From positions 1 to 52,626 of the IMG/VR virus record IMGVR_UViG_3300032332_000345: DNA of 52,626 nt. The stretch is one strand, 5' to 3'. Shown here one piece after another: positions 1 to 52,626 of the stretch. This DNA comes from a virus. Lineage: Duplodnaviria > Caudoviricetes. Both the position numbers and the translations under genes were made by a program. Every line of letters starts with the position of its first letter. Within the stretch, counting starts at the first letter, position 1. Under the pieces are notes generated by a model. The model did not search any database, had not been told where the DNA came from, and saw only the letters and a list, made by a program, of their open reading frames with translations.

Positions 1-343
1 AAAAGGTTTTGTATCTCAAGAAAAAATAGCAGCGATTAATTTGGAGGGTACTTATGCAGAAACATTTACACAAGAACGCCAAGCACTTTATGAACACGAT
101 GCAAAACTTGTACACGATGCAGCCCCATGGGTTAGAACTCTCAATGCAAGTGTCCGCCCTATTGTTGCTTTCACTTTTGTAGCACTACTTTTATTTGTAG
201 ATATTGGTGGTTTTATTTGGGCAGTGAAAACTGCAGGGTTTAGTCGTGAGTCTATGGATGTTATATTCTCTAGTGACGAAATGGCTATTGTAGGTTCTAT
301 CATTGGCTTTTACTTCGGAGCTAGAACTTGGGAAAAGAAATAA
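1..343 (+). CDS. Holin (3TM/GTA-holin-like), 5'-truncated by the window edge
   Basis: Frame is open from position 2; hydrophobic segments with VRP and IIGFYFG motifs; directly upstream of the endolysin. Confidence 0.75.
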   Translation, partial: KGFVSQEKIAAINLEGTYAETFTQERQALYEHDAKLVHDAAPWVRTLNASVRPIVAFTFVALLLFVDIGGFIWAVKTAGFSRESMDVIFSSDEMAIVGSIIGFYFGARTWEKK

Positions 344-793
344 GTGAATGTATCAAAAGCTGGCATCGCTCTTATCAAACATCACGAGGGTGTGCGTAGT
401 CGTCCCTATCGTTGTCCTGCAAACTTGTGGACTGTTGGTGTGGGTCATCTTATCGGGAACGGCAAATTGTTGCCTGATTCTTATAACAGAACTTTTACAA
501 CGGAAGAAATAGATGCGCTCCTTATACGGGATCTCAATAGATTTGAACGCGGAATATCTAAGATGTTACCTAACGTGCCTCTTAGACAATGTGAATTTGA
601 TTGCTTGGTATCTTTTGCCTTTAATCTTGGTCTGGGTACATTTCAAAGATCAACACTCCGTCAAGCGCTGCTTCGCGGAAATAAGACGCAAGCTATGGAA
701 TCATTAGTGAAGTATTGTCGTGCAGGTGGTAAAATACTCAAAGGTCTGCAGACTCGTAGACTAGATGAACGTGCACTCTTTGAAGGTAAATAA
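344..793 (+). CDS. Endolysin, GH24 phage lysozyme
   Basis: E-x8-C-x5-T triad (HEGVRSRPYRCPANLWTVGVGH), FNLG and GLxxRR-x-xE motifs. Confidence 0.93.
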   Translation: MNVSKAGIALIKHHEGVRSRPYRCPANLWTVGVGHLIGNGKLLPDSYNRTFTTEEIDALLIRDLNRFERGISKMLPNVPLRQCEFDCLVSFAFNLGLGTFQRSTLRQALLRGNKTQAMESLVKYCRAGGKILKGLQTRRLDERALFEGK

Positions 794-2727
794 TGCCATT
801 AAGTAAACTCGTATTTAAACCCGGTGTTAATCGAGATCAGACTAATTATGCATCTGAGGGCTCTTGGTATGACATGGATAAAGTACGCTTTCGTTCAGGC
901 TTCCCTGAAAAGATTGGTGGCTGGGTTGTACAAAATCAAACTGCTTATGTAGGCGTTGCTCGTAGTATTTTTAATTGGTCTACAACAGATACTAATGACC
1001 TCACAGGTATTGGTACTAATCTAAAGATGTATGTAGTTAATGGTACTCAAGTTGTAGATATTACGCCTATACGTCAAACCTTTATAACTCCTACTACTGA
1101 TAACTGCTTTGGCACCACAATAAGCTCTACTACCGTTTTAGTGACTATTGCAAATCATGGTGCAACTGATGGGGCTTATGTTACTTTCTCTGGTGCGGTA
1201 GCTGTAGGCGGCGTTAGTGCAACTAATTTAAATAAAGAATTCGTGATTACTTATGTATCGGCTAATACCTTTACTATCAAAGTAGCTTCAGCTGCAACTT
1301 CTACAGTGGCTTCGGGTGGTGGTACAAGTATTACTGCCGCGTTTCAAATTAATCCAGGCTATGCTTATAATACAGCCGGTTATGGCTGGGGTGCTGGTGC
1401 TTGGGGACGTAACGGATGGGGTCAAGGTTCTACAATACCTGTCTACTATCCACCTCGTTTAATCTTCCAAGATAAATTTAATAATGATTTAGTATTTAAT
1501 ATACAAGCTTCTGATATTTATTACTGGGCTTATACAAGTTCTTTTAATACGCGTGCTGTTTTATTATCAAGTATTACAGGGGCTGTAGCTGTACCCCAAC
1601 AAGTGACTAAAATACTATTCTCTCCACAAGGTTTCTTGCTTGCTTTAGGTTGTACTAACTATGATGCTACTGCTTCAGCACCTAACTACCTAGGTACCTT
1701 TGATCCATTACTTGTTCGCTGGTCTAACGTGGATGCTGATATAGGCCCTGAACCTGAAAATTGGCAACCTACTTTAACTAATACAGCAGGGTTCTTAAGA
1801 CTACAAGCAGGTTCACACATCGTATCTGGAATCTCTACTAAACAAGAAGTACTTATATTTACTGATACATCACTTACATCGCTCCAATATTTAGGTACTT
1901 CAGAAGTATTCAGCCAACAACTTGTTTCTCAAAGCATTTCTATCGCAGGTTCTAATACTGTTGTTGCTGTAAATAACATTGTTTACTGGATGGGCTACGA
2001 TAAATTTTATGCTTACTCAGGACGTGTAGATACCTTACCTTGTACACTTCGTCAATTTGTATTTAATAATTATAATAAAGCGCAACGTGAAATATTTTTT
2101 GCAGGCTCTAATGCTCAGTTTAACGAAGTTGTTTGGTTCTATTGTTCAACGAATTCTACTGAAATTGATCGTTATGTCATCTACAACTATATTGAAAACA
2201 TTTGGTACTTTGGTGCTATTGAAAGAACTACATGGATTGATGCAGGTATTGTAAGTTACCCTCTTGCTACAGATAATGGTTATTTATACCAACACGAAAA
2301 TGGTCACGATAATGGTCAACCTTTAAATGCCGCACCCGTTGCTATTAATGCTTATATTCAATCTGCTGATGTTGATATTGAGGACGGTGAAAAATATATG
2401 CTTATACGCCGTGTCATCCCCGATGTTAATTTTAATTCTTCAGACACAACTAATTCTGTTACCGGAGCTCCACTCGTACCCGCAGTGACTATGACTGTAG
2501 GAGTACGTAATTTCCCAGGTGCTGCAAGTTCTACTACAAACGCTGAAGGTCAAACAACGACACAAACAGTGACTACAGAAGCTACAGTAGACTTATATAC
2601 TAACCAAGTCTTTATACGTGCACGTGGCAGGCAAATGAATTTTAAAATAGCATCTACTGGAGTAGGGGTTCAATGGCAACTTGGGTTACCTCGTGTCGAC
2701 GCGCGTCCTGATGGACTAAGAAGCTAA
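793..2727 (+). CDS. Tail nozzle / DNA-stabilisation protein (P22 gp10 / tail tubular protein B-like)
   Basis: 644 aa, beta-rich, propeller-like W/F/Y pattern; sits upstream of the ejection genes. Confidence 0.65.
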   Translation: MPLSKLVFKPGVNRDQTNYASEGSWYDMDKVRFRSGFPEKIGGWVVQNQTAYVGVARSIFNWSTTDTNDLTGIGTNLKMYVVNGTQVVDITPIRQTFITPTTDNCFGTTISSTTVLVTIANHGATDGAYVTFSGAVAVGGVSATNLNKEFVITYVSANTFTIKVASAATSTVASGGGTSITAAFQINPGYAYNTAGYGWGAGAWGRNGWGQGSTIPVYYPPRLIFQDKFNNDLVFNIQASDIYYWAYTSSFNTRAVLLSSITGAVAVPQQVTKILFSPQGFLLALGCTNYDATASAPNYLGTFDPLLVRWSNVDADIGPEPENWQPTLTNTAGFLRLQAGSHIVSGISTKQEVLIFTDTSLTSLQYLGTSEVFSQQLVSQSISIAGSNTVVAVNNIVYWMGYDKFYAYSGRVDTLPCTLRQFVFNNYNKAQREIFFAGSNAQFNEVVWFYCSTNSTEIDRYVIYNYIENIWYFGAIERTTWIDAGIVSYPLATDNGYLYQHENGHDNGQPLNAAPVAINAYIQSADVDIEDGEKYMLIRRVIPDVNFNSSDTTNSVTGAPLVPAVTMTVGVRNFPGAASSTTNAEGQTTTQTVTTEATVDLYTNQVFIRARGRQMNFKIASTGVGVQWQLGLPRVDARPDGLRS

Positions 2728-2728
2728 C

Positions 2729-3091
2729 ATGGCTTTACAACTATTTACAGCGCCAACACTACCCTTAGCGCCTAGGGATTATGATGCTGAATATTTTAAT
2801 CAGTTAGTACGAGCGTTAAATACGTATTTTAGGCAAACGGGTTCTACTACACCTATAGTTATAGATCAGTTAACATTGCTAGCCCTACCTACAACTGCAG
2901 TGGGTCAACGTATAGGTACGGTTTATAATGATGGTGGGTACTTAAAGATTGTCTTAGCAAACACAATTAATCCATTAACAAACTCAGTTAACTTAGTGGG
3001 TGTAGCCCCAACAGTAATATTAAATGGCAACATTGTACCAACTAGAACAGTAGCATTAACAGGCATAGCACCTACAATTACAGTAGCATAA
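2729..3091 (+). CDS. Hypothetical virion protein
   Basis: ORF tightly packed in the virion operon. Confidence 0.5.
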   Translation: MALQLFTAPTLPLAPRDYDAEYFNQLVRALNTYFRQTGSTTPIVIDQLTLLALPTTAVGQRIGTVYNDGGYLKIVLANTINPLTNSVNLVGVAPTVILNGNIVPTRTVALTGIAPTITVA

Positions 3092-3137
3092 GACATTAGA
3101 AACATGATATTATTAGCATATATTTAAGGACTCAATT

Positions 3138-5225
3138 ATGGCATACCAAACATCTCAGGGATTAGCATCATTAGGTCGTAATGGTGACTCAGTTTTAGTT
3201 CACATGAACCCCACCGAAGTAGCAGGATTACAAAGTCTAGCTATGTCTCAAGGGGGATCATTGACTATAAACCCACATACAGGTCTTCCTGAAGCATTTA
3301 GTTTAGGTGGATTCTTTAAATCATTGCTTCCTACAATAGCTGGATTTGCAGCATCGGGAATGTCTGGTGGAGCTATGTCTCCCATGCTTGCAGGTATATT
3401 AGCAGGGTCAGCTACAGGTGCTGCTACTAGTAAAGATCCTTTAATGGGTGCTATAACAGGAGGATTAGGTGGGTACGGAGGAGCTAATTTATTTAGTGCC
3501 GCTAATGCATTTACTCCTACTATATCAGGAGCTACTGGGCTATCACCTGGTGCGGTAGGTTCTGTAGGGACTACAGGTCAAATGGGCGGAGGTAATTTAA
3601 TTGGTAGTGGTGTTGCGGGTTCTACATCTTCTAACGCGTTACCTGTAGGGTTTAATCAAGCGGTAGCTCAATCAGGATCTACTGTAGATCAAGCACTATT
3701 AGATCCATTAGTTAAACAACAAATCAGTATGTACACACCAAGTGCTACCGCAAGACAAACCGCTGCATTGGGAGGTAATGAGGCAAAATTTGGATCTTTA
3801 ATTGATAATGTTACCCCTGCGGCAAATCAATATTCACCAAACTTTGAACCTATTCCTGGAGCTACACAAGGTTTTGGAGGAGCCCCGGCAAATACTCTAT
3901 CTCAAGCATATAAAAATGTAGCTGCGAATCCTATGGAATTTATTGGACAAAATAAAATGGCGGTAGGCATGCCAATAGGTGGAGCATTATTAGGCGGACT
4001 AGAACCTTCAGATTTATATGGTGACCCTATTAACATGGACGAAGCAAAAAAGAAACAAGCTTATGATCCTAATAGAAGTTTAAATTTATCAGGTGATACA
4101 GGATTAAGACTTTACGCAATAGGTGGTCCTATTGAGGCTACTGCAGGTTCTAGTGTGTATGGTAATCCTGATGGTACTATAGCCCAACAAACACCAAAAG
4201 ATGATTATGGTATTGGACGTCTTAATAATTTGGCAAGGCAACAATCGCAAACTCAAGCACAAACATATGGTTATGCTATGGGTGGTCCAGTAAGTTTTGC
4301 AGATGGCGGTGACTCTAATAAAGAAGATGCGTTGGGATTACCAAGTTTATCTCCAGACATGTCAATGAATCCAAATACAGGATCTAATAACTCAGCGATG
4401 TTACAAAGCGTTATGGGAGCTATGCAGCCAATGCAAGGTATGCAAGGAAGTACATCAATGACACAAGGTCAAATGCCAGATCAAAATAATGATAGCCTTA
4501 TTGCTAAAGTTACTGCTAATTTAAAAGCTAATCCTAACTATCAACCTACTAATCCTATTGAAGCATCTATTGTTAAACAAATTAAAGGTACTGATCAGAT
4601 GCAACAAGGTCAACCAAGCCAACAAGGTTTAGGTTCATTAGCACCTAGCCAACCTATGGCACCAAGTTATAATCCTTCCGTAGCTATGGGCCCAACTTAT
4701 TTTGCTGGTATGAACGCACCTCGTGGTTATGCTGAAGGTGGTGAAACCCATATGAACTTAGACGAACTTCCTTCACTTAATGTAAATACAGGAATAAGTT
4801 CTTTAGGTGGTACTGATGGAAACAATTTAGCTCCTAATATGCTACAAAATGCACCACAACTCTATATGGCAGCTAAACTTTTTGGTATGAACCCAGCTAC
4901 AATGTCTCAATCAGATTTAAGTAATCTTGTAAATACAATAAGTAATCCTAAAGGGTCTCGTGGATATGCTCATGGCGGTTATTTAGATGGCGCCGGTGAT
5001 GGTATGTCTGACTCAATACCTGCTACAATAGAAGGCAAGCAACCCGCTCGTTTAGCTGATGGTGAATTTGTAGTACCCGCTGATGTTGTAAGTCATATTG
5101 GTAATGGCTCATCTAAAGCAGGTTCACAAAGACTTTATTCAATGTTAGACAAAGTACGTAAAGCAAGAACAGGTCATACTAAACAAGGCAAACAAATTAA
5201 TCCAAATAAATACATGCCCGCATGA
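3138..5225 (+). CDS. Internal virion/ejection protein with YAxGG repeats
   Basis: AAGGA RBS; Gly/Ala/Gln-rich; C-terminal GDGMSDSIPA...LADGEFV motif resembling phage virion/tape-measure proteins. Confidence 0.6.
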   Translation: MAYQTSQGLASLGRNGDSVLVHMNPTEVAGLQSLAMSQGGSLTINPHTGLPEAFSLGGFFKSLLPTIAGFAASGMSGGAMSPMLAGILAGSATGAATSKDPLMGAITGGLGGYGGANLFSAANAFTPTISGATGLSPGAVGSVGTTGQMGGGNLIGSGVAGSTSSNALPVGFNQAVAQSGSTVDQALLDPLVKQQISMYTPSATARQTAALGGNEAKFGSLIDNVTPAANQYSPNFEPIPGATQGFGGAPANTLSQAYKNVAANPMEFIGQNKMAVGMPIGGALLGGLEPSDLYGDPINMDEAKKKQAYDPNRSLNLSGDTGLRLYAIGGPIEATAGSSVYGNPDGTIAQQTPKDDYGIGRLNNLARQQSQTQAQTYGYAMGGPVSFADGGDSNKEDALGLPSLSPDMSMNPNTGSNNSAMLQSVMGAMQPMQGMQGSTSMTQGQMPDQNNDSLIAKVTANLKANPNYQPTNPIEASIVKQIKGTDQMQQGQPSQQGLGSLAPSQPMAPSYNPSVAMGPTYFAGMNAPRGYAEGGETHMNLDELPSLNVNTGISSLGGTDGNNLAPNMLQNAPQLYMAAKLFGMNPATMSQSDLSNLVNTISNPKGSRGYAHGGYLDGAGDGMSDSIPATIEGKQPARLADGEFVVPADVVSHIGNGSSKAGSQRLYSMLDKVRKARTGHTKQGKQINPNKYMPA

Positions 5226-5635
5226 TAAAAGTAGAATTAGTAGCGCCTGACTATGTGTATCAGGTTTGGGACAATGTTAAAGATTATTTAGATGCCTCTA
5301 TTAAAACTGGAACAGGCACGTGTACATTAGACCAATTAAAATTATTATTAGCAAAAAACTATCAGACTCTTATAGTAGGGGTCAATGAACACAATGTAAT
5401 TAAAGGGGCTATGACTGTTGAGATTATTAATTATCCAAATGCTCGTACTTTGTTTATTACAGCGTTAGGTGGTACTGGCGTAGTATCAGAAGAAATTTGG
5501 CAACAAGTTGAAGAATGGGCAAAGTTACAAGGCGTCACAAAAATAAGTGCATGGTGTGAAGAAGCTCAAGCAAGGTTATATAAACAAAAAGCAGGTTTTA
5601 ATACTATTAGATTCGTTGTGGAGAAAAATTTATGA
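5222..5635 (+). CDS. Small GNAT-fold-like virion assembly protein (position of P22 gp14 / T7 gp13)
   Basis: 137 aa, alpha/beta pattern ending RLYKQKAGF; synteny among ejection genes. Confidence 0.45.
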   Translation: MIKVELVAPDYVYQVWDNVKDYLDASIKTGTGTCTLDQLKLLLAKNYQTLIVGVNEHNVIKGAMTVEIINYPNARTLFITALGGTGVVSEEIWQQVEEWAKLQGVTKISAWCEEAQARLYKQKAGFNTIRFVVEKNL

Positions 5636-6744
5636 AATTATTTAATTTGTTTAACTGGGTTCAAAACCTAGTAGAAGCATTTACATTCTATGGTTCAGGT
5701 GGCGGATCAGGTGGCGGGGGTTCTCAAACTTCAACTTCTTATTCTACAAACTTACCTGAATATGCTAAGCCATACTATGAAGAACTTTTAAAACAAACAG
5801 GTAAAAATGTTTATACAACAGATGCGTCTGGCACTGTAACCGGCGTTAATGCAATGCCTACTTATACAGGCGAAAGAATTGCAGGATTCACCCCAGGACA
5901 AGAAGCAATTCAAAAAGAAGTATCTGGCTTAACAATGCCAGGAGGTTTTGGTTCGGCGGCTACTGGATTAAATACTGGTCAAGCGATGGGATTTGGTGCA
6001 GCTGGCGCAGGGTTATCAAGTGCATTAGGATATAGCCCAACATCAACTTATGGAGGTACATTTAGTCCAAGTGCTGCTTCATATTATATGTCCCCTTATG
6101 CTTCTAATGTAACAGATATTGCAGTTCGTGAAGCTGAAAAACAAAGAGACTTAGCTAAATCTGCAGGTGCTTTAGGATCAATTAGTCGTGGTACTTTTGG
6201 AGGTGCAAGACAAGCTTTACTACAAGCTGAGCAAGAAAGAGGCGCTAATCAAAATATTGGGGATATTAGAGCTAAAGGTCAACAAGAGGCTTACACAAAT
6301 GCTCAGGCACAATTTCAAGCTGACCAAGCTAGACGTTTACAAGCTGAACAACTTAATCAACAAGGTCAACAATATGCTGCAGGTCTTGGTAAAGATATTG
6401 GCCTTGCAGGTCTTACTACAGGTATTGATGCATCAGGTAAACAAGCCGCTGTTGCCGCAGCTACACAAACAGCTAATCTTGAAAGACTTAAAGCTCAAGC
6501 TGCTACTGAAGGTGAAAAACAAGCCCTTCAACAACAAATTGATGATCTTAAATATCAAACCTTTCAAGAACAAAACAATTATCAAAAACAACAACTTGAA
6601 TATCTCAGTAATATTCTCCGTGGTAATGCAGCAGCGTTGGGTTCAACTCAAGTACAATATACTCCGCAGCCTTCAACCATATCTCAAATTGGCGGTTTAG
6701 GTTTAGCAGGTCTTGGTTTAGCTAACGTATTAGGTAAAGGATAA
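5632..6744 (+). CDS. DNA ejection protein (P22 gp7-like)
   Basis: N-terminal leader then GGG linker; Ala/Gln-rich helices; GTFGGARQ motif; hydrophobic Gly-rich C-terminus. Confidence 0.6.
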   Translation: MKLFNLFNWVQNLVEAFTFYGSGGGSGGGGSQTSTSYSTNLPEYAKPYYEELLKQTGKNVYTTDASGTVTGVNAMPTYTGERIAGFTPGQEAIQKEVSGLTMPGGFGSAATGLNTGQAMGFGAAGAGLSSALGYSPTSTYGGTFSPSAASYYMSPYASNVTDIAVREAEKQRDLAKSAGALGSISRGTFGGARQALLQAEQERGANQNIGDIRAKGQQEAYTNAQAQFQADQARRLQAEQLNQQGQQYAAGLGKDIGLAGLTTGIDASGKQAAVAAATQTANLERLKAQAATEGEKQALQQQIDDLKYQTFQEQNNYQKQQLEYLSNILRGNAAALGSTQVQYTPQPSTISQIGGLGLAGLGLANVLGKG

Positions 6745-6746
6745 TT

Positions 6747-8324
6747 ATGAACATTATTAAATTACAAGATGAACTAAGAGGTGTACCAGATAATGCGCTG
6801 ATTGGATATGTTCAAAATCCTACAGGTAACGTTCCTAGCTATTTAGCATTAAGTGAATTACAACGTAGAAAAGATATGCGTGCTAAATATCAAGCACAAC
6901 AAGCACCTCAATCAAGTGTAGCAGATGACTTAGAACAACAAGCTGCACCACAACCTCAACCACAACAAGCTCAAGGCGTTGCAGGTCTTCCTGTTCCTGA
7001 ATCTATGTACCAAGAAGATAGCTTTGCTTCAGGTGGTATTGTAGCATTTGATAACGGAGGTGGGGTTAGATATGATGACGGATCTGTAGGGTACCCTATT
7101 GGTGGTTATGTTGCACCTGCCCTTATGGCGACGGGAAAATTCGCGGCTAAATATGGTGAAAAAGGATTAAAATATTTAAAAGATAAAGCATTAGTAGGTA
7201 AACCTGCAGTAACAGCACCCACCATGAATTTACCTACTGGACCCGTTACACCTGTTTTAGAAGCAGCTACTAAAGGGTTTTTAAAAACACCAGGATCTTA
7301 TATAGATGCAGCAGTAATTGGTGGTGCTTTGTATGGTATTGATGAGTATGGAAATAAAGAACGTATTACTGAAGAAGAAGCTTCAAAAATAGCTATGCAA
7401 AAATTAGAAGCGGAAAATTTAAAATCTATGCAAGACCACACCGCAGCTAGAGAGGTTAGAGAAAAAGCAGGGACTGAATCTGATAAAAAACAAGTTAAAT
7501 ATGGTGATAAACCAGCGGATGCTAAAAACGCTACTGCACAAGCTACTCAACAACCTGCTGAATCTGAAGACGATTTTTTACGTAGACGTATGGCTATCTA
7601 TAAAGAATATATGGGCGGAGACGAAGACAAAGCTGCACTTAAAGATAAACTTAGTGCAATGGAAAAACGTGCTGCACGTCAAGAAGAAATGGCTCCATGG
7701 ATGGCGCTTACAGAAGCTGGCTTTAAAACTATGCAAGGTACATCTCCATATGCGTTGGCTAACTTAGGCGCGGGTGCTGAGGCTGGTATTAAATCATATG
7801 GTGGCGCTCAAGATAAAATGGCTGCACTAGAAGAAAAACGTTATGCTCTTATGAACGATGCTGCTAAAGCTGACCGTGCTGAAAAACAAGCTGCAATTAC
7901 ATTCGGTGAAAATAGCTATCAACATAAAGCTGCTATGGATCAAAGAGATAGAATTGCAAACATGACTGCTGATCTTAAGAGAGATGAAATAAAATTAGGT
8001 TATGCTAAAATTAACTCAGATGCTAACTTATTAAAATCGGCTAACTTTGGTTTAAAAGACCAAGCAGCTATTGATAAAACTGTTAAAGATAAAATGGGCA
8101 CTGATTCAATTATTTTAGAAAATTTAAGAAAATTAGGCCCAGATAAATTAGATGATAAGAAAAAAGTTTTATTAAAAACATTAACAGATAAAGAAGCTAG
8201 AATTCAACAAGAAGCTATGCAAAAATATGATATAAATAGCTTGGTGAATAGGGCTAGGCCAGGTTTAGCTAATACTACATTTAAATCAAGTGACTACACA
8301 GTAGAGGAATTACCAGGTCAATAA
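6747..8324 (+). CDS. Internal virion/ejection protein
   Basis: Helical, Ala/Lys/Glu-rich; FASGG, FDNGG and YPIGG motifs; synteny. Confidence 0.55.
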   Translation: MNIIKLQDELRGVPDNALIGYVQNPTGNVPSYLALSELQRRKDMRAKYQAQQAPQSSVADDLEQQAAPQPQPQQAQGVAGLPVPESMYQEDSFASGGIVAFDNGGGVRYDDGSVGYPIGGYVAPALMATGKFAAKYGEKGLKYLKDKALVGKPAVTAPTMNLPTGPVTPVLEAATKGFLKTPGSYIDAAVIGGALYGIDEYGNKERITEEEASKIAMQKLEAENLKSMQDHTAAREVREKAGTESDKKQVKYGDKPADAKNATAQATQQPAESEDDFLRRRMAIYKEYMGGDEDKAALKDKLSAMEKRAARQEEMAPWMALTEAGFKTMQGTSPYALANLGAGAEAGIKSYGGAQDKMAALEEKRYALMNDAAKADRAEKQAAITFGENSYQHKAAMDQRDRIANMTADLKRDEIKLGYAKINSDANLLKSANFGLKDQAAIDKTVKDKMGTDSIILENLRKLGPDKLDDKKKVLLKTLTDKEARIQQEAMQKYDINSLVNRARPGLANTTFKSSDYTVEELPGQ

Positions 8325-11300
8325 TGGCACGCTATAAAGTAACGGGGCCTAATGGCAAACAGTATTTAATAACTGGACCTTCAGGATCATCTAAAGAACA
8401 AATCTTAGGTGTGTTAGAAGAAAAATTAAGTACACCTTTAGATCAACCTACAACTGACGTTTTACCAGAAGCACCGGATGCAACGTTTGGTGAAAGCATA
8501 AAAGACCTTGGCGTAAGTGCATTGCAAGGTGTGTTAGGGGCTAAAGAAGCTATAACTGGTATCGCTGATATACCAACAATGGGTATAATTGGTAGGGGCG
8601 TTGCTCAAGCTGAAAAAGATTTATTTGGTGGTACTTCACAAGACGCACGTGCAAAACTTCAAGAATTTAAATCCGCAGAAGCTCAACAAGAAGAAAAAGA
8701 AATTGCAGCCACAAAGGGATTCCTTCCTACAGCTGGTGCTTATCTAAAAAGACCTGGCGCATTAGCTGGAGTTATTACAGAATCTATTCCTAGTATGCTA
8801 GGCGGTGCAGGTATTGCACGGGGTGTTGTGGGTTCTATAGCTAATGTAGCCGGTAAAAAAGCTGCTCCATTAATTGCTGGTGCTTTAGGTGAGGCTGCTA
8901 TCACATCAGGTTCTATTGCAGAATCAACTCGACAAGAATCTGAATCAGGATTACTTACTCCAGGCCAAGCAGGTGTAGCTACATTAGCTGGCGTATTTAC
9001 GGGCGGTCTAGGTGTATTTGGTGGTAGGATTGCACAGAAATTGGGTGTAACTGATATTGATACTCTAATGGCTGGTGGTATAGCAGATGCAGAAAAGAAG
9101 AGTATACTAAAACAAGCCTTCAAAGGTGCTTTATCAGAGTCTGTATTTGAAGAGTTACCTCAGTCACTACAAGAACAAATTATGCAGAATGTTGCAGCGG
9201 GTAAGCCTTGGGACGAGGGTGTTGCAGAAGCAGGTGCTAGTGGTATGTTGGCTGGGGCCTTTATGGGTGGACCTGCAAGTGCTTTATCTCAAGCAAAAAC
9301 TAATATGCAGATAGCAAGAAATAATCAACCTCCTCCTGCAGCTGAAAAAGAAGAAGAAGAACTTCCCTCAACAACAGTGCCTCCTACGGAAAAGCTTGAA
9401 GATATAAATGCATTAGAACTCTTAAATAGAGCTAGAACAAATATAGAAGGGAAAATAGATGAACAACTTAAGCCCAAAAAATCTAGAAAAGGCGTTCCAG
9501 TATCTGGAGGACCCGAAGATGGAGCTGCCGGAGTCGCTAAAGGAGATGACGGATCTGGAGTGGTTCGCGGTGGAATTAATGCTGAACCAACTGATGATGG
9601 AGCGGGAGCACAGCCAACTGCATTAACTAAAGAATCTTTTCTAAGTGATATATCTGCACAAGGTTTACAATTTAAAAATACTTCGCAAGTTAGGAACTAC
9701 TTAAAAACTAAGGTAGATAAAACCACTCTTGCTCAATTAGAATTAGAAACTCCTACCATAGTTAAAGATTTATTTAACGAGCATAAATCTCAGCCAGAAA
9801 TTAAACCATTAGCAGAACGAATTCTTAAACTTGAAGAAGCTAATAATCAAGCACGTCTTAAACAAGAAGGAGAAGAATTAACTCAAGAACAACTTGATAC
9901 TTTACCTACCTATCTTAGAACAGTAAGCCCTTATGCAAAAGAAGCTCCTCTTAATAAAGAACGTGGAATGCAAACAGCGGCTGTGGAAAAAGCTTTTGAT
10001 ACGATTGATACTGCTGATATTAAAGGCCTTAAAAAAGAATTACAAAATGATGCTACATATGCAACTCAACAAGCATTAGCTAGAAGAAAAACACGTATAA
10101 AAGAGCTCATGAATGAACAAAAAATTACAGAGAAAAAAGCTAAAGAAATAGTAGGACCTGCTGAAAATTATGTTTTCTCAAGCTTAAGACCAACTCAACT
10201 TAAAACTAGAGAAGAACTTGTTGCATTAATTAAAAAATATGAGGGCAAGAGTGAGAAAGAATTAACTAACGATCAGATAGAAGAAGCTAAAGCTCGTGAT
10301 GAGTTTATTGATAGCCTGTCTGAAAGAGAAAAAGTATTACTTGAACAACAAAAGTATGATGCTATTAATCTAGAGCTTGAATCTAATAGACAGCAAGTTA
10401 TTAATGAAAAACTATTAAAACAAAAACAAAAAGCTCAGAAAAAAGTTGCTGCTGAAGTAGAAGAACAAATAACAGAATCTAAATTAATACCTGAAATAGA
10501 TACTAAACCTATCATGTTTAGTGAAAGCACGATTCTTAATAAAGGTACACGCATTGTTAATAAAAAAGTTAACTCTGCAATTAGTAATAACAAACCTTTC
10601 TTAGATATATTAAAAGACGTAGCTGGTGGAGAATTTAATAAATACTTCTCATACCAAACAGTTGCTGATATGTTACAAGAAAAAATAACTACATTAGCTA
10701 AACCTAAAGCTATGAATATGAAGGGTATGGCTTTACCTACAGTTGTTTATGGCACAGTTGAAAATGGTAGGCCAGCTAAATTTGACCCAGCTACTAATAC
10801 AATTACAATCGACCCTAACAATTCTCAAGGTCAAGACCTAGGTCAAATTCTAACCCATGAGTCTATGCACTATATGCTAGACCATATTATTGATAATCGT
10901 AAAAACTTATCTGAAGGTCAGAAGAATGCACTAAATCGTTTAGAACAATTACATAAACAAGTTAAAGCTAAACTAGGTAATCAATTTGATATACCTAATC
11001 TAAAAGAGTTTGTTGCAGAAGCATTTACTAATAGTGACTTTCAAAGAGCTCTAGCTAGCCTTCGTCCACCGCGTGGTAGCAAACTATATAGAACTGCATC
11101 TGATATTGTATGGAACATTTCTAAAGCTATTGTTAGTGCATTAGGACTTCGTTTTAATGCGGTTCCGCCTGTAGTACTTGAAGAAACAATTGACTTAGTA
11201 TCTAGTATTATTACAGACAAAGCTTATACCCTACCTACAGAAACGATGATGGGTGCAGCGCCTTCCTTCGCACCTAAACAAGCGGGTGAACCTAGACCTT

Positions 11301-14300
11301 TATTTGATCCTGAAGAATACAAGAAAAAACAATCCGTAAAAGAATATCATAAACCAAATACTGTAGAAACAGTTAAGCGTACTATTGTAGGTGAAAGAGC
11401 TAGAGACTCTCTAATTACCAAGTTTCAAAACAGTAGATACGCTATTAAAAAATGGCAAAAAAATCTACAAAAAGCTGGGCTTATTAAAGTATTAGGTGAT
11501 GGGTTTAATAATATTAATGATTACATTACTTTAGCGTTTGGTGAAGCAAACTTTAGACAAAAAGAATATTTAGAAAAACCCATGCAAGATTTACAAAGAG
11601 CCTTACAGGAGCTTGCAAACAAATCTAATAAATCTATCGGAGATACACTAGGTGACTTACAAGCGTACGCTATAGCATTACATGAGCCAGAACGTAGACA
11701 TATTAAATTTTTAAAAACTGCTCCTCTAAAACCAAGGGCAGCTACCGAACGTGATGCTATATTTAGCCTTGTGTCATCAACTACAAATCTTACTACTTCT
11801 GAATTGCAAGAGCTTCGTGCATATCTAGAAAAAATAGTTGCAAATAATTTAGATCCAGCTGGTGAAGGTGGGTACAAAGGACCAGAATCAATTAATGAGC
11901 AAAGTTCTAATTATAATGTGACTGCGGATTTAAACTCTAATGAGATAGCTGCCCTACAAAGAACCTATCAAAATGATCCTAACAAAGCAGATATAGACAA
12001 GCTGTTGGCGCTATTAAAACCTATTCAGTCTGCAACTATTCAGCTAAATAAAATGGGTAATTATTGGTCACAAGCTACAGATAATATTACAGCCTTTTAT
12101 AATTGGCAAAACTATGTACCATTAAAATATAAAAAAGGTAAGATGCCAAGTAATGTAGAGGACTTAGAGTTAAGAGATAAACGTTTAAGTAATGAGCTAA
12201 GAGAATCTGTAGGAAGTTTTGAGGGCTCAACAGAAGAAGCAGAAAATCCAATCATTCAAACTATGGTAGATGCATCATTATCAGCGGCTCGTGCTGGACG
12301 TGTAGGTTTAACTCAAGCTATTAAAAATGCAATTGAACAAAAACTATTAGATGGTAAAGTTGATCCTAAACTAAAATTTACTGCGCAAGAAATATATAGA
12401 GGCATACCTGAAGAAGGTCAACAAGCTATGAGAAGACGTAGCTCTATTCTTCATTATGATAAAGATGGTTCTTTGCAAATCCTTCAAGTTAATGATCCTC
12501 AAATACTAGAGTCTATTCGTCGCACCTATCAAGAAGGGCATCCAGTATTAGATATAGCTAACAAGTTTACAAGTTTGATTGGACAGTCTCATACTCGTTA
12601 TAACCCTGCTTTCCCTGTACTAAACTTTGTGCGTGACTCTTTAACTAATGCATTTGTAATGGCTGTAGATATGGGTCCTATGGAAGCGTTTAGATATATT
12701 GGTTCTATCAGTGCAAGTGTAGCAAATGGTGGTTTATTTAAAGCCAATAAAGTAGCTAGGCTCTACGCAAATAATGATATAGAAAAGCTTCGAGAATTAG
12801 CTAGAAAAGATGATTATGTAAAAGACATGCTAGAGTTTATTGAGCAAGGCGGTATCGTTTCTATTGTTGAAGGTTTATCAGTTAAGGGACAATTAAATAG
12901 ACTTTATAAAGATTTAAATAGAAGTAAAGTATTAAAAGCTAAAGATCAAATTGACCCATTCTTTGACGCTTGGGTATACACGTTTGAATTAGCAGCTAGG
13001 ACATCGGCTTATAGTATCGCTAAGAAAGATGCAGAATCAAAAGGAGCTACGCCTGAAGCAGCAAAACAGATAGGTACTGTCTACGCTAAACAACTAGCTA
13101 ACTTTGAAGAGGTTGGTGAATGGGGTAAAGGTCTAGGCGCTATGTTTGTATTCTTCCGTCCATCTGCTACAGGTGCTGTTCGTGCATTTGAATCTCTCGG
13201 CCCTATGTTAAGAACTTGGGAATCAGTAAAGAGATCATTACCTGAAACTATTACTAAAAATCCTCAAGCATTAGCTGAATATGAAGCAAACTGGAGAAAA
13301 CAAAGTAGAGCCGCTAGTGGTGTAGTTATTTCTTTATTAGGTGCTGGTGCTACTCTTTATCTGATGGCTGCAGGTTTATCTGATGATGACGATGAAGGTC
13401 GTAATAAAATTATTAATGATGACTTGTCTCGTTGGACTCGTTTTATGAGGTTTGATATAGGTGAAGATAAGGTAGTACAAATACCTTGGGGTTTTGGTTT
13501 AGGCGGTTTTGCTGCGGCGGGTGCTCAGGTAGCAGGGGCTATGTCTTCTAAATCTAATAGTCTAGCTAGTGTATTCGGTAACCTACTTAATATTGGTATT
13601 GACTCATTTATTCCTATCCCTGTATCTAGAATTAATCCTACTGATAACTTTGCGGCTTTTGCAATCGACTCTATTACACCTTCAGCAGTGCGCCCATTCT
13701 TAGAATATACAATGAATATGAACTCATTAGGCCAAGAAATTTATAATAACAGACAATCTAGATTTGGTGATGCATATACAGGCGGTGATAATATTCCTGA
13801 TATGTATAAAGATGCTTCCCGCTTGTTAGCTGACATAACTAATGGTGGTATTGATTGGAGCCCTAATACTATGTACTTCTTTGCTAATAACTATGCAGAT
13901 GGTCTTACACGTATAGCTCAAAATGGTTATGGTATCGGCTTAACAGTAACAGGGCAAAAAGACTTTGATCCTAAACGAGATCTTATTATTCTAGAAAGCT
14001 TCTTAAGTAACAAGTCTAACGTGGATAGCAGGGAGTATGGTAAAGTAGAACAAGAGGTATTAGAAAAACAAAAGATTATAAATATGTTTAAACAATCTAA
14101 CCCAGAAAAATACATAGATTATATTATGGAACATCCTTATGACGAAGGCATGATAGAGTCATTCAATAAAATGGCTGGTGGGGATCTTAAAAAATTAAGA
14201 GAAGATGCAAATGCTATAAGGCGTATGCCAGGACTTACTCCAAAAGATAGAAAAGCTATGCTTGAAATGAATAAGTTTACACAAAACCTACTTAAATCAA

Positions 14301-14344
14301 GTATCGTAAGTTCTATGGAAATGTTTAAAGATTTAGAAGACTAA
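8324..14344 (+). CDS. Large ejection (polyvalent) protein with zincin-like domain and LPD38-like C-terminus
   Basis: 2006 aa; THESMHY (HExxH) plus downstream EFVAE; Gly-rich hydrophobic segments; last gene of the virion operon. Confidence 0.65.
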   Translation: MARYKVTGPNGKQYLITGPSGSSKEQILGVLEEKLSTPLDQPTTDVLPEAPDATFGESIKDLGVSALQGVLGAKEAITGIADIPTMGIIGRGVAQAEKDLFGGTSQDARAKLQEFKSAEAQQEEKEIAATKGFLPTAGAYLKRPGALAGVITESIPSMLGGAGIARGVVGSIANVAGKKAAPLIAGALGEAAITSGSIAESTRQESESGLLTPGQAGVATLAGVFTGGLGVFGGRIAQKLGVTDIDTLMAGGIADAEKKSILKQAFKGALSESVFEELPQSLQEQIMQNVAAGKPWDEGVAEAGASGMLAGAFMGGPASALSQAKTNMQIARNNQPPPAAEKEEEELPSTTVPPTEKLEDINALELLNRARTNIEGKIDEQLKPKKSRKGVPVSGGPEDGAAGVAKGDDGSGVVRGGINAEPTDDGAGAQPTALTKESFLSDISAQGLQFKNTSQVRNYLKTKVDKTTLAQLELETPTIVKDLFNEHKSQPEIKPLAERILKLEEANNQARLKQEGEELTQEQLDTLPTYLRTVSPYAKEAPLNKERGMQTAAVEKAFDTIDTADIKGLKKELQNDATYATQQALARRKTRIKELMNEQKITEKKAKEIVGPAENYVFSSLRPTQLKTREELVALIKKYEGKSEKELTNDQIEEAKARDEFIDSLSEREKVLLEQQKYDAINLELESNRQQVINEKLLKQKQKAQKKVAAEVEEQITESKLIPEIDTKPIMFSESTILNKGTRIVNKKVNSAISNNKPFLDILKDVAGGEFNKYFSYQTVADMLQEKITTLAKPKAMNMKGMALPTVVYGTVENGRPAKFDPATNTITIDPNNSQGQDLGQILTHESMHYMLDHIIDNRKNLSEGQKNALNRLEQLHKQVKAKLGNQFDIPNLKEFVAEAFTNSDFQRALASLRPPRGSKLYRTASDIVWNISKAIVSALGLRFNAVPPVVLEETIDLVSSIITDKAYTLPTETMMGAAPSFAPKQAGEPRPLFDPEEYKKKQSVKEYHKPNTVETVKRTIVGERARDSLITKFQNSRYAIKKWQKNLQKAGLIKVLGDGFNNINDYITLAFGEANFRQKEYLEKPMQDLQRALQELANKSNKSIGDTLGDLQAYAIALHEPERRHIKFLKTAPLKPRAATERDAIFSLVSSTTNLTTSELQELRAYLEKIVANNLDPAGEGGYKGPESINEQSSNYNVTADLNSNEIAALQRTYQNDPNKADIDKLLALLKPIQSATIQLNKMGNYWSQATDNITAFYNWQNYVPLKYKKGKMPSNVEDLELRDKRLSNELRESVGSFEGSTEEAENPIIQTMVDASLSAARAGRVGLTQAIKNAIEQKLLDGKVDPKLKFTAQEIYRGIPEEGQQAMRRRSSILHYDKDGSLQILQVNDPQILESIRRTYQEGHPVLDIANKFTSLIGQSHTRYNPAFPVLNFVRDSLTNAFVMAVDMGPMEAFRYIGSISASVANGGLFKANKVARLYANNDIEKLRELARKDDYVKDMLEFIEQGGIVSIVEGLSVKGQLNRLYKDLNRSKVLKAKDQIDPFFDAWVYTFELAARTSAYSIAKKDAESKGATPEAAKQIGTVYAKQLANFEEVGEWGKGLGAMFVFFRPSATGAVRAFESLGPMLRTWESVKRSLPETITKNPQALAEYEANWRKQSRAASGVVISLLGAGATLYLMAAGLSDDDDEGRNKIINDDLSRWTRFMRFDIGEDKVVQIPWGFGLGGFAAAGAQVAGAMSSKSNSLASVFGNLLNIGIDSFIPIPVSRINPTDNFAAFAIDSITPSAVRPFLEYTMNMNSLGQEIYNNRQSRFGDAYTGGDNIPDMYKDASRLLADITNGGIDWSPNTMYFFANNYADGLTRIAQNGYGIGLTVTGQKDFDPKRDLIILESFLSNKSNVDSREYGKVEQEVLEKQKIINMFKQSNPEKYIDYIMEHPYDEGMIESFNKMAGGDLKKLREDANAIRRMPGLTPKDRKAMLEMNKFTQNLLKSSIVSSMEMFKDLED

Positions 14345-14532
14345 CCTATACGCCACGCCCTAACGCCTAAGTGGTTTTCTTTAGATGTTATATAAATCTT
14401 CATCTGTACTCTAGCCTTTTTAGCACACGACTCTATTGCACGTAGCATAATAGCAGGCTCTAATGTAGGGATAAAGAAACTCTGCCCTATATTCATTTCT
14501 TCAAGCGGAAATATCCACTCAGGTTCAGTCAC
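14341..14532 (-). CDS. Small hypothetical protein, possibly DNA-binding
   Basis: FPLEEMNIGQSFFIP...GVRAWR pattern typical of small phage proteins; overlaps the primase stop. Confidence 0.55.
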   Translation of the reverse strand: MTEPEWIFPLEEMNIGQSFFIPTLEPAIMLRAIESCAKKARVQMKIYITSKENHLGVRAWRIG

Positions 14533-17509
14533 TTGGAATTACCTCAATCTTTTTATCTAGCTTAAATGCATAGGTCCATACATTATATTCGTTACTAGCA
14601 GCGCCCTTCCAGCCTTGATTTAATCTTATACGGTCTTCTATTAAACCTATATTAGATTCTTTTACCTTGTTCTTAAACGTAGATACATTAATACTTAAGT
14701 CGTTTGTCAGGTAAGAATTAAACACACTACGAGAAATAAATACAGTATTTAAATCCACATCATCTCTAATAATTAAAGAGCCCTTAGGTTCACTTAATGC
14801 AATACCACCTTTCATTACAAGCATATTTGCATGGTGTTTATGTAAGAACTCAGAAATAATATTTTCATAATCTATAGTGTTAATCTGTATTACTTCAGTC
14901 TTAATATTAATCATTTCTTTACTTATGTGTCTGTATACTTTTTCTACATCTATGTTCACAATATCATATTCATTACATACATCGCCTGCAAAACAAGTAA
15001 GACCTATGATGTTATTGTAAAATCTATTAGCGGAGTTAAAACCATAATCTTTACGGAATCTTTCGACCCATTTTTCAATCCTAGGACCGAATTTATGATC
15101 CTCTTCCATGGTGTAGTGACGGATGATTTCACCCTTATTTTGTAGATCCATAATTGCTTGGACAAACTTAGGGCCTGCCCAACCGTAGTTATGTTTTAAA
15201 GTCTCAAATAATCTAGCAGCAAAGTTAGCGTCCTCATTTAAAGGTTTAGGTTGACCTAATTCAAACTCAATAAGCCGAGCTACTTCACCATTAGGATCGT
15301 GTTTATGAACTGCTAGCTTAGCATAATTGGCCTGGTTGGTAGTCATAAAGGTAAGTAAAGATGCCGATGCTTCGGTAGGTCTTTCTGCATTAATAGAACC
15401 ATACATTCTACCTTTAGGTTTACCTGCTGATACTAAATGGATTAATTCAGATAAGACGTCGGGTTGTATATTAGTTACTTCATCTATACCTAGTGGAATA
15501 TTATGCATAGCTAACATCCTACCTCTAAAATTGTTACCCGTCATACCTGAGTTAGTATGGAAGTAAAGCCCTTCAGGATTACCCCATGCACTTAATGCTG
15601 AGAATAAAGCACCTGATTTAGCACCGCCTGATGCACCTGATAAAGATATAGTAGCGCCAGGTGTATTAGAATAATTCATTAGGACAGATGAAAAGCCTCC
15701 TAGCATACAGAAAGCATGTACTTCTAATCCATCAGTATTTAATAAGTTAGCAGCCTTTTTCCAATTTTCATATGAACCTTTTTGTGTTAAATGCACAGCT
15801 GAATTTTCAGTGAGTGCTGACAAAGGAAAGTCTACAACTGTTCCGTCTTTTCTATATTCTTTAGTACCTACTGTAAAGGCAGATTTAGTATCATCAGTCC
15901 AACCCATTTGTGTTCTAAGTAATTCTGACTTACCTTTAAAGCTTAAATACTCACCCCATAAGTTTAAATATTCCATAAAATCTAATATCGCTCCTCTCTT
16001 TATGTTTACTCCTCTTGTACCAAAAAATCTACCAATCTCGTTAGGATCAGAAATAAACTTCATAGGGAATAGAAATACAGTAGGTTCATCAAAAGGAAAC
16101 ACAACTCTAACCTCTAATGAATACCCTTCTATTTTATTCCAAACCCGTCTCATAGGAAGTACATTATATATAGTAACAAGTACAGGGTCTCTGTGTTCTA
16201 ATTGTTTTGTTTTAGTATTTAATACTGGCGCTAATTCTTTGTATATACCGCCTGTTGCCCCATGCTTGAAAGGTCTTAATTCATCAGGGATATAAAAGGC
16301 ATTTGGGTTAAATATTGCATGTTCTAATTCTTGAGTAATTACTCTTCCTAATGGTTGCTCTATCCATTCTTCTTCAACATCATCGTCTTCAAATTCTAGC
16401 TCTGGCGGTAATACTTCCTGTAATGGAGTGTGTAATATAGCTATAGGAACTTCTCTAAATTTTCTAGCTAATACTATAGGGGTATTAATACGACCTTTAT
16501 TTACACAACCTTCACAATGTTCTGGATGTTCTTTAATAAACCATTCGCATGTGCGAGGAGAGTGCCATCCTGCATCTGCTGTTTTAAGAGCTTCTTCATA
16601 GTTATACCCTTCATAGTCTTTAGATATTGCTTCAATACCTTCTTCAAAGTCAACACATTTTCTAACTATGGTTAGTCCTGCAGCCCAGTAATTACGACTT
16701 AGGGTTTTAGAATTTTCTAGCATGTATTTAATTTGATTACAACCTTGACCCTCCATGCTTTTTTCTGTAAGGACTGAGAATTTATACTCGTGGTTATCTA
16801 AACCATGCATCCTACGTTCTTCTTCTGTCATGCCTTTTTTAGCTTGTTTTAATACTTGTTCAGTCGTAGGTTCTACCACACCTAAGAATTCTTTAAAGCC
16901 TTCAAAGTCATATACATCAATAGTGTCACTTATCACACTTGCAGCAAGACCAGGATCTTTTTTATAGTTTAAAGTATCAGGACATCGTAGTATACGAGCT
17001 AAGTCATATACAGATTTATCAACGTGTAACCCTTTACTTAAACAATAAAGTCTAAATTTATCTGCGTAGCCTTTCCATTCAGCGGCTTCAATATCTTGTC
17101 CAAAACACCAATAGGCATGTAACCCATTACCCGAATTAACTTTAACAGGCACGGGAAAATCATTTTCAATTACAAATTTATCTAGTGCTTCTTCTGCAGC
17201 TTCTCTTGATGGATAATCTTTTGTTTCCCCTACATCTAAATCCACATACATAGATTTAAAATAAGCTGCGTTATCACTACCCCGTTTACTATTCTTAAAC
17301 GACATGGGGCACACAAAAATATTAGTAGGTTTATTTGTTATCTTGATGTTTAACTGGATCTTCTTAACTTCAGTTTCAACTTCTTCAATAGTATCTACAT
17401 AGAAATGTCTTGTTCGTTTACCATCTTGATCTCGGTCCATCGTAGTTACGCAGTACGTGCCTTTGGATGGTAATACTTTTTTATAAAATTCTGTTATGCC
17501 TAAGCTCAT
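14525..17509 (-). CDS. Primase-helicase (AEP/RepB'-like primase, Cys cluster, DUF927-type helicase)
   Basis: VDLD, SGNGLHAYW and ARILRCP primase motifs; C..C..CxxC cluster; GASGGAKS and LGIDE NTPase motifs; start moved to ATG 17509. Confidence 0.85.
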   Translation of the reverse strand: MSLGITEFYKKVLPSKGTYCVTTMDRDQDGKRTRHFYVDTIEEVETEVKKIQLNIKITNKPTNIFVCPMSFKNSKRGSDNAAYFKSMYVDLDVGETKDYPSREAAEEALDKFVIENDFPVPVKVNSGNGLHAYWCFGQDIEAAEWKGYADKFRLYCLSKGLHVDKSVYDLARILRCPDTLNYKKDPGLAASVISDTIDVYDFEGFKEFLGVVEPTTEQVLKQAKKGMTEEERRMHGLDNHEYKFSVLTEKSMEGQGCNQIKYMLENSKTLSRNYWAAGLTIVRKCVDFEEGIEAISKDYEGYNYEEALKTADAGWHSPRTCEWFIKEHPEHCEGCVNKGRINTPIVLARKFREVPIAILHTPLQEVLPPELEFEDDDVEEEWIEQPLGRVITQELEHAIFNPNAFYIPDELRPFKHGATGGIYKELAPVLNTKTKQLEHRDPVLVTIYNVLPMRRVWNKIEGYSLEVRVVFPFDEPTVFLFPMKFISDPNEIGRFFGTRGVNIKRGAILDFMEYLNLWGEYLSFKGKSELLRTQMGWTDDTKSAFTVGTKEYRKDGTVVDFPLSALTENSAVHLTQKGSYENWKKAANLLNTDGLEVHAFCMLGGFSSVLMNYSNTPGATISLSGASGGAKSGALFSALSAWGNPEGLYFHTNSGMTGNNFRGRMLAMHNIPLGIDEVTNIQPDVLSELIHLVSAGKPKGRMYGSINAERPTEASASLLTFMTTNQANYAKLAVHKHDPNGEVARLIEFELGQPKPLNEDANFAARLFETLKHNYGWAGPKFVQAIMDLQNKGEIIRHYTMEEDHKFGPRIEKWVERFRKDYGFNSANRFYNNIIGLTCFAGDVCNEYDIVNIDVEKVYRHISKEMINIKTEVIQINTIDYENIISEFLHKHHANMLVMKGGIALSEPKGSLIIRDDVDLNTVFISRSVFNSYLTNDLSINVSTFKNKVKESNIGLIEDRIRLNQGWKGAASNEYNVWTYAFKLDKKIEVIPSD

Positions 17510-17598
17510 AATTTTCTTTCTATTTTTAGAGACAACACTGCCCCACCACATAAGTTATGTGTTTTTAAAATTCACTGCCGAGAAACTCTATTTTACTA

Positions 17599-17901
17599 CT
17601 ATAATTCTACTGAGTTTAAATAATATTTAGCATCAGAAGGATTAGCTACAGGTAAACGCCCATTACTAAAACCGTTCTTAACTAACTCTATAAAAGCATT
17701 TACTTTTATTTTATTTTTATCTCTAATACGTTGTCCTCTAAACCAGCTATGTACTGTAAAGCGTGATACACCTACCTTACGAGCTACATATAGTGTAGGT
17801 AAGTTTGCTTTGACACATAGCTTAGCCAGTTGAACCCCAAGATTATTAGGGTCCATTGTATTTAGAGTTTCTAAAAAGCCTTGACTGTAGGATCTAGCCA
17901 T
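17599..17901 (-). CDS. HTH DNA-binding protein
   Basis: VARKVGVSRFTVHSWFRG helix-turn-helix. Confidence 0.75.
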   Translation of the reverse strand: MARSYSQGFLETLNTMDPNNLGVQLAKLCVKANLPTLYVARKVGVSRFTVHSWFRGQRIRDKNKIKVNAFIELVKNGFSNGRLPVANPSDAKYYLNSVEL

Positions 17902-18779
17902 TAACTTTTAACCGACCATTTCTTCATCACTTCACTTGCATTATTTACAGGTTGAGGTGCTGGTTGAACTGATGGTCTTAATACAGGTTCACTCGCATCT
18001 ATATCACTAACTTCTGCTGATACAGGTGTTGCTTGTACTGGAGTGTCTGTTGTTGCTTCATCGTTTTGGTATACAGTTAATTTAACAGCTGTTTCAGCTG
18101 CGGCTGATTTACCTTGTTTTTGTAGTACTTCCATAATACTTGCGTCAACTGCAGCGGCTGGAGAGAATACGACCTTAGGTGTTGAAGCCTTTGCATCGAA
18201 TTGCATACGAGTTACTACTCGGCCTGCGCTTACATTGTTGTTAGCTAGTAATTGAACATATGGTCTGAACGGATATTTACCGCCTTCTTCTTTACCAAAA
18301 CATGATGTAGCAGGTAAAACTAATTGCATAACATCACCCGCTGGGTCAGAAGGTAATACAACGGCCATTCTCCATGAGAGACGACATGCTGTACCTGTAC
18401 CATTAGCACCTGAATTCTTTGCACTAAACTGACAAGTATCGCATGATTTAGATTGTGGAACTTTTACATCAATGTCAGGAACACGGCTATCACTAGACCA
18501 ACATGTTGGGCTAATCTTTTCACCTTCTTTGTATGATTGTGCATAGAATGTTCTTGAAGCGGTGTGTGCCATTTTAACAATGACCATGTCCATATAATTA
18601 TTTTCTGAGACACTTACTTCTTTACCACCGACTACTTTGCGAAATGCTTTACCACGAATTGAAATACGTTTATTGCCTGTATTTATGGCACCACCAGCAA
18701 CGGCCAGTGTATCTTCATCTAACCCAGTTTGAATAAGATTCGGACTATTTTGTAATATTACTGATAATTCACTATTCAT
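17901..18779 (-). CDS. Putative ssDNA-binding protein with Zn-binding cysteines
   Basis: CWS...CDTC...ACR pattern, low-complexity tail, replication module; GGAG RBS before ATG 18779. Confidence 0.55.
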   Translation of the reverse strand: MNSELSVILQNSPNLIQTGLDEDTLAVAGGAINTGNKRISIRGKAFRKVVGGKEVSVSENNYMDMVIVKMAHTASRTFYAQSYKEGEKISPTCWSSDSRVPDIDVKVPQSKSCDTCQFSAKNSGANGTGTACRLSWRMAVVLPSDPAGDVMQLVLPATSCFGKEEGGKYPFRPYVQLLANNNVSAGRVVTRMQFDAKASTPKVVFSPAAAVDASIMEVLQKQGKSAAAETAVKLTVYQNDEATTDTPVQATPVSAEVSDIDASEPVLRPSVQPAPQPVNNASEVMKKWSVKS

Positions 18780-18790
18780 TATGTTCTCCA

Positions 18791-19201
18791 CTAATTTGAC
18801 TTGCTTGTTGGTTTGCGTACAGTTATTGCGAATTCACGCAACGTGCTGATGCCAGGGGGTAGACCGTCCTCTTGTCGAGTGCTCATAAACTCTTTAAAAT
18901 TGGTCTGACTAATACGTTGTTGCAAGAGATCGAGTGCGTTGTTATCCACAACGAATTGCTTAAAGTTATCCCAGTCGCCACAAGTATAAGTTTCTTTTAA
19001 AGATTTTATAATCGTTCCACTCCCTGTACGAATGCTATCAGCATTTATTTCATTGCAGGCTACTAACATAGCCCGTTCCAGTTCGTCGAGGTCTGCTTTT
19101 AACTCAGAGTCCCTAATTTCCCACTGGTTCTTCAGTGTATTCCTCTCTGTTCTAATTGTCAAGTATGTTGTAACTAAATCATCTAACTTCATATCACTCA
19201 T
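18791..19201 (-). CDS. Hypothetical replication-module protein
   Basis: AAGGAG RBS; N-terminal coiled coil; LPPGI motif near the C-terminus. Confidence 0.6.
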   Translation of the reverse strand: MSDMKLDDLVTTYLTIRTERNTLKNQWEIRDSELKADLDELERAMLVACNEINADSIRTGSGTIIKSLKETYTCGDWDNFKQFVVDNNALDLLQQRISQTNFKEFMSTRQEDGLPPGISTLREFAITVRKPTSKSN

Positions 19202-19295
19202 TAATTTCTCCTTCGATAGCTGAAACTATAAAACTAATTAAAAAGACTGCTACTACAAAAACTACTAAACTAATTACTACATAATCTTCACTCAT
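19194..19295 (-). CDS. 33-aa single-TM peptide (not in ORF track)
   Basis: MSEDYVVISLVVFVVAVFLISFIVSAIEGEINE; overlaps both neighbours by 8 nt; GGAG upstream. Confidence 0.55.
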   Translation of the reverse strand: MSEDYVVISLVVFVVAVFLISFIVSAIEGEINE

Positions 19296-19611
19296 AATCA
19301 ATTGCTCCGTCTAAGTAACCTGCCAAAAAATCATCTACTAATTCATCATACGGCAACTGTTCTACATAACATCTTGTGTATTCAAATAAAGTAAACTCCG
19401 TAGTTTCAGATAAAGCATTTCTGTTTTTAGTACTAGTCTGTATAAGTATACTATCTAATAACTGATGGTATCTATAGTCACTAACTTCTCGCTCTAATAT
19501 ATCTTTTGGTACTCTTGTTTTTATTTCTGCTCTTAAATACTCTCTTTTTTCTTTTTCAGCTATATACAATTCTTTCTGTTTTTGTTTTTCTATTTGTTCA
19601 GCTGTACACAT
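19288..19611 (-). CDS. Hypothetical protein
   Basis: AGGAG RBS; coupled to the helicase stop. Confidence 0.6.
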   Translation of the reverse strand: MCTAEQIEKQKQKELYIAEKEKREYLRAEIKTRVPKDILEREVSDYRYHQLLDSILIQTSTKNRNALSETTEFTLFEYTRCYVEQLPYDELVDDFLAGYLDGAIDYE

Positions 19612-21176
19612 TATGCTCCTAACTCCTCTCTATATAAATCAACTAGTTTAGTGTGTAAATCTACTTTACCTTGCAACATCTGATACATCCTTCTTTCAAT
19701 ATCTGAACCTTGTAAATGTACTACAGTCATCTTATTAATTTGGCCTACTCTATCCATACGGGCTATACACTGTAGATATGTTTCGACAGATAATACAGGA
19801 GACCAAAAGACTACCGTGTTTGCTGCAGTTAGCGTCACACCGTGAGAAGCTGCTTGTGGTTGAATGACTAGAGTTTTAGGGCTCTCACTTGTTTGGAACC
19901 TACCTATAATTGCAGCACGTTCGGTAGCTGATACTGATCCATTAATTATTTCATTAGTGATGTTGTTCTTATTAAGATACCTTGACACTACTTCAATCGT
20001 ATGTCTATATGGTACAAAGATAATCGTCTTATGTTCTGTCTCGTCTAGTACCTCTTGCAAAGCCGCTAAGCGTGGAGCTATATCAAACTCAACCACTTCT
20101 TTCTTATCTGTATAGACTGCACCACCTGATATTTGTAGAAGTTTATTTACGTTAGCTGCGGCGTTGACTGCTGTGATTTGTTCTCCCGCTGCCTCAATAA
20201 GCATTTCATTTTTTAATACCTGATAGAATTTTTCTACTTGTGGTGTGAGTGGTATATCTCTTGTTTGATACATGACGTCAGGTAAATCTAGACAGTCCGC
20301 TTTTGCATATCGTATTGAAGGTTGTAGTGCTTTATATACTTCATCTTTAGCATTACGTTTTGGTACCCATTTAAAACGGGTTACTTGGTACATTACTTTA
20401 TCTCGCCATCCTGCGGTTACTTTAGGTACTCTATGTGGGCATACTAATCTAGCTAAGCCATATGCATCAAGAGGTGATTGAGCCGCAGGCGTTCCAGTTA
20501 ACATCCATAATCGTGTATGAGGTTTTAAAATCTTAGATAACGTTTTCCATCTAGATGTTGTAGTTGTTTTATAAGCATTAGCTTCGTCAATTACAATCAA
20601 ATCAAAATCAGCTTTAGCTATGGCATCTCTAACAACTGCTACACCATCATAATTTATAATTACAAATTCATAGTTACCATTAATAATCTTTACTCGTTTG
20701 TCCGCGGTACCATGTGCTACGGCTGAGGTTCTGTGCATACAGGTATTAAAGACATCGCCCTGCCAAGCTGAATACATAATCGTTAATGGGCATATAATAA
20801 GTACACGCTTAATTTCTTTTTGATTCATTAAGTAATCGGCAGCCCATAACACAGAAGAAGTTTTACCCGTGCCTGCTTCATTAAAACAAAAAGCTTTACG
20901 ATTAATAGATAGGAATTCTGAAGTTACTTTTTGGTGACCGAACGGCGTATATAATCCTGGCCAGTTGTAATCTCTAACGATGGGGGAAGGTAAGTTATTT
21001 CTAAAAGATATTAAGGAATTAAGTCGGGTCATTTCATCTAGACCCCAATAAACTAATACATCAGTAAGGTTACCTTTTCTTTCTAGCACTTCACTTTTTT
21101 CTATGTTGTCTGTGATGTGAGAGACAATATGTTCAGGCACTGTAAGTTTAACCGCTTGGTTATCTAAAATTTCCAT
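19611..21176 (-). CDS. SNF2-family (SF2) helicase
   Basis: GTGKT, IDEAN, LTGTP, HGVTLT and QCIARMDRVGQ motifs. Confidence 0.9.
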   Translation of the reverse strand: MEILDNQAVKLTVPEHIVSHITDNIEKSEVLERKGNLTDVLVYWGLDEMTRLNSLISFRNNLPSPIVRDYNWPGLYTPFGHQKVTSEFLSINRKAFCFNEAGTGKTSSVLWAADYLMNQKEIKRVLIICPLTIMYSAWQGDVFNTCMHRTSAVAHGTADKRVKIINGNYEFVIINYDGVAVVRDAIAKADFDLIVIDEANAYKTTTTSRWKTLSKILKPHTRLWMLTGTPAAQSPLDAYGLARLVCPHRVPKVTAGWRDKVMYQVTRFKWVPKRNAKDEVYKALQPSIRYAKADCLDLPDVMYQTRDIPLTPQVEKFYQVLKNEMLIEAAGEQITAVNAAANVNKLLQISGGAVYTDKKEVVEFDIAPRLAALQEVLDETEHKTIIFVPYRHTIEVVSRYLNKNNITNEIINGSVSATERAAIIGRFQTSESPKTLVIQPQAASHGVTLTAANTVVFWSPVLSVETYLQCIARMDRVGQINKMTVVHLQGSDIERRMYQMLQGKVDLHTKLVDLYREELGA

Positions 21177-21234
21177 ACTATCCTTAACTAAATTAACTAA
21201 GCCTATACAGGCTTTAAATTACTACTGACTGACT

Positions 21235-21262
21235 ATTTTACTACACTTAAACTATATGTCAA
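21235..21262 (-). promoter_or_regulatory. Sigma70-type promoter upstream of the helicase
   Basis: TTGACA-N16-TAAAAT on the minus strand in the intergenic gap. Confidence 0.55.
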
Positions 21263-21577
21263 CTATTTTTTCTTGCGTTCTTTTTTACTTGTTTCGGATA
21301 CTAGGTTACCTTGAGAGTCTCTTTTGAATGAACGGTTTTTAGCTGCACTTTGAATGCGTAAACCATCTTTATTTGAACCGCCTTTATCGAGGGCTTTAAC
21401 GTGAGCTACGTCTTTACCTTCTCGCATATCAGCCTTGCCATTACCATTTAAATCTGTACCTTTTTTATCAATAGAACGACGACCACGCTGTCTTTCCATA
21501 CGACGTTCAAGTTCACCCCTAGCTTTTTGCTGTTGGTATTCTTTCTTATAAGGTCTAGGTTTATTTACGTAAGGCAT
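21263..21577 (-). CDS. HNH-family protein
   Basis: DVAHVKALDKGGSN...LRIQSAAKNRS. Confidence 0.7.
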   Translation of the reverse strand: MPYVNKPRPYKKEYQQQKARGELERRMERQRGRRSIDKKGTDLNGNGKADMREGKDVAHVKALDKGGSNKDGLRIQSAAKNRSFKRDSQGNLVSETSKKERKKK

Positions 21578-21591
21578 GGCAGTATTATATC

Positions 21592-22248
21592 TTAGGTCTT
21601 GTTAAACTCGCAAGTCTTAACTGGGCAGAATTTGCATAAAGGTGTAGGGTTTGTTTGCCAAGTGTTGGTTTCGTAAGAGTGATCTAACCTAGTTAAAGGT
21701 GTTGTAAAGTGTTCCCATGATTTCTCTATATCATCTCTACGATATTCCTCAGGCATAAAGTTATTGTGCATTAAAAATAAGAGGCCTGCTTTAACTACCT
21801 CGACATCGGGAAAATGTGCAAAGGTCATAAGTGACATCAGTCTTAATTGTTTTAGGTCAGGATATTTATCGCTTCCCGTTTTATAATCTACAATGAAAGC
21901 ATGGTTACCATCTACAATTACTATGTCGGCTATACCTCTTACCCATCTTTCTTTAGCACCAAATGTGCATGGTGTTTTTTCTTTAGTCAATGCCATTCTA
22001 TGCTCAGTTAATTTATCTCCTGGTATAGCGGTTAAGTCATCTACTAAAGGTTTAAATCGTTGGTAATTTTTAGGAAGTTCTGTACCATCTTTGACATAAT
22101 GTTCTAATGCACTATGCACTTGATTCCCATAAATCATAGCTTGGGAGGGGGATTGTACAAAGTTTTTAGCAACAGTTAATTCATAGTATTGTTTAGGGCA
22201 GTTTTGATATTGTTTAAGAGAAGAGAACGACCATGTAAAGTCAGCCAT
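21592..22248 (-). CDS. PD-(D/E)XK exonuclease (RecB/Cas4-like)
   Basis: SFS..CP, GNQVH, RGIAD, VDYKTG, QLxxM motifs; C-terminal CxxC-x5-C. Confidence 0.88.
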   Translation of the reverse strand: MADFTWSFSSLKQYQNCPKQYYELTVAKNFVQSPSQAMIYGNQVHSALEHYVKDGTELPKNYQRFKPLVDDLTAIPGDKLTEHRMALTKEKTPCTFGAKERWVRGIADIVIVDGNHAFIVDYKTGSDKYPDLKQLRLMSLMTFAHFPDVEVVKAGLLFLMHNNFMPEEYRRDDIEKSWEHFTTPLTRLDHSYETNTWQTNPTPLCKFCPVKTCEFNKT

Positions 22249-22433
22249 TATTCACAGCCTTTCACACCACACTCACAGACTTTTTGTACTTCGCCTGTTG
22301 ATTTATTTAATTCATACTCTGCTAATTCTTCTTTTTTCTTTCTAAATATTTTATCAAAGTTTTCTTCAAACATATCATTAGATGGTTTACTTCTTAATAA
22401 ATCTCCTGTTACATCATTTCTAGCAGTCGCCAT
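22248..22433 (-). CDS. Hypothetical protein
   Basis: GGAGA RBS before MATARND; start trimmed from the track ORF. Confidence 0.55.
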   Translation of the reverse strand: MATARNDVTGDLLRSKPSNDMFEENFDKIFRKKKEELAEYELNKSTGEVQKVCECGVKGCE

Positions 22434-24288
22434 AACTTTCTCCATATTTAGCTTCACACGCAACGGGTAGCCCTTCCGCCCATGTAGGTGGTGCTGACAT
22501 TATATCAGTAATAAATTTCATTGCGGTATCTATTTCTTGAGTAGGAACAACACAAACAATCGCATCATGTACAGTTAATACAGGCTTATACTTCTCATTA
22601 ATTGCTATCATTTGTTCACCTACGATAATTCTTGCTAAGGCTTGAACCACATTCTCTACTACTGAACCACCCCATATAGATATAGTGCCTCGTCTAGATT
22701 TATAAACGTATTGGTTCTTACCCTCTGACGAATCTAGGTGTAGGTTTGGGTAATGAATATATAATCCGTTAGGTAATTGAATACCTTCTTTAGTAACCAA
22801 TAAACATTTATGTTGTCCTAAGTAATAGGGTTTCATGTTGTCAGTCCAGTTAGCCATATTCTCTAAGGCTCTATCACATTCTTCCCATAATTTAATGACA
22901 TGATGGTTAAGTGTTCTATAAACTTTAACAAGCCTTTGACATTCTTGGTCATCTAATACTGCGCCTGGAGGTTGTGTTTTTAAAGTGTGTTGTAGCTTAC
23001 TCCACCCAGTCCCGTAGCCTAGACCTAACGTACAAGTCTTACCTACAAATCTTTCTACAGGGTCCGCTTTAGTAATAGCTCTGTTATAAACTTTGGAAGC
23101 AAACTCTGAATAAACATCTCGACCTTCTTTATACCATTGAACGACATCGTCTTGCCCTGCTAACCACACAAGTATCCGAGCCTCAATTTGTGATGAGTCT
23201 GAGTTAATAACATAATTACCAATAGGTGCTATGACTGCGTTCTTTAATGCTTTCTTTTTCTTATCACGGCTAGGTAAGTTTTGGAAGTTTACTTTGTCTG
23301 AGCCTGCCCATCGGCCTGTGTGTGCACCATAGTATTTAAGTGGGATAGGAAGTTTTGATTTGTTTCTAGCACCGATGTCTAAGAATCTTTCTATACGGGA
23401 TTCTTCTAAGGTTGATTTAGTTCCTAAACGAACAGCACACAGTTCTTGTATAAATGAATCTTCATGTTCAGTAAGTGCTATAAATCCTTCATCATTTTTA
23501 GCTAATGCAAATGTATCTTTTCCTGTAGTAGGGCTTGTCTTTAACGGAGGTATTACACCATACTCTAGTAAGAGTTCTGCAAACTGTTTATTAGATGCTA
23601 ACTTTTTACGAACACATTCTTCTGTATCGCATTTTAATCTCTCCATCAATGACCTTAATAAATCGCCCTTCTCTTGTTTTATATCATCTAATCTTTCTTG
23701 TAGAAGAGCATCGTCGAGATACAATGTTGGCTCGGTATACATACGAAGCGTAAGGTCTATGAGTTTTAATTCATTAGCAGGGAAGTCTTGTCCTAGAATA
23801 TTATAGAGTTTATAGGTAAGTTCAACGTCGTTCTTACAATATTCCCCATACTGTTTTAAATCGTCAGCGTTAAAATCTTCTATGCGTTTACCTTTAGCAT
23901 CAATAACTTCTGTGCCTTTACGACCTAGATTATATTTCTCTACAAGAAAAGCAAGGGAACCGCCTACGTCTACGCCATGCTTAGCACGAGCCATACCAAG
24001 AGTATCAAGATAAATAGCGGGTAAAATACCGAAAACAAATGACAGAATAGCCCCATCAAACTGAGTATTGTGGCACAGTAAGATAGCTTCTTTCCAATCG
24101 ATTCTATCAAGTTCTGCTTTAATGTAATTATGAGTACCTGAGACCCACCGAGTTTCTTCGTCGTCAATTTTAATACCTACACCAATTACCTGAAACTTCT
24201 CGTGGCGTATGTATTCCTCTGTGGTTAGGTTTGATAGACTAAAACCCTGTTCGTAAAAGGTTTCAAAGTCTAGTGTGATTAGATTCAT
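22420..24288 (-). CDS. DNA polymerase family A with 3'-5' exonuclease
   Basis: DFET, HNTQFD and YCKND exonuclease motifs; HTGRW, DSSQIEAR, RFVGKTCTLGLGYG and VHD polymerase motifs. Confidence 0.95.
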   Translation of the reverse strand: MNLITLDFETFYEQGFSLSNLTTEEYIRHEKFQVIGVGIKIDDEETRWVSGTHNYIKAELDRIDWKEAILLCHNTQFDGAILSFVFGILPAIYLDTLGMARAKHGVDVGGSLAFLVEKYNLGRKGTEVIDAKGKRIEDFNADDLKQYGEYCKNDVELTYKLYNILGQDFPANELKLIDLTLRMYTEPTLYLDDALLQERLDDIKQEKGDLLRSLMERLKCDTEECVRKKLASNKQFAELLLEYGVIPPLKTSPTTGKDTFALAKNDEGFIALTEHEDSFIQELCAVRLGTKSTLEESRIERFLDIGARNKSKLPIPLKYYGAHTGRWAGSDKVNFQNLPSRDKKKKALKNAVIAPIGNYVINSDSSQIEARILVWLAGQDDVVQWYKEGRDVYSEFASKVYNRAITKADPVERFVGKTCTLGLGYGTGWSKLQHTLKTQPPGAVLDDQECQRLVKVYRTLNHHVIKLWEECDRALENMANWTDNMKPYYLGQHKCLLVTKEGIQLPNGLYIHYPNLHLDSSEGKNQYVYKSRRGTISIWGGSVVENVVQALARIIVGEQMIAINEKYKPVLTVHDAIVCVVPTQEIDTAMKFITDIMSAPPTWAEGLPVACEAKYGESYGDC

Positions 24289-24557
24289 AAGGTTGATAAT
24301 AGTAACAGAACAATTACCACTACCGCAATCATTATTTTTTCATTTTTATTTTCATTCTTTTCAGTGTCATCGTGTCTATATACACCGCCCCATGCTTCTC
24401 TTGCACTTCGTGGTGTAGGTCTATCAAACGCGTCAGGGTTAAAGAATCTCCAACCTTTTTTGGCATTCTTTTTAAAGACTTTCATTTGCCACGCTTCAAA
24501 TTCTTGGATTGCTTGTCTTGCACTTGGGTCAAAGTTATTTAATTTTGCGTCTAGCAC
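24285..24557 (-). CDS. Hypothetical protein with C-terminal TM helix
   Basis: AAGGAGA RBS before GTG 24557; IMIAVVVIVLLLLSTL tail. Confidence 0.55.
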   Translation of the reverse strand: MLDAKLNNFDPSARQAIQEFEAWQMKVFKKNAKKGWRFFNPDAFDRPTPRSAREAWGGVYRHDDTEKNENKNEKIMIAVVVIVLLLLSTL

Positions 24558-24570
24558 AATTTTTCTCCTT

Positions 24571-24765
24571 TTATTTTGCGTATTTCTCAAATTCATTACG
24601 GCATTCGGTAGAACACCAACGGCGGTCGTCTTTGACTGGGTCTTCACACCATATGCACTTCCCTGTTTGATTAGAAGGTTTTTTGATTTTATCGTGTGCA
24701 TTTCTCACTCCCATGTCAATCATGTGTTGCATTAAATCATTAGCTACGTCGGCGTCATCACTCAT
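24571..24765 (-). CDS. TraR/DksA-family C4 zinc-finger protein
   Basis: MSDDADVA (DxxDxA) N-terminus; CxxC...CxxxC. Confidence 0.8.
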   Translation of the reverse strand: MSDDADVANDLMQHMIDMGVRNAHDKIKKPSNQTGKCIWCEDPVKDDRRWCSTECRNEFEKYAK

Positions 24766-25001
24766 CTTATAAACATCTTATCTCTTGATTGAATATAAAA
24801 ATACTTACGCCACACCCCACCTCTAGTTTGTGCTTTCGGTAAACTAATTAAACCTTTTTTATCTAGGTCTCTTACTCTTTGATGACTACCATGAGAATTC
24901 AATACAACTTGATTACGCGTTGCATTTGGGTGGTCTTGCATATATTGATTTACAATTATGATAAGTTCTTCATCGGTTTTTCTTCTGTAATCTTGTGACA
25001 T
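24762..25001 (-). CDS. Hypothetical protein (possible winged HTH)
   Basis: Packed ORF in the operon. Confidence 0.55.
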   Translation of the reverse strand: MSQDYRRKTDEELIIIVNQYMQDHPNATRNQVVLNSHGSHQRVRDLDKKGLISLPKAQTRGGVWRKYFYIQSRDKMFIR

Positions 25002-25184
25002 TTAAAACAAACACTCCCCTACTAATTGAAATAAATCTTCTTTAACTACGATTGGTTTATCTAGTTTTACTACTTTAACATCGGGATTGTTTTCTGTAAA
25101 CCACTTAGCTTCCTTGACAGACCATCGGTGTTTACGTATAACCTCACCCTCGTCATCTATGATTGCGTAGCTAAATGGAATCAC
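25002..25184 (-). CDS. Hypothetical protein
   Basis: Packed ORF with 4-nt overlap. Confidence 0.5.
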   Translation of the reverse strand: MIPFSYAIIDDEGEVIRKHRWSVKEAKWFTENNPDVKVVKLDKPIVVKEDLFQLVGECLF

Positions 25185-25363
25185 TTGATTTCTCGTCTCG
25201 CTATTTCTTTAGCAATCTTGGCGCGTTTCTTGCCAGGCTCTTGAACCTTGTCAAGCATGTCATATAATACTTTTAATGCTAATGCTTTTAATCTATCTTT
25301 CCCTGTCTTTGTTTTAAGAGGGTTAGCGTGTCGTTTACTTTTGTGTATCTGTTGTGTTGCCAT
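25181..25363 (-). CDS. Small basic hypothetical protein
   Basis: GAGGAG RBS before MATQQ; start trimmed. Confidence 0.55.
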   Translation of the reverse strand: MATQQIHKSKRHANPLKTKTGKDRLKALALKVLYDMLDKVQEPGKKRAKIAKEIARREIK

Positions 25364-25586
25364 TTGTTTTACTCTCCTCAAAGTTTTTCAATGATTGCAT
25401 ATACTGATTTGTTGCAAAATTAATTCCTCTAATCACACCTAGTCGCATAGCGTCATAAAACATTCTTGCATCTTTCTCTGACCTCACTGCCTTATGAGCT
25501 TCTACCCAGCCATAGTATTCAGCGACGGCGACTTCGATTAAATCTTCTTCAAACTTTCTTTTTTTAGCTTCTTGTTCAGGTGTCAT
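25335..25586 (-). CDS. Hypothetical protein
   Basis: AAGGA RBS; coupled start. Confidence 0.55.
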   Translation of the reverse strand: MTPEQEAKKRKFEEDLIEVAVAEYYGWVEAHKAVRSEKDARMFYDAMRLGVIRGINFATNQYMQSLKNFEESKTNGNTTDTQK

Positions 25587-25792
25587 TACAATGTCCTTTG
25601 TTCAAAACATTCTAAATGGCTTTTCACGTAGAAGTGAGGTCTTATTTCTTCATAGAGTTCGCCTTGTACGCATTTAAGATTCATCTTATATTTTGTTTGT
25701 GTTTGGTTATACTCCATAATACCCCACGTAATACAACACCCTACAATTAATCCTACTATGGTATACCCTGTGCCTTCGTATTTATTATCCAT
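25586..25792 (-). CDS. Hypothetical membrane protein
   Basis: GGAGG RBS; N-terminal hydrophobic helix. Confidence 0.55.
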   Translation of the reverse strand: MDNKYEGTGYTIVGLIVGCCITWGIMEYNQTQTKYKMNLKCVQGELYEEIRPHFYVKSHLECFEQRTL

Positions 25793-26031
25793 TACAATCC
25801 TCCGTTAGCTTCAATCATTCGTTGTGTTGATTCTCTATAGCTTTTAATCCCTGTAATCTTTTCAGCTTTTTCTTCACATTTATATAGTGGTGTTATGACT
25901 ATATTGTGTTTTTTTGTTGGCAAGTCTTTTATCCATGATAGTTCTTTCGGTCTTGTCTGCATGATGCTTGACCATACAAGTTCGCCGTCACTATTGAATT
26001 CTTCGATTGCCCATGCGTATGGGTCTTTCAT
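25792..26031 (-). CDS. Hypothetical protein
   Basis: AAGGA RBS; coupled to the next gene. Confidence 0.55.
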   Translation of the reverse strand: MKDPYAWAIEEFNSDGELVWSSIMQTRPKELSWIKDLPTKKHNIVITPLYKCEEKAEKITGIKSYRESTQRMIEANGGL

Positions 26032-26040
26032 ATGATGTCC

Positions 26041-26394
26041 TTAGTAAAATACATGGTTGTTTATTATAACACGTGGTTTCATTCCCCACTGATTGTTAAG
26101 TGCGACATTGTGAAAATGTGATGCGCCTTTAGAAGTATCTTTTGCTTTTAACTTTAATATCTGATAAGCAATATTATAATATTGAGTTCCCCTTAACGCC
26201 TGTGGCGTCGGTGGTTTTAGTTTACCATACCATGAGAATTGGTAGGGCTTTTTCATTTCTATACATATGTTCTCAGGTTTGAAATCAGCACGTCGGTATA
26301 ACACGTAGCCTACGGCAATCTGCCCTGCGATACTCTCTCCCCTTGCTTCCATGAATATAGTTGTGGCGAGACACGCCAATGCTTGGTCTATCAT
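26041..26394 (-). CDS. SleB-like cell wall hydrolase (Hydrolase_2)
   Basis: CLATTIFMEARGE...GQIAV...QFSW...GASHFH...HVFY. Confidence 0.85.
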   Translation of the reverse strand: MIDQALACLATTIFMEARGESIAGQIAVGYVLYRRADFKPENICIEMKKPYQFSWYGKLKPPTPQALRGTQYYNIAYQILKLKAKDTSKGASHFHNVALNNQWGMKPRVIINNHVFY

Positions 26395-26424
26395 AGCAAC
26401 CTCCTTAAATAAGAAACCAGTTAC

Positions 26425-26730
26425 CTAGTCTTTCTTATGGTTTTTTGCTTTTTCTTCTTCGTGATTGATTAGTTCGTCGAGATACCATCGGGCTTTATAC
26501 AAGTCCTCTAGTCCGTTTTTGAATGGATATCGCCATACATATTTAATTATATTAGCCACGCATACTGCCGCGATTCCTAATAAATGTTTTGTTGCTTCAG
26601 CGATAGCATCGATGCACTCTATCTTTCCTTGAGTGTAATGTGAGGGGTGATTTACGTTGTCGCCTGCCCCTGTATGTTTTACTTGTTTACTTCCTGTATA
26701 ACTATTAAGAATTTTTTTGATTCTAGTCAT
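26425..26730 (-). CDS. DUF3310 / T7 gp1.7-like protein (putative nucleotide kinase)
   Basis: VNHPSHY...IECID...NIIKYVWR...KNGLEDLYKARWYL. Confidence 0.85.
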   Translation of the reverse strand: MTRIKKILNSYTGSKQVKHTGAGDNVNHPSHYTQGKIECIDAIAEATKHLLGIAAVCVANIIKYVWRYPFKNGLEDLYKARWYLDELINHEEEKAKNHKKD

Positions 26731-27014
26731 AATACCTCCTTTAACAGAGTTAATAGTTCTTCTATATTACCTTCATTTATAACGATTGCCAAGCCTTGAT
26801 TAGTTTTGATTTGGTCAATGTTGTATTTTTGCAACGCAGTGACTTGACCCTTTCCTGCTTTACATTCTATAGCGATGAACCTACCTTTATAGCAGGCGAT
26901 GATGTCAGGGATACCACTCTTACCATAACCTCCAGTTTGAGGGGAGAAATGATAGCAACTTATGTCGTCGAGAATTTGTTTTACTTTCTTTTTTACTTTT
27001 GCTTCGGGTGTCAT
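26727..27014 (-). CDS. VRR-NUC nuclease / putative Holliday junction resolvase
   Basis: PE...GIPDII...IECKA...TALQ. Confidence 0.85.
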   Translation of the reverse strand: MTPEAKVKKKVKQILDDISCYHFSPQTGGYGKSGIPDIIACYKGRFIAIECKAGKGQVTALQKYNIDQIKTNQGLAIVINEGNIEELLTLLKEVL

Positions 27015-27390
27015 GTGTGTCCTTAGTTAGTGATTCACCTCGTAGTGAATTCAAATCTGTATCGTGTAATACAATAATATACATTGAGGGGGATACTTGC
27101 CATGCTATGTTCTCTAGGTCTTTCATATCATCAGGGCATATATACAAATCAGGGTCTCGTAATACTGACATGTATGGTTCGTAATCTATTGATGCTGTGT
27201 TTCCTGAGTATTTAGATGTAGCCTTAGCAAAGGGAAGTTTCATTCTAATAAATATAGGTAGCGTTTCATCTGTGAATTTCCTTGTATAATTTTTATCTAC
27301 GCAAACTACGTAGCTACCATCTGTATACCACATCGGCACTCTCCAATGCTTCTTGAGAATATGGTGTGGCATAGGGCAATATACTTTCAT
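26920..27390 (-). CDS. Hypothetical protein
   Basis: AAAGGG RBS; 3' end overlaps the VRR-NUC gene. Confidence 0.55.
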   Translation of the reverse strand: MKVYCPMPHHILKKHWRVPMWYTDGSYVVCVDKNYTRKFTDETLPIFIRMKLPFAKATSKYSGNTASIDYEPYMSVLRDPDLYICPDDMKDLENIAWQVSPSMYIIVLHDTDLNSLRGESLTKDTHDTRSKSKKESKTNSRRHKLLSFLPSNWRLW

Positions 27391-27403
27391 GTAACCCTTT
27401 CTA

Positions 27404-28444
27404 TTATGTTAATCGTTCTACCATTTTACCATCAATTGTAATGTCTATGTTCCATGGTGAAGATTTGAAGTTTTCTAGATGTGTAAGATAATCTTTAGTG
27501 AAAGTATCATGTTTGACGTGAATATATTTAGCAAACTTTTTCTTGAATGTTCTAATCCAATCACTAGGTTGAGCTAGACTACTCATATAATATCCAACAT
27601 TAAATGCTTTCATATATACATATATAGCTTCAACAGGCTTCTCAAAAAATATCTTCTCGGCTATCGCAACTGCACTATCTCGTTGTTCTTTACCCCAATA
27701 ATAATGATTTCTACTTTCAGTATTAGCAAAAAGTTCGTTCGTTACTTCCTCTTTGTCTTGATTAAAAGATTCTCTATCCATACAAGTTATAAAGGCATAT
27801 GCACCATTAAGTTTATCTTGATAGATGTTCATAGCTTCTTTAGATTTCTTTCTATCTACTGTGTTATATGTTGCTAGATACTTTGATGATTCGTGTATTG
27901 CCATAGTGTCCATGTTGAATCGCATATGTTTAAAGATTGGTATTCTTATATCTACGCCATTATCTCTACGACCATACACAATACCACCATGAGCTATACT
28001 TGATTGAAACACACCATTAGAATAACTATACGCAGAGAATATCATACGCATACCTTGATGAAAGTTATTAGTCACAATCTCTACTGTGTTATCTGACCTA
28101 ATAATTAAATCTACCTTAGGGTTCTTAACATCTTTTTCGTAGTAGCCTGTAGGTTCATAGGTTCTTGCATCAGTATTCCATTTCTCTTGTTCTCGCCATT
28201 TTTTAAGTTCTTTACTATCCATGCTACTTTTCTTGGTATTGAATTCTTCGGTAGTCATAGACTGCATTTCCCACTTGTGATAGTAACCCACGTGATACTC
28301 TATCTCGCCATTCACTTCTCTCGGATAAAAGTATTTATAGTTATGGTTTCTATCGCTAAAGGGATACTTATCTATTGTCCCCCTCCAAGGCTTCTGTGTT
28401 TCCGTGATTCGTTTTAAGTGTTCATATCTTAGATTACTATTCAT
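27404..28444 (-). CDS. Hypothetical protein
   Basis: 346-aa ORF in the early/middle operon. Confidence 0.7.
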   Translation of the reverse strand: MNSNLRYEHLKRITETQKPWRGTIDKYPFSDRNHNYKYFYPREVNGEIEYHVGYYHKWEMQSMTTEEFNTKKSSMDSKELKKWREQEKWNTDARTYEPTGYYEKDVKNPKVDLIIRSDNTVEIVTNNFHQGMRMIFSAYSYSNGVFQSSIAHGGIVYGRRDNGVDIRIPIFKHMRFNMDTMAIHESSKYLATYNTVDRKKSKEAMNIYQDKLNGAYAFITCMDRESFNQDKEEVTNELFANTESRNHYYWGKEQRDSAVAIAEKIFFEKPVEAIYVYMKAFNVGYYMSSLAQPSDWIRTFKKKFAKYIHVKHDTFTKDYLTHLENFKSSPWNIDITIDGKMVERLT

Positions 28445-28590
28445 TTTGTATATGCCTTTCCTTTTTCAAAGTTAATTATTAATACCTCATCTTTAGGGTC
28501 ACCATCGCATATCTCGCATAAGGCTTCCCATACATCTTGTTTTTTAAAATCGTCTGCATATAGTTTTATATGTGCGTAATTCTCACTCAT
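28441..28590 (-). CDS. 49-aa hypothetical protein (not in track)
   Basis: GGGAGG RBS; MSENYAHIKLYADDF...; ATGA overlap with the next gene. Confidence 0.55.
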   Translation of the reverse strand: MSENYAHIKLYADDFKKQDVWEALCEICDGDPKDEVLIINFEKGKAYTK

Positions 28591-28747
28591 ACTTCCTCCC
28601 TAGTTCCTCAAAAATTGTCTCTAATGACTTCGGTTCAAAGTCGTGTTTATTAAAATCAAATATTGTTTTCTTACCATTGGCATGTTTGACATACCCTTTC
28701 ACTCTTACACTACTTACTATAATTTCTTTCTGTTTCTTATCACTCAT
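28583..28747 (-). CDS. 54-aa hypothetical protein (not in track)
   Basis: AGGAGGAG RBS; MSDKKQKEIIVSSVRVKG...; fills the gap exactly. Confidence 0.55.
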   Translation of the reverse strand: MSDKKQKEIIVSSVRVKGYVKHANGKKTIFDFNKHDFEPKSLETIFEELGRKYE

Positions 28748-29066
28748 CTACTCCTCCTGCTTGTTGATATACATATTCTATTTTCATGTCAGCTAATAGT
28801 TTCTCTAACTGTGTATTAGTTTCTTTATATCGTCTAGCGTAGTGCCAATTGATACGTTTAGATTCTTTACTTTTAACGTGTATCTTCCATGCTATTTTGC
28901 TTATCTCGTGCATGATTGCATTTCGTTCTTTAGCTAATTCTAATGTTTGTGTTGTATGCAATTTAATGTGTTCTCCAATATGAGCATTTACTACGCCCAT
29001 TGATTGACCAAAAAATATCCTGTCTTTAGTTCGCATCTTAGTCATCTTTTTTAACAACCTTGCCAC
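28740..29066 (-). CDS. Hypothetical protein
   Basis: Packed ORF; exact start uncertain. Confidence 0.5.
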   Translation of the reverse strand: MARLLKKMTKMRTKDRIFFGQSMGVVNAHIGEHIKLHTTQTLELAKERNAIMHEISKIAWKIHVKSKESKRINWHYARRYKETNTQLEKLLADMKIEYVYQQAGGVDE

Positions 29067-30210
29067 TTGGTGCTACGAAGTTATTGTTCTGTGTTACAAG
29101 CCATAACGTAGGGCATTTAACGTTCCACGTTATTTCTGATTCAAGGTATCCGTCTGTGAATACAATGATTGCTTCGGCTTCCACACGTTGTTTATTTAGG
29201 TGTTCACTTACGCATGAAACGATAGTCCCACCCCCACCCTGTGGTTTAAGTAATTCTTTGATGTTGTCATAATGTTCAGGCATAAAGACTTGTTCACCAT
29301 GCACCTCGGTGTCCCACCACAACACACGCACTTTACTTGGCGTTGATACAGAACAAATAGAAGCCAGTTCCGATGCAAACTCTGTGAGTTCCTGACCACC
29401 AATCGAGCCTGATGTATCTATCGCCACAATAAGTTCACCAATACTTTCGTTCTCCATGCTTGGTAAATAAATATCATTAGCCATCTGACGTTTGTTAAAC
29501 TTACGCCATGTATATTCATCATTACCTTTGGTTGCACTTGATACAAACTCGCGTAGCACCTCTCGCCAATTCACTTTGGGTTCTAACATATCGCCAATCA
29601 CTCTAGGAATCTTAGCCCCCATACGACCTGCAAGTATGCCACCCTCACGTAAAGCCTTGTCAATCTTGCCTGACATCTCTTTAGCTTCTTCATCAGTCAT
29701 GTTCTGTGCGTCTTCAAAGCCATGCTCATCTAGTGTCTTACCTAGTGATTCACCTTTACCTGAATCCTTGTTTTGTTTCTGTTGTTTCTTCAAGTCTTCG
29801 TATATCTCACGCACCGACCAATTGTGATACTTGGCATCATAGAGACCACCCTCAGGTAACTTGCATAAGTCATGGTCTTTAAGATTCATAATCACATCAT
29901 TGACTGCATAGTCTGTCGCTACGTTGATAGCTTGAGCATTATCTTTAAACTCTTTCTTGAACCTAGGTATATGCTTTAGTGCAACGTGTAAGTTCTCATG
30001 TAATATCAACGCACGTAACTCAGGGTCTGTCAGCTTAGATATAAATTCACGACCATACTTTTTATTAACGCCATCAGTATATGCCGTCACCTTATCATCA
30101 ATGACTGCGTTCTTACCCATGAGCATGACACCTGAATACAATGCCGTCTCACGATGTTTCATCAATGCTATGTGTGCTTTCTTTAGCCTTGTTTCTTGAG
30201 TGATTGCCAT
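29038..30210 (-). CDS. DUF2201-type metallopeptidase plus VWA domain protein
   Basis: AYTDG, HENLH (HExxH), MIDAS DTSGS, GGGT and FTDG motifs. Confidence 0.88.
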   Translation of the reverse strand: MAITQETRLKKAHIALMKHRETALYSGVMLMGKNAVIDDKVTAYTDGVNKKYGREFISKLTDPELRALILHENLHVALKHIPRFKKEFKDNAQAINVATDYAVNDVIMNLKDHDLCKLPEGGLYDAKYHNWSVREIYEDLKKQQKQNKDSGKGESLGKTLDEHGFEDAQNMTDEEAKEMSGKIDKALREGGILAGRMGAKIPRVIGDMLEPKVNWREVLREFVSSATKGNDEYTWRKFNKRQMANDIYLPSMENESIGELIVAIDTSGSIGGQELTEFASELASICSVSTPSKVRVLWWDTEVHGEQVFMPEHYDNIKELLKPQGGGGTIVSCVSEHLNKQRVEAEAIIVFTDGYLESEITWNVKCPTLWLVTQNNNFVAPSGKVVKKDD

Positions 30211-30222
30211 GTCTATCCCCTA

Positions 30223-31296
30223 TTAAAATAATTCGTGATTCTCTGTTGCCCACTTAGCTATCTCTGCATTGTTACGAGCTAATTTCACACCATTCTTACT
30301 ACGCACCATCATGGTAAAGAATACTGCTTGAATCTCGCTACTCTCAATGCGATTCACAAACTTCATGAATGATGATAAGTCCTCTTGGGTTGCTAGGTTA
30401 TCTGTCGCTTGGAACATCAACATCAATAATGCAGAAGTCTCTGTTGGCATAGCCACATCACTTGGTTTCTCAATGATGTCTTTGAAACGAGGTAATGATT
30501 TCTCTACCGATAGGAACGCACTCATATCTGCTGATGCACTCGCACCGATAGTCCCTGCCAACGCACACATGACTGCATTGTCGCCTAGCACCTCTTTGTT
30601 ATCCACGATGACTGATGCCTTAGCCAATGAACGTGGTGAACAGAATGACAACACTGCTTTACTTGGTTGAAAGATATATGGGTTGTCTGCTTGGTCACCC
30701 TCTGTATAACTTGCCAATGACCTAGGAAACATATACACCCATGCTCTGATTAACGGATTGATTGCATTGTCCGTTGCCCATTTCAACCACGTATCAACAT
30801 CAGGCTTCTGCATCTTTAATATACATACACGATTGCCTGCATGAGCCAACATACTGTCACCCACTCCGTCACTTGCATTGTTACTTGTCGCGAAAACTAT
30901 CGATTCACGTGGTAGTGAAACGTCACCCACAGTTCTCTCTAACATCAATCTTGTGAATATGACTTGCAATAGCTTTGGTGATTTCATAAACTCATCGAGT
31001 AAGATAACCTTAGGCTTTGGTGAATCTAGTTTAAACAATTTACCCACGTAGCTATCCAACGTCTTAGTATCATGATTGGGTATCGTCATAGCAATATCAC
31101 TCATGTCTTTCACAGGGCAATCTACATAAATGTAGTCATACTTGTCACCCAAATCTTCTTCAAGCATTTTTAGTATTGATGTCTTACCACAACCAGGCTC
31201 AGATTGGATTACAGGCGTAAGTTCCTTACCTATCGTGGGTATGAGTTTCCTTAGTTCATCGATTGTTACATTACTTACTGTATTGATTGTTGCCAT
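30223..31296 (-). CDS. MoxR-like AAA+ ATPase
   Basis: PGCGKT Walker A, ILLDE Walker B, ATSN sensor, SPRS sensor 2; adjacent to the VWA gene. Confidence 0.85.
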   Translation of the reverse strand: MATINTVSNVTIDELRKLIPTIGKELTPVIQSEPGCGKTSILKMLEEDLGDKYDYIYVDCPVKDMSDIAMTIPNHDTKTLDSYVGKLFKLDSPKPKVILLDEFMKSPKLLQVIFTRLMLERTVGDVSLPRESIVFATSNNASDGVGDSMLAHAGNRVCILKMQKPDVDTWLKWATDNAINPLIRAWVYMFPRSLASYTEGDQADNPYIFQPSKAVLSFCSPRSLAKASVIVDNKEVLGDNAVMCALAGTIGASASADMSAFLSVEKSLPRFKDIIEKPSDVAMPTETSALLMLMFQATDNLATQEDLSSFMKFVNRIESSEIQAVFFTMMVRSKNGVKLARNNAEIAKWATENHELF

Positions 31297-31307
31297 GCTA
31301 TGTCTCC

Positions 31308-32237
31308 TTAGAATTTAAATTTAGATAAGATGTCATCAACGTCATTCTTTACTCTGTCACGCACCATATCATTCTCTCTGATTAAGTCTGAATCTACTCC
31401 ACTTAGTGTTCGTTCTAGTCCTAATACTGCACTGCTTAACTTACTGCTTACTTCATTATCTACAGGCCTAAAGTCTTTAAACGTATTGCATAAGTCCTTA
31501 GCTTTTTCCAACGTGGATTCATAAATCTTACGTCGTTTAGTTTTCGTTTCACCTGACTGTGAATCCTTAATCTCATCAACACCACAACAATGACTGATAC
31601 TTTCCATCACTTCCGTTAAGCGTTCTACTTGCTCATTTAAGATACCAGTTATAATGCCCTCAGCTTGTCTCTCATACTGACCTTTTAAATCCTCAGCTAT
31701 GTCGTTACTAATCTGACAACGCCAATCATGAGCAGGCACTTCGGCTACGTATAGCTTTATCCCAAATTTATTTCTTACCTCACTTGCACTTGGGTAATCA
31801 TTAGCGTTAAACATATCGCCTGCTTTGAAAGCCATGTTCGATACAATCGCTTGGTAGTTGTTTATGAAACTGTCTAGTAACCTATTGAATTCTACGTCGT
31901 GGTCATTGAATTCTTTTTTGAATTTCTCTAGGTTGATGACAGGCAATATGTCTTGAGCATTGTTCCACCTAAACGTGCTACGCTTGAGCCAGTTGTATAT
32001 CGTCTGCCTGTAGTTCGCTACGCGTTTATGAAATTGGTCATCAGCTAAGAGATTCTTAACAAATCTGCCTGCACTGCTCGTTGCTTTCTTAGCGTGAGTT
32101 ACCTCGTCACTTATCCCTCTGTCTTGCTTTGTTGCTGACCATACATTGACATCGACTGATACTAATACTGCTGACGTTGCCAACGATATGATATGGTTCG
32201 GTTGTTGCATCTCAAACTTCAAGACGTTTGCTTCCAT
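31308..32237 (-). CDS. DUF3150-like helical protein
   Basis: N-terminal LVSVDVNVW; DYP motif; synteny with the AAA/VWA pair. Confidence 0.55.
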   Translation of the reverse strand: MEANVLKFEMQQPNHIISLATSAVLVSVDVNVWSATKQDRGISDEVTHAKKATSSAGRFVKNLLADDQFHKRVANYRQTIYNWLKRSTFRWNNAQDILPVINLEKFKKEFNDHDVEFNRLLDSFINNYQAIVSNMAFKAGDMFNANDYPSASEVRNKFGIKLYVAEVPAHDWRCQISNDIAEDLKGQYERQAEGIITGILNEQVERLTEVMESISHCCGVDEIKDSQSGETKTKRRKIYESTLEKAKDLCNTFKDFRPVDNEVSSKLSSAVLGLERTLSGVDSDLIRENDMVRDRVKNDVDDILSKFKF

Positions 32238-32258
32238 GTCTATCTCCTTATGTTGTTG

Positions 32259-32274
32259 TTCACGTTGTCGTGAA
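32259..32274. promoter_or_regulatory. Palindrome TTCACG-N4-CGTGAA, copy 1
   Basis: Also at 34862-34877; variant at 35478-35493. Confidence 0.55.
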
Positions 32275-32320
32275 TTGTTTAATTACCATCATCTATAACT
32301 TTCTTACCCCATGTCTATAC

Positions 32321-32349
32321 AGTATAGCATAACTTGACATATAAACATA
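32321..32349 (-). promoter_or_regulatory. Extended -10 promoter with conserved 18-bp upstream box, copy 1
   Basis: Minus strand TATGTTTATATGTCAAGT-TA-TGC-TATACT; same box and spacing at 34942-34970. Confidence 0.7.
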
Positions 32350-32363
32350 GCACTTGAAATAAA

Positions 32364-32816
32364 CTATATATTCATCTCTATACTCCTAGATACATACATA
32401 ATATTCCAAGGGTCATACCCTCCACCACGTTCCTCAACATCATCAGTTTCCTCACCGATTCTAATGAACGCACATGACACAGGATTATTCATAGTCTCAC
32501 TACCATACTGCTCTGCATACTCCTCAGCTATTTCATACAACCTTTCATGAGCCTTAACATCTGCATATGATTCATACCATTTCAAACCATCTTCATAAAA
32601 CGCTATAGTCCTATTCTCTTTATTCACAGTTAGGTGAACGTTTATATCATAGGTGCTATCAAAGCATTTCCCTGCTACCTCGTCTTGTTGCATCTCGGTC
32701 AGCATAAGTAAGAATATCCCATCAGCACTTAGATTTTTTTCTTCCTCCGTTGCGTTCTCACCAAGATTAACTTCGTCTACTCTGACACCATATGCGACGT
32801 CACTCCGATAGCCCAT
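32364..32816 (-). CDS. Acidic hypothetical early protein
   Basis: GGAGGA RBS; MGYRSDV...FIRIGEE. Confidence 0.7.
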   Translation of the reverse strand: MGYRSDVAYGVRVDEVNLGENATEEEKNLSADGIFLLMLTEMQQDEVAGKCFDSTYDINVHLTVNKENRTIAFYEDGLKWYESYADVKAHERLYEIAEEYAEQYGSETMNNPVSCAFIRIGEETDDVEERGGGYDPWNIMYVSRSIEMNI

Positions 32817-32817
32817 G

Positions 32818-33018
32818 TTATTTGTCCTCCACAGCTCTCAAGCGTTTAGAATAATAGATAGCATCTTGTATAGCTTGCCACTCAAACATATTCTTTTGCT
32901 TAGCTATCTCAATCAACTCCTCATCTTGTAATTGTTTCTGATGCCACATCGCGTCAATCTCATCTTGTTCCATTTGTTCCTCCTGTTGTTTAATTAACCA
33001 TTCTTTAACCTTACCCAT
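32818..33018 (-). CDS. Hypothetical early protein
   Basis: GAGGGAG RBS. Confidence 0.55.
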   Translation of the reverse strand: MGKVKEWLIKQQEEQMEQDEIDAMWHQKQLQDEELIEIAKQKNMFEWQAIQDAIYYSKRLRAVEDK

Positions 33019-33253
33019 GTAAATCTCCCTCGTCTAAGTTATCGTGTGATTCACCATTAAGTGAACGGATATAATGCAAGAGTTCTCTACTTACCTCATA
33101 CCTACCATGCACTATGTCTTCCGTTCCGTCTGTTAGTTCGTCTAACCCATTGACAATCTCAGCGTCATGTTTCAGTTCGTCTTTGAGCCATCGTGTTATG
33201 TTATCTACCATACCTTTATACTTTAGTGGTCGTGCCATGATTAGTCCTCGCAA
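33011..33253 (-). CDS. Hypothetical early protein
   Basis: Packed ORF; true start probably the internal MARPLK. Confidence 0.55.
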   Translation of the reverse strand: MRGLIMARPLKYKGMVDNITRWLKDELKHDAEIVNGLDELTDGTEDIVHGRYEVSRELLHYIRSLNGESHDNLDEGDLHG

Positions 33254-33528
33254 CTTCCATTAATACATTTAGATTCTAAGATTTCTTTTTCTAGTTCCTC
33301 GACTGCCTTGTTGTTTAATACTTCATAGGCATACTCTTTAACCTCGCTATACACCTCGCCCTCGATGACATCTAACTTGCATAGCAACCCTTTGTCTGCC
33401 ACGTGGTCTTTAATAACTGACGCAATATATGTCTCGCCTGTTATATCCTCACCCCATGATTCGATGTCGTCTAACTTTGCTTTCGGTATGCTTACCTCTA
33501 CTATTGCTAAAAACTTTATTGTTTCCAT
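33241..33528 (-). CDS. Acidic hypothetical early protein
   Basis: AAGGAGA RBS. Confidence 0.6.
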   Translation of the reverse strand: METIKFLAIVEVSIPKAKLDDIESWGEDITGETYIASVIKDHVADKGLLCKLDVIEGEVYSEVKEYAYEVLNNKAVEELEKEILESKCINGSCED

Positions 33529-33529
33529 G

Positions 33530-33691
33530 TTATTCTCCTTGTTTAATATCTACTGTGTGAATCTGTCCTGCTACTTCTTGCCACCTTTCAGGGTGACGCA
33601 TCGCTTCTAACTCTGCTTCTTTACTACTATGTGCTACGATATGAACCTCATACACAATGCTTTCTTCTAGCTTTACTATATAGTTCTTCAT
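33530..33691 (-). CDS. 53-aa hypothetical protein (not in track)
   Basis: AGGAGGT RBS; MKNYIVKLEESIVYEVHIVAHSSKEAELEA... Confidence 0.6.
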   Translation of the reverse strand: MKNYIVKLEESIVYEVHIVAHSSKEAELEAMRHPERWQEVAGQIHTVDIKQGE

Positions 33692-33705
33692 GCTAACGTG
33701 ACCTC

Positions 33706-34041
33706 CTATTGTTGTGCCTTGTTAATTAAATACCCCACCATTCCTCGATTAATAATTACTTCTTTTATTTCATCAGTATCTAACCACATATCTACTTCAC
33801 TTGGTCTCAACTGCGATTGATGCCTTGTCGTACTTTTTGAATACTTATCCTTGTTGCCTATCCATTTATTTTCTTGGTCATCATATACATACATAGGAAA
33901 ATGGTGTCCATAACTATACACTACAAATAATTTCTTAGCACCCTCGTCCCAACTATGCCACATGCCTTTAGTGTTACTACCCTCAAACTCATCTAAACTA
34001 TTTACATACTCTCTTGCCTTGTTATTTGATACTCTCATCAC
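33706..34041 (-). CDS. Hypothetical early protein
   Basis: AAGGAGG RBS; YSYGHHFP...YSKSTTRHQ. Confidence 0.65.
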   Translation of the reverse strand: MMRVSNNKAREYVNSLDEFEGSNTKGMWHSWDEGAKKLFVVYSYGHHFPMYVYDDQENKWIGNKDKYSKSTTRHQSQLRPSEVDMWLDTDEIKEVIINRGMVGYLINKAQQ

Positions 34042-34189
34042 TGCCCTCCTTATATTTTCCTGTTAATAAATCATCATACGTTAAACCCTGTTCATAAAAG
34101 TTTAGGCACGCACCACATAACTTATCCTCTACCTTGCCATGTTCTTTTATATACTCAGCGTTCTCACTACACCAATTACATGCACTCAT
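34022..34189 (-). CDS. 55-aa CxxC...CxxC protein (not in track)
   Basis: AAGGAGA RBS; MSACNWC...LCGAC. Confidence 0.55.
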   Translation of the reverse strand: MSACNWCSENAEYIKEHGKVEDKLCGACLNFYEQGLTYDDLLTGKYKEGSDESIK

Positions 34190-34200
34190 ATCTATCTCCT

Positions 34201-34398
34201 TTAATTATCTTTGTCGATGACTTCTATCTCAACTCTGAACCCTGCATCTTCTAACCAAGTAATCAATTCACTCTGCACTAGCTTAGCGTCAATGTAGTTC
34301 AACTCCTCATCGCCGTTATCTTGCCATTCATCTACGAGTGAAGTGTTAAAGTCATAAGCCAAGTTCATTGTTACTTTGTATCTCTTTGTTGCTATCAT
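34201..34398 (-). CDS. Acidic hypothetical early protein
   Basis: GGGAGGG RBS; ATGA overlap. Confidence 0.55.
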   Translation of the reverse strand: MIATKRYKVTMNLAYDFNTSLVDEWQDNGDEELNYIDAKLVQSELITWLEDAGFRVEIEVIDKDN

Positions 34399-34604
34399 CT
34401 TACGTTCCCTCCCTTGTTGTTAAGTCCTTTTAAGTCCTCTTGGTTTGTGATGACCATGTAATTACTCTTGTGCATAGGTGCTATCGTGTGCTTTTTATTT
34501 CTTGCATCAACCTCGCCACACTTTAAACATGTTGCATAACCTAACCTATACCTTGCATCTAATACGTGGTCACCACACTTTATACATAGATTTTTATACT
34601 CCAT
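34395..34604 (-). CDS. C4 zinc-finger protein
   Basis: CIKCG...R..LG..TCLKCG; GGGAGG RBS. Confidence 0.65.
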   Translation of the reverse strand: MEYKNLCIKCGDHVLDARYRLGYATCLKCGEVDARNKKHTIAPMHKSNYMVITNQEDLKGLNNKGGNVR

Positions 34605-34652
34605 GCTAACCTCCCTATAAATTGCCTAGTCTGTCTCTGTTTTACGCTTTGT

Positions 34653-34835
34653 TTAGTGAAGTAACGATATAATCAAAATGAACGCTGATATACCCCATGC
34701 TAAAACTTCTGTAATAATAAGTCGTCTTAGTCTGCTCTTTGGGATTGTCACGTATTCACTCATCTCTATTTCTCTGTTATAACTTGACATATAATCTTGT
34801 AGCTTTTTGTTTTTACGATGGTCTGTAAAGTTCAT
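34653..34835 (-). CDS. Small protein with C-terminal TM helix
   Basis: AAGGAGA RBS; first gene after the 34942 promoter. Confidence 0.55.
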   Translation of the reverse strand: MNFTDHRKNKKLQDYMSSYNREIEMSEYVTIPKSRLRRLIITEVLAWGISAFILIISLLH

Positions 34836-34861
34836 GATGTATCTCCTTTGTTATGTTGTCG

Positions 34862-34877
34862 TTCACGCTGACGTGAA
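34862..34877. promoter_or_regulatory. Palindrome TTCACG-N4-CGTGAA, copy 2
   Basis: Same leader position as copy 1. Confidence 0.55.
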
Positions 34878-34941
34878 TTTAGTTAAAAAATGATGCTTAC
34901 TTACTACGTGAGGTGTTACATTCTCTCCCCACATAATAACC

Positions 34942-34970
34942 ATTATATCATTACTTGACATATAAACATA
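34942..34970 (-). promoter_or_regulatory. Extended -10 promoter with conserved 18-bp upstream box, copy 2
   Basis: Minus strand TATGTTTATATGTCAAGT-AA-TGA-TATAAT. Confidence 0.7.
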
Positions 34971-34999
34971 CAACTTTACATATCTTTTTTGTTTTGAGC

Positions 35000-35456
35000 T
35001 GTTCAATCTGTTCAACCGGTTGTTCAAAGTAAACTTGACTAATTGTCAGAAATTTAAGATTTTTAGGTGAGTGATTTATAGCGTTCAAAGGCTTTAAGTG
35101 CTTGTTATATATATAATTTTTAAATAATAATAATAAGAGTGTTTTTTCCTAATGTACAACCTGTTCAACTGTTCAATCTAAATAAAAGAGTGTGTAGTTC
35201 TTGGAGGCGTTTTTTGTTTCACTGCGAAAAGAGACCTCTTACTCTCTACCTCGTCAAAATCCTATACATACCTTAAATCACATTGAACACATTGAACACA
35301 TTGAACAACGCTTTATAATCAACGACTTATAACTTGACATAAAATAACGAAGATTGAACAACGCATTGAACAGGATTGAACAAAGCCTTATCTTTAATTA
35401 AACTCATACAAGATACATCAACTAAGTATATCTTACACCACACATAGCATTGAACA
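35000..35456. repeat. Inverted iteron arrays (TGTTCAA / TTGAACA) with IHF-like sites; putative replication origin
   Basis: TGTTCAA at 35000, 35009, 35021, 35162, 35170; TTGAACA at 35283, 35292, 35301, 35354, 35366, 35376, 35450; AT-rich tract 35104-35136; AATCAA-N4-TTA at 35317. Confidence 0.7.
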
Positions 35457-35488
35457 ACGCATCATTGGATAAACAAATTCACGACATG

Positions 35489-35648
35489 GTGAATGGCTAA
35501 ATAAACTTCTAGGTCATGACTAGGGAATTCCCACGCAAGCGACGTCGACGACACATAACTGGTTTCAATTGGGGTAAGATATAAATTAACGAAGTGTCCA
35601 ACAGAAGCATACTACGCAAACGCCCGCTCGCTACGTAACTGGCATCAA
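35489..35648. repeat. Repeated non-coding module, copies A and C
   Basis: GTGAATGGCTAAATAA (35489) and CGACGACACATAACTGGTWTCAATT (35546) recur at 36383 and 36427; degenerate copy at 35618-35648. Confidence 0.75.
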
Positions 35649-35658
35649 AATTTGGGCC

Positions 35659-35684
35659 AAAAAAAAGGAGGCCCGAAGGCCTCC
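35659..35684 (-). terminator. Rho-independent terminator
   Basis: GGAGGCC-TTCG-GGCCTCC followed by T8. Confidence 0.92.
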
Positions 35685-35695
35685 CTAGTCATTGC

Positions 35696-36301
35696 TTAGC
35701 TAACCCATTTACGGTTAAATTCTGAAATCGCCGTTATGAGCTTTTTGTCATTCGCCGTATCATCACCACGCGCCTTAGCATTAGCGCATTTTTTCTTAAG
35801 GCCATCCATTGTATCCTTAACGGTCTCTGCGAACGTCTTAGTTGCACCGCGAACCCTAGCAACCCCTTCGTTCTTAATGGCATGAATAGCTTTCTTAAGA
35901 TCAGCAAGGCGGTTACTGCAATATTTGCTTACTGAATCACGCTCTGCCTTAATAACCGCATGCAACTGAGGGTTAGATTGACGTAACGCGCCGAAGGCCT
36001 GCGGTGTATAGGCCATGATATTCGCAACGGTTCGGTGATACTTTTCGCCCTTGTGATTATCGAATGCAAGTTTTTCAACAGGTAGAAAATTACCGCTCTC
36101 TACAATAAAATGTTGATCGATCTTAGGTTGATTTTCTGCAACCCTTAATTGATAACCCGCAAATAGATCGGCCTTAACCTCATCTGCAACCTCATCATCA
36201 AGGTTCGGATACTGTTCATAGACTGATCTAGCTAAGCCCTTAAGATTATCTGCGAATGACGCTTGTTGATAAGCTATTTGTTTTAAGTTTAAAGTTTTCA
36301 T
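35696..36301 (-). CDS. Monocistronic early hypothetical protein (~201 aa, helical)
   Basis: GGAG RBS before MKTLNL; own promoter-like element and terminator. Confidence 0.75.
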   Translation of the reverse strand: MKTLNLKQIAYQQASFADNLKGLARSVYEQYPNLDDEVADEVKADLFAGYQLRVAENQPKIDQHFIVESGNFLPVEKLAFDNHKGEKYHRTVANIMAYTPQAFGALRQSNPQLHAVIKAERDSVSKYCSNRLADLKKAIHAIKNEGVARVRGATKTFAETVKDTMDGLKKKCANAKARGDDTANDKKLITAISEFNRKWVS

Positions 36302-36339
36302 ACATACTCCATAAATAAACAGCAAAATTGCTGTGAGAT

Positions 36340-36373
36340 CTTTATCTCATAGGTGATAGGATATGTAAAGTTT
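36340..36373 (-). promoter_or_regulatory. Putative early promoter, copy 1
   Basis: Minus strand AAACTTTACATAT-N8-CTATGAGATAAAG; identical arms at 37269-37302. Confidence 0.6.
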
Positions 36374-36382
36374 CAGGGCCTA

Positions 36383-36451
36383 GTGAATGGCTAAATAAGA
36401 CCACGCGACCGCGCCCGAAACGTCCGCGACGACACATAACTGGTATCAATT
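36383..36451. repeat. Repeated non-coding module, copy B
   Basis: Shares a 16-bp and a 25-bp block with 35489-35570. Confidence 0.75.
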
Positions 36452-36461
36452 CGCTAGCTAC

Positions 36462-36484
36462 AAAAAAAGGGGGCCGAAGCCCCC
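36462..36484 (-). terminator. Rho-independent terminator
   Basis: GGGGGC-TTCG-GCCCCC followed by T7. Confidence 0.9.
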
Positions 36485-36490
36485 AGTTGG

Positions 36491-36745
36491 TTAGTTAAAG
36501 TTTAGTTCTAGTTGTTGTGGGTATCTCCACGGTTGGTCCTCTCTTTCAATCCATTCTGCACCGATGACATTTACATAGTACTCATGGCCTAGACCTGTTT
36601 GCTCTCCCCATCTGATGCACACCTTACCTGAACTACTTGGCTTGTGGGGTTCGGTAAAGTAAGTTACTAAATGATCTACACCATCTAATTGAACTACATC
36701 ACCAAGCTTTACTTCTACTCCTGTCTTTGTGTAAACTAATCTCAT
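36491..36745 (-). CDS. Hypothetical early protein
   Basis: AGGAGA RBS; ends QQLELNF, resembling a beta-clamp binding motif. Confidence 0.65.
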   Translation of the reverse strand: MRLVYTKTGVEVKLGDVVQLDGVDHLVTYFTEPHKPSSSGKVCIRWGEQTGLGHEYYVNVIGAEWIEREDQPWRYPQQLELNFN

Positions 36746-36759
36746 GCTATTCTCCTATT

Positions 36760-36780
36760 AAGAAGGGGGCCGAAGCCCCC
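36760..36780 (-). terminator. Hairpin identical to the 36469 terminator stem, weak U-tract
   Basis: GGGGGC-TTCG-GCCCCC-TTCTT; part of a 23-bp direct repeat (36467-36489 and 36763-36785). Confidence 0.6.
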
Positions 36781-36786
36781 AGTTGA

Positions 36787-37047
36787 TTATATATAGTTAG
36801 CTACTCTTGATACAAAGTCTCTCTTAGCTTCATCCAATGCATTTGCATGCACGTCTTCATTACCGTCACCGTATCTAAAGTAATGACCTGCTGTGGTAGA
36901 TGATTGGTCTGTAGTATTAAAGAGCCATGTTACATACTCACCGTGGTAATGAGCCAGCACTACACCATCAACATCATCACACCATAATGATAATACCACT
37001 GCACCATTAGCACACTTACCACCTACTTCTAATTTAAATATAGACAT
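36787..37047 (-). CDS. Hypothetical early protein
   Basis: AAGGAGA RBS before MSIFKL; start trimmed. Confidence 0.65.
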   Translation of the reverse strand: MSIFKLEVGGKCANGAVVLSLWCDDVDGVVLAHYHGEYVTWLFNTTDQSSTTAGHYFRYGDGNEDVHANALDEAKRDFVSRVANYI

Positions 37048-37048
37048 A

Positions 37049-37222
37049 CTATTCTCCTTTATGTTGTTGTTCATTAACAAACTCACCATTTACTTCCCAT
37101 TCAAACTCCATGTCATGCTCACACTTACGATACCCTTTGTTATAACCTATACGATAGAATACCCATGATGCATAACATACAAGTACAATCAATTGAATAA
37201 ACATATAAGTAATATCACTCAT
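37049..37222 (-). CDS. 57-aa membrane protein, first early gene (not in track)
   Basis: AAAGGAGA RBS; MSDITYMFIQLIVLVCYASWVFYRIGY... Confidence 0.6.
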   Translation of the reverse strand: MSDITYMFIQLIVLVCYASWVFYRIGYNKGYRKCEHDMEFEWEVNGEFVNEQQHKGE

Positions 37223-37268
37223 TACATTCTCCTTTAGTTATACCAAACAGATGTTGCTTGGTTGAATA

Positions 37269-37302
37269 CTTTATCTCATAGCTCAGACCATATGTAAAGT
37301 TT
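37269..37302 (-). promoter_or_regulatory. Putative early promoter, copy 2
   Basis: Same 13+N8+13 element as 36340-36373. Confidence 0.6.
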
Positions 37303-37305
37303 ATA

Positions 37306-37415
37306 CCCCCAATACCATACCCATACCCCACCCCCCAAATATAAAGTAGGAGTCCCCATCTCCCCTCCCCTCTTAGACTTACACAAACAACCACTCAATT
37401 TACAAAACACCCCCC
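37306..37415 (-). other. G-tract cluster on the minus strand; candidate terminus/packaging region
   Basis: Eight runs of 3-6 C on the + strand within 110 bp of an AT-rich genome. Confidence 0.45.
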
Positions 37416-37470
37416 GTCACTAATATAACTTGACATATTAAAAAATTATTATAAAAAAATTGGAAAGTTA

Positions 37471-37818
37471 CTAGATTGCTTTAGGATCGAAGTTGTATAA
37501 CTCGGAGTAGACGTTTTTAATACGAAGGAATTTAGGGCCATGCTCATGGAAGTCATCATCACCCCGAACATAGAGAGCTAGGTGAACCATTTCATGCAGG
37601 AGCGTTTGAAAGATAGTAGTGAAATGTCCACAAGCGTTAGAACTAATTTGAATTTCCATCTCATGCTCATCAAAACAACCATATATATTAGGATTCTTAA
37701 TGACTTTGAATTTAACTTTGTGAGACTTAGGCATAGGAAGGGTATTGAAAGGTGCCATCTGGCATGCCATGTTGTAGAGTATCTCTAAGTTCTTCTTAGT
37801 TAACGTAGTTTTTGCCAT
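37471..37818 (-). CDS. SprT-like zinc metallopeptidase
   Basis: TLLHEMVH followed by HGPKF. Confidence 0.8.
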   Translation of the reverse strand: MAKTTLTKKNLEILYNMACQMAPFNTLPMPKSHKVKFKVIKNPNIYGCFDEHEMEIQISSNACGHFTTIFQTLLHEMVHLALYVRGDDDFHEHGPKFLRIKNVYSELYNFDPKAI

Positions 37819-37915
37819 AAAGCACCCCTTAAAAACACATTATACTTAAAAAAGTTGCGACTTAATGACAAAGTAGTATAAAATAGTTGAATTAGCTGCA
37901 AAATTAATATCATAG

Positions 37916-38539
37916 GTGACACAGCAACCCATGCAAACACAAGAAATCCAGCAAAATCAAGCATTTAACGAGTCTGACGTCGTTATTGTACCCCCACTAG
38001 AAGAAAATATCCCTATTCCTAAGAACGTTAGAGAAGCTTTACCTGATTTATCTAACCAAGAAGAGCTAGAAATGATGGCAAACACCATAAAACTCATAGC
38101 TGACCTCAACGGAGAAGACATAAATCCTACAATAGAAGACATAGATGAGGCAAAAACGATAGCTAAACAGATGATTGAGCACCCTGAAACTAAAATTCAA
38201 CTAAGAAAATACAAAAATAATACTTTAGCATCATTAGCAGGTATGGTAGCAGAGCTAGATTCAAGTGTAGTAGATGACTTAAAAGACTTAAAAACGTTTG
38301 TAATCAACGGACTTATTAAGGAAGCCACCATGTCAGACAAATCTAAAGAACGAATTACAGCACTACGTGCAATTGGGGAGGTAGATGGGGTCGATGCATT
38401 TAAAAAACATACTGAAGTGGTTCATAAAAATATGTCGATGGATGATATAGAAGGTAGATTAAAGACACTTGTAAATAAACTCCAGAAACGATTAGATGAA
38501 AAAGTTGTCCAGGGTGAGACTGTAAATAATGGTGAGTAA
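37916..38539 (+). CDS. Putative terminase small subunit
   Basis: Directly upstream of and overlapping TerL; helical; RITALRAIGE pattern. Confidence 0.55.
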   Translation: MTQQPMQTQEIQQNQAFNESDVVIVPPLEENIPIPKNVREALPDLSNQEELEMMANTIKLIADLNGEDINPTIEDIDEAKTIAKQMIEHPETKIQLRKYKNNTLASLAGMVAELDSSVVDDLKDLKTFVINGLIKEATMSDKSKERITALRAIGEVDGVDAFKKHTEVVHKNMSMDDIEGRLKTLVNKLQKRLDEKVVQGETVNNGE

Positions 38540-40109
38540 TGCACAAAAAAAGTTAACACCTGAAGAAGAGAAGAAAGAACAAGAAAAAAGAATACTGTCG
38601 CTGATTAACTTTCTATCGGCTCACAAACAGCTTTTAGAAAAAGAAGAAGCTGAACTAGTCGACGTGCTGGTGGAGGCTACGAGTGGTAGGATAGTACAAG
38701 ATGTAGGTAGTACAAGCTTTCTAGAATTTATACAACACGTATATCCAGGTTATATGGTAGGAGCGCATCATGCAAGGTTGGCTAAGATATTTGAAGACAT
38801 TGCCGCCGGCAAAAAGAAAAGAGTTATTGTTAATATTGCGCCACGACATGGGAAGTCTGAACTTATCTCATATCTCGCACCTGCTTGGTTTTTGGGAAAG
38901 TTTCCTCATAAGAAAGTTATTATGGCGTCTCATACCGCTGATCTTGCTGTTGGGTTTGGTAGGCGGGTTCGTAACTTGGTGGGTAGTGATGCTTATAAAG
39001 ATATATTCCCAGCAGTAGAATTACAAGCAGACTCGAAGAGCGCATCACGATGGGGGACAAATTTTAATGGAGAGTATTTTGCTATTGGTGTGGGCGGTGC
39101 CCTCGCTGGTCGCGGGGCTGATCTTTTTATCATTGATGACCCACACTCTGAACAGGATGCTAAGCTTGGACGAGCTGATGTTTTTCTCCCTGCTTGGGAG
39201 TGGTTTCAGTCTGGTCCACTACAGCGTCTTATGCCGGGCGGTGCGATTATTGTAGTGATGACAAGATGGTCTAAGTTAGATTTGACAGGTCAGATTGTGA
39301 ACCAGATGGTTAAGAACGATGAAGTAGATCAGTGGGAAGTGGTAGAATTTCCAGCTATCATACAAGATAAAGAAGGCATTGAGAAACCATTATGGCCTGA
39401 GTTCTGGAGTTTAGAAGAATTATTAAGTAAGAAAGCAGCGTTAGATGTACGATACTGGAACTCACAATATTTACAAAATCCTGTATCAGAAGAAGGTGCA
39501 TTAATAAAAAGAGAGTGGTGGAATATATGGGAAGAAGAAGATCCACCCGATTGTGAATTTACAATTATGAGTTTAGATGCTGCCCAGGAGGCAAATAATA
39601 GAGCGGACTATAACGCGCTCACCACTTGGGGCGTCTTTTTTAACGAAGAAACGAATAACTATAATATAATACTGTTAAACTCAATTAAGCAACGACTAGA
39701 GTTTCCTGAGCTCAAAGAACTTTGTATACAAGAGTACAAAGATTGGGAACCTGATTCATTTTTAGTTGAAAAGAAATCTAATGGTGCAGCCTTATATCAA
39801 GAGTTTAGACGTATGGGTATACCGGTAGGTGAATTTACACCAGGTAAAGGCCAAGATAAGATTAGTCGAGTCAATGCAGTATCTGATTTATTTAGAAGTG
39901 GTATTGTGTGGGCACCTGATAGACGATGGGCTAAAGAAGTCATAGAAGAATGTAATGATTTTCCGAGTGGTGCCAACGATGACTTGGTGGATAGTACAAC
40001 ATTAGCATTAATAAGATTTAGACAGGGTGGATTTATTAAACTACCTAGCGATGAAGCAGATGAAATTAAAACATTTAAAAGTTCTAGGAATAGATTGTAC
40101 TCAATATAA
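38529..40109 (+). CDS. terL: Terminase large subunit
   Basis: APRHGKS Walker A, IIDDP Walker B, MTRW motif III, nuclease acidic residues (SLD, VE, DDLVD). Confidence 0.96.
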   Translation: MVSNAQKKLTPEEEKKEQEKRILSLINFLSAHKQLLEKEEAELVDVLVEATSGRIVQDVGSTSFLEFIQHVYPGYMVGAHHARLAKIFEDIAAGKKKRVIVNIAPRHGKSELISYLAPAWFLGKFPHKKVIMASHTADLAVGFGRRVRNLVGSDAYKDIFPAVELQADSKSASRWGTNFNGEYFAIGVGGALAGRGADLFIIDDPHSEQDAKLGRADVFLPAWEWFQSGPLQRLMPGGAIIVVMTRWSKLDLTGQIVNQMVKNDEVDQWEVVEFPAIIQDKEGIEKPLWPEFWSLEELLSKKAALDVRYWNSQYLQNPVSEEGALIKREWWNIWEEEDPPDCEFTIMSLDAAQEANNRADYNALTTWGVFFNEETNNYNIILLNSIKQRLEFPELKELCIQEYKDWEPDSFLVEKKSNGAALYQEFRRMGIPVGEFTPGKGQDKISRVNAVSDLFRSGIVWAPDRRWAKEVIEECNDFPSGANDDLVDSTTLALIRFRQGGFIKLPSDEADEIKTFKSSRNRLYSI

Positions 40110-40119
40110 GGATTAAATT

Positions 40120-42621
40120 ATGGCAACTAATATAGATAAAAGTGTATACCAAGCTCCGATGGGATTAGATCAAGATCCACAAAATCCAGAAACGACGGCG
40201 TTAAGTATTCAAATTGAAAATCCAGATTCAGTAACACTTGATGACGGCAGTATGGAGATTACTATCATACCTGGTAAAGATGATGCTAATGATGAGTTTA
40301 ATGCTAACTTAGCAGAAGAGATGAACGAAGGTGAGTTAACTGAGTTGTCAGGTGATTTGCTTGGTGAGTTTGATGCTGATATTAATTCAAGAAAAGATTG
40401 GTTAACGACTTATGTAGATGGCTTAGAGTTACTAGGTCTTAAAGTAGAAGATAGAACAGAACCATGGCCAGGTGCTTGTAATGTATATCACCCTCTTATG
40501 ACAGAAGCGCTTGTGAAGTTCCAAGCTGAAACGATGATGGAAACATTTCCCGCCGCAGGTCCAGTTAAAACTGTAATCATTGGCAAACAAACAAAAGAAA
40601 AAGAAGATGCTGCTGAACGTGTAAAAGATGATATGAACTATCAGCTCACGGACATGATGCCTGAATATAGACCTGAACACGAACGCATGCTATGGGGTCT
40701 TGGTTTATCAGGTAATGCATTTAAGAAAGTTTATTATGATCCATCGTTAGAGCGTCAAGTAGCGATGTATGTTCCAGCTGAAGATATTGTAGTTCCATAT
40801 GGCGCTTCTAATTTAGAAACAGCTGAGCGTGTGACTCATGTGATGCGTAAGACTAAGAATGAATTACATAAACTACAAGTAGCAGGTTTTTATCGTGATG
40901 TAGATTTAGGTGAACCATATTTAGATATTGATGAAGCTGAGAAAAAGATTGCAGAGAAACTAGGATTTAATCCGTCAGAAGATGATAGATTTAAGATTCT
41001 TGAAATACATGTTAATTTAGATTTAGAAAATGGTGATAGTGAAGACGGTATTGCGCTACCTTATGTAGTAACCATTGAAAAAGGCACAGCGACTATTTTA
41101 TCTATTCGTCGTAATTGGAATCCAGATGATAAGTTAAAAGCTAAGCGCCAACACTTTGTACACTACGGTTATATTCCAGGCTTTGGATTTTATTGCTTTG
41201 GTTTGATTCATTTAATTGGCGCATTTGCTAAATCAGGTACGATGATTCTTCGTCAGTTAGTTGATGCAGGTACTTTATCGAATCTCCCAGGAGGTCTCAA
41301 GTCTCGTGGGCTACGCATTAAAGGCGATGATACTCCAATTGCTCCAGGTGAATTTAGAGATGTAGATGTACCAAGTGGTGCTATTCGTGACAACATTTTA
41401 ATGCTGCCTTACAAAGAACCTTCACAAGTATTACAAAGTTTAATGAATGGTATTATTGATGAAGGACGACGTTTCGCTTCAGCTGCAGATATGAAAGTGT
41501 CTGACATGAGTGCTAACTCTCCAGTAGGTACAACCCTTGCTATATTAGAAAGAACATTGAAAGTAATGTCAGCTGTACAAGCTCGTATTTACTATGCGAT
41601 GAAGCAAGAGTTTAAATTACTTAAAGGCATTATTCGTGACTACACACCAGAAGAGTATTCTTATGATCCTGAAGTAGGTGATCGCCGTGCTAAGCAAGCT
41701 GATTATGATAATGTAGATGTCATTCCAGTGAGTGATCCTAATGCTGCAACGATGTCACAGAAAGTAGTTCAGTATCAAGCTGTGATGCAAATGGCTCAAT
41801 CTAATCCACAAATCTATGACCAAGTAGAACTTAATAAACAAATGTTAGAAGTACTTGGTGTTAAGAATATTAGCAAACTTATCCCATCATCTGATGACCA
41901 GAAACCAAAAGATCCTGTATCTGAAAATATGAATATTATTAATGGTAAACCTGTTAAAGCATTTATTTATCAAGACCATCAAGCACATATTGCAGTCCAT
42001 ATGACAGCCATGCAAGATCCTAAGATTCTACAAATGGTAGGACAGAACCCTCAAGCAAATGCAATTCAAGCAGCAGCTATGTCGCACATTAATGAGCATG
42101 TAGCATTTGAATATAGAAAACAACTTGAAGAACAATTAGGCGTCCCACTACCTAAAGCTGATGAAACATTACCAGAAGATGTAGAGTTTGAACTATCTAA
42201 ACTTATGGCTGAAGCCGCCAAGAAACTTTCTGCTAAGTCTGCTTCTGAAGCACAACAACAGCAAGCTCAACAACAGCAACAAGATCCAATCATTCAAATG
42301 CAACAACAAGAGTTACAGTTAAAAGCTCAAGATTTACAAATCAAACAGCAAAAAACTCAAGCAGATATTCAAGCCGATCAAGCTAGACTTGAACTTGATA
42401 AGATGCGTATTGAATCTCAAGAACGTATTGCTGGTGCTCAGTTAGGCGCTAGTGCAATGATGGATAATAAACAGTTGGTAGCTAAACAGTTATTAGAAGG
42501 TACAAAAATTGGTGTAGAAGCAGTTAGAGCTAGTAATCAATTAGATCAACAAAAAGAACAATCTAAAAGACAACAAGATATACAAATGCAACAAATGAAT
42601 AAACAACAACCAAAGGAGTAG
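40120..42621 (+). CDS. Portal protein with long Gln-rich C-terminal coiled coil
   Basis: Follows terL; GNAFKKVYYD and FYCFGL motifs; coiled-coil tail like the P22 portal barrel. Confidence 0.88.
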   Translation: MATNIDKSVYQAPMGLDQDPQNPETTALSIQIENPDSVTLDDGSMEITIIPGKDDANDEFNANLAEEMNEGELTELSGDLLGEFDADINSRKDWLTTYVDGLELLGLKVEDRTEPWPGACNVYHPLMTEALVKFQAETMMETFPAAGPVKTVIIGKQTKEKEDAAERVKDDMNYQLTDMMPEYRPEHERMLWGLGLSGNAFKKVYYDPSLERQVAMYVPAEDIVVPYGASNLETAERVTHVMRKTKNELHKLQVAGFYRDVDLGEPYLDIDEAEKKIAEKLGFNPSEDDRFKILEIHVNLDLENGDSEDGIALPYVVTIEKGTATILSIRRNWNPDDKLKAKRQHFVHYGYIPGFGFYCFGLIHLIGAFAKSGTMILRQLVDAGTLSNLPGGLKSRGLRIKGDDTPIAPGEFRDVDVPSGAIRDNILMLPYKEPSQVLQSLMNGIIDEGRRFASAADMKVSDMSANSPVGTTLAILERTLKVMSAVQARIYYAMKQEFKLLKGIIRDYTPEEYSYDPEVGDRRAKQADYDNVDVIPVSDPNAATMSQKVVQYQAVMQMAQSNPQIYDQVELNKQMLEVLGVKNISKLIPSSDDQKPKDPVSENMNIINGKPVKAFIYQDHQAHIAVHMTAMQDPKILQMVGQNPQANAIQAAAMSHINEHVAFEYRKQLEEQLGVPLPKADETLPEDVEFELSKLMAEAAKKLSAKSASEAQQQQAQQQQQDPIIQMQQQELQLKAQDLQIKQQKTQADIQADQARLELDKMRIESQERIAGAQLGASAMMDNKQLVAKQLLEGTKIGVEAVRASNQLDQQKEQSKRQQDIQMQQMNKQQPKE

Positions 42622-42624
42622 TAA

Positions 42625-42819
42625 ATGATAGACCCAACGTTAGAGCTATTAATCAACAAAATAGCTGAAAGACGCAAAGATGTATTAAATTCAATTGCTG
42701 AAGGTTCTGCGAAAGATTATGCGCATTACCAATCTGCTGTTGGATATATACGAGCTTGCGATACTATACAAGGCATTATTGCTGACATCGTAGACAGGAT
42801 GGAGAACTCGGATGAGTGA
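42625..42819 (+). CDS. Small hypothetical head-module protein
   Basis: AAGGAG RBS; DYAHYQSAVG. Confidence 0.65.
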   Translation: MIDPTLELLINKIAERRKDVLNSIAEGSAKDYAHYQSAVGYIRACDTIQGIIADIVDRMENSDE

Positions 42820-43258
42820 TCAGATTCTAACCATGAATAAAAATTTGTTAGATGCAAATGGTCGACCGATTGTTATTCCAACGTTAAACGCAGTAGAAGC
42901 AGAAGACATACCGATAGAAGAAAGAGGTTTACAGTTACCTGAACCTAAAGGATATAAAATACTTTGTGCAATTCCCGATGCAGCAGAAACATATAAAGGG
43001 GGTATTGTAAAAGCAGATTCAACTAGAACTATAGAAGAGCATTCAACTGTAGTTTTATTTGTAGTAAAAGTAGGTGACTTAGCTTATAAGGATGAGGCTA
43101 GATTTCCTACAGGTCCATGGTGTAAAGAAGGTGATTTTGTTTTAACGCGCGCATACGCGGGCACTAGATTTAAAATTCACGGAAGAGAGTTCCGCATTAT
43201 TAACGACGATACAGTTGAGGGGGTTGTTGCTGATCCTCGCGGCTACACTCGCGCATAA
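42812..43258 (+). CDS. groES: GroES-like co-chaperonin (Cpn10)
   Basis: P.GYKIL, KGGIV mobile loop, VVKVG, KEGDFVL, YAGT and FRIINDDTVEGVV. Confidence 0.85.
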   Translation: MSDQILTMNKNLLDANGRPIVIPTLNAVEAEDIPIEERGLQLPEPKGYKILCAIPDAAETYKGGIVKADSTRTIEEHSTVVLFVVKVGDLAYKDEARFPTGPWCKEGDFVLTRAYAGTRFKIHGREFRIINDDTVEGVVADPRGYTRA

Positions 43259-43268
43259 GGAGTAATAT

Positions 43269-44291
43269 ATGGCTGATGTAAAAGATGGAGATATTGTTTT
43301 TGAATATCCAGATGATGATGAAGTAACAGGGAATAAACTACCTGATGAAAAAGAAATAAAGACTAAACAAGAAAAAACTGAGGTTAAAGTAGAAACAAAA
43401 GCAGATGATATTGATCTTGAAATTGAAGACGACACGCCCCCTGCAGATAAAAATAAAGAACCTTTACCTAAAGAAATTGTACAAGAATTAGAAAATGATA
43501 ATTTAGAAGACTATTCTGAACGTGTTAAACAACGTATGGCGCAACTTAAAAAAGCTTACCATGACGAAAGACGTAATAAAGAAGAAGCAGATCGTGAACG
43601 TCAAGAAGCTATTAGATACGCACAACAAATTAACAACGAAAATAAGAAGTTAAAGACTACTTTAGAGTCAGGAGAATCAACTTATATTGAGACTCTTAAA
43701 AATGCGCTTGAAAGTGAACTCTCTTTAGCTAAAGAATCTTACCGTAAAGCCTATGATACTGGCGAAACAGATAGTATAATTGATGCACAACAAAAGATGA
43801 ATGATGCTCAGTTTAGACTGTCACAAGCTAGACAATATGAGCCTAGATTTAAAAATGCTTTACAGGAACCTGAAAATCCTGTATATATACAACAAAATGA
43901 ACAACGTTCGTTTAAACCCGACAATAAAGCCGCAGCTTGGCAAGAAAAGAACGACTGGTTTGGTAAAGACGAAGAAATGACAAGCCTTGCATTAGGCGTA
44001 CATGAAAAATTAGTTAGAAGTGGGATCAGTCCTACCTCTGACGAATATTACCGTCGTATTGATAGTACGATGCAGAAACGATTCCCAGAAAACTTTGGGG
44101 ATGCAACGCTAGACGAGGAAAAACCCGCCGAGCGCACAAAACCTTCGACTGTAGTTGCTCCGGCAACGCGTAGTACCGCGCCTAAAAAAGTACGATTGAC
44201 GAAGACACAAGTAGCGTTAGCCAAGAAATTTGGGTTAACACCGGAACAATATGCAAGAGAAACTTTAAAATTGGAGAATGCAAATGGATAA
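43269..44291 (+). CDS. Putative capsid scaffolding protein
   Basis: Acidic N-terminus, coiled coil, NDWFG, C-terminal AKKFGLTPEQYA; upstream of the capsid gene. Confidence 0.7.
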   Translation: MADVKDGDIVFEYPDDDEVTGNKLPDEKEIKTKQEKTEVKVETKADDIDLEIEDDTPPADKNKEPLPKEIVQELENDNLEDYSERVKQRMAQLKKAYHDERRNKEEADRERQEAIRYAQQINNENKKLKTTLESGESTYIETLKNALESELSLAKESYRKAYDTGETDSIIDAQQKMNDAQFRLSQARQYEPRFKNALQEPENPVYIQQNEQRSFKPDNKAAAWQEKNDWFGKDEEMTSLALGVHEKLVRSGISPTSDEYYRRIDSTMQKRFPENFGDATLDEEKPAERTKPSTVVAPATRSTAPKKVRLTKTQVALAKKFGLTPEQYARETLKLENANG

Positions 44292-44736
44292 TACAAACAG
44301 ACAAGATCGTGAAATAGATACAAGAGAAGAATTTCAACGTGCAGACAGCTGGAAACCTGCCTCCCTATTACCTGAATTTAAAAAGGTACCTGGTTGGGCA
44401 TACCGTTGGATCAGAACTAGTCTATTAAACGAAGCTGATAATCTAAATGTTTCTTCAAAAATGCGTGAAGGATGGGAGCCCGTTAAATTAGCGGACCACC
44501 CTGAAATGAGAATAATGGTTGACCAAAATGCTCGGTTTAAAGACGGAGTTGAAATTGGTGGACTATTATTATGTAAAATTCCAGAAGAGTTTGTTGCACA
44601 ACGTAAGGCACACTATGAAAACATAGCGAAACAACAAGCCGAAGCAGTTGATAACAGCTTTATGAAACAGAATGATGCTCGTATGCCTCTTTTTTCAGAG
44701 AAGAAAGCTACATCGTCATTCGGTAAAGGTAAATAA
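44278..44736 (+). CDS. Hypothetical head-module protein
   Basis: YRWIR...EGWEPV...GGLLLCKIP. Confidence 0.65.
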   Translation: MQMDNTNRQDREIDTREEFQRADSWKPASLLPEFKKVPGWAYRWIRTSLLNEADNLNVSSKMREGWEPVKLADHPEMRIMVDQNARFKDGVEIGGLLLCKIPEEFVAQRKAHYENIAKQQAEAVDNSFMKQNDARMPLFSEKKATSSFGKGK

Positions 44737-44753
44737 CACAAAGGAGACATATT

Positions 44754-45359
44754 ATGTCAGCAACAGCAACCCCGTACGGCTTTAAACCCGTAAATGAAAT
44801 TGGCGGTCTACCATATGCTGGTAGTACACGTCAGATCAAGATTGCTTCCGGCTACGCTTCAAATATATACTACGGTTCAGTAGTTTCTATTGTAGCTGCA
44901 GGTACAATCCAAGTAGTAACAACGAATGGTGATAACTCAACACCGTTCCCAGCAGGCACAATCGGTGTTTTTGTAGGTTGCACTTACACAAACCCATCAA
45001 CTAAGCAATTAACATTTGCACAATACTGGCCAACTGGTACAGTAGCGTCAGATGCTATGGCTTACGTTGTAGACGATTACAATACATTATTCCAAGTTCA
45101 AGCTGACGGCTCATTAGCTCAATCTGCACTTGGCTCTAATGCTATTTTAGCAGCAGTTCAATCAACATCTACAGGTTCAACAACTACAGGTAATTCAAAC
45201 ACAGCAATTAGCACTTCAGTGGCTACTACTTCTGGTTATGCGTTCCGTATTGTAGATTTCGTTGAGAGTACAACATCAACAGTGGGTGATGCATATACTG
45301 ACGTCTTGGTTAAATTTAATCCAGTCGCTCATTCATATAACAACCCAACTGGTATCTAA
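44754..45359 (+). CDS. Putative capsid decoration/cement protein
   Basis: Beta-rich, Thr/Gly/Ala-rich; AAGGAGA RBS; immediately before the capsid gene. Confidence 0.55.
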   Translation: MSATATPYGFKPVNEIGGLPYAGSTRQIKIASGYASNIYYGSVVSIVAAGTIQVVTTNGDNSTPFPAGTIGVFVGCTYTNPSTKQLTFAQYWPTGTVASDAMAYVVDDYNTLFQVQADGSLAQSALGSNAILAAVQSTSTGSTTTGNSNTAISTSVATTSGYAFRIVDFVESTTSTVGDAYTDVLVKFNPVAHSYNNPTGI

Positions 45360-45371
45360 GGAGAATAAAAC

Positions 45372-46286
45372 ATGGCTATTTCACGCGCACAGCTCCTTAA
45401 AGAGCTCTTACCAGGACTAAATGCACTATTTGGTTTAGAATATAAACGTTACGGCGAAGAACATAAAGAAATCTACGAAACAGAGACTTCAGAACGTTCA
45501 TTCGAAGAAGAAACAAAACTTTCAGGCTTTGCGGCAGCACCTGTTAAAAACGAAGGCAATGCTATCGCTTACGACAATGCTCAAGAAGCTTTTACTGCTC
45601 GATACAATCACCAAACTATTGCTCTTGGCTTTTCTTTAACAGAAGAAGCTGTAGAAGATAACTTGTATGATACATTATCAGCACGTTACACAAAGGCTTT
45701 AGCTCGCGCTATGGCTTACACAAAACAAGTTAAGGCTGCTGCAGTTCTTAATAATGGTTTTACTAACTCTGCTGCTTATTACGGCGGTGATGGTGTTCCA
45801 TTGTTCTCTACTTCACACCCAACTGTTGCAGGCGGTACAAACAGCAACACTCAATCAACTGCAACAGACTTGAACGAAACAGCACTAGAAAACGCTGTTA
45901 TTCAAATCGCTGCATGGACAGATGAGCGTGGCCTTTTAATCGCTGCTCAACCACGTAAGTTAGTAGTTCCACCAGGTAATCAATTCGTTGCAACTCGTTT
46001 GCTCGAAACTGAACTTCGTGTTTCTACAGCTGACAATGATATCAATGCTATTAAGAATAATGGTTCAATTCCAGAAGGTTACACAGTTAACCACTTCTTA
46101 ACAGACAGCGATGCATACTTCTTAACAACTGATGTACCTAACGGCATGAAACACTTTGTGCGTACTCCGTTATCAACATCTATGGATGGCGATTTTGACA
46201 CAGGCAATGTTAGATACAAAGCTCGTGAGCGTTATTCATTCGGTTGGTCTGATCCTCTCGGTATGTGGGGTTCACCAGGCGCTTAA
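45372..46286 (+). CDS. Major capsid protein (HK97 fold)
   Basis: 304 aa; strong RBS and biased codons; GGDGVPLFSTSHP and PRKLVVPP motifs; followed by a terminator. Confidence 0.9.
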   Translation: MAISRAQLLKELLPGLNALFGLEYKRYGEEHKEIYETETSERSFEEETKLSGFAAAPVKNEGNAIAYDNAQEAFTARYNHQTIALGFSLTEEAVEDNLYDTLSARYTKALARAMAYTKQVKAAAVLNNGFTNSAAYYGGDGVPLFSTSHPTVAGGTNSNTQSTATDLNETALENAVIQIAAWTDERGLLIAAQPRKLVVPPGNQFVATRLLETELRVSTADNDINAIKNNGSIPEGYTVNHFLTDSDAYFLTTDVPNGMKHFVRTPLSTSMDGDFDTGNVRYKARERYSFGWSDPLGMWGSPGA

Positions 46287-46313
46287 TTGCGGTTGGAAAA
46301 AATGTACTAAGTT

Positions 46314-46341
46314 AAACCCTGCTTCGGTGGGGTTTTTCTTT
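46314..46341 (+). terminator. Rho-independent terminator after the capsid gene
   Basis: AAACCCTGC-TTCG-GTGGGGTTT-TTCTTT. Confidence 0.85.
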
Positions 46342-46435
46342 GCCTGTAATTCATGGTTTTCTTGATGCGTACGATAAAGCGTACGATACATAATACGGTT
46401 ATACACACGGTGTGTATTAATTTTAGGAGATTATT

Positions 46436-46513
46436 ATGAAAGCATGGACTAAACCAGCAGCAACTGAAATGAGATTTGGCTTTGAAGTGACGATGTACGT
46501 AATGAACAAGTAA
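46436..46513 (+). CDS. pqqA: Pyrroloquinoline quinone precursor peptide PqqA (25 aa; not in track)
   Basis: MKAWTKPAATEMRFGFEVTMYVMNK with the W-x-x-P leader and E-x-x-x-Y core; AGGAGA RBS; own terminator. Confidence 0.96.
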   Translation: MKAWTKPAATEMRFGFEVTMYVMNK

Positions 46514-46532
46514 TGATATAATGGTTTGAACT

Positions 46533-46560
46533 AAGGGGCACTTAGGTGCCCTTTTTCTTT
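46533..46560 (+). terminator. Rho-independent terminator after pqqA
   Basis: GGGGCAC-TTAG-GTGCCCT-TTTTCTTT. Confidence 0.85.
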
Positions 46561-46570
46561 AGGAGCCGCT

Positions 46571-46990
46571 ATGCCATTTAAAGACGCAGAAAAAGCTAAA
46601 GCCTACATGAAAGAGTATCATGCAACGTGGTACCAACAAAATAAAGAAAAACGTACTAAACAAATAACTGAATATCAAAAAACTAAACCAGAAGGATGGC
46701 AAAAAGCTATTGGGCGAAAGTGTCATCTAAAACAACGTTACAATGTAACACCTCAAGAATACGAATCTATGCTAGAAGCACAAAATTATAAATGTGCTAT
46801 ATGTGGTAAAGATGCTGCTGAAAGCAAAAGAGGAGACAAAATAGAATCATTACATATAGACCATTGTCATAAAACTAAAAAGATTAGAGGATTATTATGT
46901 CATACATGTAATACAGGTTTAGGGCATTTTAAAGATAAAGTAGAAAATCTTCTGAAAGCCGTAGATTACCTGCACAAACACGTGCTATAA
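46571..46990 (+). CDS. Endonuclease VII-like HNH endonuclease (free-standing)
   Basis: QNYKCAIC...LHIDHCH...IRGLLCHTCNTGLG; AGGAG RBS. Confidence 0.9.
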   Translation: MPFKDAEKAKAYMKEYHATWYQQNKEKRTKQITEYQKTKPEGWQKAIGRKCHLKQRYNVTPQEYESMLEAQNYKCAICGKDAAESKRGDKIESLHIDHCHKTKKIRGLLCHTCNTGLGHFKDKVENLLKAVDYLHKHVL

Positions 46991-47029
46991 TACTTGCAAA
47001 TAATATGTATTCATGTATTATTTGAATAT

Positions 47030-47102
47030 CCGGGTATATCCGGTTTATTAGACTGTCCCGGCAGACGCATACAAGACTAATAGACTTAACTTTGTATGGA
47101 GA
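47030..47102 (+). ncRNA. Predicted structured cis-regulatory RNA leader (pseudoknots)
   Basis: Three complementary pairs: 47030-34/47057-61, 47043-51/47077-85, 47068-74/47092-98; promoter-like TTGCAA-N16-TATTAT just upstream. Confidence 0.55.
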
Positions 47103-47110
47103 AATATATT

Positions 47111-47590
47111 ATGTCATCAACAACCTTTTCGGGTCCAGTGACGTCTACAGCCGGTTTTATTACAGGTACAGGCGTTAATTCAACAGTTACAGCATCAACA
47201 TTAACAGTAACTCAAGCAGACTATAATGGCCAAACTATTGGTTTAAGTCGTGCAGCGGGTATCACAGTTACATTGCCAGCAGCTACTGGTACAAATGCTG
47301 TTTATAGATTCTTAGTGACAACAACAGTTACATCTAACAGCTACAAAATTCAAGTAGCTAACGCAACAGATGTAATTAGCGGCGCATTAAACGTTGCAGG
47401 TACAACAGGTACTCCATTTGGAACTCTTCCAGCTTCTGATACAATCACAATGAACGGTACCACAACTGGTGGCGTTGCAGGTTCATACGTTGAAATTATT
47501 GACGTTGCAACAGGTATATTTGTTATTACTGCTGGCGGTCTTATTGGCTCTGGTACTGTAGCTACACCATTCTCTGCAGCTGTAAGTTAA
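47111..47590 (+). CDS. Thr/Gly-rich virion structural protein
   Basis: GGAGA RBS before MSSTTFSGPV; VTLPAATG motif. Confidence 0.7.
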   Translation: MSSTTFSGPVTSTAGFITGTGVNSTVTASTLTVTQADYNGQTIGLSRAAGITVTLPAATGTNAVYRFLVTTTVTSNSYKIQVANATDVISGALNVAGTTGTPFGTLPASDTITMNGTTTGGVAGSYVEIIDVATGIFVITAGGLIGSGTVATPFSAAVS

Positions 47591-47639
47591 TTAATCACTG
47601 GGGGCGCCTAGCCCCCTTACTAAACAAAGGAGATTAATT

Positions 47640-48152
47640 ATGGCTATGCAATATGATGTAAAACAAGCGCATTTAAATTCTAGTGGGTATCTAGTTAAAT
47701 ATCCTGTTCGTGTTAAAGGGTTATCGTATACTGGCACAGCTACTGCTGGATATGTAGTTTTATTTGATACATCGACAACACCTGTTTCATCAGGCGTAAC
47801 TTATGCACGATCTGGTACAACTGTAACAGTAACAAAAACAGCTCATGGATTAATTACCGGTGATGTTATTGGTATTCACTTCTTATCAAATTCTGGTGTT
47901 TCAGCTACTGATGGTACATATTCTATTACTAGAACAACTGCTGATGCATTCACTTTAGTTGATATTAATACAGGTACTATTTCTAGCACTGCAGCTATAT
48001 ATGTTGTAGGTAAATGGCTTATGACTTACGAACCCGCAGCTACTGATGTATTTGCCAACGTTCCTTATATTCCGGGTGAAGGTGTACGAGCTGAAACAGG
48101 CGTGTATGCTGAAATGTCTAACGTGGATTCAGTACAAATATTCTATGGCTAG
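47640..48152 (+). CDS. Virion structural protein with inserted small beta-domain
   Basis: AAGGAGA RBS; TVTVTKTAHGLITGDVI...YSITRTTADAFTL. Confidence 0.65.
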   Translation: MAMQYDVKQAHLNSSGYLVKYPVRVKGLSYTGTATAGYVVLFDTSTTPVSSGVTYARSGTTVTVTKTAHGLITGDVIGIHFLSNSGVSATDGTYSITRTTADAFTLVDINTGTISSTAAIYVVGKWLMTYEPAATDVFANVPYIPGEGVRAETGVYAEMSNVDSVQIFYG

Positions 48153-48405
48153 TAAGAAAAAAGGTCCTAGCCTAGCAATCGGACGTGGTGAGAAACTTCC
48201 TGTATCGAAAGGTGCAGGACTCACGGCTAAGGGTCGTGCAAAATATAACGCAGCTACTGGGTCAAACCTCAAGGCTCCTCAACCACAAGGTGGCGCTCGT
48301 AAGAGATCGTTTTGTGCTAGGATGTCTGGTATGCCTGGTCCTATGAAAGATGAAAAAGGTAGACCGACTAGGAAAGCCGCATCACTAAAAAGGTGGAAAT
48401 GCTAA
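48145..48405 (+). CDS. Small basic protein (DUF6321-like)
   Basis: GLTAKGR...NLKAP...RKRSFCARM...SLKRWKC; start moved to ATG 48145. Confidence 0.65.
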   Translation: MASKKKGPSLAIGRGEKLPVSKGAGLTAKGRAKYNAATGSNLKAPQPQGGARKRSFCARMSGMPGPMKDEKGRPTRKAASLKRWKC

Positions 48406-48623
48406 TGAGTACAGAACGAGAACTTGCCGAACATGGTATCGAAATTAAACACATTCAAACAGACGTAGACACCCTTATGGAAGATATGAACGAGTTAAAG
48501 AAAAGGCTTGATGCTATTGAGTCTGCCCTTAACGAAATCAAAGGTGGTTGGAAAGTATTTATATTTATTGCAGGATTAGCTTCGGCAGTTGTTAGTTGGG
48601 CTGTAAATCATTGGCTTAAGTAG
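48405..48623 (+). CDS. Coiled-coil protein with C-terminal TM helix
   Basis: Heptad pattern then VFIFIAGLASAVVSWAV; TAATG coupling. Confidence 0.6.
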   Translation: MSTERELAEHGIEIKHIQTDVDTLMEDMNELKKRLDAIESALNEIKGGWKVFIFIAGLASAVVSWAVNHWLK

Positions 48624-48631
48624 GAGATACT

Positions 48632-48889
48632 ATGAAATCATTTATAGATAGAATATTTAAAAAAAGGAAACACGATGCTGAACAAATTGAAGAAAATAAA
48701 GCAATACTTAGCAAACAAATTGAAACAAGTATTAAAGAACGTGTAGTTCAAAATAAAGCTACAGAAGCTGTAGTAGAAGCAATAATTGAAGAAGTAAAAC
48801 AAGAAGTAGTTTATAAAAAACCTGGTCATTACTTTGATGATTGTAACTGTTTAAAATGTGTAAGATGGAGAAACCAAAATGCCAAGTAA
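48632..48889 (+). CDS. Hypothetical protein
   Basis: AGGAGA RBS; H..DCNCLKC C-terminus. Confidence 0.55.
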   Translation: MKSFIDRIFKKRKHDAEQIEENKAILSKQIETSIKERVVQNKATEAVVEAIIEEVKQEVVYKKPGHYFDDCNCLKCVRWRNQNAK

Positions 48890-49421
48890 ATCAAAAAAAC
48901 AACATAATTTAATGGCAGCTGTAGCTAACAACCCAGCCTTCGCTAAGAAAGTTGGTATATCAAAATCAGTAGGAGAAGAGTTTATGAAAGCAGATAAAGG
49001 CAAGAAATTCGGAGCAGGTGGATCACTAAAAGCAGTTGACTCAAGTGACAATCCTGGATTATCAAAATTACCAACGGAAGTGAGAAATAAAATGGGCTAC
49101 ATGAAAAAAGGCGGTATGGCAATGAAAAAAGGTATGAAAGAAGGCGGCATGGCTAAATCAGACATGAAAGAAGATACAAAGATGGACAAAACACAAGACA
49201 AGGCTATGATTAAAAAAGCTTTTGCTCAACATGATGCACAAGAACACAAAGGCGGCAAAGGTACTAAGTTAGCACTTAAAAAAGGCGGTATGGCTAAAGG
49301 TTGTGGTTATTCTAAAGGCGGTCAACTTGCTAAAGCTAATGGCGTTGCTGTTCGTGGTAAAACAAAAGGCACTATGGTTGCTATGCGCAGTGGCGGCAAA
49401 ACTAAATCTAAGATGTGTTAA
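48879..49421 (+). CDS. Lys/Gly/Met-rich basic protein, ADG-GKT tag family member 1
   Basis: Six hydrophobic-x-x-GG units; ANGVAVRGKTKG. Confidence 0.75.
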   Translation: MPSKSKKQHNLMAAVANNPAFAKKVGISKSVGEEFMKADKGKKFGAGGSLKAVDSSDNPGLSKLPTEVRNKMGYMKKGGMAMKKGMKEGGMAKSDMKEDTKMDKTQDKAMIKKAFAQHDAQEHKGGKGTKLALKKGGMAKGCGYSKGGQLAKANGVAVRGKTKGTMVAMRSGGKTKSKMC

Positions 49422-49423
49422 TT

Positions 49424-49756
49424 ATGGCTAATAAAGCCTTAAAAGGAAAAGAGCTTCAACAAGTATTAGAAGCGGAACGAGATAAACCAGAAGAAGGACT
49501 AGAATCTGTTCATCCTGAAATGTATATGATTCCTGGAGGCGTTGGAGCTAAAGTTATTAAAAATAGCCCTAGAATTGCCAAAGTATTAGATTTTATAGGA
49601 GCTCCACTTACTAAAAAAGCAAAGGCTACATGGGTAGCTACTGACGCTGCTTTAGGTGCTGCGGGTTATAAAAAAGGTGGTAAAATTAAATCTTCTGCTT
49701 CTAAACGAGCTGATGGAATTGCAACTAGAGGTAAAACAAAAGGAAGGATAGTGTAA
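49424..49756 (+). CDS. Basic protein, ADG-GKT tag family member 2
   Basis: YKKGG...SKRADGIATRGKTKGRIV; start moved to ATG 49424. Confidence 0.75.
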   Translation: MANKALKGKELQQVLEAERDKPEEGLESVHPEMYMIPGGVGAKVIKNSPRIAKVLDFIGAPLTKKAKATWVATDAALGAAGYKKGGKIKSSASKRADGIATRGKTKGRIV

Positions 49757-49758
49757 TT

Positions 49759-50202
49759 ATGGGAATGTTAAAAGTAGCAAGTTTAACTAAAAATATTGTA
49801 GATAAGCTAAGTAAAAACCCTGAAGCTTTATCTATGGGCGAAAGAAAACTAGTTCGCGATAATGCAATCTCAAGAGCTGAAACTACTATGGAAGATGGCG
49901 TTAAAGTTACTAAAATGCCTTACATGGGAAAAGTTGGAGAAGTAGTAGCTAAAAGACCTAAACCTACTTATCCTACAGATCAAGACGCTGCTGCGGCATT
50001 ACAAGCATACAAAGACTCTGAAAAAATAATGGCTCGCGAAATGCGGCTTGCGGATAGATTAGATCAACCTAGACAATTAACAGGTGAGTTAAGTTTTAAA
50101 AAAGGTGGCAAAGTTAAAAAAATGTCTTCAGGTGGTTCAACTGCATCTAAACGTGCAGATGGATGTGCTCAACGTGGTAAAACTCGCGGAAAGATGTGTT
50201 AA
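49759..50202 (+). CDS. Basic protein, ADG-GKT tag family member 3
   Basis: FKKGG..MSSGG..SKRADGCAQRGKTRGKMC. Confidence 0.75.
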   Translation: MGMLKVASLTKNIVDKLSKNPEALSMGERKLVRDNAISRAETTMEDGVKVTKMPYMGKVGEVVAKRPKPTYPTDQDAAAALQAYKDSEKIMAREMRLADRLDQPRQLTGELSFKKGGKVKKMSSGGSTASKRADGCAQRGKTRGKMC

Positions 50203-50204
50203 TC

Positions 50205-50429
50205 ATGGTTAAAAAAGAAGCCCCAGCACCAAAACAAACAGACTTTGATAAATCGTTTGAAGATATGAAGGCAGGTAAAATTCCAGGTCCTACAAATGAT
50301 GATAGCGGTCCATTACCTTCACCTGAACCTAAAAAAGAAACTGTTAAACCAGTTAAAAAAATGGCTAAAGGCGGTACTGCTTCATCTCGTGCTGATGGCT
50401 GCTGCGTTAGAGGAAAGACAAGAGCATAA
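50205..50429 (+). CDS. Basic protein, ADG-GKT tag family member 4
   Basis: MAKGG..SSRADGCCVRGKTRA; start moved to ATG 50205. Confidence 0.75.
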   Translation: MVKKEAPAPKQTDFDKSFEDMKAGKIPGPTNDDSGPLPSPEPKKETVKPVKKMAKGGTASSRADGCCVRGKTRA

Positions 50430-50776
50430 TGAGACCTTCACGTGGTATGGGCGCTATAATGCCTGATAAAATGCCTAAGGGTAAAAAGAAAGCCCGTAGA
50501 GATAGCACAGACTTTACTCAGTATAAAGAAGGCGGATTAGCGAAACAGGCTGCTACAGCTATTGCCATGAAAGAAAAAGGTATTAAGCCTAAAACAATGG
50601 CTACAGGCGGCAAAGTAAACGAAGCAGGTAACTACACAAAACCAGGTTTACGTAAAAGAATATTTAACAGTATTAAAGCAGCTGCCGTGCAAGGTACAGG
50701 TGCAGGTCAATGGTCAGCACGTAAAGCTCAACTCATGGCTAAACGATATAAAGCTTCAGGCGGTGGATATAAGTGA
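50429..50776 (+). CDS. Basic protein resembling the N-terminal half of DUF5872-like proteins
   Basis: NYTKPGLR...GQWSARKAQL...YK..GGGY; YKEGG and MATGG units. Confidence 0.65.
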   Translation: MRPSRGMGAIMPDKMPKGKKKARRDSTDFTQYKEGGLAKQAATAIAMKEKGIKPKTMATGGKVNEAGNYTKPGLRKRIFNSIKAAAVQGTGAGQWSARKAQLMAKRYKASGGGYK

Positions 50777-51021
50777 GCGCATTAGCTAAACCACAACGTT
50801 CACTAAAAGCATGGGGTGAACAGAAGTGGACAACTAAGTCTGGTAAAAAGTCTAGTGAAACAGGTGAAAGATACTTACCAGAAAAAGCAATAAAAGCATT
50901 AAGCCCACAAGAATATGCAGCAACAACAAAAGCAAAAAGAGCAGGTAAAGCTAAAGGTAAACAGTTTGTAGCTCAGCCTAAATCTATTAAACAAAAAGTA
51001 AAACCTTTTAGAAAAATATAA
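50773..51021 (+). CDS. Basic protein resembling the C-terminal half of DUF5872-like proteins
   Basis: QRSLKAW..QKWTT...RYLPEKA...GKQFV. Confidence 0.65.
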   Translation: MSALAKPQRSLKAWGEQKWTTKSGKKSSETGERYLPEKAIKALSPQEYAATTKAKRAGKAKGKQFVAQPKSIKQKVKPFRKI

Positions 51022-51023
51022 TC

Positions 51024-51974
51024 ATGGTAGATAGAACTACAGGGACCACGAGTTTTAACTTAGATTTAAATAATCTGGTTGAAGATGCGTTTGAACGATG
51101 CGGACAAGAGTTGCGTACTGGGTATGATCTACGTACTGCACGTCGTTCACTAAACCTACTTACGATTGAGTGGGCTAACCGCGGTATTAATATGTGGACG
51201 ATTGAACCTGGTCAAATTAATTTAAACCAAGGTCAGATTATGTATGCCTTGCCTACTGACACGATAGACCTACTTGACATGGTGACTAGAACCGGTACAG
51301 GTCAGAACCAACAAGATATTAATATTAACCGTATTAGTGAATCAACCTATATTACAATACCTAATAAGAATGCAACAGGACGTCCTATCCAAGTGTGGAT
51401 TAATAGACAAAGTGGTCAAGAGAACCCTACTGATTTATATACGGATGGCGCGGTTACTGCAACGGCTACTACAATTAACTTAACTTCTATTGTAGGTTTA
51501 GCGCAGTTTGGCTTTATTAGACTAGATAACGAAACGATTCAATATGGCGGACTTACAACGACAACAAGCGGTGCTACCACATACTACCAATTAACTGGAT
51601 GTATACGTGGTGTTAATAACACAACTGCTGCGACTCACATAACCGCTACTAGAGTATATGTACAGAACTTACCTACAGTGAATGTATGGCCAGCACCAGA
51701 TCAAAGTAATAACTATCAGTTCGTGTATTATAGATTAAGACGTATTCAAGATGCAGGTAATGGTATCACCGTAGAAGATATTCCGTTTAGATTTATTCCT
51801 TGCATGGTTGCAGGGTTAGCGGCGTATTTAGCGATGAAGTTACCTAATGTAGATCCTAATAGAATTGCAATGTTAAGAGCCGACTATGAAGCAGCGTTCC
51901 AATTAGCAGCTGATGAAGACAGAGAAAAAGCAAGTATTAGATTTGTGCCTCGTGAACAGTTTTACACAGGTTAA
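51024..51974 (+). CDS. Head-tail adaptor / tail tubular protein A-like
   Basis: ARRSLN...WANRG N-terminal helices, GRP and VWPAP motifs, C-terminal helical bundle. Confidence 0.7.
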   Translation: MVDRTTGTTSFNLDLNNLVEDAFERCGQELRTGYDLRTARRSLNLLTIEWANRGINMWTIEPGQINLNQGQIMYALPTDTIDLLDMVTRTGTGQNQQDININRISESTYITIPNKNATGRPIQVWINRQSGQENPTDLYTDGAVTATATTINLTSIVGLAQFGFIRLDNETIQYGGLTTTTSGATTYYQLTGCIRGVNNTTAATHITATRVYVQNLPTVNVWPAPDQSNNYQFVYYRLRRIQDAGNGITVEDIPFRFIPCMVAGLAAYLAMKLPNVDPNRIAMLRADYEAAFQLAADEDREKASIRFVPREQFYTG

Positions 51975-51977
51975 GTA

Positions 51978-52406
51978 ATGCCAACCAAGTACGCCAGCGC
52001 CAAGAACTCCATAGCACAATGTGACCGTTGTGGGTTTAGATATAAGTTAAAAGAACTTAAACGCTTAGTTATTAAGACAAAAAATGTTAATATACTAGTG
52101 TGTCATGAATGTTGGGAACCGGATCAGCCACAGTTACAACTAGGTATGTACCCAGTTAACGATCCGCAAGCAGTGCGTAATCCAAGACCTGATTTAGGTT
52201 ATTACCAATCGGGTTTAAATGGTTTACAGACAGATGAAACAACAGGCGTATCAACCTCACAAACAGGTGTTCCTTTAATGGGCAGTAGAGTTATACAATG
52301 GGGATACAATCCTGTAGGTGGCGCTAGTTATTTTGATGCGGCACTAACACCGAATGACTTAGTAGGAACAAGTGCACTAGGTGATGTAACAATATCAATA
52401 TCTTAA
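51978..52406 (+). CDS. Hypothetical protein with CxxC...CxxC
   Basis: CDRCGF...VCHECWEPDQPQL...NPRPD. Confidence 0.65.
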   Translation: MPTKYASAKNSIAQCDRCGFRYKLKELKRLVIKTKNVNILVCHECWEPDQPQLQLGMYPVNDPQAVRNPRPDLGYYQSGLNGLQTDETTGVSTSQTGVPLMGSRVIQWGYNPVGGASYFDAALTPNDLVGTSALGDVTISIS

Positions 52407-52417
52407 GGAGAAGTAAA

Positions 52418-52606
52418 ATGGCATATAAATCAGGCGCAGACGGTATTACTAAACAAGGTAAAACCAAAGGTAAAAATTTAGGCGATACAGGCCCTAACGT
52501 AGGAATTCAAAACGGTCCAATTAAACATACTGTTGGCAAATTAAATGCTGACATGAAAAAAATGGGTCGTGGCTTAGCTAAAATTGCAGCACAAAAAAGA
52601 GGATAA
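52418..52606 (+). CDS. Small basic protein, ADG-GKT tag family member 5 (tag at N-terminus)
   Basis: AAGGAGA RBS; MAYKSGADGITKQGKTKGK. Confidence 0.7.
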   Translation: MAYKSGADGITKQGKTKGKNLGDTGPNVGIQNGPIKHTVGKLNADMKKMGRGLAKIAAQKRG

Positions 52607-52626
52607 TAATCATGGCAGAATATAAA

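Follow-up and report, generated by a model that had tools for sequence, protein, structure and literature searches.

The question raised by this locus is why the early arm of an uncultured phage is devoid of the tetranucleotide GATC, which is retained in the rest of the genome. The window is the whole stretch of DNA analysed here, positions 1–52,626 of the IMG/VR record IMGVR_UViG_3300032332_000345 (52,626 nucleotides of assembled contig data). The record belongs to an uncultured freshwater (lake) podophage, is classed as 'linear' and ~83% complete, and end repeats are absent. The exact map contained 90 GATC sites, and none was found between the sites at 21681–21684 and 35899–35902, a gap of 14,214 nucleotides; the second-largest gap was 1,745 nucleotides. 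The expected number of GATC in the domain was 46.1 from base composition, 39.8 from a dinucleotide and 42.0 from a trinucleotide Markov model, and the probability of the gap, computed from the window's own GATC density, was ~3e-13. The original prediction had described this gap, more than 100 GAT[A/G/T] within it, an initial 5 kb with about 16 GATC and an expectation of dozens of sites. The computed scan agreed with it throughout: 190 GAT were counted in the domain, none of them followed by C, the first 5 kb contained 16 GATC, and a normal GATC density was not found (0 vs 40–46).

Codon usage as the sole cause was examined by synonymous-codon shuffling of 30 domain genes (500 shuffles, with proteins and per-gene codon counts preserved). 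The shuffled genes contained 34.3 ± 4.4 GATC (minimum 21, maximum 46) vs one observed, the boundary site at 21681; codon usage therefore fails as the cause of the gap. In the genes outside the domain, GATC was found 17 times vs 20.9 and 71 times vs 83.6 expected (sum 88 vs 104.5). The Markov expectation outside the domain was 114.3 vs 90 observed, so that the sites there are near expectation and genome-wide GATC depletion was not found in the window. The GC content was alike within (0.376) and outside (0.379) the domain, and CpG depletion was absent. The absence of GATC is real, far beyond chance and not compositional; the sites are missing from one contiguous region and kept elsewhere, beyond what composition and codon usage give.

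No word in the window was more extreme than GATC; GTAC (9 vs 39.5 expected), GCGC (5 vs 15.5), GGCC and CCGG were also depleted in the same stretch. The right boundary, predicted to be sharp, was indeed abrupt, with six GATC inside 440 nucleotides (35899–36337), and the right ends of the GCGC, GGCC and CCGG gaps lay nearby at 35770, 35655 and 35016, respectively. The avoided words are restriction-site-like (palindromes or type IIS-like), occur several together and depend on the lineage. The original prediction had assumed a GATC-directed host system; restriction-site avoidance stood, whereas a single system did not, because GTAC, GCGC, GGCC and CCGG are involved too. A GATC-specific cause without restriction, such as the Dam/SeqA/MutH-type effects invoked for phiX174 or T7, is scarcely credible. 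The rank of GATC as the most extreme word would suit it, but the other four words are co-depleted, relatives purge ACGT, TCGA or AGCT, and the effect is regional; this candidate is contradicted by the multi-word pattern.

Table 1. Features of the window around the GATC-free domain and in the structural arm.
Feature	Position	Strand	Remarks
Putative ejection apparatus	5632–14344	+	three ORFs
'DNA ejection protein'	5632–6744	+	phrog_4287, E 3.5e-9
525-aa ORF	within 5632–14344	+	part of putative ejection apparatus
Giant 2006-aa protein	8324–14344	+	lysozyme-like N-terminus (phrog_938, E 5e-5); LPD38 polyvalent-protein domain
Weak terminator-like hairpin	21214–21199	-	~0.45 kb beyond distal edge
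Sigma-70-like promoter, best of region	21262–21235	-	11/12 consensus matches; ~0.45 kb beyond distal edge
PD-(D/E)XK exonuclease	21592–22248	-	first GATC left of domain (21681) in 3' end of gene
GATC-free domain	21685–35898		early/middle operon on minus strand; 14,214 nt
Family-A DNA polymerase	22420–24288	-	3'-5' exonuclease domain; toward distal end of domain
GTAC-free core	25667–33829		8.2 kb, P about 5e-10
GCGC-free stretch	26124–35769		9.6 kb, P about 4e-5; stops at common right boundary
DUF2201_N putative metallopeptidase + DUF2201 VWA-like domain protein	29038–30210	-	paired with AAA ATPase
AAA-type ATPase	30223–31296	-	phrog_1297
Very acidic small early ORFs	32364–34398	-	run of ORFs; no family match
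Non-coding region, right (proximal) edge	35028–35695		TTGAACA/TGTTCAA iterons and AT-rich run
Strong rho-independent terminator-like hairpin	35665–35686	-	ends 209-aa ORF; right edge of domain
Accessory cassette region	35696–38142	-	short ORFs, 8 GATC; between domain and putative terS
GC-hairpin terminators	36469–36484, 36765–36780	-	two, in cassette region
Putative terS (207-aa ORF)	within 37916–40109	+	by position only; no family match
TerL	38529–40109	+	packaging genes 37916–40109, divergent from early arm

The domain covers the early and middle genes through the DNA polymerase, as predicted: it contains the small early ORFs and the family-A polymerase and ends within the 3' end of the exonuclease gene (Table 1). 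A Hjc/VRR-NUC-like resolvase is also encoded in the domain. The non-coding region at the proximal edge contained 12 iterons in 700 bp vs 0.24 expected, and is probably an origin, or the operator/promoter of the early operon. DnaA-box-like sites were not enriched (14 vs 16.6 expected), with zero in 35028–35695. In its signals the domain resembles a single unit of transcription: strong minus-strand terminators are absent within it, three are present just upstream, and a near-consensus promoter lies just past its end. The segment 21199–21262 is likely to be the start of the next unit, which encodes the SNF2 helicase and the DUF927 primase-helicase, both outside the domain and GATC-bearing. The accessory cassette region was found to differ between lake samples.

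The original prediction had seen no methylase, and profiles PF02086 (D12), PF01555 (N6_N4) and PF05869 (T1-type Dam) likewise had no match in the window. These negatives cover the ~83%-complete record, and a methylase could lie among the structural genes of the missing ~8 kb. PF02086 gave nothing above the cut-off in the records of 15 relatives. Ocr (PF08684) and ArdA (PF07275) had no match in the window, and T7-type RNA polymerase (PF00940) had none in six frames, where the control likewise matched in no genome.

The same analysis in related phages, which the original prediction had called for, was carried out on 10 related long records, and deserts were counted in the eight with both landmarks (terS and pol; G003 dropped). 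A total of 29 deserts were significant at P<1e-3, of which 24 had half or more of their length within the terS-to-pol interval (18–33% of each record) and five were located elsewhere. The word sets differed between lineages and were drawn from GATC, GTAC, ACGT, TCGA, GGCC, GCGC, CCGG and AGCT; palindromes made up 3–7 of the eight most depleted among 136 words in five genomes. The 9-kb core of G001 contained none of GATC, GTAC, ACGT, TCGA, GCGC, GGCC, CCGG, CCTC and CCGC; the non-palindromic ACGA, ACGC, CCGA and GCGA were found 38–52 times each, and the CpG observed/expected ratio was unchanged. The GATC-normal G006, G007 and G008 contained early-arm deserts for GTAC, ACGT, CCGG and AGCT, and G012 contained an AGCT desert of 14.5 kb between pol and terL. 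The deserts adjoined the packaging genes at 0–2.5 kb, and in G011 those of three words began within 300 bp of each other, <1 kb from terS. Desert ends scattered about one-third as much on the terS side as on the far side (SD 1.3 kb vs 4.1 kb, pooled within genomes for 22 deserts in six genomes), so that the terS-side edge is the sharper one. The distal edge was past pol in G001, inside the exonuclease gene in the window and past SNF2 in G004.

The pol clade of the window comprised 16 rows (SH-aLRT 99) with path lengths up to ~0.3 substitutions per site; nine were GATC-free, six too short to call and one normal. Over the aligned domain, G001 and G004 were 77% and 82% identical to the window in nucleotides and contained 0 GATC in 8.1 and 12.9 kb, respectively. 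From these comparisons the desert is kept by selection, because 0 GATC persists at 77–82% identity and ~0.3 substitutions per site in the face of 707 one-step neighbours of GATC in the window's domain. The homologous genes of G008, G006 and G007 contained 8, 8 and 17 GATC, respectively, in 2.8–4.7 kb.

It is improbable that the early module was recombined in from genome-wide site avoiders and that the desert is their fading imprint. Recombination is frequent (protein identity of G002 to the window was 90–99% over 27.4–32.2 kb, 68–95% further right and ~80% at pol), the codon usage of the domain differs from the rest (GAT 58% vs 72–74%, ATC 23% vs 11–12%), and genome-wide GATC avoiders were found in the family, namely G011 (1 vs 167 expected), G012 (0 vs 168) and G013 (0 vs 91). 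However, the regional state lasts through the clade at the divergence given above, and the same location is affected with different words per lineage, GATC-normal genomes included. G011 shows both genome-wide and early-arm-only avoidance, the genome-wide avoiders have no polymerase near that of the window (G011 63%, L042 70% identity), and a site-free early arm would be useless to a recombinant with cuttable late genes. As read from the sequences, the pattern is position-dependent restriction avoidance confined to the early arm; the original idea of such avoidance gains from the co-purged palindromes, the lineage-varying sets, the negative CpG and codon controls and the GATC-bearing homologues elsewhere.

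The best explanation, we infer, is ordered or staged entry in which the early operon is the first DNA exposed, and the whole account of a restriction-exposed early operon that enters first is held with somewhat better than even confidence. The sequence shows that selection has stripped the leftward early operon, from the iteron-rich control region (35.0–35.7 kb) through the DNA polymerase, of words that several type II-like restriction systems would recognise (GATC, GTAC, GCGC, GGCC and CCGG), and that the remaining genome retains them at ~0.8 of expectation. The genome ends would be fixed near the packaging genes and the DNA delivered in order, so that the early operon would be first in and the sole DNA present during full host restriction. 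Delivery may be slow and transcription-coupled (T7-like) or two-step (T5-like); the remaining DNA would be protected by early product(s) or by its late arrival, and every lineage would lose the sites that its own hosts cut. The sharper terS-proximal edge, the one-unit domain and the putative podovirus-type ejection genes favour ordered entry. Against it, ~2 kb with 8 GATC separates the domain from the putative terS, and with an end beside terS this segment would precede the site-free domain into the cell. The distal edge, moreover, varies by lineage, and a few early-arm GATC were found in the close relatives L001 (3), L003 (1), L012 (2) and L016 (6). Past the domain, GATC jumps directly, without any gradient, to ~0.8 of expectation, a step-like rise that suits slow entry less well than a two-step switch.

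The step-like rise also matches an explanation in which all of the DNA enters together and only the long early operon must stay intact, since its full length has to be transcribed at a stage when the phage's repair, recombination and anti-nuclease functions are not yet available, other cuts being repaired or out-replicated. The GATC-bearing spacer would then no longer be a problem, the domain resembles a single transcription unit with the exonuclease, resolvase and polymerase all in it, and a 2026 preprint reports that phiKMV-like phages repair nuclease cuts in a ligase-dependent manner. We nevertheless regard this explanation as unlikely. If a lone infecting genome were cut within its late arm, it would have no template for recombinational repair; scans of 20 domain ORFs (Pfam and/or PHROGs) detected no ligase family, the early-needed primase-helicase and SNF2 helicase lie outside the domain with GATC, and the sharper terS-proximal edge is not predicted. 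The nuclease-like genes of the domain could also suggest that early phage site-specific nuclease(s) destroy host DNA and that the phage DNA then present must lack their sites, as in Davison's hypothesis for T5 A1, set out in a section of bioRxiv 10.1101/866236. This is most unlikely, since up to nine words are purged per genome (G001) and the sets shift between close lineages, which would need many changing nucleases, and the late arm retains sites yet must survive too.

The analogy to T5 and T7 drawn in the original prediction is supported by passages of PMC10644984, bioRxiv 10.1101/866236 and PMC12455610. According to passages of the first two, T5 and BF23 resist type I and type II R-M except when sites fall in the region of first-step transfer (FST), the function protecting the later DNA being described there as still unidentified; a pre-early block of ~10 kb needs site freedom and sites are tolerated elsewhere, as in the window. 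Repeat-rich non-coding DNA borders the T5 FST block (T5 record annotation), as it does the window's domain. However, the FST of T5 is terminally repeated, its operons diverge, and the stop signal, which contains DnaA boxes, is distal, whereas the repeats beside the window's domain are proximal; a T5-like stop signal was not found at the distal edge of the domain. A PHROGs scan that covered 16 of the 30 domain ORFs gave no family match pointing to T5 pre-early functions. The sequence signature is also far stronger in the window than in T5, where the computed counts of 4-bp palindromes in the FST were normal and only a 6-bp effect was found: 37 of 64 six-bp palindromes were absent (mean 23.5, maximum 31 in 16 windows), with EcoRI, EcoRV and HindIII sites at 0.

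In murciaviruses (T7-like Autographiviridae), passages of PMC12455610 report that only motifs in the first-injected region set type I R-M sensitivity, and that anti-defence genes are encoded in the early region, which varies greatly. The window too comes from a podovirus, with putative ejection proteins and an early operon that is long and co-directional. The murciavirus case concerns one type I motif and is experimental, whereas ours concerns many 4-bp type II-like words over 10–18 kb and comes from sequence. The window also differs in that it has no Ocr or ArdA match and that its early and structural arms are divergent and not co-linear. The genome-wide avoiders, such as G011, G012 and G013 for GATC, share with the window the removal of 4-bp palindromes by selection, but the avoidance of the window is regional. 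The closest cultured phages by TerL (45–52%) were HTVC023P-type pelagiphages, DSL-LC04 and the cyanophages Pag-Yong1/MinM2, which share a related terminase and a podovirus-like structural arm; Pag-Yong1 also has the two-arm architecture, the giant 'polyvalent' protein, the ATPase and the VWA-like protein. However, HTVC023P, DSL-LC04 and Pag-Yong1 are distant relatives without early-arm deserts, and the genomes of the first two are mostly co-directional. GTAC in Pag-Yong1 was found 0 times vs 87 genome-wide. An annotated SAM lyase is present early in the leftward arm of Pag-Yong1.

A tentative further reading, in which our confidence is low, is that the early operon encodes a new broad-spectrum neutraliser of type II restriction, which would act within minutes and shield the later-arriving DNA from many specificities. 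The candidates are the acidic small ORFs (32.4–34.4 kb) or the pair of the AAA ATPase and the DUF2201 metallopeptidase/VWA protein. The acidic ORFs include 32364–32816 (pI 4.2, net charge -20), 33241–33528 (pI 4.3) and 34201–34398 (pI 4.1); the family search gave no match and the structure model was poor, and they are candidate DNA-mimic-type anti-restriction proteins, the original prediction having suggested that an anti-restriction gene may lie among the small early ORFs. With tblastn, the DUF2201 protein had matches in G001, G002 and G011, and none was found in G008 and G003. If such a neutraliser exists, the desert would mark exactly the DNA which must survive before it acts, and in uncultured phages the polarity of entry and the length of the unprotected DNA could be read from sequence alone.

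Restriction-site avoidance is usually counted over whole genomes. The location of sites had previously been left out of account in such analyses, as a passage of the 2025 murciavirus paper states (PMC12455610). Here location decides: an entire family of abundant and uncultured lake phages concentrates multi-site 4-bp avoidance in one arm of 10–18 kb, in a pattern far more striking than that of T5, the textbook case. If entry is ordered and the early operon is indeed first, the desert would mark, from sequence alone, the first-entering end in uncultured phages and would show the amount of DNA exposed before protection begins. A general anti-type-II-restriction function would then have to be sought among only ~25 small genes, and the word sets of the lineages would reveal the restriction specificities used by their hosts.

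The window contained 90 GATC sites and none of them was found between positions 21681 and 35899, which bears out the GATC-free domain of the original prediction. The second-longest GATC gap was 1,745 nt. The domain (14,214 nt) was expected to contain 46.1, 39.8, and 42.0 GATC sites under the order-0, order-1, and trinucleotide Markov models, respectively, and the probability of the gap, calculated from the site density of the window itself, was ~3e-13. When synonymous codons were shuffled gene by gene for the 30 domain genes (500 shuffles), 34.3 ± 4.4 GATC sites were found (minimum 21) vs. 1 observed, and the counts in genes outside the domain were near those of the codon shuffles (17 vs. 20.9 and 71 vs. 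83.6). Thus, the GATC density of the domain was not normal, and codon usage alone did not explain it. The G+C content did not differ inside and outside the domain. The codon usage of the domain was unlike that outside, and ATC, which is part of GATC, was commoner in the domain, not rarer.

The domain was also found to be poor in GTAC (9 observed vs. 39.5 expected), GCGC (5 vs. 15.5), GGCC (7 vs. 15.7), and CCGG (1 vs. 4.2). The CATG, CTAG, TGCA, and AATT words were present at normal counts, as was ACGT in the window genome. Codon usage and composition were ruled out as the cause of the gap by the Markov expectations and the codon shuffles. CpG depletion was ruled out as the cause of the ACGT, TCGA, GCGC, and CCGG gaps because the observed/expected ratio of CpG inside the domain was equal to or higher than that outside and the non-palindromic NCGN words were plentiful. 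In the window coding regions, TCGA was low outside the domain as well. AATT was far below the synonymous-codon shuffles both inside (z ~ -4.6) and outside (z ~ -7.1) the domain, and likewise in two of the relatives (G001 and G002). The non-palindromic CCAG/CTGG words were low in the early arms of the window (15 vs. 39) and of the relatives G001, G002, G011, and G008.

The window is the entire IMG/VR record of 52,626 nt (class linear, ~83% complete), and its genes fall into a plus-strand structural arm and a minus-strand early arm (Table). The 207-aa ORF matched no family and was taken as the putative small terminase (terS) by its place. The 2006-aa protein was 34–36% identical to its counterparts in G001, G003, and G011, 66% in G002, and 86% in G004; the counterpart in Pag-Yong1 is annotated as "large polyvalent protein". 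Comparison with the complete relative G001 showed that the ~8 kb absent from the window was structural-arm DNA. The contigs of the window (1 / 52626) and G002 both break at the same ~8–11 kb of structural genes (39.6–47.8 kb in G001), which is probably a hypervariable tail-fibre region that interrupts assembly. No tRNA genes were found in the window.

Features of the window and of its GATC-free domain
Feature	Position	Strand	Remarks
GTAC-free core	25666–33830		inside the domain
GCGC gap	26123–35770		ends near the right edge of the domain
Non-coding region, 670 nt	35028–35695		adjoins the right edge; 12 TTGAACA/TGTTCAA iterons and an AT-rich run
SprT-like ORF, 115 aa	37471–37818	-	zinc metalloprotease family; beside putative terS
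Structural arm	37916–52626 and 1–14344	+	207-aa ORF at the terS position, TerL (large terminase), portal, major head protein
"DNA ejection protein"		+	in the structural arm; family match
2006-aa protein	8324–14344	+	lysozyme-like N-terminus and LPD38 "large polyvalent protein" domain
Minus-strand arm	38142 down to 14341	-	short accessory ORFs first, then many small early ORFs
Minus-strand arm, after the small ORFs		-	AAA ATPase, DUF2201 metallopeptidase/VWA protein, Hjc-like nuclease, family-A DNA polymerase
Minus-strand arm, last genes		-	PD-(D/E)XK exonuclease, SNF2 helicase, DUF927 primase-helicase

A megablast search found no near-identical cultured phage. The closest cultured phage by polymerase was KPP25 (34%), and those by TerL (45–52%) were DSL-LC04, HTVC023P-type pelagiphages, and Pag-Yong1. 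The window sequence was present in lake and freshwater metagenome runs (20 runs listed). All 20 runs consist of assembled contigs. Those of four runs gave neither starts nor ends and showed flat depth against the window, with cassette indels at 36.3–37.4 kb as the sole variation. A chimeric assembly is an unlikely source of the gap, because many independent contigs repeat the same architecture.

Two IMG/VR scans, one with the polymerase and one with TerL as the anchor, yielded 80 loci each. On the early side of the polymerase loci (upstream flank plus polymerase), 18 were GATC-free, 52 were normal, and 10 were too short for a call. Enough upstream flank was present in 32 of the 80 TerL loci; 11 of these were regional like the window, 4 were without GATC throughout, and 17 were normal, two of them with low GATC density. 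A quick maximum-likelihood IQ-TREE analysis of the polymerase (69 rows) placed the window in a 16-row clade (SH-aLRT 99) containing 9 GATC-free, 6 ambiguous, and 1 normal rows, and at least four further lineages also had GATC-free early regions. The exceptions within the clade were the loci L001 (3 GATC in 4.65 kb), L003 (1), L012 (2), and L016 (6 upstream of the polymerase).

Ten long relatives were compared as whole records, in which a significantly long gap of one word (P<1e-3) was called a desert. The complete relative G001 (63.6 kb) contained a GATC gap of 14,554 nt, with gaps of GTAC (13.0 kb), ACGT (10.5 kb), TCGA, GGCC, GCGC, and CCGG at the same place. All seven words were absent from its 9-kb core, together with CCTC and CCGC, whereas the non-palindromic ACGA, ACGC, CCGA, and GCGA words were present at 38–52 with the CpG ratio unaltered. 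The zero counts of CCTC and CCGC and the low CCAG/CTGG counts of the five early arms resemble the avoidance of type IIS-like or partial sites. G004 contained six overlapping deserts of 12–28 kb. Within the single genome of G011 (rows L166–L169), avoidance had two tiers: GATC (1 vs. 167), GCGC (1 vs. 38), and CCGG (0 vs. 20) were missing genome-wide, and ACGT, TCGA, and GGCC were absent from the early arm only, the three gaps beginning within 300 bp (34536–34825). G006, G007, and G008 were GATC-normal, yet had early-arm deserts for GTAC, ACGT, CCGG, and AGCT. In G012, an AGCT desert of 14.5 kb was found between the polymerase and TerL genes.

Of the 32 significant deserts in records that had both landmarks, 27 were at least half inside the interval from terS to the polymerase. 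With G003 dropped, since its interval wraps the contig end, the count was 24 of 29, and the interval was 18–33% of each record; the records are related, so these counts are not independent trials. The five deserts outside the interval were CCGG of the window (49% overlap), CTAG of G002, CATG of G004, and GGCC of G007 and G008. The domain is a real, strongly non-random, and conserved feature.

At the nucleotide level, the domain was 77% identical to G001 and 82% to G004, in which 0 GATC sites were found in 8.1 and 12.9 kb, respectively. The homologous segments of G008, G006, and G007 carried 8, 8, and 17 GATC sites in 2.8–4.7 kb, and the domain contained 707 one-substitution neighbours of GATC; therefore, the encoded proteins tolerate GATC. 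From these comparisons, the absence of GATC must be maintained, which points to selection, not history. A mosaic relic is improbable. Recombination was frequent, and every early-arm variant was nonetheless purged.

The deserts ended 0–2.5 kb from putative terS on that side, and the distal edge moved between lineages; the pooled within-genome SD was 1.3 kb on the terS side vs. 4.1 kb on the far side (22 deserts in six genomes, hand-picked as within the early interval). Outside the domain, GATC returned in a step-like manner, with no gradient. The iterons numbered 12 in 700 bp vs. 0.24 expected (35000–35470), and no exact TTGAACA/TGTTCAA clustering was found in the relatives, though the region is present in G002 at 74% identity. 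The iteron region is probably an origin or the operator sites of a lineage-specific DNA-binding protein. Four copies (75–100% alike) of a AACTTGACATATAA-type motif were found at 34779, 34950, 35329, and 37417, at and near the start of the early operon; the motif is possibly a regulator or promoter element.

To the right of the non-coding region were short ORFs, and a GC-hairpin terminator closed each of them. The 2-kb spacer (35.7–38.1 kb) contained 8 GATC sites and ORFs without homologues in five relatives. Its cassette hot-spot lies at 36314–37396, where 294, 730, 606, or 200 nt were missing from the contigs of other lake samples; one such missing stretch (36457–36752) was flanked by both copies of a 39-nt repeat holding the GGGGGCCGAAGCCCCC terminator hairpin. 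The SprT-like ORF was 98–100% identical in protein and 90–91% in nucleotides to G001 and G002, the adjoining DNA being far more diverged. No strong minus-strand terminator was seen inside the domain. A weak terminator was found ~0.45 kb past the left edge, together with the sigma-70-like promoter that scored best in the region (consensus matches only); single promoter calls are weak, because the overall matches (56 vs. 61.5) were not above the shuffles.

Several words resembling recognition sites were removed jointly, in lineage-specific sets and at one fixed place, which argues for selection by restriction enzymes; since the avoidance was confined to one arm, only early-arm DNA would be at risk. 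Packaging usually begins near terS and proceeds through the late genes, and the DNA packaged last is ejected first. The early arm would therefore enter the cell first, as the original prediction had proposed, and would be exposed there to restriction enzymes. Ordered delivery with the early operon first is the best-supported candidate cause and a plausible one. An alternative in which the operon has to be kept uncut until the phage has produced its repair functions is unlikely, avoidance of the phage's own nucleases is much less likely still, and a Dam-type effect is extremely improbable. Difficulties for the ordered-delivery reading are the GATC-bearing spacer, the step-like return of GATC, the movable distal edge, and the two tiers of G011.

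According to the published accounts, T5 and BF23 withstand type I and II systems as long as no sites lie in the region delivered by first-step transfer (FST), and it is still unknown what confers the protection (PMC10644984, bioRxiv 10.1101/866236; BASEL paper). For T7-like murciaviruses, one report states that motifs matter in the first-injected region only, and its authors hold that this position effect requires non-headful packaging (PMC12455610). In our study, the annotated T5 FST contained 4-bp palindromes at normal counts, whereas 37 of the 64 six-bp palindromes were absent (mean 23.5, maximum 31 in 16 windows), and EcoRI, EcoRV, and HindIII sites were 0. GCGC (53) and CGCG (27) were 5–7 times denser in the T5 FST (1–9140, L200) than in the 40 kb that follow it, whose density would predict 7.8 and 5.3; the T5 record notes that the consensus of the single-chain interruptions contains GCGC. 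The regional desert pattern was absent from the distant cultured relatives. In Pag-Yong1, a Planktothrix cyanophage (69% G+C, L180–L181), GTAC was avoided genome-wide (0 vs. 87), whereas avoidance in the window was regional. An annotated SAM lyase is present near the start of the leftward early arm of Pag-Yong1.

The D12, N6_N4, and T1-Dam methylase families had no match in the window (record ~83% complete), in agreement with the earlier reading that no methylase was visible. Searches of the window for the Ocr and ArdA families gave no match. The candidate protectors of the remaining DNA, chosen from sequence features, are a series of small, very acidic early ORFs (32364–32816, with pI 4.2 and net charge -20, 33241–33528, and 34201–34398), the pair of ATPase and DUF2201 proteins, and the virion-borne polyvalent protein, which, by what is published on polyvalent proteins, may play a part in countering defence. 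The 209-aa boundary ORF and the 309-, 346-, 156-, and 150-aa domain ORFs showed no significant match to a Pfam, PHROG, or PADLOC family. The acidic 150-aa ORF had 147 homologues, none of them named; its profile reached at best E about 0.8–1 against PDB sequences, and AlphaFold2 modelled it poorly (mean pLDDT 52.7). In the atlas, it fell near unnamed viral clusters only, the nearest named family (0.79) being at chance level.

The early arm of this freshwater family was purged of 4-bp palindromes, whereas the T5 FST showed a 6-bp effect only; the signature of the family is therefore much stronger than that of the textbook case, and the domain is a new and striking case of restriction avoidance that depends on position.
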